Assembly (NCBI RefSeq): GCF_018350175.1
Contig: NC_058383.1
Location: 4,650,001 to 4,714,000, forward strand
Reading direction: 5' to 3'
Source: Felis catus
Lineage: Eukaryota
Length of the DNA: 64,000 nucleotides
In this document: piece by piece, positions 1 through 64,000 of the stretch
Layout: each line of letters opens with the position of its first letter
Position numbering within the stretch: position 1 is the first letter of the stretch
Position numbers and translations under genes: made by a program
The notes under the pieces: generated by a model
What the model saw: the letters and a program-made list of their open reading frames with translations, nothing else
Told to the model about the DNA's origin: nothing
Database searches by the model: none

Positions 1-376
1 GAGTAAAGCTCCTGCCAGGGCAACACCACACAAATGGACAAGCATCGGATTCCCTGGCCTTCTCTCCGGCCACCTTTCCTAGCAGGGCCTCTGGCCCCCT
101 CTTCACAGGGTGTGCGTAGGGCCCGTCCACGGTCTCCTCCTTCCTGCCTGACGCACCTCCTGCTTCAGCTCTTTCATCTTGGACTTTGACCCTCACGGGG
201 GCTAGCCACCTGGGGCCACCCGTGTGGCTAAGTGTTCTACTTCCTCCCTGTGTTGGTCCAAACAGCGCATCTCAAATACCTCTCTTGCAGCGACATGGTT
301 GGTTGCGCTGACGAACGCCCGAGACGTCAGGGTGAGGTCTATCGCAGGGAGAGTGCCTTAACATACTTTGAATGTT

Positions 377-613
377 GGGGCACCTGGGTGGCTCACTCGG
401 TTAAGCGGCCGACTTCAGCTCAGGTCATGATCTCGTGGTCCGTGAGTTCGAGCCCCGCGTGGGGCTCTGTGCTGACAGCTCAGAGCGTGGAGCCTGCTTC
501 GGATTCTGTGTCTCCCTCTCTCTCTGCCCCTCCCCTGTTCATGGTCTGTCTCTCTGTCTCAAAAATAAATAAATGTTTAAAAAAAATTAAAACAACAACA
601 GCAACAACAACAA
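377..613 (+). mobile_element. Can-SINE (SINEC_Fc-like) with 12-bp TSD
   Basis: GGGGCACCTGGGTGGCTCA head, CT-rich body, A-rich tail; TSD ACTTTGAATGTT at 365-376 and 614-625. Confidence 0.92.
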
Positions 614-792
614 ACTTTGAATGTTATGCTGCCAGGCTTGGCGTCACAGGTGTGGCGGGGTACTGCCCGGGGTTCAGTGGGAAAGATGCGGACATGAAAA
701 AGGACCAATGGCTGAAAACAGACAGCATCAGTATTGAACAGGTTGGCAGGGAAGAACAGGGCACAGAGACCAAGACCCTTCTCCAGGACCAC

Positions 793-998
793 TTTTCTTT
801 TTTTAATGTTCATTTATTTATTTTGAGAGAAAATGCAAGCAGGGGAGGCACACAGAGAGAGGGAGAGAGAGAGAATTCCAAGCAGGCTCCACACAGCACA
901 AGGCCCGACATGGGGCTCGAACTCACGAACCATGAGGTCATGAACTGAGCCGAGATCAAAAGTCAGACACTTAACCGACTGAGCCACTCGGATGCCCC
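793..998 (-). mobile_element. Can-SINE
   Basis: Reverse complement of SINEC head and body; poly-T at the left end. Confidence 0.88.
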
Positions 999-1775
999 AA
1001 GCACAGTTTTCTGACAATAAGAGTTGATTCCAATTCAGGAGAGGACGCCGAAGGTACACAGTCACTTTCCAGCCTCGAAAAGAAAACGAAATCCTCTCAT
1101 AGTCCAAATCAAACCGATATAAAAACAGAGACTGTTACCTAGAGCAGGCGTCTCTGAAGAGACTCCGGAGATGTGGGGTTGACAAGAGGAGAACTGAGAG
1201 CTGCGGAACACAGAGCTGCACGCAGGGCACACGCTGGGCACCGCAAGAGAGGACGGCGGACGCTAATGGAGCCCTGGAGCATCCCCAGGCCCATCGGGAG
1301 GGCCCGGGGTTCCCTGTCGGCAGCAGAAGTGAAGGGAAATTAACCACAGGCCTACCTGAGCAGCCTGGGTGGCTGCCGGTTTTCAGTGCACACAGCAGCC
1401 CGATGAGGGTCGGATGGTAAGAACGCTCTGGCCGCGGGCACTGTGGCCACACACACTTCAGAGCCTCTGTAATTAGGGTGGCCACACGCTCACCGTCCAA
1501 ACCAAAAACTTCCGTGTGGGGTAAATGTTAAACCAGAAGGAATACAGGTGCAACAAGATGGTCTCAGGCAAACCAGGCCATACATGAGCTCCATCCGTGT
1601 TGGACACGGATGATTTTCCTGAGGGCGGTGTCTGTCAGCACAGAGCCTGATGCAGGGAAGGCGCGGCCTGGAGCCTGCTTCTGATTCTGTGTTTCTCTCT
1701 TTCTCTGCCTCTCTCTCTCTCTCTCAAAAATGAATGAACATTAAAAAAAAAATTCTTTTCTAAATAGCATTACCA

Positions 1776-1935
1776 GGGGTGCCTGGGTGGCTCAGTTGGC
1801 TAAGTATCCAACTCTTGATCTTGGCTCGGGTCATGATGTCAGAGTTCGTGAATTCAAGCCCCATGTCGGGCTCTGAGCTGACAGTGTGGAGCCTGCTTGG
1901 GATTCTGCCCCTCCAACTCTCTCTCTCAAAATTAA
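1776..1935 (+). mobile_element. Can-SINE
   Basis: GGGGTGCCTGGGTGGCTCAGTTGGCTAAG head. Confidence 0.85.
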
Positions 1936-1939
1936 CTCA

Positions 1940-2510
1940 ACAAATAGAATTACCATAGGATCCAGCAATTCTTTTGAGTGTATGCTTGTAAGAACTGAAA
2001 GCAGGGCCTTCAAAGAGCTACTTATATGTTCACAGCAGCATTACGTACCATCGCTAAGACATACAAGTAACCCAAGCGTCCACCGACAGGCGAAGAGATA
2101 AGCAAGATGTGGTCCATATGTACAACGGAGTCATCCTCAGCCTTAAAAAGAAAGGAAATCCTGGCACCTGCTCCAACATGGACGAACTCTGAGGACACTA
2201 TGCTCGTTGAAAATAAACCAGTTACAAAACGACGAACAGTGTGCGAATCTACTTAAATGAGCAATCACACTCAGAGACAGAGAGGAGAATGGCTGCAGGG
2301 GCTGGGAGAGAAGGGGAGTTATTATCTGATGCGGAACAGAGTTTCAGTTTTGCAGGATGAGAAGTATTCTTGAGATGGTTGATAGTGATGGTTGCCTAAC
2401 AATGTGAATGTACTTAATGCCAACGAACTGGGTATCTTAAAATGGTTAAAACGGTGAATGAATTTCATGTCATGTGTAATTTACCACAATAAAAACACTG
2501 GAAGAAAAAA
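1940..2510 (+). mobile_element. Old L1 (L1MB-like) ORF2 end / 3' UTR fragment
   Basis: tagaattaccataggatccagcaattc...aatgtgaatgtacttaatgcc...aaaatggttaaa...taatttaccacaat, typical L1M 3' sequence. Confidence 0.75.
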
Positions 2511-4828
2511 AATGAAGTGATATCTACCTAAACACATATCGCTAAGCCACTAACTTCTAGAGCTCCGCAGACTTCCCCTCCACAAGGGAAAGCGCAAAAT
2601 GGGGTCATTAGGTGAATATATTCACGTTAGCTGTTAGGAATTTTTCTCTCAAAAACTGAAATTAAAAAAATCAAGAATTCTCACCAATTGAGGAAAAACG
2701 AGTAAGTAAAAACTAAGCATCAAGGTGAGCTGGTCAGCAATAATGGAATCAATTTCATAAAGGGAACGACTTACAATTTTTCCACTGATTTATATTTTTT
2801 AACAAATTAAGCAGGATATTGCTTCCATAACATGAGAACATTCTCCTAAAAACAGCCATCACAAAATGCTTAGAGATTAAAGACCAAATTGTTGAATTTT
2901 TTTAAATCCCCAAGGAACAGGCTTAAATAACAAATGGGACACAAAATATATAATCTAGGAAATCTCTCAGATAACTAGAAATTGAAATGATGAGATAAAG
3001 CTTGAGATATGAAAGCCAAATCTGACAGATTTGACGTTTTCACAACGAACGAGAAAAAAAAAAAAAAAAAAAAACAACTGAAAACGATACCTGAGCTGAA
3101 GAATCAAGTAAGCCTTCGCATCAAAAGGGGCCATCCAATTCGCAAACAGGACTACTGGGAGGAAAATACAGATCTAGAAACTTCCTGACAAAATACCCAA
3201 AGCGGAAAAATTAAGGAAAAAAAATCCTAAAAAGTTACAAGGGTGGAAAAAACACCCTTAGGTACCCCTGGGAACTGCCACTCTACTTCTCACCTGAGAA
3301 AAACCCACAGAGAACTGCCCACTGCTTGTGAAGGAAAAAGGATTTCGAACCCAGAACTGTATATGAAGCCAAGCTATCACTGAGGCATGCAGACATTGTA
3401 AAGGTATTTGCAGCGAAGCAGGACAACTGATTTATCAAAGGGAACAATTTCCTTCAAACACTCGAGATACCCTTCCACCCCAGCCCGAACAGGGGGTACA
3501 GAAGCCCCAGCGGAGGAGGCAAGAAGGTTTCCAGAGTTGCTGCCAGGAGTAGTTCCGGCGACCGCGAACACTGAACTCGTATTTCAGAAGAGAAGCGCTC
3601 AGCAAATGTGCCCCATGGCCCTGCTACTTACAAAGTCCTCATCAACAAGGGTTTATATCACTTACAAAGTCTGCATCAACAAGGGTTCATACCACTGATC
3701 CGGATGCCACGGCTGAGACTGCCCAAGACTGCAGAGTTGAGCTCACTGGCCACCCAGAGCAGGGCGTCCCAGCTGGTCCAGGCCAAGTGAGCCTGTGAAC
3801 TGCCATGGAGAGTAAGAACCTTCTGGGTTCTCAGTCCACACGGCAAGGAGTAGCAGGATTAGAAGACCGATCGATCAATAAATAGGATAGATAAAATTAC
3901 ACAGTATCTCTTACATCAACACAAACATCCACAACGAAATATCAGCAAACAGAAAACAACACCAGACTGAAACGGTAACATATAATATCTAAGCGGCACT
4001 TACTCCAAAAATACAGACCTGTTTAATCTTTGAAAATCCACTGACACAACATGCCATTATAATACAGCTAAGAAAAGACTGATCTCCACAAAGATGCTGC
4101 AAACACCTGACAATATTTGAACTACATGCGTGATTAAAAAATTCCTCACAAAAACAGAAATGGATACTTCACTAGCACGGACTTGCATACACACACACAC
4201 TCTTGTACCCTGAGATGCAAAGTACGTGTGATACGTGCATACACGTACCCATCTCAATCACACACAAGCACATGTATGCTTTTTAAGTTTACACAGATGA
4301 GGACACGCACGCACATGTGTATTTATGGAGACTTCTCAGTTCTAAAATCGGGGTTTTACTTAATGGACAAACACTAGACTCATTCTCAGTAAGATCGGGA
4401 ACGGGGCAAAGTGCTACCTCTGATTGGAGAAAAACAATCAGAGGCATAACAATCAACAGAGAAAAGGTGAAACTATTATTTGCAGGTGATACACTACACC
4501 TAGAAAACTCAGAGAGTCAAAAACAAAACCGACTCAATGAAAGAATTCTGTGAGATGACAGGATATAAAATCAACACACAGAAAGCAACAGCCCTCAGGG
4601 TGCCTGGCTGGCTCGATGGGAGGAGCTGGCGACTCTTGATCTTGGGGTTGTGAGTTGGAGCCCCAGGCTGGGTGTAAGGATTAGTTAAATAAACTTAAAA
4701 AAGAAAAAAAGAAAGAAAAAAAATCTTAAAAAAACAAAACAAAGCCAAAAACCCTCGTTACGTAAAAAGAAGCGTACAGTTTACAGAGCAACAGAAAAGA
4801 TAAAACTGTTAATAAGAAATGTATAGAG

Positions 4829-5115
4829 TGTTATGCTAAGTGAAATAAGTCACACAGAGAAAGATAGATACCATATGTTTTCACTCTTATGTGGATCCTG
4901 AGAAACTTAACAGAAGACCATGGGGGGAAAAAAAATTAGGGAGGGAGGCGAACTATAAGAGATTCTTAAAAACTGAGAATAAACTGAAGGTTGGCGGGGG
5001 GTGGGGGAAAGGGGAAAGTGGGTGATGGGCATGGAGGAGGGCACCTGTTGGGATGAGCACTGGGTGTTGTATGGAAACCAATTTGACAATAAATTTCATA
5101 TATTAAAAAAAAAAA
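4829..5115 (+). mobile_element. Young 5'-truncated carnivore/felid L1 3' end
   Basis: atgctaagtgaaataagtca...gggatgagcactgggtgttgtatggaaaccaatttgacaataaatttc followed by poly-A. Confidence 0.85.
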
Positions 5116-6039
5116 TGTGTAAAATCTATAGCAGGAAAACTTTAAAAACAGTCCCGAAAGACACAGAGGTACACTTGAACAAATGGCATGACGCTTTGTT
5201 CCTGCACAGGTCAACTCAGTAACACAAAGATGCAAGTTACCCCCAATTACTTTACAGATGTGTGTGATCCCAACAAAAAGATCAAAAAACTTTTTTCGTG
5301 GGGGGCCTGGGTGGCTCAGTCGGTTGAACGTCTAACTCCTACTGAGGTCATGATCTTGCGGCTCGTGTTTTCGAGCCCTGAATTGGGCTCTATGCTGTCA
5401 GCACAGAGCCCACTTCTGATCCTCTGTCTGCCTCACTCTGAACTTCCCCAACTTGCACTCTCTCAAAAATAAACAAACATTAAAAAAAAAAAAAAAATCT
5501 TTTGCCTGGAACTAGGCAAGCTGGCACTAAAGTTCATATGAGGGGAAGAAATCAAGAACAATTAGGAAAATCTCCAAAGAAAGCGGCAGTTTAGGGGGCC
5601 TAATCCTACCAGTTTTAAAACACAACCTTCATGGGGCGCCTGCCTGGCTCAGTCAGAAGAGCATGAGACTCTTGATCTTGGGGTTGTGAGTCCAAGCCCC
5701 ACATTACTTAAATACACATTAAAAAAAAAAAAAAAAGACCCCAACCTTTATGAATGAAATGGTTTGGTTCGGCACGAGAATGGAGACGTGTCTGTGACGT
5801 AGAGCACCAAGTCTAAAAACAGACTTTACAATAATCCACGGAACTGACTGCAATAAACAGTGTTGGAGTAACGGTAGTCATTTGGGCATGGACAAAACAG
5901 CATCCGTATCTTACACCATAAAAGAAAAAAGTCCAACTGATCAGTGATCTAAATGTAAAATATTCAGCAACACAGAAAACAAACAAACACAAACTATGGG
6001 TGAATTTCCCCATAACCAGTGCGGAGAAAGGTTTCTAAC

Positions 6040-7900
6040 TATGACTCAAGATATTGGGACTGCTTTCAGCCAAGACGAAGAAGGACTGGATTTACCCTCC
6101 CTCCTGAAAGGACACCAAAAAACAGAATATACAAAGCTGTGGTCTCCAAGATGCTGATCTTGAAGCAACGATCGTGGACAGTAATCAGAGACAGGAAATA
6201 AACAAGGTGAGGCCTGTGGTTACTGCCTTGAGAGTTTCCAGCCCTGCAGCAGGGAGGGAGAACCCAAACAGAGGTGAGGACGGTTGACACACTGGGGAAA
6301 CAGGTAGGAAAGTATAGCCCGTACAGAAAATCATCAATCGACCAAAGTGGGCCCAGAGCGGACACAGATGTTATAAGCGCCAGAGCACAAGGAAACAGTT
6401 TATAACGGGATTCCTTATGTTCAAAATATCTGAGTAGGAACAGGGAGGATATAAACAAAGACTCAGACTGAACTTCCGCACATAAAAGCTACAGTGTCTG
6501 AGATGAAAAGTACAGCAGACTAGATGAACACACTGCCGGAAAAAAAGATGAGTCAACTCAAAGCACAGCAACAGAAGCTTATATAAGATGAAGCACCCAG
6601 AGAGAACAGAGTTTGAAGAGAATGAAGAGTGTCAGTGAGCGGTGGGACAACTTCAAGTGGCGGAACATACAGGTAAGAGGAATCCATGCAGGGCGGATGG
6701 ATGGGGAGACGGGGGGCATAGCTGAAGAAATACGATCAAAAATGTCTCACAGTTGCCGAAAATCATAAACATGCAGATCCAAGAAGTTCAAGGAGATCCC
6801 CAAGCACAGAGACATGAAGAAAACAATACCAAGACCTCTCACAATCAAACTGCTCAAAACCAGAAACAAAGAGAAAAGTTTAGGGGTGCCTGGGTGACTC
6901 AGTCAGTTAAGCGTCTGACTCTTGATCTCAGCTCAGGTCATGATCTCCCAGTTCGTGACTTCGAGCCCCGCCTCGGGCTCTGTGCTGACAGTGTAGAGCC
7001 TGCTTGGGATCCTGTTTCTGCCTCTCTCTCTGCCCCTTCCACCCCCTTCTCTGAAAATAAGTAAATAAAAACTTAAAAACTTAAACGCAGCAAGAGGAAG
7101 AAAAATAAATAAAAACCAGGTTATATACAGAGAAGGAAGGTGAGGAGGACATCATATTTCTCTTGGAAACAATGTAAGCGAGAAGACAGCAGAGGAACAG
7201 GTTTGAAGCACAGGAGAAAAACCAGCATAGCTCCCTTGACATAAAAGCCAACGCAAAAATAAAGGCGTTTTCAGACATACAAGGCCTGAAGGAACTCATC
7301 ATCAACTAGAAGAAGAGGTGATGGAAGTCCTTCAGGCAGAAGGAAAATGACAGAAAATAAGAATCTGGATTTTTTCAGAAAAAATAGTAACTATGCTATT
7401 CTCCCTTATTCTTTAAAAGATAACTGTTTACGTAACAATCACAATGTACTGCAGGGTTGATCCTGCCTGTAAACGCAAAATGCAACAACAGTTTAAGGAC
7501 CCAGAAGGGACAAATGGAAGGGACCATAACCTTCCTGCATGCTAAGCAAAAGAGAACATCACTTCAAGAGAAACTGTGATGAATTAAAGCTGCATACTAC
7601 AAACCCTAAAGCACCCACTGAAATAACAACCGTGCTATAGCTAACAACCCCACAAAGGATGTGAAATGGAATCATAAAAAAAATTCAATTAGTCCAAAGG
7701 AAGGAAAACAAGGAAGAAAGAGGAGACAAAGCTGATGGGACAACTAGAAATCAAAGACAATGGACTACAACCTAACCAGTTATGCCAATAATTGTATTAG
7801 GTGTAAATGGCCGAAGCAGCCCAATTAATAGAAACTGTCAGACTGGATTAAAAAAAAAAAAAAAAAGCAAGACCCTACTATGTGCTGTCTACAGGAAATG
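6040..7900 (+). mobile_element. Degenerate old L1 5'/ORF1-like segment interrupted by a Can-SINE (6882-7080)
   Basis: A-rich L1 ORF1-like remnants (cagatccaagaagttcaa; tcacaatcaaactgctcaaaacc; gactggattaaaaa...gaccctactatgtgctgtctacagga). Confidence 0.6.
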
Positions 7901-7914
7901 CACTTATTAAAAAG

Positions 7915-7967
7915 ATGTTTATTTATTTATTTTGAGAGAGGGAGTATGTGTGCACGAGCAGTGGAGG

Positions 7968-8019
<52 letters not shown>

Positions 8020-8125
8020 ATCCCAAGCAGGTTCCACACTGTCATCACAGAGCCAGACAGGGGGCTCAAATTCAGAAACTGCAAGATCACGACCTGAGCC
8101 AAAATCAAGAGCAGACGCTTAACTG
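7915..8125 (-). mobile_element. Can-SINE with expanded (AG)n
   Basis: Reverse SINEC body containing a long AG run. Confidence 0.85.
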
Positions 8126-9130
8126 GAAATAAAAAATTGCTATAAAGGAAATTACTGGGAAAACTTGTTAAATCAGAAGGTGAACTATAGCTTCGATAAA
8201 AATATTATATCAAAGTTACATTTCCTGAATTCAGTATCTTTGATCTCAGGAGGTACAATCTGAAAAGGGACATGACAGATGACATCCACTCTCAAATGGT
8301 TCAGAAAAAAATACATATATACACAGAGATAATAAAGCAAATGTGGGAACATGTCAAAGTCTGGAGTATCTGGGCAAAAGGAACACGGGAGTTCTTCGTA
8401 CGATCCTTGCAACTGCTGTGCAATTTGAAGTTTTTTCAAAATAAAATGCTGAATCAAAACGAAAGCTATCAAATATATAGGGGATGTTTCAAAAGACTCA
8501 GAAACCAATCTGAAGAGATTCCTCTGGTCAAAGACAGATCCACCTAGACACCAAATAGAGTGACAACTTCAGTGTACTGAAAAACTTAAAACGCGTCTAA
8601 CCCCGTGAGCTAATGATAACAAAACGAAACACACAAACTAAATTCCTGTTGCACAGGAGCCTACTCAATATTGTGGAAATTATCTTTTCTGTGTGAACCA
8701 CAGAACGATTTGAGAGATGCTTTCCTTTAGAAAAGTATTCTAGCTAGTAAATGAAGAAGCAACGGTAAAGCAGCATGTATCACTTTGTCTCCCCTGAAGA
8801 ATTGGCAATGAACATCAGCCAATGGAGGTTAACATCACACACACAAAAAGACAGGATTAGAACACGGCCTCCAGGAGAAAGTAGACAAGGGTCATGAGGA
8901 ACAAAGTCTTGCCAAAACAACTGAACGTAAATGGCTAAACTTCCCAAGTTAACTACCAATTTTACAAGACTTACTGGGAATTAAAAAAAAAAAAAGTGTG
9001 AAAGTTAAAATGACAGCAATGTGATACAGACCATGGGAAACTAAGGATAAACCCAATTTCGTCAAAACATAAATTACAAAATAACACAAGAGACACACAG
9101 GGGGAGCTACTATTAAAAGATTTAAAAGAC

Positions 9131-9590
9131 AGGGCGCCTGGGTGGCTCTGTCAGTTGAACGTCGGACTCCTGGTCTTGGCTCAGGTCACCATCTCGATCG
9201 TGGGATCTTGTGAAATCGAGTCCCACGTGGGGCTCTACAATGACAGCATGGAGCCTGCTTGGGATTCTCTCTCTCCCCCCACCCCTCTCTCTGACCCTTC
9301 CCCACTCGAGATCTCTCTCTTTCTCTCTCTCTCAAAAATAAATGGACAAACATTAAAAAAAAAATTTAGGGGCACCTGGTGGCTCAGTCAGTTAAGCATC
9401 CGACTTCGGCTCAGGCCATGATCTCACAGTTCATGAGTCTGAGCCCCATGTTGGGCTCTGTGCTGACAGCTCAGAGGATTCTGAGGCATTCACACAGAGG
9501 ATTCTGCGTCTCCCTCTCTCTGCCCCTCCCCACTCACACTCCTGTCTCTCTCCCTGTCAAAAATAAATAAACATTTAAAATGAAAAAATT
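9131..9590 (+). mobile_element. Two tandem Can-SINEs
   Basis: Heads at ~9131 and ~9368; the second follows the A-tail of the first. Confidence 0.88.
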
Positions 9591-10440
9591 TAAAAGACTT
9601 ATCGGCCAGCCACAACATGTGGACTCTTACGCGTATCCTGATTGAAAAGAACAAACCCAAAACATTCAGAAAACTGTGAACCTCTGAACACCAAATATTA
9701 TATATTAAAAAAGAAAGATAATGTGGGCTATCCCCACCCCCTCTTTCAAAGACTCCTCATCAGCTCAAGGTATTTACAGAAATACTTCAGGTGACTTGTT
9801 TTAGAGGCCAAGAACCAAGAGACCCCAGGAGAAAGTATCCATTTGTAAGTAACAGGTCAACAGCAAACACATGGTGATGTGAGGTAAGGCTGGAAAACGC
9901 CCAACGGATTTGACTGTAATGAGGTCAATGCTAATCTTTACCACCACATTCAGGAGAGCGGTGAGGACAAAACCCAAGCGCTGAGGATTAACGGAAACAG
10001 ACGTGAGGACACATTTACTAGAGAATACCTTCCCGTACCATTTACGGCACAACCCGAATAAACAGTAACAGAAGCATCTGAAGGATGAACAGGCCATTTC
10101 CTCAGGACTTCGCTTTTACCCCTGTATTAAACAGTAGCAGGGAAAACATGTCTGGCTGGATCACAGCATTTTGGTGCATGTCATTTCTCCCTGGGCGGGC
10201 CCTCAGCTCAGATAAGCTACAAGTATAAGCCACGTGTTGCAATGACATTAAAGGTTGTTACCGGGAAAGCTATCCCTGGTTATTTCAATTTTAACAAGAA
10301 AATTTTTTTCAAGTCTTGGGAAATCTTTAAAACCCACAAGTAACAGACTGGGTTCTTCTTACAGTCAATACAAATCACGTAATGGGCGGTACTCTTCCTT
10401 TTCTGTAACTGTCAGGAACATCAGTTACATTTGTAGCTAT

Positions 10441-10660
10441 AGGGGCACGTGGGCAGTCCAGTCAGTTAAGCCTCTTCCGCTCAGGTCATCATCTCCCCGA
10501 TCTCGCCGTTCGTGGGTTCGAGCGCCATGTCGGGCTCTGTGCTGACAACATGGAGCCTGGGGCCTACTTTGGATTCTCTATCTCCTTCTCTGCCCTTCCA
10601 CTGCTCAAGCTCTGTCTCTCTCTCTCAAAAGTAAACATTAAAAAAAAAAATTAAAAAAAA
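10441..10660 (+). mobile_element. Can-SINE
   Basis: SINEC body; flanking direct repeat ATTTGTAGCT. Confidence 0.85.
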
Positions 10661-10882
10661 TATTTGTAGCTCTACCCCCACAGCCCTGAAGTAGCCCACT
10701 ATCTACACACATAAACTCAACAAGGACTCTGGGTGCCGATCCAAATCCTAACAATTTTATTTTACACGATGATGTCTTTTATTTATTTCTACATTCCCAC
10801 TGTAAAATCTGGAACCATGTAAACCTCCTAAAATGCATTAAAAAACAAGTAAGAGAATATATACAGACAAAGGAAAGCTCAC

Positions 10883-10897
10883 CTGGGACTCATTCAT
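10883..10897 (-). CDS. RBAK: Start exon (MNESQ) of a ZNF12-paralogous KRAB zinc finger gene, probably RBAK; exon 10883-10941, remaining exons apparently outside the window to the left
   Basis: Minus strand reads ctttctccttccctAG|gtccacc...caagagcagtagaaaATG AAT GAG TCC CAG|GTGAGC. It has the same 5-codon phase-0 architecture and caagag..g.agaa.ATG leader as ZNF12 exon 2, at the equivalent distance from exon 1. The RBAK name is inferred from recalled mouse Rbak-Spdye4-Zfp12 synteny, not from coding sequence in the window. Confidence 0.62.
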
Positions 10898-11129
10898 TTT
10901 CTACTGCTCTTGGAAATGCGTACAGACTGTTAACGGTGGACCTAGGGAAGGAGAAAGAAATAACAGAAGTCATGGGTAATCTGGCCTGCCCAGGCAGGAG
11001 CATCCTGCATAGTAACCGCCAAAGAAAAGCTCATAAAATGACACCCTGTGAACACTTACAAGGAGCTAAGGATGTGACAAAGGTGGAACACAAAGCATAC
11101 CTGTTACTCCCACATATCAGGAGATGTTT

Positions 11130-11340
11130 GGTTTTAAGTTTTTTAATGTTTGTTTATTTTTGAGAGACAGAGCGTGAGCAGGGGAGGGCCAGAGAGAGAG
11201 GGAAACACAGAATCCAAAGCAGGCTCCAGGCTCCGAGCTGTCAGCACAGACGCTGATGCAGGGCTCGGATTCACTGACCATGAGATCAAGATCTGAGTTG
11301 AAGTTGGACCCTTAACCAATGGAGCCACCCAGGCGCCCCA
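11130..11340 (-). mobile_element. Can-SINE in intron 1 of the leftward KRAB-ZNF
   Basis: Reverse SINEC; TSD CAGGAGATGTTT on both sides. Confidence 0.88.
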
Positions 11341-11627
11341 CAGGAGATGTTTAGATGGGTTACCCTCGTTGGTTAATATAAATATTCATTCCTTTTTTAA
11401 ATAGTTTGCCTTCATTAAATTAATGTTGCCAAAAAAAAAAAAAATCTCCCCTTACACCGTTTACAAATTTTCTTACTGTGTCTTCAAACTGTTTAAAATC
11501 AAAGTATCCAGAGGAAAAAAGAATATTAGCTCTCCAAAACGGGACAGATGGGCATCATCAAGGCACGATTTTGTTTTTATATTATCTAACTTAACTAGGT
11601 TATCATTGCACGTAAGAAGAAAACTTA

Positions 11628-12764
11628 AACAGAGTGGAAGCACATTGGCGCAGGAGTTGAGTCGCATCCACAATCCCACCCATAGACTCGGTCACCCTGC
11701 AAGAGCCACCTCCCTTCTCAGGCCCAACCTCCTCCTCTGTCACCCCAGCGGCCGCGGCCGCAGCAGCAGCAGCAAACCCTCTCAGGCTTGTCCTGCATTG
11801 CACTGGCGGATGCCACAGGGCAGTGCCCGGCGCGGTCGGCACACACTTAGAGCACACAGCACAGGTGCTCAGGAACGCTTAGAGACCCGCTTGGAAGACG
11901 GAGAGGGCGGCACGGGGAGCAAGGGGTATCGGGACTGGAGAACGGAGCGGACACAGAACGTCCGCAGCCCACGCGGGGACCCCCTGCGCTCCCAGGAAAC
12001 CTGGGCCCCACGAGTCCCGGGGAGAGCCCATCCCTCCCTGGCCGCCGCTCGCGCCCTCGGTTTGCGGCGCGGCCCACAAGATGCACAACCGCCTAGAGGC
12101 CCGAAAGCCCACGACCTACCTCGTCGGGACCTGCCGAGCTGCCCCGAGGCTCCCGAGGGCTCCGGAGCTGGCGCGGCGCCTCCCGGGGCCGCCGTTCCCG
12201 AGGAGCCGGATCTGGGCCTCCGGGACAAATTCACTTCGGGCCGACGACCGTCCCGGGGCCCGAATCGGCCGCCTGGGACCTCGCCGTCCCGCGAGCCTCG
12301 GCCGAACCGCCGCGGGTGCAAACGGGCCGGGCCCGGGCCCCGCCGCCCTGCGCCGCCGGTGCCGCCGCCCGGCCCCTCCGGCCCAGCCCGCGGGCTCCGG
12401 GGCTCGCGCTTGGGGGTCTCCGCTCGAGACTCCGCCCGGCCCGCACAGCTCTGCGCCCGCTGGGTGCCGGCCCGGACGGACGGCGCGCAGCCCCGCAGGC
12501 CCCGGGGTCCTTGCCCGCCTGAGGCCGAAGCCTGGGAAGCACGGCCAGCGGTGACCTGGGCACGGACAGGAAGCGAGAGCGGCGCGGCGGAACTGCGCGT
12601 GCGCGAACACGCACACAGGGCGAGTCGCACATGCGCAGGACGACGCCGGCGGTGCTCCTGACGGGAGTCCGCCTCGGGAGCGGGACCAATACCCGGACTC
12701 TGTTTCCCATAAGTCTAAGCGCCCACATGTTAGGGGACGTCTCGAATGTCTCCACCCTATCTGG
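11628..12764 (-). promoter_or_regulatory. CpG-island promoter, non-coding exon 1 and 5' intron 1 of a leftward KRAB-ZNF (left arm of inverted repeat)
   Basis: Reverse complement of 31387-32519 (~95% by hand alignment) with the same CCAAT (12686-12690), NRF1 and ETS motifs, and the same donor GAG|GTAGGT (exon ends 12120 on -). Confidence 0.85.
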
Positions 12765-13180
12765 TGCTTAAAAGGGCGCTGTGTGGAGGGGATTGACCGC
12801 CTGGACCTGGGACCCAATTTTCCATTTGTCTTCGCTTCTGTTAGGGATTAAGGGAAGGTGTAGCCTAGAGTAGCGGGCTGTGTTTACGTCCTGGATCCCT
12901 GGTCCTTTGCTTGCCCTGAGATCTTTCGTGTTGGCACTGAGATTCCCCACGAACAGGAGGGGACAAGGAAAGGGTGTACCATGTGCACGTCACTGAAATA
13001 TTAGAAGTTTCACTGAAACGCTGGGATACAATTAATACCCAGCCATGACATAAAGTAATAGTATCTATGGGCACATGGTTTTTCCAAGAGGGAGAAGGAA
13101 ATAGAAGATGTAGCTTGTTCAGATTGCACAACTAATGCGTAAAGACTGTAAAACAATCAGGAAATACACACAAACCGAAA

Positions 13181-13234
13181 GAAGAAGAAGAAGAAGAAGA
13201 AGAAGAAGAAGAAGAAGAAGAAGACGACGACGAC
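13181..13234 (+). repeat. Compound microsatellite (GAA)14(GAC)4
   Basis: Read directly. Confidence 0.95.
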
Positions 13235-13399
13235 AGATACCTGAGATCTTACCTGTCAAAGAGAATTAAGTTTATGTTAGGTTAAAACGTCATTTTTCAA
13301 AAATGGGATAAGGACGATGATTTATCATTATTATTATTATTTTTTTTTTTTTGGTGAAATTATATAACCACGTTCTTGGCCAGTTGTTTCTTAATGCTT

Positions 13400-13760
13400 T
13401 CATAGTTCATCCTAAATTCACCTGGTGATCTGGGTGCCCATTCGTGCTAGTTGTCTCTGTTCAAAGGATAAAGCAAACTATTCACATTTCTCCAACAACA
13501 AGGTAGTTACAGCTCAAAGCAAGGTGCCTAGAGCCCATGCTTAACGACCTCCCTGCCCCCTGTGGGGACAGAGAGGGACAATAGCTTCCTAGAGGTTTAC
13601 ATTTCAAAGAGATGGCTCGCAGGTCCTTAAGAAAAACCTTCCTGGGTTGTAATGCTGGCAAGATAATTATTTAGCTTCTAAGGATATTTAGATACATATG
13701 CAATCGACAGAGGAAGTATTTATATTTCAAGTTTTCTCAAGGCATTGCTCTTTTAAATGG
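13400..13760 (-). mobile_element. ERV1-class LTR fragment (MER34-like)
   Basis: tttacatttcaaagagatggctcgcaggtccttaagaaaaaccttcctgggttgtaatgctggcaaga resembles the MER34 family as I recall it. Confidence 0.5.
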
Positions 13761-14552
13761 TAGTAATAGGTACTGATGCATGCAAATGAGTGGTCACATA
13801 ACCCATTCCTGATTTCTCTAGCTGAGCTGTTGCATCAAACTAATCCCGCACAAAATGCGTGCTTCTCCCAAAGCTTCTCTTGGCAGTGACTACTTAGCCA
13901 GGGACAGTCTTTCCCAGCTCTTGTTGCTATTAAATGTGGCCTGTGCCTGAATTCTCACGAACTGAATGCTGGAATTTGAGTGAGGTGACCACACCTCACC
14001 TGGGCCTGAGCCAGGAGAACCTCCAGGCACATTTCTTCCATGTTCTTTTCCACTTTCACCAGGTAAAGGATGGAAGCTTCGCTGAGCTTCTTGGAGAAGA
14101 CAGGCAGAGTGCCCATCCACCTGGCCCAGCCTCCAGCTCTTGCCTCCCCTACACTTACTGACTGGCTCAGTCTTCAGCCGAAGACTGGGATGCCCTCCTG
14201 CCTCTCCCCACTCTGGTTCTCTGCCTGTGAACCCTGGCTGCCATGGGCGCCCCAACACGCAACTCTGTCCCTGCAACTCAGAGACCCACTGGGCTCCCCC
14301 ACTCCTCCTCCCCTGTACCTTGGCCTGGACACTCTCTGGGTGGCGAACTGGACACTCTCAAGGCTCACCCCTCTCTCCAAATGGCTAAAACCTGTCATTT
14401 CATATATCATATATTTCCGCCTTCTAAAAACGTATTTAAGCTGGGAGGGCAAATCTGGACCCTATGTTTCCACCTGGGCCAGAAGCAGCAGAGGCCTGCC
14501 TTTCAATGTGGCTTCACTTATTAGTGTTGACAATATAAAGCTTTCTATTTTG

Positions 14553-14760
14553 GGGTGGAGACACCTGGGTGGCTCAGTTGGTTAAGTGTCCGACTCTTGA
14601 TTTCGGCTCAGGTCATGATCTCACAGTTCATGGGATCAAGCCCCACGTGGGGCTCTGTGCTGACAGTGCGCAGCCTGCTTGGGATTCGCTCTCTCTCCCT
14701 CTCTCTCTGCCCTTCACACATTCTCTCTCTCAAAATAAATAAACATTAAAAAAAATAAAG
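14553..14760 (+). mobile_element. Can-SINE
   Basis: SINEC head, body and tail. Confidence 0.88.
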
Positions 14761-15269
14761 CCTTCTCTTTCTGTATTTGTATAAAATACAAATATTTTCC
14801 CAATTCATCATCAATCTTCCTAACTTAATCTTTTACTTTCATTTTCTATCACACGGACATTATTTTTTTGGGTTCAAATCATTCAGGCTCTCCTCACATT
14901 TCTCATGTGTTGACATTGTACTTGAAGAAGCCTTTCCCACCCTTAATTTTCTAAGTTGTGGCCTGTGTTTGCTCCTGTTTGTTTTCTTTTCTCTGTAATG
15001 TGTCAATTTTATTAAGATACCAGCACCCATCTTCAAGATTTGCAAACCATTCTTGAAGTCTTTCACCCATTTTTTCCCGAAACTAACATATTCACCATGA
15101 CCAGGAAATGTGAGAGACTAAGAAAAAAGTCCAAGGTTTCTCATTTGTTTGAAAGAACTGGTTCTTCTCTGGAGCCTCGGGACATGCCTTGCTTTAATGG
15201 AATGGTCGCCAGAAGTGTCAGGACAGTAACAGTCAAATCTGAATTCCCTCTTATTCAAAATACTGGTTG

Positions 15270-15700
15270 GATCAGTTTACAGGGAAGCTGTAATGAAGTA
15301 AGACCAACCAGGTGGCTTTAACCACAGAAGTGCATTGTCTCCGGTTCTGGAGGCTGGGAGTCTGAGATCCAGGCGTGGACAGGGCTGGTTCCCTCTGAGG
15401 GCGGTGGGGGCGGGTGCGCTCCATCTTCTTTACTTGGCTTGTAGGTGACCATCTTCTCTCCATGTGTCATCACATTGTCTTCCCTCTACTTCAGTGTCTC
15501 TGCGTCCAAATTTCCCCTTTTTATAAGGATGCCACCCATACTGAATTAGTGCCCATCCTAATGGCCTCATTTTTTTTAGACTTGATTTCCTCCGTAAAGA
15601 CCTAACCACCAAATAAGATCACATTCTGAGGTACTAGGGGGTTAGGACTTCAACACATGAACAGGGTGGTGGGGATGGGGGCACACAATTCACCCACAGC
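15270..15700 (-). mobile_element. MaLR LTR (MLT1-type)
   Basis: ttctggaggctgggagtctgagatccagg...caaataagatcacattctgaggtactagggggttaggacttcaaca. Confidence 0.75.
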
Positions 15701-16085
15701 ATTTGTGTACCCGGTCACATCAAATTCACTACAAGTGCTTTCTCACTGCTTTGCTTATGCTGTGGGAAAGGCCCTTAAAGATCATCTTATCTACACCTTT
15801 TATTTTATAGATGAAGAAATGGGGGCTTGGAAGGAGGAAGGATTTGCCCAAGGGCACATACTAGTTTATAATAGAACCACTACTTTCCCATTCCCCACCC
15901 CCACCTCCATCTTTTGATAGGCACATCATACTAACTGGCTTATGTCTTCCAGATTGTCTGGGCGGATGGAGAAGAGAATGGGATGAACGGGATATAGGAC
16001 TTGAATCAGAGCAGTCGAGGTGAAACCTGGGATCCCGCTTCAGTCTTTTGAGTTTCACATCCTTTGTTTCTCAAAGACAAAACTC

Positions 16086-17745
16086 AGGGGCGCCTGGGTG
16101 GCTCAGCTGGTTAAGCATCTGACTCTTGATTTCAGCTCAGGTCATGATCTCATGGTTTGTGAGTTCGAGCCCTGTGTTGGGCTCTGTGCTGACACCATGA
16201 AGCCTGCTGAGTATTCTCTTTCTCCTCTCTCTCTGCCCCTCTCCCAATGTCTGTCTGTCTCTTTCTCTCTCAAATAAATTAGTTTTTAAAAAAGGACAAA
16301 TCCCAGCACCCTGTTTTCTCAACTCAACAGAGAAAATGAGACAATCCTCCTGAAAATGCCTTATAAAGGATAACTATCTCAAAACAAGATTTGAAACCAT
16401 AAATGGGCACATTGGTGTGTAGATAACATTTTATAGCACTTAAGAGAGGCAATGATATCAGACTACAACTAACATGATTTTAGGACCCACTGAGAGTGTG
16501 TCAGACATGGTGGAGGGGCGCATAAAAGTTAAAGACCAAGGGGAGCCTGGGTGGCTCAGTCAGTTGAGTGTCTGACTTTGGCTCAGGTTATGATCTCCCG
16601 GTTCATGGGTTCGAGCCCTGCATCAGGCTCTGTGCTGACAGTTCAGCTTCAGATCTGTGTCTCCCTCTCTCTCTCTGACCCTCTCCCACTTGCACTCTGT
16701 CTCTCTCTCTCAACAATACATAAACATTAAAAATCTGTAAAGAAATTTAACACAGTGTTTAAAACTTGACATGTAATTGTTAAAAAAAAAAGTTAAAGAC
16801 TTTAATGATTAGCTTCTGACACCAGATCTTAGAGGTCAGTATCAAGAACCTCATCCCATCTCCCCATCCCAGACACTCTGTGTCGTCTTCTGAGGGTTTT
16901 CCCTAGGTTTTACAGGTCACAGGAGGGAAGTACAGAGACCATCACTCACTAGAGAATGACAGGCCAGGGTGAGCAGCCCCTGGCGAGACAGGACTTCCTA
17001 GTGGAGAGAGCAGTTTTTCACCAGTACATGCACAGTCACAAAGGATGAACTCTGCTCATGGGTCTCTGTATCCAAATTGGCACCCAGGCGGCTGGACAGG
17101 TTGTCACCAATAAACTGGCCAGAGGATTGAAGGCTGGTTCCAAAGGACCCCTCAGCCTTGGACTCAAGGCCTGACCATGGTCTTGGCATGTCAGGTATAG
17201 ATCATGGCTTATTTCATGCAAGTGTGGCTTTGCTTTCTTTAGGACCCCCATTGCCCTGGGGCGCCTGGGTGGCTCAGTCAGTTAAACATCTGACTCTGGA
17301 TATTGCGATCTCACTGTCACGGGATCAAGCCCATGTTGGGCTCTGTGCTGAGCGTGGAGTCTGCTTGAGATTCTCTATTTGTCTGCCCCTCCCCCACTCA
17401 CTCTCTCTCTCAAAATAAATAAACTTAAAAAAAAAAAAAGGATCCCTATTACTCTGACCTGGGTGGCATGTCCCACAGAGAGATTTCCAAATCTGAATGT
17501 GCATCAGTAAATAAGTTAGGGGCACCTGGATGGCTGAGTCAGTTAAGTGACCGACTCTTGATTTCAGCTCAGGTCATGATCTCAAGGTTCGTGAGTTTGA
17601 GCCCTGTACTGGGCTCTGTACTGATGGTGTGGAGCCTGCTTGGGATCCTGTTTCTTCCTCCCTCTCTGCCCCTCCCCAGCTTGCTCCTTCTCTCTCAAAA
17701 TAAATAAATAAACTTTAAAAAGTAAAATAAAAAAAAAATAAGTTA
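16086..17745 (+). mobile_element. Cluster of four Can-SINEs (~16086-16290, 16539-16735, 17258-17440, 17519-17745)
   Basis: Each has the SINEC head and CT/A tail. Confidence 0.85.
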
Positions 17746-18529
17746 AAGTGGGCCCTACCCCAGTTCTGTTGAACTAGAACCAATGAGGCTGGATCCGGTA
17801 TCTGTATCTCAGTTACTTTCCCCATGTGGTCCTCACGCCAGAAGGACTGCATTTGCAAAGCACTTCTGTTTCATCCTGCCAATATTTCTGCAGTAGCTAC
17901 AGCCACTGTTATATTAAACTGCCTCCGTGGGGGGAAGAGACAGAGAAGAAGTAACAGTTTGCTCTTCCCCGTCTGAGCTGGTTAGCCCATTTTTGGGCAA
18001 TGTACCAACAGTGTATCTTAGGATGGGCCCTGCCTAACTGTGGAACATCCAGACAAGGTAGTGGGGGAGAAAGGACTATGCAAACTGTCTTGAAAAATCC
18101 CCTTCTTCAAAGTAATCCAGGCCTTCATGGCACAGAAGAGAAACTTGAATAGGGACAGAGCATCTGCCTTCTAGTATTGGGAAGCTAGCTTCATCAGGAG
18201 GAAGAGTGGCCTTCCGTTTTGTTATGGAAGGACCCAACCAGCTATGATGGCTGAAAGCATCATGAATGAAATTTAAGTGCAAACTGGCTTCCTAGGAGTT
18301 GAACTTCTCCAGGGATGAGTCATGTGTCCTTCACACAGCAGTGCCTCTTCCACCAGTGGGGACCTGTGGGAGGGCCCCGGGCCCAAGGATACTGTGCAGG
18401 AACCCCAAGGCTGTCTGCATGCTCTCTGAGACCTCGTCCGAGTCTGAAAGTTGACGATTGCAAACAAAGGAGACGCTCAGTCCCTGTGCCTTGGACCAAC
18501 TACTTTCTAACGGTCTTGGCTTTATTCAG

Positions 18530-19170
18530 GTAAAACCGACAAAAAATGGAAAGATATTTAAAGCGTGCATCCAGGTGATTTGATATATGTATCCACCATG
18601 AAAGGATTCTTCCCATCCAGTTAATTAACATATCAATCACCTCACATGCTCACCTTTTTTGGCGTTAGAACACTTAAGTTCTTAGCAAATTTCACTTATA
18701 CAACACAGTGTTATCAACTGTGGTTCCCAGGTTTTATTTGAGATCCTTAGACCTCATTCGTGTTATCACTGAAAGTCTGCACCCTGGCAAACCTCTCTTT
18801 TACCTTCTGTTTCTATGAGGTTGACCTTTTTTTTTTTTTTGAGATTCCACACATAAAGGATACCACGCAGTATTTCTCTTTCTCTGTCTAGCTTATTTCA
18901 CTCAGCACAATGCCCTCGAGGTCCATCCGTGTTATCACAAATGGCAGGATATCCCTCAGATCTCCATGCGTGCACCTTACATCTTCTTTAGCCATCCATC
19001 CGTTGATGGACACGGGTTATCTTGGCTATTGTGAATAATGCTGCAGTGAACACAGGAGGGCAGACATCTCTTTAATATCCTGCTTTTATTTTCTCTCGGT
19101 ATGTGCCCAGAAGTGGGGTTGTGGGATCATATGGTAGTTCTGTTTTGAGAACCCTCCACATTGTTTTCTG
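18530..19170 (-). mobile_element. L1MA-like 3' fragment
   Basis: gagattccacacataa...cttatttcactcagcacaatgccctcgaggtccatccgtgttatcacaaatggcagg...tatcttggctattgtgaataatgctgcagtgaaca. Confidence 0.78.
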
Positions 19171-19269
19171 GGTGAACTGATTTGACTTCACTTATGCCTG
19201 GGTGGGGCTAATTAGAAATACGTGAGTGATGAAAATACAAACTAAAACTCTAGGCCCGTCCTGAATAAC

Positions 19270-19779
19270 AGATGTGCTTCTCATCAAAGTTCACACAGCG
19301 GATGGAAAGCAGGACTCAGAGCCAAAATGTGGAAACGACCCAGGTGTCCATCAACAGGTGGATGAACCAAATGTGGTGTGTAAATACATATGTGTATCAT
19401 ATTGTTATTATATTATTATGAAAGGAACATGCAAAAACACGTAGACACACGATGGCTATTACGCATCCTTAAAAGGAAAGGAACTGTGACAAGCTATAAC
19501 ACGGATGAGGCTTGAGGACATTTTGCTGAATGAAATAAGTCAGAAACGAATGGACAAACACTGCATGCTTCCGTGATGGGGGGTACCTGGAAGTGGCCGT
19601 GTCCATAGAGACAGAAAGTAGGACGGTGGTTGCCAGGGGCTGGGGCGGGGTGGGGGAAGGTGGGGAGGTGGTCCTTACTGGGTGCAGAGTTGCAGCTTCA
19701 GGCAAGATAAAAAAAGTTCTGGAGACGGATGGTGCCGAGGGCCGCGCAATAGCACAATAATGCATGTGTGCCTCATGCC
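19270..19779 (+). mobile_element. L1MB-like 3' fragment
   Basis: tggaaacgacccaggtgtccatcaacagg...aaagttctggagacggatggtg. Confidence 0.72.
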
Positions 19780-20155
19780 NNNNNNNNNNNNNNNNNNNNN
19801 NNNNNNNNNNNNNNNNNNNNNNNNNNNNNNNNNNNNNNNNNNNNNNNNNNNNNNNNNNNNNNNNNNNNNNNNNNNNNNNNNNNNNNNNNNNNNNNNNNNN
19901 NNNNNNNNNNNNNNNNNNNNNNNNNNNNNNNNNNNNNNNNNNNNNNNNNNNNNNNNNNNNNNNNNNNNNNNNNNNNNNNNNNNNNNNNNNNNNNNNNNNN
20001 NNNNNNNNNGGAAGGAGAGGGNNNNNNNNNNNNNNNNNNNNNNNNNNNNNNNNNNNNNNNNNNNNNNNNNNNNNNNNNNNNNNNNNNNNNNNNNNNNNNN
20101 NNNNNNNNNNNNNNNNNNNNNNNNNNNNNNNNNNNNNNNNNNNNNNNNNNNNNNN
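19780..20155. other. Assembly gap (N runs 19780-20009 and 20022-20155) with a 12-bp purine island
   Basis: Read directly. Confidence 0.98.
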
Positions 20156-21229
20156 GCCGGAGTGAGAAGCAGAGGTAGGAGGTAGGTAGGAGGAAGGAGG
20201 TTCAGACGACGCTTCCTCTGATACCACAGGGCCAACCAGTTGGTCATCTGCATTACTACATCCATACTTTCATGTGTCTCCCCACCTCAATAAAACAGAT
20301 TCTGTCCTGGCGATTTTTCCATTTAGTCTCTTTGTGCATGTGCCATTTTCTTCTTAGGATACACAAATGGTAGTGAAATTTCTGGGTCAGGAGTGATACA
20401 CAGGCTCACAAACTTTATCTGCAGACCGGAGCTGATTAATGGCAACTGACGGGCAGGTTTGGAGCGACCCATAGACTTCAGAAACTGTAGACACCATTTG
20501 AAGCGTGTGTGAGCACGCTTCAAACAGTCTCCCCAAAAAGTCTCTCGGGCTCAGTAGAGCATGAGTGTCCCTCCAGCCCAGAATCGCATCAGTAAACATA
20601 GTGTCAGTAAACATCGAGCACAGGAGCTCTGTCAAATTCAGCATTTTGAACTAGCTTTTAACCCAACAAATCAATGTCCCTGGGACCTTCTTTACATACT
20701 GATTTCACTCTCACAAGGTCTTACCTTCCTGCTAAATTTCCTTGTTGGCTTCCTCCCTCTCCCGCCAGACTGCGCCTTGAAATAGGAGTAGAGGGGTGGA
20801 GAGAGTCTGACATGGTTCAAGTTTAGCATGGAGGGAGCCTGGCATCTGCTGGAGAGTGGTCCAGACTCTGGAGGACAGTTCTGGAGGATGGTCCAAGGCT
20901 GGGTTGGCGGCAGGAGATATCCTTTACCCCGATCTCCAAAGTGGACACCTGTCTGGCAGTTACGCGTGTTTTCCTTCAAACTGGTTGCCAGGCTGGAATG
21001 ACCGATGACATCAGAGGCTTCTGACCTTCCTGATTGGAAGGATCAAACTCCACAGTGCTTAGCAGCGGAGGTGGACAACAGCATCTTCTCAGAGCTTTTC
21101 TTCACTTCCAGCTTTTCCCCAGCTCGGAGAAGTGATAACGGGCTTGTGTTCAGCCAGAATCCAGAAGAGGAGTTTGAGCAGAACACAATCTAAGTTTTCT
21201 GGAAGGGAAGAAAGAGTTTGGGAGAAATC

Positions 21230-21338
21230 ATGGCCGGTTGTCAACCGTGTTCCCGGCCTGAGGACCAGAGCCCACAGCCCAGCTCCTCGGGGTACCCCCT
21301 GCGGGCAGTAATGGGTGAAGAAAGCCCAGGACCATCAG
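21230..21338 (+). CDS. SPDYE-like coding exon 1
   Basis: atcATGG start; [24 protein letters not shown]...PGPS; donor TCAG|GTGAGG. Confidence 0.85.
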
Positions 21339-24300
21339 GTGAGGAAGCAGGAGGAAGAAGGGACTTGAGAGTGTTGACTAGGAAGGAGGAAGGGGTACAC
21401 AAGTCAGAAAGGAGCATGTGAGTAGGGTTTGTGTGACAGGAGAGATTCAGAGAGCCAGGACCTAAGGACAAGGATATCCCCATGGAAGGAAAACCTGGGG
21501 GGCAAGGAAGGAGGGTCAGGAGATGAGATCCTCAAATGAGATAAAGGAGGAGAGGAAATTATTCCACTATTCCATTATTCCAATGGGAGAGATTAACTAG
21601 AATGAGGAAGAGTTTCGAGGACAGGGGGATGGAACAGTGGCAAAGATGAATGGGGGCAGGTGGCTATCAACAAGGCAGAAAGATGGAAAGATGGTTTGGG
21701 AGAGGCCAATAGTCTCCGAGGTCAGAGAGAATGAGGGGAGGTTTGGGTTGCGGAGGGGCTTGGGTGACCAATGGCTGAATCCCAAAGACAGAAGCTTTAT
21801 ATTGGAGCCTGGTTTGTTCACTCAGCCCCCCGGGTAGACCCCCATCCCCCGCCTCCCTCCTGTGGCTGGAAGAGGAGAAGGGAGGAGTCAGAGGAGGAGA
21901 CAGCCCCAGGGGCTGAGGACGTCTGGGTCGTGGAGAGGCTGTGTGGACTCAAGATGAAGTTGAAGAGACAGCGGTTGTCTTCAGTGCTGCCTGAGCACCA
22001 TGAGGTTTTCAACAGGCTGCTGGGTAGGCAGAGCACCCTCCAATCCTATCCTTTCTTTTTTTTCCTTAAAAAACAAGAAACTTCCAACGCCTACACTTTT
22101 CCAATGGAAAAGAATTCTCTGCTAGCTGCTGAGCTCTCTCTCCATCCTTGGAGGACCCCATATTGATCCTCATCAGGGACACTTAAAAACGACAGAGGAT
22201 TAGGTGACACTTGGAGAAAGGTCTGTCTCTGGGACAAGAAACCTTGGTTTTGGTCATGCCCCTGGGACATCTCAGCTCTTAGTGGCCTTTTGAAACTAAA
22301 TGCCGTCATCTGTGTGAAGGGGGATGACAGGCCATCTTTGTACCCTGAGGTCACTGTCAAATGAGAAAATGATGGGGAATGACTCTATGGTCTCTGTGGC
22401 CCCTGCAGCAGTACGTGATAATGACAGAGCACCACTCTCTCTTGGCCACCCCGCAAGGATACCACCATATTTTCTTGGCCAGGGAGTGGTCTCCTCTCAC
22501 CTCTGCCCATCAGCCTCACCCTTGGCCACATCCTACAAGCTCTTTCTCCTCTTCAGGGGGAAGCATCATTCTCCTCTTCACTCTGGAATGTTCCCACACT
22601 AACCCAGTTCTGGTTCCCAACCTAACACATGCCTTCTTCTCACAGAAGATCCTGTCGTTAAAAGATTCCTGGCCTGGGACAAAAACCTGAGGGTATCTGA
22701 CAAGGTATCGTCTGTCACTCTCCACTAAGATGTACTCCCGCTCGCTCCAACGTCTGTCCCGGGGCAGGCGGACACCTTCTGAACCCTCAGCTCTCCTTCT
22801 CTCTCCAACCTGATGCTGCCTACACTTCCCTTCAGGCGCCTCATGGTTTCTTGCAGATCCTCTGGGATCTGAACCCCTGTTGTGGCTCTCGGGCTGTTGT
22901 CACCTTAAGTCCCCTCTCCTCTCAGCTCCTGGGGGCTCCCCTTTGCTCCAGCTTATCAAAGACCCTCCTGAAGCTGGCTATCTTAAAGACAAGCCCCCAA
23001 AACAGCAGAGCAAGCCACCCTGGGAGCAGCAGAAACTCTCCCCTTGACTTCCTGGGTTTGAGGCCAACCTTCTGATACCAAATAAGCAGGTTCAGCCGAC
23101 ACGTGGGAGCAGGAGCACCTGCTGAGGCCTTCCACGCCCTGCCCCCACTTTTCTCCTTCCCCTAGGATGTGATCCCTGTCTTATGGCTTTTTTCCTCTCC
23201 CCATCAGTATCTCCTGTCTATGGTCATAGCTTACTTCAGCCGTGCTGGCCTCTTCCCCTGGCAGTTCCAACGAATCCACTTCTTCGTAGCACTGTGAGTG
23301 TTTTGCCTCGGCCATCAGTGGCGCTCAGTACCCTGTGACAACGGAGGGGAGAAGTGGGACTCTGGCCTTCATCTGTTGTTTTCAAGCTTATTTATTTATT
23401 TTGAGGGGGGAGAGCCAGAGAGGGAGGGAGAGAGAGAGAACCCCAAGCAGGCTCCTCGCTGTGGGCACAGAGCCCATCGCGGGGCACAAACTCACAAACC
23501 ACGAGATCGCGACCTGAGCCAAAATCAAGAGTCAGATGCTTAACTGACTGAGCCACCCAGGCGCCCCTCATCTATTTTTTTTTAAACCTGTTTGTAACTG
23601 ATTATTTTTTAACCTGTTTTTTTTTAAACTGTTTAGGGGCGCCTGGGTGGCGCAGTCGGTGAAGCGTCCGACTTCAGCCAGGTCACGATCTCGCGGTCCG
23701 TGGGTTTGAGCCCCGTGTCGGGCTCTGGGCTGATGGCTCGGAGCCTGGAGCCTGTTTCCGATTCTGTGTCTCCCTCTCTCTCTGCCCCTCCCCCGTTCAT
23801 GCTCTGTCTCTCTCTGTCCCAAAAATAAATAAATGTTAAACTGTTTAGTCTGTGTATGAAAACGATAGGATTATAGCATAGCGTTTTTTATACCATTCTT
23901 TCTAAACACAAATAACCCCAACATCAGTTAAGAGACTGAAGAATAGAAAACATAAAACCATCCGAAGAGGAGAGAAGGAAGGAAGTGTACTGCCCTGCCC
24001 CAAGCCAAGAGAGAAGCCCAAGTGACATCCACCATTGTCTTCCTCTCCGCATTCCCTGCACAAATGCTTCAGTTCAGGCCCTCAGCACTCAGCAGAGACC
24101 TACTGTAAATACTCCTGCTGGTGTCTTACAAGGCTGTCCCCAAGCCAGCGGGTGTTATGTGCCTAAAGTCCTTCCAAAGCACCCTTCCCTTGCTTCATCT
24201 TCCAACTTCGCTGGCCAGTGGCGCTCTTGGGCAAGGCCAGAGCTCCCAGTTTGGATCCAACCCTCTCCACCCAACCTGCCGAGTACCTTTCCCTCTGTTT

Positions 24301-25011
24301 CTATATTGCGTTTTCTGTCTAGCTGATTTTACACATGCACCTGAAGAAAATGACCTGTCCTCAAGGTTGATTCCGACTCCCAAATCCTCAGATGCTCCCC
24401 TGACCTCTCTGACTTTTGTACCTGAGTAGCGCTTCTGTTAAAATCTTAGCCTCGTAGGGCACTGAGGTGACTCAGTCAGTTGAGCATTTGGCTCAGGTCA
24501 TGATCTCATGGTTCAGGAGTTTGAGCCCCACATCGGGCTCTGTGCTGTCCTCACAGAGCCTGCTTGGGATCCTCTGTACCCCCATCTCTCTGCCCTTGCC
24601 CCACTCGCATTTTCTTTCTCTCTCTCTCTCAGAAATAAATGAACATTAAAAAAACATTTTCAGGGAGCTTGTGTGGCTCAGTTGGTTAAGCGTCCGACTT
24701 CGGCTCAGGTCATGATCTCGTAGTATGTGAGTTCAAGACCCATGTCATGCTCTGTGCTGACAGCTCAGAGCCTGGAGCCTGCAGCCTCCTTCAGATTCCA
24801 TGTCTCCCTCTCCCTCTGCCCCTCCCCCACTCATTCTCTCTCTCTCACTGCCCGCCCCCTGTCTGTCTCTCTCTCTCTCTCTCAAAAATACACATTAAAA
24901 AACATTTTCAAAAAATAATCCTAGTCTTATGGATATTTTGGACTATAGTTATTTAAAAAATATATTTAATGTTTATTTTTGAGAGAGAGAGAGAGAGAGA
25001 GAAAGAGAGAC

Positions 25012-25053
<42 letters not shown>

Positions 25054-26322
25054 CATGAGCAGGGGAGGGGCAGAGAGAGACAGAGGCAGAATCTGAAACA
25101 GGTTCCAGGCTCTGAGCTGTCAGCACAGAGCCTGACGAGGGGCTCAAACTCACAAGGTGAGCTGTGAGATCGTGACCTGAGCCGAAGTCTGACACTTAAC
25201 TGACTGAGCCACCCAGGTGCCCCTGGACTATAGTTATTTCTTATCCAGCCCCCACACCCCCTTCCCCAGTCCCATTAGACTAGACACCTGTTGAAGGCAG
25301 GTCTTGTCAAAATACCTCCACATTCTCCTCTCCAAACACTCAACACAATCCCTTCCATTCTGCAAATGTTTAAGTTATTTTGAACCTATGAGGTAATCAG
25401 TATTGCCCTTGACCATGAGAGAAAGCATTCATTCATTCACTCATTCATTCACTGAACAAAAACTCCCCAAGTATATCTTATATGCCAAGGACCATGAGGC
25501 GATGAGGATGGGGAGAATGCATGTTGAACTTATGCATCCACATGAACCAAGTCCTACATTAGTCATTTGGTAGGAAAGCCACTTTCTGCAGAAATAGAGT
25601 GGACTCAGCTCCTGGCCGCAGGAACTGTGTATGTCCCCAGTCCACACAGGGAGACAGGTGTGTGCACAGACACGGTGAAGGGCAAGGGGTGGGCATGGGG
25701 TTGGGAACACAGGGCAGGACATGCCTACCGGCTTCCCTGCTCAGTTCTGTCTTGTCATCACGGTGGGAGACGTCTCTGCCCAGCAGTGCCTTCTTGGTGA
25801 CTGGGTGGCATCTGGAGACACTGGGTAGTGAGCAGCCTGTGTCCTTTCTGGGAAGCTGAGCTGGGGTGTGTGTGTGTGGGGGGGGGGTCCTGCCTGTCCT
25901 GCTCCTGACCAGCAACCTAACATCTCTCTCCAGCTACCTGGCCAATGATATGGAAGAAGATAACCAGGCCCCCAAACAGGCCATCTTTTCATTCCTGTAC
26001 GGGAAGAACCGCTCCCAGCGTTCCTTGTTTCACAAACTGCGGTTTCAATTCATCCGATCCATGGGCTGGAAGACCAGGGTGTCCCGGGAAGAGTGTGAGG
26101 AGGTGGGTGGGCTGTGGGGACTTGGGGGGGGTGTCCAGTGGGAGAGAGAGGGGAATATGGAGGGACACGGGATTCGGGATGAGAAAGAATGAAAGCCTGG
26201 ACAGTGGCAGGGAGGGGGGCCTACCTGGAGGCTGTCTGCTCAGGGGGCCGTCTGTCTTCCAGATCCAGGCTTTTGATCCAGAGCTGTGGGTGTGGGGGCG
26301 AGATCGCACCCTCATGCCCTAG
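21230..26322 (+). CDS. SPDYE4: Speedy/RINGO family E CDK activator (SPDYE4-like), join(21230..21338,21826..22023,22646..22704,23208..23293,25934..26102,26263..26322), 226 aa
   Basis: Six GT-AG, phase-consistent exons (109+198+59+86+169+60=681 nt) encoding ...[107 protein letters not shown]...[19 protein letters not shown], a complete Speedy box. Family assignment is firm; exact paralog orthology is uncertain. Confidence 0.9.
21826..22023 (+). CDS. SPDYE-like coding exon 2
   Basis: ctcAG|CC CCC CGG...[10 protein letters not shown]...FNRLL G|GTAGG. Confidence 0.92.
22646..22704 (+). CDS. SPDYE-like coding exon 3
   Basis: cacAG|AA GAT CCT...[13 protein letters not shown]|GTATCG. Confidence 0.92.
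23208..23293 (+). CDS. SPDYE-like coding exon 4
   Basis: catcAG|[30 protein letters not shown]|GTGAGT. Confidence 0.92.
23385..25224. mobile_element. Five Can-SINEs in SPDYE intron 4: 23385-23567(-), 23636-23840(+), 24457-24660(+), 24662-24910(+), 24955-25224(-)
   Basis: SINEC heads and tails in both orientations. Confidence 0.88.
25934..26102 (+). CDS. SPDYE-like coding exon 5
   Basis: ctccAG|[16 protein letters not shown]...VSREECEE|GTGGGT. Confidence 0.92.
26263..26322 (+). CDS. SPDYE-like coding exon 6 (exon continues as UTR to a donor at 26367)
   Basis: cttccAG|[22 protein letters not shown]; donor GAAG|GTAGGT at 26367/26368. Confidence 0.9.
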   Translation: MQAFDPELWVWGRDRTLMP

Positions 26323-27159
26323 AGTTCCCGGGACCACGGAGGCCTGAGGTCATCGGCCTGAGAGAAGGTAGGTCTGTGTCATCAAGGGTACAGGCAGAAT
26401 AATTTATTGTCCACTTAGGAACTCAGAGGAGTCTAATTGCTGGACGCATGCTCATTGGCCCCCATCCCACACATCAGGCTTCCACACACTGTGAAGTGGG
26501 GGCGGCCACACAGCCAGACGCTGACTCACGTCCCAGCCACGAGCTGACAACCACACACCAGGCATGACCTCAGGGAAATATGTGGGTGCCAGAGCTCAGG
26601 AAAACCAGTTTGTCACAGAGGCATGGACTTGGCTGAAATAACTGCATCCAAAGCAATTGGGCCTGAATGAGAGTTTTGACGACATGTTGATTTTTTGTGT
26701 GAAATAGGAAAGTTTCTAATTTTTCCGTATATTGTGTTTTGACTTTCTTGTTTTAACTCATTTTTGGCCTTTAATCCCTGAGAGACTATTAACTCTAGGG
26801 ATTTACTTACAACAAAATAAATGTCTAACAATATGATATTTGATGGAAACAGCCTACCTGTCCAGTAATAAAAGATAAATTATGACTAGCTATGTCTTCA
26901 TCCAAATTTGCTTTCGAGCAAGTTGCTTATGGCCAGACCACATATGCGTTCTTCACCTCACCTGGCCCACTTCCAGAACAGTCTCTTATCTTGTTCAATC
27001 ACACGTTTCCCCTCAGGTTTATGGTCAAGGAAGTTTGTCAGAACGAGTAAAGGTTAAGGAATACCAGTTTCAGCATGGCTTATTGTGATCGACACATAGT
27101 GACAGATTCGGGCAGAGGATTAAGTAAAGATGTGGTCTGAATTGTGCGAACTGGCTCTC

Positions 27160-27520
27160 TTAGTCTGTTCAGGCTCCTATAACAAAGTACCACAGACTTA
27201 CGAACAGCAGACATTTCTTTCTCACAGTTGGGAGACTGGGAGGCTGAGAGCAAGATGCCAGACCGTTTTCTGGGCTGCAGACTGCCACCTTCTCGCTGTG
27301 TCCTCACCACCTTCTCGCTGCGTCTTCACACAGCGGAAAGGGAGAGCTAGCTCACTGGGGTCTCTTTTATCAGGGCACTAATCTCATTTATGAGGCCTCC
27401 ACTCATGACCTAATCATCTCCCAAAGGTGCCACGTCCTAACACCATCACCTTTTGTGTTAGGATCTCAACATGTTAATTTGGGGGGGCGGGGTGGACACA
27501 GGCACTCGGGCCATATAGCA
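27160..27520 (-). mobile_element. MaLR LTR (MLT1A-like)
   Basis: tcttagtctgttcaggctcctataacaaagtaccacagact...catgacctaatcatctcccaaagg...ttaggatctcaacatg. Confidence 0.78.
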
Positions 27521-28000
27521 CTGACCAAATTTAGTACTAACTGCTTTGGTTAAACATTAGGATTCAGGGTTCAAATGGGAGGTTAGGCATCTGGTTTCAT
27601 GGTTCATGATGTTGTTGTGTTGGTGATGTTTGTAGTATGGTTATTAATTCAGACTGTAAGAAGCACAAAAGGACCAAGGTGAGCATTGAGTCTAAAGCAA
27701 CATTCTCTCCTGTTGGTATTACTCCCTGAGAAGAATCACCTAGAGTCCTGGCTACAGCACATGTAGATAACTGGGCCTGACCTTCACCATAGTAAGACAT
27801 TTTTGGAGGCAGGGTCCCCAAGACCAAGGATCAAAATTGAAAATGAACTGAGGTTTAGAATGAAGGATTAAAGATAAAAATGGATTTATAAATCAGCCTA
27901 AACTCTGATTACAATTGACTGGGAATGTGAATAATCTTTTCTAACTGGAGACTTGCCTCCTTGCAATCAACCGGACATCTTCTTTTTCTCTCAATTTCAG

Positions 28001-28830
28001 AGTCCAGGGGAGATGCAGGTTTTCAGCAGGAAGTCCATCTGGATGCTAATGACAGGCCTGAGGAAGGAAGAGAGGAGTCTCTTGTACAGATAATCTGGAA
28101 GAACCTAGAACCTTCTAGAATGAGCTGAATAGAGTTATCACACTGTATTCCTAGGAGTTGGGGGCACGTCTAGGAGTCCATGGAAGGACAATGAGAAACC
28201 AGGGTTTTGTTCAGGGTCTGTCCCTTCCCAGGGCACCACCAAATATTTCAGATTGTTTTAATTCAAATCTCCTCTGAGGTAGAAGTTGGAGGGCCCGTTT
28301 TTTATGCACTGGGACACAGATTAGGAGGGAAGTACTTCAAAAATGTAAAATTAGAGCCAAAGGATTGTTTGTGATAGATAGCCTAACAATATGACGTAAA
28401 TTTCATTGGTTTATTTTGAAAGTCTTGCCCTTAGAATGATTATATTTATTTTTATACTCTATGTTTATGTATTTATTTTAAATAGTTCTGAAATAGTCAT
28501 ACTTTTCAAAACATGCTGTTCCTACAAAGTTTGTGATGAGATTACAGGTGTTACATATATGTAAATATAATTTTGTTTACATTTTCAGGATAGGTTTTGT
28601 GTTATTATATTTATATAATATATCAATTATAAGCAGATGGATAGTTCTCTCAAGTTCTTGTAACTACATTTTTAATTGACATTTACTCTTCATTATTCAA
28701 TTGTGAGAATTCAGTTGTAATTTTTTAACTTGCCTTGATGACACATTTGTATGTTATTTTAGATTATTAAAGAGGATACCACAGTGTGTATCTTGGGGAA
28801 ACATAATAAAGATAAAAAGTCTTCTTACCT
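28001..28830 (+). other. SPDYE-like terminal non-coding (3' UTR) exon
   Basis: Strong acceptor cttctttttctctcaatttcAG|28001; AU-rich body; ATTAAA 28766-28771 and AATAAA 28805-28810; resembles SPDYE 3' UTRs as I recall them. Confidence 0.6.
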
Positions 28831-29543
28831 TCATGATGTTCATAGTCATCCCAAGTCTGCCCTACCTGTTTGTTGTCAAATGATAATGTTGCTTAATGGG
28901 GTTGTGATCACTCAACCACATTTCGTAACTCTGAAAAATAATTCTGACTTATTTTTCACATGGAAAAAAGCAATAGAAGACAAGGCAAATCCTGAGCTAG
29001 AGTTCTAAAGCCGGAAAACAAGGAGAAGATACTGAGGGAGGAAATGGGGAAGAAAGAAGGAAGAAAGTACTATGGGGACCTAGATCTGAAAGTCACAATG
29101 AAGGCAAGGTGACTCAGCAAGATATGCATTCCCAGAGATGGTCCATGGCAAACACACCCACAGGTGCAAGGGAACACACACAGTGTTCATTATTTTAATC
29201 ATAAGGGGAGTCCTTTTCACAACCTCCAATTCCAGTTTACTGTGGTAGAAGGAAGATCCTTTGTGATGAAAAAGGAACAACTAAAAAGAAGTGAAAGTTT
29301 TGGAGAACTTTCTGAGAAGCACGAGAAGGTAAGAGGGGCTAAAGCTGACAAATCAGATAGGCATGGAGAAGAAAGAGCTAATAACATGAATCCTGAATAT
29401 TGGAGGAAACCATCTAGGGATGTGGTAGCACCAGAGAATACTGGGACTGTCCAAAATACCAAGCTTCAGTGTCCCCAGGGCACACCACTCTCCTGGCACA
29501 TAGATGTATATCACCAGTCAGGAAGTTCACCTGAGCCTTGATG

Positions 29544-29564
29544 ACCCTAACCCTAACCCTAACC
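29544..29564 (-). repeat. Short interstitial telomere-type repeat (TTAGGG)3.5
   Basis: ACCCTAACCCTAACCCTAACC on +. Confidence 0.85.
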
Positions 29565-29863
29565 TTGTATTGGGGTTTCATTATGCAAAGTATGATTAAT
29601 TCTATCACTGGCCATACATTGAACTCAATCTCCAGCCCCCTGCCTTCCTCCAGAGACTGAGCTGATATCATGTGGTTCAAAGCCCCAACCCTGTTGGTCT
29701 TCCTGGCATGGCTGGCTCCTATCCTGAGTCACCTTGTGAGCATAAACTCAGTTTTGGTCCAAGAGGCCCATGATGAGTAACAGACACTGCTAGCATTCAG
29801 GAAATTCCAAAGATTTAGAGGCTCTCTCCCAGGAACCAGGGACAGGGACAAGATAAATTCTTT

Positions 29864-30086
29864 TTTTTTTTATTTTTAATTTTTAAATTTACATCCACGT
29901 TATTAGCATATAGTGCAACAATGATTTCAGGAGCAGATTCCTTAATGCCCCTTGCCCATTTAGCCCATTCCCCCTCCCACAAGCCCTCCAGTAACCCTCT
30001 GTTTGTTCTCCATATGTAAGAGTCTCTTATGTTTTTTTCTCCCTCCCTGTTTTTATATTATTTTTGCTTCCCTTCCCTTGTGTTCA
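29864..30086 (-). mobile_element. 5'-truncated carnivore L1 3' end with TSD
   Basis: Poly-T then reverse L1 3' UTR; TSD AGATAA(A/G)TTCTTT at 29851-29863 and 30089-30101. Confidence 0.8.
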
Positions 30087-31386
30087 CCAGATAAGTTCTT
30101 TATACAACACGCTGGCCATGGTCAGGGGTCTGGCAGAACTCAGGTGGTCAGGGAAGGTAAACATTTTAGGACAGATATATCATGGGAGATATTTGAGACA
30201 CTGAAGAAATAAGGATTGAAATAATGGGGTACTCACAGGGATTTGGGATATCTTAGGAGACATGAGAAATTAGGAGATGAATGTAGTTGTCTATATAGAA
30301 GCAGCTAATGACAGTGAGCAACTGAATAAAGAGAGGCCAAAGAAAAAATGTGTGGGGTGGGGGTGCAGTGCTGGTAAATGAGATCAGCTAATAAGCATGG
30401 AGCAATTTCAGAAAGTGAAACCACCAAGGCAAGAAGAGCCACAAGGACAACAGCATCAAATTACAGAAGCTCTAGGAGAGGGACAGCATTCAGACATCGG
30501 ATGCAGTTGATGGACTGAGGGCAGCAGAAAGACTAGATTCACCAGACATGGAAACAAAGAGGAGAAACAGTCTGACAGGAACAGCTTGGAAACAGATATA
30601 ACTTATGAGACACCTAGGAATTAAAACATATATTTAAGAAGCTCTAGGTCTCTGCAGGATGGTAGGTGAGGGCAGATTAGGAAATCGCTAAAATGAAACA
30701 GCTGAATGAAGAGACACAAGAAACAGGACAATGGATTCAAACAATAAAGCAATAACAAACAGGCAAGAAAACAGATGGTCAGGTAACTGATGACAGGGTG
30801 AGATTCGGGAGTGTTTGGGAAACAGAGAGCATGGTGCAGAGCACCATGGTTTCAGCCAAGACACCTAAAGAACCTGGGATCAGGACTGATCCAGTTGAAG
30901 AGGGGTGGGGGGGTGGGAGGGGCAACGCCGCTGAGAAGGGGGTGAGGCTTAAGAAATTTGGAGGACAAAGAGGTGGACCAGCTGAGAAAGTGGGAGATGC
31001 TGGAGGCAACCGAAGGCTGAGAAGGACTAAGAATCTGGGAGCTGCTTCGGAAATGTGAGCTGATGTCACAAGGATGTGTGGCTCTCAATGGTGGGAAAGT
31101 CAGGAACAGGTAGAAAAAGAAGAACAAAGAAGAGTCAGAGCAGCTAGGCTCCGGTGGCTGTGGCAAAAGGAACTGTCTCCGGGGTCTGAAAGGACTGACT
31201 CAATGACAAACAAGGGGTGGTCGCTTTGTAAAGACAAAACACTGAGAAAACTATAAAAGAAAAAGGTAGGAGTGACACAGGGAGGGTCCAGCAGGCAACT
31301 CAAGGGCCCCTGTCTCTTCAGCTACTCCCATCCTCTCAGCTTTTCCGGTAACGTGCAGCCACATACCCTTTACAGCGACTTGCATG

Positions 31387-32519
31387 CTAGATGAGGTGGG
31401 GATTTCTGAGACGTCCCCTAACGTGTGGGCGCTTAGACTTACGGGAAACAGAGTCCGGGTATTGGTCCCGCTCCCGAGGTGGGCTCTGTCAGGCGCACCG
31501 CCGGCGTCGTCCTGCGCATGTGCAGCTCGTTCAGTGTGCGTGTTCGCGCACGCGCAGTGCCGCCGCGCCGCTCTCGCTTCCTGTCCGTGTCCAGGTCACC
31601 GCTGGCCGTGCTTCCCAGGCTTCGGCCTCAGGCGGGCAAGGAACCCTGGGCCTGCGGGGCTGCACGCCGTCCGTCCGGGCCGGCACCCAGCGGGCGCAGA
31701 GCTGTGCGGGCCGGGCGGAGTCTCGAGCGGAGACCCCCAAGCGCGAGCCCCGGAGCCCGCGGGCTGGGCCGGAGTGGCCGGGCGGGCGGCGGCGGCGGCG
31801 CAGAGCGTTGGGATCGGGCCCGGCCCGTTTGCACCCGCGGCGGCCCGGCCGAGGCTCGCGGTACGGCGAGGCCCCAGGCGGCCGATTTGGGCCCCGAGAG
31901 GGTCTTCGGCCCGAAGTGAACTTGTCCCGGAGGCCCAGATCCGGCTCCTCCGGAACGGCGGCCCCGGGAGGCGCCGCGCCAGCTCCGGAGCCCTCGGGAG
32001 CCTCGGGGCAGCTCGGCAGGTCCCGACGAGGTAGGTCGTGGGCTTTCGGGTCTCCAGGCGGTTGTGCATCTTGTGCGCCGCGCCGCAAACGAGGGCGCGA
32101 GCGGCGGCCAGGGAGGGATGGGCTCTCCCCGGGACTTGTGGGGCCCATGTTTCCTGGGAGCGCAGGGGGTCCCCGCGTGGGCTGTGGACGTTCTGTGTCC
32201 GCTCCGTTCTCCAGTCCCGATACCCCTTGCTCCCCGTTCCGCCCTCTCCGTCTTCCAAGCGGGTCTCTAAGCGCCCCTGAGCACCTGTGCTGTGTGCTCT
32301 AAGTGTGTGCCGACCGCGTCGGGCACTGCCCTGTGGCATCCGCCAGTGTAATGCAGGACAAGCCTGAGAGGGTTTGCTGCTGCTGTGGCCGCGGCCGCTG
32401 GGGTGACAGAGGAGGAGGTTGGGCCTGAGAAGGGAGGTGGCTCTTGCAGGGTGACCGAGTCTATGGGTGGGATTGTGGATGCGACTCAACTCCTGCGCCA
32501 ATGTGCTGTCCACTCTGTT
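31387..32519 (+). promoter_or_regulatory. ZNF12: CpG-island promoter, non-coding exon 1 and 5' intron 1 of ZNF12 (right arm of inverted repeat)
   Basis: Very GC/CpG-rich. Inverted CCAAT at 31461; NRF1-type TGCGCATGTGCA 31513-31524 and CGCGCACGCGCA 31545-31556; ETS-type CTTCCTGT 31577-31584; possible ZNF143-like site ~31436-31457 (minus). Strong donor GAG|GTAGGT at 32030/32031. Confidence 0.85.
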
Positions 32520-33016
32520 ACATTTTAAGTCAAAGTAAGTTTCTTAACAAAAGATCCTTTTGAGTAGCACGTTCAAGTGTCTACAAATGATTTAAAGACA
32601 GCCATGCGGGTGCACATCTTTTTACTCAGACCATCCTGCATCCTGTTCTGATCTTAAGTAGTTAAAAGCATGGCTAGAAAATAGATGACTATAACAGAGT
32701 TTCTTTTTGTATTTTCTTTTGAATGATGGAGGTTTATCTCAATAGGATACAGTGTTCATTCTCTAATGAGAAACATATCCACTCAGTGACCATATAGTCA
32801 GGTGCCAGTTGCAGACAGGTGGGTGCTCCCTCATTCTTCCAGTTAACTTCTGAAGATTTAAAGGGACAGTTCCCCCACAGGTTTCTTCCATGGAACTTTC
32901 CAGGAGAGCACTTTCTTGGCAGTGGAGATCACATACACCTTCATCGCTTCTCTTTTCTTTCCCCAGGTCTGCCCCTACTTTCACTGTTGCCCATGTTTTT
33001 ACAAGAGGAGCAGAAG

Positions 33017-44875
<11,859 letters not shown>

Positions 44876-45987
44876 AGTCCGAGAACCCTCTTAGCGTGGT
44901 GAGCGGGCAGCTCCTGCCGTCGTCCCTCAGAGTTCACACGGGTGATGCACACGAATGAGCCTTTGTGTTAGACTTGAAATCTGAGAGTTCACAGGGTAGA
45001 GACCACAGTTGTAACAAGACCACAGTTGTAACAAGGACTCGTTGGATACCAGACTGTACCGAAGTAAACATTTATAAATATGTAGGATGTGTATGAACTT
45101 CACCGTGGACTCAAACTGTTTTACATATCAGGGAATTCATACCAAGGGAAAATCTCTCAATTTAACGAAGGTGGAAAACATACTCCTTTGGAAATTATTA
45201 ATATTAAATGTTTGTGATGTAGTAACAAGCTTCTTGGAACTTGAATAACTGTTGTGAGTAAAGATACTTGTGCAAACAGAAGCTGTCAGATCAGCAGGTA
45301 GTGATCAAGACTGTAGCATCACAACTGACGCTCATACGTGAGTGTTCCTGGGAATGTAGGACTTACGTTTTTGAGGAGTTTTTAAGTTTGTCCACTTGTT
45401 TTTAGGATGCTCCATTACAGGAATTGTATGTTCATTTGAATCATGTTTGAAAAGCCATTGTAACCTTAGTAGAATAATTTGTAAGACATGGTAAGATTAT
45501 CCATTTGAAACTGCTCCACCACGTTAGTACCCTAATACTGTCACTGAACTCGTATCTGATCGTGTATGAAGTACACTGCTTCTCCCACTCTTCCCTGTCA
45601 ATGAACTAAATCGTCTATAAAGAAGCTAATGTTTTTGTAATGTGTTCAACTTTACCTGAGTCAGCAAGAGATAGAAATCTATGCATAAAATAGAAAACCA
45701 TATAGATAATTTTGTTAATGCCAGAAGTTTCCAGTAGTAAGTTTCCTATAGCACTCGTTGCATTCTCTACAGTTAAACAGAAAGACTTAAAGTATTTCCA
45801 TTTGTACTAATTTTTTTTTTTCGATCTGTTCTATTATTTTTTTAGTTCGGATGCCTACATATGTGTAAGTGCGCAGAGCACATATACTGTGTAACTTAGT
45901 AATTATCCGTATTTTTACTTGATACAATAATGTTTTTAAATATTGTGCTCTACTCCTTCCTGAATGAAGAACTCTTCATACGGGTTT

Positions 45988-46500
45988 GTGGCAGACGTTG
46001 GTGAACGACCCTCGTCACTCACTTGTTACTGTTTGCTGGCGGAGTTTGGGTATCCATTCCTCCTCATGGAATGAGGGATAGATCCTGACTAGTTTCAGTT
46101 AATAATGGTAATCCTTTTCTCATTGCCAGCCATTGGTTTAGAGTGGTCACAGGACCCAGTTCTGTGCAGATGAACAAAGGAGAGATCTGACAGGTTATCT
46201 CTGGAAAACATTCCTTCAAAGATTCGAGGGATGAATCATGCAGGGTGAAGTAGAGTCTTCTGTCGAACGTTGCCTTCTCTGCATGGGATGTCTGGTTGTG
46301 TCTTTCAAATACGGATTATAATTTAAGCATGGCCGAGCAGAAATATCAGGAGAACCTGGGACCTAGATGATGACGTTGAGCCACTGAACCAACCAGCCAT
46401 GTAGCTGGGCCACCTCTGGACTGTCTCTTCTGTAGTAGACTAAATTTACTTTTATGCCAGTTGATTTTGGTTGCTCTGTTAGCCATAACTGAAGATACAA
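45988..46500 (+). mobile_element. Old MaLR LTR (MLT1J-like) downstream of the ZNF12 stop, probably in the 3' UTR
   Basis: gaacctgggacctagatgatgacgttgagccactgaaccaacc...cacctctggact. Confidence 0.6.
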
Positions 46501-49342
46501 AGTTATACCTTTGTAGGAATTATGCAATTGAGAAGTGGACTTTAGGTAAATCATCTATTTAGAAGTAAGTACTGATAGAGAGCTTTATCTTAACTTTCTG
46601 TAAATTTGGATGTAAATAGTTTGAGCACTACAAATCAACTTGAAACAATTAAATGTACGTTTCCTTGAATTGTTACATCATTGACCTAAGAACCTTTAGA
46701 GCCTGATAAAGTGTCAGGTATACCTTCCTTTTTACAATGCATGACAAATTTTGTTTAGGTTAATTTATGTTATCCATGGATCATCGCTATAGTGTGAGTT
46801 GACAACATAGGTGTGGAGGGTAAGGACCTTTGCTTTCCAGTGATTAGCCGAATAGCCTCTATTTGAATAATTGACCCCTTACGGCTGAGATGAAATGCCA
46901 TATTTTCTGTGTATTTCAATCACTCGTGCCACCTGTTTTTGTTGCTTAGCACTTTCCCTCCACATTCTTCTAGATAATCGTGACTATGCTACATAGCAGG
47001 AATGAAAAGTCTGGTAGGTTGTATAGTTTTGTGTAGGAAAATATACTCATGGTGTATTTGTGGAAATGATACCTACAAAGATTCCCACCGTAGTTTGTCA
47101 TTATAGCTTTAAATACACAGTATGCATTTTAAGTAAAATACTCAAAAAGTTTCAATGGTTCACCACATTCTTCTTACCGAGTACCTATGCATGAAAGAGC
47201 CTGGTACACATAAGTGGTCCCGGACTGCCTCTCTGATGATGGAGCAGTGTGATCTGTTCAGTTTCAAACATGTCCATGCTCTCATATTATTACATCTCTG
47301 AAAGTAAGATCAGTGGCATGTTCTTTAATGCCACTGTTTTTCTTCTCTAGAGGCACGTAAAATCATGGTTTTAGACTTGATGGAATACAATATATGAAAA
47401 GTTTTTAACTGTCCCTGGCAAGTGTGTAAGGTAACACAGGCCCGAGTTCATAAAGAAAGCACTAGAGGGACTTGAGCCTCCTTGTGCTGTAGTAAGGACT
47501 GAAGGGGGGACTGAAAGACTTGGGGGTGAGTTGGGGGGCAGGAGCTCCTGGGTGTTGTACCAGTGACCTCATAATTTGGGGTGTGAGCAGATCATGAACT
47601 CTGAGAGGGGTTTCCAGGGGCTGAGCAGAAGGCAGACCCTTCCTGGCCGTGGACACGTGAGATCTCCCAATATTCTGTATCCTCCTCGAGTTAGTGAAGC
47701 GGTGGCTTACTGACTCCTTCTCACGTGGATCAAAATGAAGACGTAGTTTTAACACCAAGGCCCTATCCCCTCGGAGGCCCCCAAGTCACCCGCTTCTTTG
47801 TTCCAGGTCAGTGAGCTTGGTGGCACTGTCCATCCAGGCTCCCCAGAGAAGACTGTACAGTCCACCAGTTGTGGCCCAGCTAACTGCCAGCTTTGCAGGC
47901 TGCCTGCAGTGAAACAAAACAAGGAAATTCCTTTTCCTTCTCACAGAGATGACATCACAAACCAACGGTGTTTCCCTTCCCTGAATTCAAAGTCCGTGAT
48001 TCCTGCCAAACTGACGAAGTAGCATGGGCTGCCGACTTGTTTCCCAAGCCCAACTCTGGGGTGCCAGAGAAGCCCAAGCAGTTCACACGTCCAGGGACTG
48101 CAGGGGTGCCCTGGGGGCAGATGTGGCTCTCGGCAGGGAGGTGTGAGCAGCCAGAGACAGTAGGGAGGCCGGTGCCAAGGGGAACTCGGGGACTACACGA
48201 CACTGCTCTCCACTGTAGTGTCCCAAGCACATCACTGCCCACCACGGTCCTTCGTGAGACCGAAAGCAGGTGCGTCAGCCCCATCCAGCTGAGATGAGGG
48301 GTGGATGCGACAGACACAGTGTGAGCTGCATCATCCCCTCCTCATTCCACAGCCATGTCATTACCATAAGTAGGCACGTTTTTCCGGATGAAGGAGGACC
48401 TTCTGGTGATCATGTAATGTGCCAAGAGGGGGTTCCTCCTAGCTGGGGGCGGGCTTTCTCTTCTGTAACACATACGTCTGCTGAGGCCACCCTGAGGAAC
48501 AGCAATAGGGTTTAGGCCTTTGCCCAGCTCCTTCCATTTGCCGAGATCTCCAGACACCTCAGCAAGAATAAATGCCGGGAGAAGACAAGGAGTTTACCAA
48601 GAGCACACCATATGTCTCCACCACTAGTGGGATGCAGAAATCCAGATTTCAAAATGGTCTTACTAGACATCCCTTGAGAAAAGTGTATTGGTTACATGAA
48701 GCAGGAACAGCTATCCCAAAAGAGGTGGGGGAAAGGGGAAAGGGCATCAATAAATGGCATGAAGTAAATGCTTCATTAGATGAGTTTAACTGCAGAGTGG
48801 ATGCAGCCAAAAAGCCAGTTAGTGGGCTGAATGACAACGGCAAATGATTTCGCCCTGACGCCAGAAAGAAGAAAGAGATACAATGTGAAAAATAAAACAG
48901 AGAGGACAGTAGAACACCCATATCCTGGGGTTCTCAAAAAGACAAAATGGGAAGAAAACCCATGAATTAAAAGTTTCTCAGAATTAAAAAAAGAATGAAA
49001 TTAAGAGAGGCTTTTGTGATGCCAGAGGGAAAGATCCAGAAAATCTCAGGTCTGTAAAGCAAAATACTGTCTTAACCTAAGGCAAGACCGGTAACTAGAA
49101 CAAATGAGATCCAGTAAAGTGGCAAGAAAAGGGCAGCACATCCACAAGAAGGGATACGACGGTGCTTGGAGTCATCAGTCATTAGAATCCACAAGTTAAA
49201 ACAAGTTACCCTGATCAGAATGGAAAAAATGACAGTGATGTATAATAAATACTGGTAAGGATGTAAATGGTGATTGGTAATATTTGTATACCGTGGGAGT
49301 GGGTAAACTGACCTGGAAATACCTTTTAAAATTCATGTGTGT

Positions 49343-49595
49343 GGGGCACTTGGGCAGCTCAGTCAGTTGAGCGTCCGACTCTTGATTTCAGCTCAGCTCA
49401 TGATCTCATGGTTCAGGAGTTCGAGCTCTGCATTGGGCTCTGCACTGACAGCACGGAGTCTGCTCGGGATTCTCTCCCGCTCTCTCTCTCTCGCTCCCCC
49501 TCTCCCGCTTGCACATACACTCTCTGTGCAGCTAACAAAGTTATGGAACTTTCTCTGTCAAAATAAACATTTAATAAAAATAAAAAATCTTTAAA
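49343..49595 (+). mobile_element. Can-SINE
   Basis: SINEC head, body and tail. Confidence 0.87.
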
Positions 49596-50682
49596 ATTCA
49601 TGGATGTGCCTTCTCATGCAGTGGCACTGCTAACACATTTATCCATCCCCAAGAAATTCTGTACACGCGTGGATGTGTACACAGGGAATTCTGTCAACAG
49701 GATGTTCGAGATGTCCGGGTCACCAGAAGAGGTAATAAAACGCTGATCAAGCAGTGGCGTGCATAACACATTTGATAAAACATGGATATGAACTTTAAAA
49801 ATGAAAAGGGATGTCTGCAACTAAATATTTGTATCCGTTAACATCACACACACACACACCCATATACGTTACAATGGAATGTGGTTAAGGTCATAAACCG
49901 ACCAGCATGAATGGCTGTGAGAAGGGAACAGAATCAGAGTTTGAAATGAAGAGAAAAATCAGGCACAGAATGGCCTCCATGCAGAAACCAACATTGAATA
50001 TAAATGTTTTGAACCCAGTGGTATGATTAACACTGTTCCCCAGGACTCCTCCAGAAACATTAAAACAAAAATTAAAGGACCTGAGAAGTAAAACTCCTCA
50101 TCGTTTTATGCTGTTTAGTTTTAGCCAGAGTTTCACGGCTCGGGTGCCTAAATGATGTCTGTGTCTTTTCTGGCAACTTCAACCCAACCCAGCTTCCAAT
50201 AAAGTTGTCGTGGCTGCTCCATTTGTTGGTTCCTCCGTACTTTAACTTGTTTTTTTTTTTTAGGTAGACTCCATGCCCAACGTGGGGCTTGAACTCACAA
50301 CCCTGAGATCAAGAGTTGCACACTTTACGGAGCAGCTGGTGTCCCTGTCACTCTGTACTTTTAAATGTTCTTGCTAGGATGAAGGAGCCCCCAGCTGGGA
50401 GTATCTGCACCGCGTTGCAGAGGTCATTTTGTGGGAGAGACTGCATTGCTCAGTGCACCACGGTGCCCCCTTGTACCCAGTTTCAGCTGTGTGCCTCCCT
50501 GCAGAGCTGAGTCCCCGGCTTCAGCCAGCAGTGGCCAGGTGACTAAGTTTAGGTCCACGGAATTCGAGCTGGAGGATATGTCATCTTCTGAGTCATATTT
50601 GAAGAGGACTGTTGTTCCCCACTGCCTCCTCCTCCCTCCATGGGCTGTGACAGCACCATGGTGACAAGGGTAATACCTGAGG

Positions 50683-50999
50683 ACAGGGCTTGGCCAACTG
50701 GGCCTGGGAAGGGCCGGGTGGAAACACTTCAGGCTTTGTGGGTACAGCCCCTCACAGCTGCTCAGCCCTGCCTCCACATGTGACAGCACCTACACAGCCA
50801 ATGGGGATGGCCTGGCTGTGTCCCAGTAAACCTTTATGTATGGACACAAATTTCAATTTTGCAGAATTTCACATGCCATAAAATATTCGATTTAAAAAAA
50901 AAAAAAACTGACAAATGTAAAACCCAATCTTGGCTTACGGGATGCACCAAAAGGCAGCAGGCCAAATGTGGCCCATGAACTTGTACCTTGCTGACTCCT
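50683..50999 (+). mobile_element. hAT-Charlie non-autonomous element (MER58B-like)
   Basis: cagggcttggccaact...tggctgtgtcccagtaaacctttat...tgtggcccatgaacttgtaccttgctgactcct. Confidence 0.65.
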
Positions 51000-51960
51000 T
51001 TTTAGGGGATGGAAAAGTAACAAGATAAAGGGGACCCTTTCTCTAGAGAACATCCTGGACTGGAGCTATCCTATTTCCCTGGACCGCCTGCCTGGTAGTT
51101 TAGAATTGTACATGAGATCGTCATCTTCTCTCTTACCAACTAATCCAACACTGATACAGAATTAGCCAACAGAAAAATGAACCACAGTCATTTCTTCTAA
51201 ACTGCAACATATATGTTCTTCCCAAACCTAGTGGTATGCTAATGACTTAAGAGTAAGTCACAGGAAGAAAATAAAGGGCAGCCCATTCAAAACTTCTGTA
51301 ATATAACAAGAGTTCTAGCACAATCAGTAGCAATCCTAATAAAAGATGTGGTTTTAAAATGTTAAGTTCCTAATAAAATATGCAGTATTTCTATCTTTAG
51401 AAAAATGTGTGCTCACATCTTGATTTCTAAATATCACACTTTAGAGTAACAGTTTACTCCAAGGCTGATCAGGAAAAATAAAACCATGGAACATTTATCT
51501 GTACTAGTAAACAAAGTGCTCAGGAACTGATCAGAAGGTATGGCAGAGAGGAGGAAAATGGGGCTCTGCCCATGCCACCCCCCCCCTGCCCCCCAAGTAG
51601 GAACAACTAATGAGCTGGCATCTTCTGCAGAACTCTAGAACTTGGTCCAAAATTTCTAAGTATCAGGCGAGGTTTGGTGAGGCAGGGGTACAGCTGTGCA
51701 GCCAGAAAGATGACTCTCCTGCCCACCTACCACCACCACCCCTGCCCCCACACCTCAGATCAGCTATCAAATGGGTGACAGCCTGCATTCCAGGCCAGTG
51801 GGTTGTTCTCAAACAGCTGCAGAGTGGGCTTCACCTGCTGGACAGAGGTCTGTAGGAGGGTTTCGAGGGGCATCCTCTTGTCTCCTGGACCCACATCAGT
51901 CATGGGCCTGGGCAGCCTCCCAGATGGCTCATGCCGAAAGCATTTAAAGGCACAAGTCCA

Positions 51961-53875
51961 GGGGCGCCTGGGTAGCTCAGTCGGTTGAGCATCGACTTCA
52001 GCTCAGGTCATGATCTCACAGTTCGTGAGTTTGGGCCCTGCATCGGGCTCTGTGCTGACAACTTAGAGCCTGAAGCCTACTTCGGATTCTGTGTCTCCCT
52101 CTCTCCCTGCCCCTCCCCCACTGGCTCTGTCTTTCTCTGCCTCTCAAAAATAAAGAAACTTAATAAAAATAAATAAAGGCAAGAGTCCTGGCTGTAGCCA
52201 GCTGGAGCAAGAAATGACAGTCAAGGTGAGCAGCAAACTGAGACACCTGGGAAAGAAGAGGTTGAGAAAGGAGAGATGTGTGGGAATGAGGGCTTCTAGA
52301 AGCTTCCGTGCATTCCAGGAAATGACGTGTGCTCTGGGTGGGTCACAGCTTAGAAAAGGTCGAGAAGTCCCTAGGCTCTCACCATGGATAGGCCTGCGGG
52401 TTCAACAGAAACGAAGTGAAGGCTGAGGCAGAACTGGAACCAGCTTGGCTGAGCAGTGAAGGCATGCTTGATAAAGAGCCAGTCTGCAAAGACTGGGACA
52501 ACATTGTTTTTCCTCTTTTTCTTTCTCCCCACCTCTTTTTTTTTTTTCTTTTTTCAGCTGCAGGTGTTTTAAGCAAAGTGAGAAAATACACCTAACTTCT
52601 AAGTTACTGGAACAGAGAACAGTGGCCACATGTGACAAGGAATACATACCTACTGATACGGAAAAGTCAATAAAAAGAGCACACAAGAAACAACACAAAC
52701 TCTGGGGTGAGGGGAAAATTTGATTCCCAGAGCTGCTGATTATATTTAAAATGCCCAGTTTTGGGGTGCCTGGGTGGCTCAGTCAATTAAGCATCTGACT
52801 CTGGCTCAGGTCATGATCTTGTGGTTCATGGGCTCGAGCCCCCGAGCCTGGCTCTGTGCTGGAGCCTGCTTGGGATTCTGTGTCTCTCTCTGACCCTCCC
52901 ATCTGCTCCTGCTCAAAAATGAACATTAAAAAATATGTCCAGTTTTCATCAAGTAATTGTAAAACGTGCAAAGAAACAAAGTATGGTCTACTCACAGGAA
53001 CGAGAAATTAACAAGCTGTCACCATGTGTCCTACCTCTCTGGTTGCTGGGGATGGATCAAGAGTGTGCCACTCTTGGTGGGCAGCTATTTGAGACTACAT
53101 TTAAACACGAACTCCAGCAGAACCCCAAAGGCTTGGGAGAAGAGCCTGGTTAAGTCCACTCGGGAGGCTGTCTCTAAGAACTAATGTGGGAAAAGCCAAG
53201 AGAGAGTTGAAAAACAGAATGAAGAGAGACGTGCTTTTCAATACGTGGCAAAACATTATAGAGACAGAGCAATGAAAACATGGTTTAGCTCATCACAATT
53301 CTAAAAGAGGTCTGTAAGACAGAAACAAACAAGCCAGAATCAGAGTACTTACAAGCTATGAGTTAGGACTGACTGCAAATAGGAGAAAACCCAAGATAAC
53401 CAAGCGGCTAGCAGCTCCATCATCCAAACCAGCCAACCGCTGGCCTGCGATGTCTACCAAAGCCCAAGCAGGAGCCCCCGTCGAGTCTCGCTGGCCTTAG
53501 ATTAGGCATCCATCCCAGGAATTAAACTGGGCTCACAGGGCGGGTGCTGTGACTGGCTTGCCAGGGAATGTGCTGGCTCTGGGGTATCAGCTTCCCTTTC
53601 TAAAAGGATGTAGGGAAAAGCACTCAGCACACAAAAAGGAAAACCACTCGGGGCGCCTGGGTGGCTCAGTTGGTTAAGCGGCCGACTTCAGCTCAGGTCA
53701 CAATCTCACGGTCCGTGAGTTCGAGCCCCGCGTCGGGCTCTGTGCTGACAGCTCGGAGCCTGGAGCCCGTTTCAGATTCTGTGTCTCCCTCTCTCTCTGA
53801 CCCTCCCCTGCTCATGCTCTGTCTCTGTCTCAAAAATAAATAAACGTTAAAAAAAAATTAAAAAAAAAAAAACAC
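51961..53875 (+). mobile_element. Three Can-SINEs (~51961-52177, 52762-52935, 53650-53875)
   Basis: SINEC heads and tails with short flanking direct repeats. Confidence 0.86.
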
Positions 53876-55089
53876 TGCAAATGACCATTTAATCCATGAT
53901 AAAGACAGTATTTCGAGTCAGGGACAAAAAAATGAGTGGCATAGACAACTAGCAGTTCATTAGGAAAATAAAAATCAGACACATCAAGCCACATCTTGTC
54001 AAGAAAAATGGAAAAGATCAATGAATGACAATTTTTTAAAGGTTGTTTCACATAAAGAATACTTGGTATGTAACTGGGTTGCAAAAAGAATGTTCCTGTG
54101 CTCCATTTCTTTCAGACAAGAAATAACAGTACTTCATCATTGCATGGAAATTTATAGGGCACAGGGCAGTCACTGAATCATTTTCTCAAAAGAAATCATT
54201 CTTGCTCCCAAATTCCTGTATCTAACATATGTGAATTACATAATAAAAATGAAAAAAAAAAAAGTATACCTCTGCAATATTAGGATGCTTTATAGCTCCA
54301 AGGAACAGAAAAGTCTCAAGTCCAACAGGAGTAAGGAATGTGAACGACCTTCACGTTCCGGGTACAGAGCGGCTTCCGAGCTGGTGAATTCACCATCCGT
54401 GTGCTCCCTGCCTGCGGTTCTGCCCTCCCTCAGCTCACCACCCTGACCTCCAGCCCTGAGTCACAAGACGCAATCAACAGGTATCCAGATGGACAATGCC
54501 ATTCTGCCCTGATTCATCAATGAAGAATCACCCCAAATACTTCCCTAAACACCCTGTTGGCCAGTGTCTGGTCAGACTCTCAGCCCCAAACAGCCTCTGG
54601 TGAGGGAGGAAAACCAGGCCACACCAAGGCACTGCCACGAGGAGGAAGGGCTCAGCAGCTGCCGACCTGCTGTGTGGACACTGAGTGAGGAAGGAGACAA
54701 GGACAGGACACTGTCTCTGGCGTCCTGTTATGCACGTGGCCCCTGGTTCCCTCACACGAGAACTCTGTCGCTGTACATCTGTAGGCACCCCAAACACTGT
54801 CAGGAGCAGGAAAGAGAAGGGTATTTTCTACACACGCCTGTCTTCAGTGTAACAAACACTGTGTTTTGCTAACAGAGCAGCACCCTGCCTTTGCACACTT
54901 AATGACTGTGTTTTTATTAAATCAGCTAAACCCAAGACAGGCAAACACTTTTTTCTTAAGGTATTGTTTGCCTTCTTTATTAAAGAGCAGATCAGTAACG
55001 ATGGGCATCACTATTTATAAATGCCAAAAAGAGAGAGAGAGAATAGATAAGTAGTGAGGTACTTCTCCAAAAGGTTTAACGAAATTTCT

Positions 55090-56900
55090 CAGAGCTCTGT
55101 TAAGAAAAGTAGAGTGGACACCCGCGTCCCGACCACTATGTTCAACACTCACTAAGATCTTGCTACTTTCTGCTTCATCTACTTATGTACGCATAAGCTG
55201 CACTTACGGACTTCAAAGCTGCAGACATCATGACAGCTTACCTTTCTGTTCCGCATGGCATCCTAGAAAGATTCCCATCCATAACCATTATCACACTTCG
55301 GAAGAGTAACTAATTCTGTAATATTACCGAACACCGTTCCACATTCAAATTCCTCTCAATGCCTCCAGAGTACATACGTGGATGTCTTCTTGAGCTGGAT
55401 GTTTTGGGGATCCGATCAAGGATCACGCACTGCATCTGATTATGTCTCGTTAGTCTCTTTGGATTGAAAGAGTCCCCCTAACCCTTTCTCTCTTTTTAAA
55501 AATGACATTGGCTTTTAGAGACCAGGCCAGTTGCCTTGGTGAATGCCCCACAGATTTCGCGGATTGATTTCTCCACTGAAGCTGTTCCTCTCTTCTGTAT
55601 TTTCTGTAAACTAAAAGACTAAATGCTTGATTAAAACCGTATTAAATATCCTGCCAAGACTATGCCCCAGTGCAACGTACGTACGTACCTCACACTGCAT
55701 CTCAGCAAGAGGCACACAATGTCACCCCTGGTGAATGGGGGTGAACAATCATTCCATTGTAAAGGTTACCTTTCACAGGGTCAGTGAGGAAGATGTCTGT
55801 GGGAGATTCTCTCGCACTGCACAAACTCCCAGTTTCCTTTGTGTCAAATGATCCTGGCATCCACTGATCATCTTTGCCTAGATGCCCTAGGGGTTACAAA
55901 TTAGCAATTTTTCAAATTCTATCATTCCTCCTACATTTATTAGTGGACACTTTTCTGTAATAATCAGCCTTTCCACAACTGTGCCCACTAAAAGCGCAGG
56001 GTGGAAATTCTTCTAATTACAGAGTAAGGCGTTTGGGCAAGATTTGTCTCCAATGGTGGAAATGAGCTCAAGCCCCTTTCTCTTTTTCTGTATTGCTGTG
56101 GACAGATTTTTTTGTTTATTCGAATGTTGCCATCAGTCATAGTCGGTCTGTTTGATCATCAAATTACCTCAAATTTGGCCAAGGAGAAACCCTGCAGGCT
56201 AGCTTCTGGGACCTCTGACATCTCCCCATTAATCTTTGAGTATTTCCTTGTTTTCTGACACAAGAGGTCCCAGCCTCATCCTGGACACTTCAGGGCCCAG
56301 GTCTAGAACCAGCTGTCTCTCCGGGGAGTCCTGGTTCCTTGTGTGGGAAATGCTGGCACCATATCTGCTCATCTGTGGGGGGGTGCCATGGCTTCTGGAC
56401 CCTCAGTGGACACAGCTAAGAGATATACAACTTCTAAAAAATAATGAGCAATACTTTCAATTCATATTTCTCATTATGGCAAGGTTTACACAAATTCTTG
56501 TTTTTATGGTCACCTCTTCTCTTAAACTGGGGGTTTGGGCTCTGGTATCTCCAATGGTTTCTTTTTGCCTTATCTTACAATATACAAAAACTGGATCCAA
56601 AATAACACCAGGATTACTAATAAAATTAATGAGCCATGTTTATAAGTTTTTGCAGGTCTTTGTCCTTAAACATATCCCACTGAAAACATACAGTCATAAT
56701 TCTGCATTCACAAGTTTCTTGTAAAAATTATTTTCTCTGTGCGGTTACCAATTTGATATAAAGATGATTTCTGTTTTCAATTTCAGAATGCTTTTATTTT
56801 CTATTTTTGAATATGTAAATAATTTTACATTTATTCAAAAGTCAAAATTTCATAAAAAGGTGTAACGAAAGAAATGTTGCTTCCATCCCTGACTCTAGCA
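55090..56900 (-). mobile_element. Old L1 (L1MC-like) 3' region, degenerate
   Basis: gatcaaggatcacgcactgcatctgattatgtctc...ccagcctcatcctggacacttcagggcccaggtctagaaccagc...; family from recollection. Confidence 0.55.
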
Positions 56901-56973
56901 TGTTCACTCTTGCCTCCAATTCATTTCATTAGTTTATGGTTTATCCTTCTAGTACTTCCCTTTGCAAAAATAA

Positions 56974-56977
<4 letters not shown>

Positions 56978-57016
<39 letters not shown>
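56978..57016 (+). repeat. (GT)19 microsatellite
   Basis: Read directly. Confidence 0.95.
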
Positions 57017-57017
<1 letters not shown>

Positions 57018-57948
57018 AAGTTACTTCCCGACTCTTACACTGAATGTAGTGTGATATATGGTGTTGTGTACTTCCCTTTCCTTAACAGTCTGTTGGGGTA
57101 TAGTACTTCAAATTTGTCAAACGTATCACTTATAATGCATATTGTACTATAAAAATACAAAAACACACTGGGGGCATTTAGTGTGAGAAATCTGTCCTGA
57201 TAATTACTAAACCATGGGGAGATACTTCCTACTGACAGCAATTTCAACATCTGCTACATAAACCAAACATACATCATGTGTGTACAAAGCCGTCCTTACT
57301 TGGGCACCTCAAGTGTCTCATGCTGTCAGCTGCTGCCATGTGCTTTTCCAAAGGCCTCATACTCCCACAATGAGCATCTTCAAAATCTGGTACCACGTCA
57401 GAATTATGAGTTCTAGTGCTACATTATCTCTAGAAAAAACAATGTATCCACATATTCCAAATTGATAGAATTCCCCTCAATATTAATTCCTTTCTTCTAC
57501 AGAGTTTGATTTTTTTCTTTGAACGCTTTCGTGTATGTAAAACATTTATATAGTTCCACTCCAGCATCAATTACCTGGTGATCAGTAAGCTGTGACTCTG
57601 TAAATGCTTTTATACTTTTGTTGCATTCTGTGATTTTAGCCCTGTGACTGATTTCTCTGAGACACAGGTTAGATTCATAGGTAGACGCTAATATACGGGA
57701 CATTGTTAGGGCTGTCTCTCCACGTGAGTTCTTTGATATTTAGTACTGTATGACATGGATACCCCCCCGACATTCATTCCAGAGAGAGCCCACAAACCCC
57801 CGCCCCCTTGTCTTCTGATGCCAATTAAAGACTGAATTTCCACAGGAGAGGGTCTCCACATTATTAAAGTCATAAGGTTTCTCCTGGGTTCTCTTGGCGT
57901 GACAAAATTTGACTTCGCTCAAGAGGGTTTTCCATATCTGCTGCATCT

Positions 57949-60354
57949 TTAGGGTATCTCTCTTGTGTGAATTACCTGATGTTTTGTGAGGGTCGATTTC
58001 TTGCAGAAGGACTTCCCACATTTGCTACATTCATAGGGCTTCTCCCCTGTGTGTGTGCGCTGGTGAACCGTGAGCGTCGACTTCATACAGAAGGACTTCC
58101 CACATCGCTTACACTCATAGGGCTTCTCCCCTGTGTGAGTTCTCTCATGATTAACGAGGTTTGACTTCACATAAAAAGTTTTCCCACATTCCTTACATTC
58201 AAAGGGGTTCTTCCCTGTGTGAGTTCTCTGATGGACAGTGAGGTGTGATTTCATACAGAAAGATTTCTCACATTCATTGCATTTATAAGGTTTCTCTTCT
58301 GTGTGAGTTCTCTGATGTATGGTTAAGGCTGACTTATAACAGAAAGATTTCCCACATTTGTTACATTCGTGGGGCTTCTCCCCAGTGTGTGTTCTCTGGT
58401 GTACAGTTAAAGTTGACTTATGGCGAAAGGTCTTCTGACATTCGTTACATTCATAAGGTTTCTCTTCCGAATGTGTCCTCTGATGATCGGTGAGATTGGA
58501 CTTCATGGAGAAGGCTTTCCCACATTCACTACATACGTGGGGTTTCTTTCCCGTGTGATTTCTCTGATGAATATTAAGAAGTGACTTCACATAGAATGAC
58601 TTCTCACATTCATTACACTTAAAGGGCTTCTCTCCAGTGTGAGTTCTCTGGTGTATGATGAGGGTTGACTTCATATGGAAGGCCTTCCCACATTTGTCAC
58701 ACTCATGTGGTTTCTCCCCTGTGTGCGTTTTCTGATGTTTAGTGAGGGCTGATTTTTTATAGAAGGACTTCTCGCATTCATTGCATCCATAGGGTTTCTC
58801 CCCCGTGTGGGTTCTTTGATGTACTATTAGGATGGAATTCATGGAGAAGGCTTTGCCACACTATTCATAAGGTTTCAAACTGGTGTGAACTTTCTGATGT
58901 TTAGTGAGGTTTGATTTCACACAGAAGGTCTTCCCACATTCCTTACACTCATAGGGTTTCTTCCCTGTGTGAGATACTTGATGGATAATCAGGGCTGATT
59001 TATAGCAGAAGGACTTCCCACAATCTGCACATTTATAGGGTTTCTCTTCTGTATGCTTCCCTTGGTGTACATGCAGGGCTGACTTATAGTAGAAGGATTT
59101 CCCACACTCATTACATCCATAGGGTCTCTCCCCTGTGTGTGTCCTCTGATGGTCAGCAAACTGTGACTTCTGTAAGAACGTTTTCCCACACTCATTGCAT
59201 TTGAAAGGTTTCTCCCCCGTATGTGTTTTCTGATGTTTAGTTAAGTTCGATTTCACACAGAAGGATTTCCCACATTCCTTACACTCATAAGGTTTCTCCC
59301 CCATGTGAGTCCTCTGATGATGACTGAAGTTTGATTTTGCGTAGAAGGATTTCCCACACTTCGTACACTGATAGGGCTTCTCTCCTGTGTGAATCCTCTG
59401 ATGGATTTTGAGGGCAGAGTTGACGAAAAGACTTGTTGCACTCACTGCACACATACAGCCTCCTTTCTGACTGTGTCCTCTGCTGACCAGGAGGGGCCAA
59501 TTGAACAGGGGCTGTGTCACACTCACTAGGCTTCTCTCCTGGGTGAGATCCCGGAGGGTCTGTGGGTTGTGATTTCTGAAAAGTTTTCCCACATTTATTA
59601 CTTTCACATGGTTTCTCTCCTGTGTGTATCTTCTGGTGCTGAGTCAGGTGAGACTCCTGGTAAAAACACTTCCCACAGTGACTACATTCAAAGATTTTCT
59701 CTCCCGTGTGAGTTGCAGGAGGTTGAGTGAGATGGGACTTCTTGCTGAAGTTATTCTCATTTTCATTAGATTCTTGGGTTTTCTCCTCCACGTTAACTTT
59801 CTGATGTTTTAAGAGGGCTGACTTCTCACACTCTTTGACCTCAGAGTGACTCTTCCTTGTGTGAGTTTCCTGAAGGACTTGGCGGGCTGACTCATCACTG
59901 ATATTTCCCCCATGTTCTGTACAATCAGGGGATTTCTCTTCTGTTTGAGCCCTTGTAGGTGGAATGATGGCTGACTTATTAAGGAAGGTTTCTCCACATT
60001 CATCATCTTCAAAAAGTAGTCCCAAAGTTTGAATTTTGTGTTGCTCAGTAAGGTCCTGAGTCTGACTGAGGGATTTCCTGTCTTGGCTATGTGCGTCAGA
60101 TTTCTTCCCAGTAGGAATATTTTCTTGATTATTATCAAAAAGAAATTTCTCACATGCAGTAATTTCATCTGAGTTCCTACTTGAATGACTTTTATCACTA
60201 ATAACGGATTCTGAAACATTTTTCAAACTCTTTCCACATGAGTCATACTCACAGGGTGCTTTTCTGCAAACATTATCTCTCTTCTTAGTCAGAGATTTTT
60301 TGTTAATGAGTGAAACTCGCCACAAACATTTATCTTGGTTTTCCTGGCTTCTGT
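57949..60354 (-). pseudogene. Spacer + zinc finger exon with frameshift and premature stop
   Basis: ORFs 59285..60325, 58861..59607 and 57949..58842 are consecutive pieces of one array (1+6+10 intact fingers, 2 broken). Confidence 0.88.
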
Positions 60355-60369
60355 CTATAAGGTTATAAA

Positions 60370-60575
60370 TAAGAAAAATTAAGTCTACTTTAAAGATGTT
60401 AACACATTTCCTATGATTACCAAGATCAAGATAATTAACACATCCATCACCTTATGTAGTTAACACAAGTAGATTGTGCGTGTGGTGAGAATGGTCAACA
60501 TCTACTCTCAACAACTTTCCTCTGTTCTTACTGTCTTAGTCCCCATGCTGTGCATCACACCCCCAGAACTTGAAT
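60370..60575 (-). mobile_element. L1MA-like 3' end fragment abutting the start of the disrupted ZNF finger exon
   Basis: atcaagataattaacacatccatcacc...gtggtgagaatggtcaacatctactctcaacaacttt...catgctgtgcatcacacccccagaactt. Confidence 0.6.
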
Positions 60576-60827
60576 AAGTCATTTGTGAGAAAAAAAAAAT
60601 CAAGCTGATCTAAGACAACCATAATAGCATTTAGTGCTAAAAGCAATGGGGAAAGAATGACAAACCCTTCAAGACTAAAAGAAAATCCCAATAGTTTCAT
60701 ATGTAGACAAAATGGTACTCAGGTGAAGTAACGCCAGTGAGTCTGAACATGCAAGAATGCAGGTAAATATTGTTTTCATGAATTCTTAAAGAACCTACTA
60801 GAAAATGAACTTCAATCAAGAAATGGT

Positions 60828-61085
60828 AGGGGTGCCTGGGTGGCTCAGTTAAGCGTCCAACCTCGGCTCAGGTCATGATCTCACGGTTTGTGAGACTGAG
60901 CCCCATGTCAGGCTCTGTGCTGACAGTGCAAAGTGTGCTTGGGATTCTCCCTCTGCCTCTCTCTCTGCCGCTCCCCAGCTCGCTCTTTCTCTCTCTCTCT
61001 CAAAGGAAGGAAGGGAAAAAGGAAAGGAAAGGAAAGGAAAGGAAAGGAAAGGAAAGGAAAGGAAAGGAAAGGAAAGGAAAGGAAA
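60828..61085 (+). mobile_element. Can-SINE whose tail has expanded into (GGAAA)13 at 61021-61085
   Basis: SINEC head and body followed by a pentanucleotide array. Confidence 0.9.
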
Positions 61086-61621
61086 CAAGAAACAGTAAAA
61101 TGTAATACAGCAGAAGACTGCTTCTGAGGACTGATTTGTTGAACTGGGAATCAAGCCTGGAAGCGGGGCCTGGCTATGAGAACAGAATGAAAACATAAAG
61201 GACTTCAGATCTTAGAATTATTCGATGTTAAATTATAAACGTCCCCAAACCGATCCTCCCCAACCCCCCAGCGCAGTAACGCCTCCCACCACCATCATCA
61301 TGTTGCTCAGATGGAACGCTTGCCTCCCCCCATCACATGCCACATCTGACTCAGCAGCCAATCCTCCTCTCTAAACACGCAGCCCCGCCTCCCCATGTGC
61401 ACCAGCTCCTTATTCTAAGCCGCCATCACTTCTCATCTGAAGCAATGCAAGCATGTCTCCCCCACTGAAACCCAACAGCCCACACAGCTCACCATCTAGG
61501 CTAACCTGACTAGTGCTCTGCTGTCTTTGTGACAGGACTTTACTCCTGTAGGAAACTCCTGCCCAGGAAGCTACAGATTGCAAGTAATTTTAATGTTCAG
61601 TTCAGAAGCTTCCCCCAAACC

Positions 61622-62702
61622 CTTTTTTTTTTTAATTTTTCAAATTATTATTTTAGAGAGAGAGTGCTAGCAGGGAAGACGGGCAGAGGGAGGGAGAGAA
61701 TCTGAAGCTGGCTCCACGCTCGGTGCAGGGCTCGATCCCACAACCCACAATGATTGTGACCTGAGCCTAAATCAAGAGTTAGACGCTCAGCTGACTGACC
61801 ACCTAAACACCCTTTCCCAGAAACCTTTCAAATAAACTGCTTAACTTTCCAATAAATAATAAACTTTTTCTCCAGGACTCTTCAATCCTTGTTGTGTTCA
61901 CACATCCTGAACTATTACATTAGTATCCTTACCCAATGGTTATCGAGATCCTGTCTGAAACCATACCCTCAAATCCCACAAATAACCTGATTTCGTTCAC
62001 CCACCTACAAAGCACTACTGAAACTGTCAGGGTGAGCAATAAATTCAAATGTGCCATATTGGCGGGTGATTCTGGCAGCGTGCTCGTGGGGCCAGCCCTG
62101 CATACGGTCTCTGTTTCTACTTTTAACCACCACACTCACACCCATCTCTGATCTTCTTGGACAGTAGTGGCCACGGAAATTCTTCTAAAATATTCTTCTG
62201 CAGAAATCTGTTAACAGCTGCCCATTTCACCAAAAATAGAGTCAAAGCCCTTACCATGCCCTGTAAAACATCATCGGGGCTCTGGCTGACTCTCTGAAGT
62301 CATCCCCTACCAGTGTTCCTCTCAAATGCATCCTTGCAGCCACAGTGGCCCCCAGAGCACTTCCAACAAACACCTGCCCCAAGAGCACGGCCCAGGTATT
62401 CACTGTGCCTGGAACCCCTAGAATCCACATAACATTCAATTATCTGCTCTAAGGTGGACCTCATCAAAAAGGTTTTCTCTGACCACCTTTTTTTTTTAAT
62501 TTTTATTTTTTTAATATTTATTTTTGAGAGAGAGATAGCGTGTGAATAGGGGAGGGGCAGAGAGAGAGACACAGAATCTGAAGTAGCTCCAGGCTCCAAG
62601 CTGTCAGCACAGAGCCTGACACGGGGCTCAAACTCACAAACCATGAGATCATGACCTGAGCTGAAGTTGGACGCCTAACCAACTGAGCCACCCAGGTGCC
62701 CA
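61622..62702 (-). mobile_element. Two Can-SINEs (61622-61812, 62488-62702) among older L2-like remnants
   Basis: Reverse SINEC bodies. Confidence 0.8.
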
Positions 62703-63253
62703 GGTGGGGTGTCAGAGAGCACACCCCACTCCATCTGCTTTTAGCCTGCTTTAATTGTCTTCATGGGTCTTGTCACCACTTGATAGGTAAATTTTTTAGT
62801 TATATCTATCTTCTCCTGCTAGCTTGTAAGCTCCAAGAGCTCAGGAAAATTGTTACATTTACTGGTCTATCTCCAACACCAAGAACATGAGTGGTACATA
62901 GTAGAAATATCTGCAGAAGAATGAATGAATGAATGCACACGTGGGGGGGGGACATAAAAAAAAATACACCATGAAAATGGAGGAAGATGCACACTAGAGA
63001 AAGAAACAGAAGACGCTAAGATGACGCAAGCAAGGGTTCAATACTGGGTATCAGGCAGAAAAGGACAGCACTGGTATTTACAAGTGATGAAGTAGGGCGA
63101 TTTGGGTGATTGGAGGTCTGCTAGCTCACTGTTCAGCTACTTCCGAAGGCCTCAGGGCCCAAAATAGAACTACTGAGACACACACCAACCTCAGAACCAG
63201 CCCATCCGGGACCTGATTTCTGTGGGCTTCATTCTCCATAATGACTAACTCAC

Positions 63254-63349
63254 CTTGATCACCCTGATCTGGGGATTCTCCCCTTGATGGCCACAGCTCT
63301 TCTCCTTGCTCCAACTTGAAGATCACCTCTGGTTTGGTGAGGCGACACC
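63254..63349 (-). pseudogene. KRAB-B exon of the disrupted ZNF
   Basis: cacAG|GG TGT CGC CTC ACC AAA CCA GAG GTG ATC TTC AAG TTG GAG CAA GGA GAA GAG CTG TGG...CAA G|GTGAGT. Confidence 0.88.
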
Positions 63350-63636
63350 CTGTGAGTGGGATACAGGATAAAACTCCTCACGGGCTGCTTGGGTATCAGG
63401 GCCCGTGGAGGACGAGGAAGGTGCAGCTTCAGGAGCCACATGATAAAGGTGCCCATTTGAACCTTTCATTAGGGAGGCAGGAACACATCCTTTCTATGCC
63501 CAATGTGAACATCTTTGACCCATGAGATGTACACACATTATCACTAAACACTCCTTCAAGGGCCCACAAACTCTGGCAGCTAAGAACAAAGAAAAGAAAC
63601 GCATGCTATGAGACATTACACAGGAACACCCCTCAC

Positions 63637-63778
63637 CCACTGAGACCAGGTGGCTGTAGTTCTCCAGCATCACGTCCCGGTACAGCGTCCTCTGTGTGCC
63701 TGTCAGTTGTAGCCACTCATCCCGGGTAAAGTCCACAGTCACGTCCTTGAACGACACGGATCCCAGACCAGCGCATTT
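63637..63778 (-). pseudogene. KRAB-A exon of the disrupted ZNF
   Basis: [43 protein letters not shown]|GTGAGG; nearest AG acceptor is at 63779-63780. Confidence 0.88.
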
Positions 63779-64000
63779 CTGTTCAAGCCAAAGAGATCAG
63801 TATTAGGTGACATGAAATAGATATGTGAGAACTAACTCTTAACATGTTTACTCTGAGAGTTTACGACAAATATTATACATGTTGCCTACTCTGTATCTTG
63901 TTTTGTTTTTATTTTGTGGGGTAAACTGATATGACAGGAAAACCCAGTGTATTGACTTATTAATTCAAATTAAAAAACTACACTTCCTACTGTGTTTCTG

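What the first reader, a model, noticed from the sequence alone, without database searches (positions are those of the whole stretch)
11628..32519. Two divergently transcribed KRAB-ZNF paralogs share a near-identical inverted 1.13-kb promoter/exon-1 block: likely concerted evolution by gene conversion
Seen: 11628-12764 is the reverse complement of 31387-32519, with about 50 differences per ~1080 aligned bases (~95%, hand count). Identity is patchy: perfect tracts at 31665-31774, 31952-32050 and 32387-32507 (the last is intronic) alternate with more diverged patches. Similarity stops abruptly at both ends, yet the downstream architecture stays paralogous. Intron 1 is 936 bp on the right and ~960 bp on the left once a SINE is removed, and both lead into a ~60-bp exon with a 5-codon start (MSRSV vs MNESQ) that is only weakly alignable. 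Known: ZNF12 and RBAK are separate genes in both human and mouse, so their duplication is old. Inference: only the promoter, 5' UTR exon and proximal intron are being homogenised, which would keep the two repressors under the same CCAAT/NRF1/ETS control while their coding regions diverge.
Basis: partly seen in the sequence, partly recalled or inferred. Interest (0 to 1): 0.88.

Follow-up and report, generated by a model that had tools for sequence, protein, structure and literature searches.

The report
Shared inverted gene-start block, cat ZNF12 pair
Two old, head-to-head zinc-finger repressor genes in this cat window carry a 1.13-kb start region (CpG island, first exon, start of first intron) that is 95% identical while everything next to it has diverged beyond alignment. 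This is most likely a new example of one gene copy being pasted over the other (gene conversion), a known process.

Summary
11628-12764 is the reverse complement of 31389-32519 (53 mismatches and 6 indel events in 1137 columns, about 95%), with only these two copies in the window.

The right gene is ZNF12. The left gene, presumed RBAK, cannot be named here because only its exons 1 and 2 lie in the window.

Next to each arm, the rest of intron 1 is unalignable yet almost equal in length (459 vs 447 nt once a SINE is removed). Exon 2 and early intron 2 align at only about 60%. So a young block sits inside an old, colinear pair of paralogs, which points to homology-driven copying.

Differences are clumped: three perfect tracts of 121, 110 and 99 nt (p about 0.001-0.004). 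GC drops sharply at the outer edge in both copies.

The intron half is more alike (3.0% diverged) than the promoter/exon half (6.8%).

Whether homogenisation is repeated and ancient or a single carnivore-lineage event stays open. This scan earlier reported the same kind of thing in a cat KAP13 pair.

The parts
11628..12764 (-). Left arm of the inverted repeat: 5' CpG island, exon 1 and the first 492 nt of intron 1 of the left KZNF paralog (presumed RBAK)
   Evidence: GC 0.57-0.88 and CpG o/e up to 1.3
12120..12764 (-). Left arm, upstream region plus exon 1 (3' end at 12120, donor GAG|gtaggt; transcription start unknown). Keeps an open frame beginning with ATG at 12710 that is colinear with the exon-1 read-through of langur ZNF12 isoform X3
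   Evidence: (tblastn 12710-12294, E 4e-23)
11628..12119 (-). Left arm, intron 1 part, including the 121-nt perfect tract at 11639-11759/62
31389..32519 (+). Right arm of the inverted repeat: 5' CpG island, exon 1 and the first 490 nt of intron 1 of ZNF12
31389..32029 (+). Right arm, upstream region plus exon 1 (donor at 32029|32030). Consensus matches: CCAAT 31461, NRF1-like 31513 and 31546, ETS 31577, SP1 boxes
   Evidence: tblastn to the langur ZNF12 N-extension 31473-31964, E 8e-19
32030..32519 (+). Right arm, intron 1 part
10883..10941 (-). Left gene exon 2 (59 nt; ATG at 10897, five codons MNESQ, phase-0 donor)
   Evidence: old paralogy with right exon 2
32967..33031 (+). ZNF12 exon 2 (65 nt; ATG at 33017, MSRSV, phase-0 donor; a further in-frame ATG at 32993)
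11113..11339 (-). SINE insertion in left intron 1, outside the arm, with target-site duplication AAACATCTCCTG. Removing it makes the two introns nearly equal in length
12765..31388 (.). 18.6-kb spacer between the arms. No homology between its two ends except SINEs. Holds a Speedy-like gene and the N runs 19780-20155
38786..38908 (+). ZNF12 KRAB-A exon (approximate limits)
43097..44875 (+). ZNF12 linker and zinc-finger exon (N run 43559-43890 inside, in phase)

Best explanation
The two arms are the 5' ends of two anciently duplicated, head-to-head KRAB zinc-finger genes. ZNF12 lies on the right. The left gene is presumably RBAK, and only its first two exons are in the window.

A 1.13-kb domain (CpG island, non-coding exon 1 and about 490 nt of intron 1) has been overwritten between the two copies by non-allelic (interlocus) gene conversion between inverted repeats on the same chromosome. 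This probably happened more than once and in short tracts. Sequence outside the domain has diverged to saturation.

Shown here:
- the repeat and its sharp edges
- the old paralogous, colinear frame around it
- a clumped, neutral-looking pattern of differences
- that the block is ZNF12-type 5' sequence also present in a primate ZNF12

Inferred:
- the copying mechanism
- repeated events
- timing: about 5% divergence suggests roughly 10-25 My since the average last homogenisation, using textbook mammalian neutral rates
- GC-biased conversion as the cause of the GC step

Homogenisation is most simply a by-product of two similar, open-chromatin CpG islands lying close together in inverted orientation. 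It need not be an adaptation to share regulation.
For: 1. 95% identity over 1137 columns, E = 0, with only two copies in the window.
2. Razor-sharp outer edge. A 121-nt perfect tract is followed by sequence that aligns no better than shuffles (z = 0.8).
3. The rest of intron 1 is 459 nt (SINE removed) on the left and 447 nt on the right. Exon 2 has the same five-codon, phase-0 design in both genes. The exon-2 region aligns at 59% (E 5e-18) and early intron 2 scores z = 11. So the block replaces the homologous segment in register, as expected from homology-driven copying and not from a random insertion.
4. The duplication is old: 74% identity to aardvark ZNF12 vs 49% to golden-mole RBAK-like in the linker.
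5. Differences are clumped: three perfect tracts of 99 nt or more. Uniform permutation gives p = 0.0007 for that count and p = 0.003 for the variance. CpG-stratified, p = 0.0008 and 0.004. Core only, p = 0.003 and 0.015. Tract sizes fit the few-hundred-bp conversion tracts usual in mammals (PMC3961182).
6. Differences look neutral: transitions to transversions 37:16, 6 indel events per 53 substitutions, and the intron half is less diverged than the exon/upstream half. Constraint therefore does not explain the identity.
7. GC falls from 0.58-0.63 to 0.30-0.38 exactly at the outer edge in both copies, in a part that is not a CpG island (o/e 0.4-0.6). This is compatible with GC-biased conversion.
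8. The exon-1 read-through of langur ZNF12 isoform X3 matches both arms (E 4e-23 left, 8e-19 right). It matches the non-ZNF12 arm at least as well (6 vs 2 informative sites). There is thus no sign that the arms cluster by gene.
Against: - No other species, haplotype or read data were available, so arms clustering by species, the defining test of concerted evolution, was not done.
- Clumping of differences could reflect local mutation-rate differences (GC-rich slippage-prone patch at 12227-12425) or constraint on three elements.
- The GC step could simply be the natural edge of a GC-rich domain.
- Differences are unpolarised. The strong/weak asymmetry (30 vs 17) and the CpG retention (8 vs 3) are not significant (p = 0.08 and 0.23).
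- The one RBAK-like protein with an upstream extension (golden mole) shows no significant match to the arms. This leaves room for a lineage-specific single event.
- The longest perfect tract is only 121 nt, so present-day exchange may be rare.
- The left gene's identity and expression are unverified.
Confidence: 0.6

Rival explanations
1. There was a single event. Once, in the carnivore or felid lineage, ZNF12-type 5' sequence was copied over the paralog's 5' end, by one long conversion or a template-switch repair. Since then the two copies have only drifted apart. The patchiness reflects uneven mutation rates.
For: - Overall divergence is a moderate 5% with neutral-looking spectra.
- The block is demonstrably ZNF12-type, since it is homologous to primate ZNF12 exon 1.
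- The golden-mole RBAK-like upstream extension has no significant match to it.
- The most diverged patch is the most GC-rich and indel-prone.
Against: - A one-off conversion needs homology, yet the neighbouring intron is unalignable.
- Clumping survives CpG stratification.
- The GC step is present in both copies, including the supposed donor.
- There is an eroded 78%-identity zone at the inner edge (12726-12762).
- The supposed donor arm (right) looks the more derived of the two (CpG retention 8 vs 3).
Confidence: 0.25
2. The identity reflects purifying selection alone. Both 5' ends are conserved from the original duplication because the promoter and exon 1 are constrained.
For: The block coincides with a CpG island and holds matching CCAAT, NRF1-like, ETS and SP1 consensus sites in both arms.
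Against: - The intron half is the better conserved part (3.0% vs 6.8%, p = 0.004).
- Cat-to-langur similarity of the same exon is only about 41% at the translated level, so the region is not under constraint strong enough to hold 95% for about 100 My.
- The edges are abrupt.
Confidence: 0.03
3. It is an assembly or scaffolding artefact. One arm is misplaced, or the two sides of the N run are wrongly oriented.
For: N runs at 19780-20155 lie between the arms, and no reads could be laid.
Against: - The copies differ by 5% with indels, far above haplotype or collapse-type artefacts.
- Each arm runs without interruption into distinct unique flanks with its own correctly spaced exon 2.
- The N runs look like true-length masks.
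Confidence: 0.04
4. The block is a dispersed repeat or a shared first-exon module of many KZNF genes, so the pair is not special.
For: Genome-wide copy number could not be checked. KZNF clusters often share 5' exons (general knowledge).
Against: - Only two copies occur in 64 kb, although a third KZNF gene lies in the window.
- The arms sit in register within a two-gene paralogous frame.
Confidence: 0.03

Closest known systems
Sub-genic conversion domains in old duplicates (classic case: human fetal globin genes HBG1/HBG2; from general knowledge)
   Same: A sharply bounded 5' segment of two old paralogs is kept near-identical by interlocus conversion while the flanks diverge. Identity is mosaic.
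   Different: Here the domain is entirely non-coding (CpG island, 5' UTR exon, intron). The genes are inverted and head-to-head rather than tandem. Species-wise clustering was not tested.
Head-to-head cat KAP13 pair reported earlier in this scan (s1-162469)
   Same: Same genome and same architecture: an inverted repeat covering the promoter and 5' part of two head-to-head old paralogs, read as arm-to-arm conversion.
   Different: The KAP13 arms are 675 bp at about 99% and include coding sequence. Here the arms are 1.13 kb at about 95%, non-coding, and separated by an 18.6-kb spacer that holds another gene.
Inverted-repeat-mediated inversions, e.g. human HsInv0241, which exchanges the first exons of AQP12A and AQP12B (PMC3961182), and the yeast 24-kb flip/flop region between homogenised paralogs (PMC9731477)
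   Same: Inverted paralogous gene starts flank a unique spacer. Exchange within the arms would leave both genes intact.
   Different: No evidence here for two orientations. The longest perfect tract is 121 nt, which is short for efficient crossover (general knowledge).
Sex-chromosome palindromes with GC-biased arm-to-arm conversion (PMC8981503)
   Same: Inverted arms, a spacer, conversion, and raised GC in the arms.
   Different: Those arms are tens to hundreds of kb at over 99% identity. Here the arms are 1.1 kb at 95%, autosomal context is presumed, and GC bias could not be polarised.

Membership tests
Interlocus gene-conversion (concerted-evolution) domain | Two paralogous loci whose flanks show much older divergence than the block | tested here: met
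   Arms are 95% identical. The exon-2 region aligns at 59%, early intron 2 scores z = 11, and the rest of intron 1 scores z = 0.8. In the linker, ZNF12 vs RBAK-like is 49% against 74% for the aardvark ortholog.
Interlocus gene-conversion (concerted-evolution) domain | Block lies in register with the paralogous frame (replacement, not insertion) | tested here: met
   The intron remainder is 459 vs 447 nt. Total intron 1 is 951 (SINE removed) vs 937 nt. Exon-2 design is the same in both genes.
Interlocus gene-conversion (concerted-evolution) domain | Paralogous arms cluster by species, not by gene, in a multi-species tree | not testable with these tools
The only proxy is a langur ZNF12 exon-1 translation, which matches the left arm at 6 informative sites and the right arm at 2 (not significant).
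Interlocus gene-conversion (concerted-evolution) domain | Mosaic identity beyond chance (multiple tracts) | tested here: met
   Three perfect tracts of 121, 110 and 99 nt, with p = 0.0007-0.004, surviving CpG stratification. Mutation-rate heterogeneity is not excluded.
Interlocus gene-conversion (concerted-evolution) domain | GC-biased substitution signature | tested here: inconclusive
   There is a GC step at the outer edge in both copies. The differences cannot be polarised, and the 30 vs 17 strong/weak asymmetry has p = 0.08.
Invertible cassette flanked by inverted repeats (NAHR inversion) | Inverted repeats flanking a unique spacer | tested here: met
   The arms are 18.6 kb apart, and the spacer ends share only SINEs.
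Invertible cassette flanked by inverted repeats (NAHR inversion) | Both orientations seen among haplotypes or species | not testable with these tools
   No reads or other assemblies were available.
KRAB zinc-finger gene ZNF12 (right gene) | KRAB-A box, C2H2 finger array, and a linker most similar to named ZNF12 orthologs | tested here: met
   KRAB-A at 38786-38908. Eleven zf-C2H2 units after the N run. Linker 69-74% identical to ZNF12 vs 49% to RBAK-like.
KRAB zinc-finger gene RBAK (left gene) | KRAB and finger exons with best match to RBAK orthologs | tested here: inconclusive
   There is no KRAB or finger exon on the minus strand in 1-10880, so the gene runs off the window. Exon 2 (MNESQ) resembles golden-mole RBAK-like MNKSQ, but only at E = 0.06.
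CpG-island promoter | GC above 0.55 and CpG o/e above 0.6 over more than 500 bp at the gene start | tested here: met
   L 11828-12727 and R 31389-32288 have GC 0.59-0.88 and CpG o/e about 0.7-1.4.
CpG-island promoter | Mapped transcription start, with exon 1 spliced to exon 2 in RNA | not testable with these tools
The only hint is a predicted langur isoform whose first exon reaches the equivalent of L 12710.

The most novel reading that the evidence does not exclude
The inverted 5' block is a eutherian-wide conversion domain that has kept the non-coding starts of ZNF12 and its neighbour co-evolving for about 100 My. The same arms repeatedly flip the Speedy-gene cassette between them. This would resemble the recurrent X-linked FLNA-EMD inversion (recalled from general knowledge), but built from two promoters.
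Probability: 0.15. Interest if true: 0.6.

Novelty: new member of a known kind. Interest (0 to 1): 0.4.

Why it matters
If the block is homogenised repeatedly, it is a clean natural case of concerted evolution confined to regulatory, non-coding sequence of two transcription-factor genes whose coding parts evolve independently.

It would be useful for three questions:
- how far gene conversion, rather than selection, shapes promoter similarity and GC content
- how inverted promoter pairs predispose a region to inversion
- whether such arms played a part in separating the two genes in primates, where they are said to lie far apart (recalled from memory, not checked here)

As it stands it is a well-documented example of a known process, not a new mechanism.

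Tried and rejected
- The look-up of sequencing runs was asked for 10600-13400 and then for a stretch beside the arms, 32960-38950.
- Because the reason was unknown, I afterwards sent no letters of those two stretches, nor of the near-identical right arm, to any external search tool. I worked on them only with local alignment and scripts.

**Searches that gave nothing useful**
- A protein search with the finger array was swamped by generic zinc-finger proteins and did not name the gene. Searching the pre-finger linker did.
- Searching the langur exon-1 extension for other proteins carrying arm-derived N-termini returned only the query itself.
- Literature searches for RBAK with ZNF12, Rbak with Zfp12, and Spdye4 with Rbak found nothing on this repeat.

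**Readings rejected**
- Conservation by selection: the intron half is the more conserved part.
- Random segmental insertion: the block is in register with the paralogous frame.
- Homology between the spacer ends: they share only SINEs.


Full report
**Observation.** The repeat is real and lies at the stated coordinates. The repeat finder reports four collinear inverted pieces of 95-99% plus an 89% end piece. BLASTN gives one alignment, 11628-12756 against 32519-31395, at 94.97% over 1132 columns. A MAFFT alignment gives 1137 columns with 53 mismatches and 6 indel events. A search of the arm against the whole window finds only these two copies.

**N runs.** The N runs flagged by the scan's program (19780-20009 and 20022-20155) sit in the spacer, 7 and 11 kb from the arms, so neither arm nor any exon used here is interrupted. 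Only the spacer length and, strictly, the relative orientation of the two sides rest on that join, and I could not test it with reads. Two things suggest the N runs are true-length masks rather than estimated gaps. A 12-letter island separates the two spacer runs. The third run (43559-43890) preserves the 28-residue finger period exactly (His 154 to His 266 = 112 = 4 x 28). I did not try to fill any N.

**Genes.** On the right, the plus strand carries:
- exon 1 ending at 32029 (GAG|gtaggt)
- exon 2 at 32967-33031 (ATG at 33017, MSRSV)
- a KRAB-A exon near 38786-38908
- a linker-plus-finger exon at 43097-44875

Its gene-specific linker is 69% and 74% identical to proteins named ZNF12 in a langur and an aardvark, and 49% identical to a golden-mole 'RB-associated KRAB zinc finger protein-like'. 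The right gene is therefore ZNF12, and the ZNF12/RBAK split predates the divergence of afrotherians from other placentals.

On the left, the minus strand carries exon 1 ending at 12120 and exon 2 at 10941-10883 (ATG at 10897, MNESQ). No KRAB or finger exon lies further left in the window. The name RBAK for the left gene is thus not shown here. It rests on my memory of mammalian synteny and on a weak exon-2 resemblance (E = 0.06).

**A young block in an old frame.** Beyond the outer edge, the rest of intron 1 aligns no better than shuffled sequence (z = 0.8). Exon 2 (z = 4.2) and the first 300 nt of intron 2 (z = 11.4) are still recognisably paralogous, at about 59-63% identity. The inner flanks share only SINEs.

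The geometry is nonetheless conserved. After removal of a 227-nt SINE with a 12-nt target-site duplication, left intron 1 is 951 nt against 937 nt on the right. The unalignable remainder is 459 nt against 447 nt. Both second exons end after five codons in phase 0. A random duplication would not replace the paralogous segment in register, whereas homology-driven copying does.

**Not constraint.** The intron half of the block has 15 events in 493 columns (3.0%). The upstream/exon-1 half has 44 in 644 (6.8%; Fisher p = 0.004). The transition to transversion ratio is 37:16 and the ratio of indel events to substitutions is about 0.11, both neutral-looking. The same exon compared with a primate is only about 41% identical at the translated level. 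These points argue against simple conservation.

CCAAT, NRF1-like, ETS and SP1 consensus matches do occur at equivalent places in both arms. They are pattern matches only, and the transcription start is unknown.

**One event or many.** Differences are clumped. Three perfect tracts of 99 nt or more are seen. Under uniform placement p = 0.0007 for that count and p = 0.003 for the variance of tract lengths. Stratifying by CpG gives p = 0.0008 and 0.004. Restricting to the core without the eroded inner edge gives p = 0.003 and 0.015.

Local divergence ranges from 0% in the perfect tracts to about 10% at 12227-12425 and 22% in the last 37 nt at the inner edge. Such a mosaic fits several short conversion tracts of different ages. 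Mammalian tracts are usually a few hundred bp (PMC3961182). Uneven mutation rates in this very GC-rich sequence cannot be excluded.

GC falls from 0.58-0.63 to 0.30-0.38 exactly at the outer edge in both copies, within a part that is not a CpG island (o/e 0.4-0.6). This fits GC-biased conversion, as described for palindrome arms (PMC8981503). The differences could not be polarised properly.

**The only cross-species glimpse.** A predicted langur ZNF12 isoform reads through exon 1. Its N-terminal extension matches both cat arms (left 12710-12294, E 4e-23, in one open frame with the ATG kept; right 31473-31964, E 8e-19, with the frame broken). The block is therefore ancient ZNF12-type 5' sequence.

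At informative differences, the langur residue agrees with the left arm six times and the right arm twice. The left arm also keeps CpG at 8 of 11 CpG-transition sites. Neither asymmetry is significant, but there is no hint that the arms group by gene.

The golden-mole RBAK-like extension has no significant match to the arms. This keeps a lineage-specific single copying event alive as the main rival. Against that rival stand the unalignable neighbouring intron (little homology to start a one-off conversion), the GC step in the supposed donor, and the eroded inner edge.

**What could not be done.** There is therefore no multi-species tree, no population data, no long-read check and no RNA evidence. 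Literature searches found nothing on this repeat.

**Verdict.** The block is best read as a gene-conversion domain at the inverted 5' ends of two old KZNF paralogs. This is a new member of a known kind, and similar to the KAP13 pair already reported in this cat genome by this scan. Repeated versus single copying, and any regulatory benefit, remain open. I estimate 0.6 for repeated conversion, 0.25 for a single event, and the remainder for artefact, constraint or a dispersed repeat.

Noticed in passing
window 21218-26322 (+), inside the spacer: A Speedy/RINGO-type gene lies between the arms. ORF pieces at 21218-21421, 21771-22166, 25866-26192 and 25945-26322 resemble Speedy-E proteins (my reading). 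The 25866-26192 piece hits Pfam Spy1 (PF11357, E 1.2e-20). It is the only gene between the arms, so any exchange between them would flip it.
   Followed up: partly
window 43559-43890: This N run inside the ZNF12 finger exon keeps both the reading frame and the 28-residue finger period exactly (112 residues = 4 fingers). It therefore behaves as a true-length mask, not an estimated gap.
   Followed up: yes
window 19469-19779 and 20010-20021: The sequence just before the spacer N run reads like the 3' end of an L1 ORF2 and its 3' UTR (translation ...LEDILLNEISQ...), cut off by the N run. Twelve unmasked letters sit between the two N runs.
   Followed up: partly
window 57949-63757 (-): A third KRAB zinc-finger gene lies tail-to-tail with ZNF12. 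It has a KRAB-A box at 63704-63757, and its finger region is split over three reading frames (59285-60325, 58861-59607, 57949-58842). It is a probable pseudogene or carries frameshift errors.
   Followed up: no
window 12294-12710 (-) vs 31444-31964 (+): The left arm keeps an ATG (12710) and one open frame colinear with the langur ZNF12 isoform X3 N-extension. ZNF12's own arm has ACG at that position and a frame break. The copy beside the other gene thus looks the more ancestral.
   Followed up: partly
The left gene has a stop codon just upstream of its ATG.
   Followed up: no
window 11113-11339 (-): A carnivore-type SINE with a 12-nt target-site duplication (AAACATCTCCTG) is inserted in left intron 1, about 290 nt outside the arm. 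It is absent from the right gene.
   Followed up: yes
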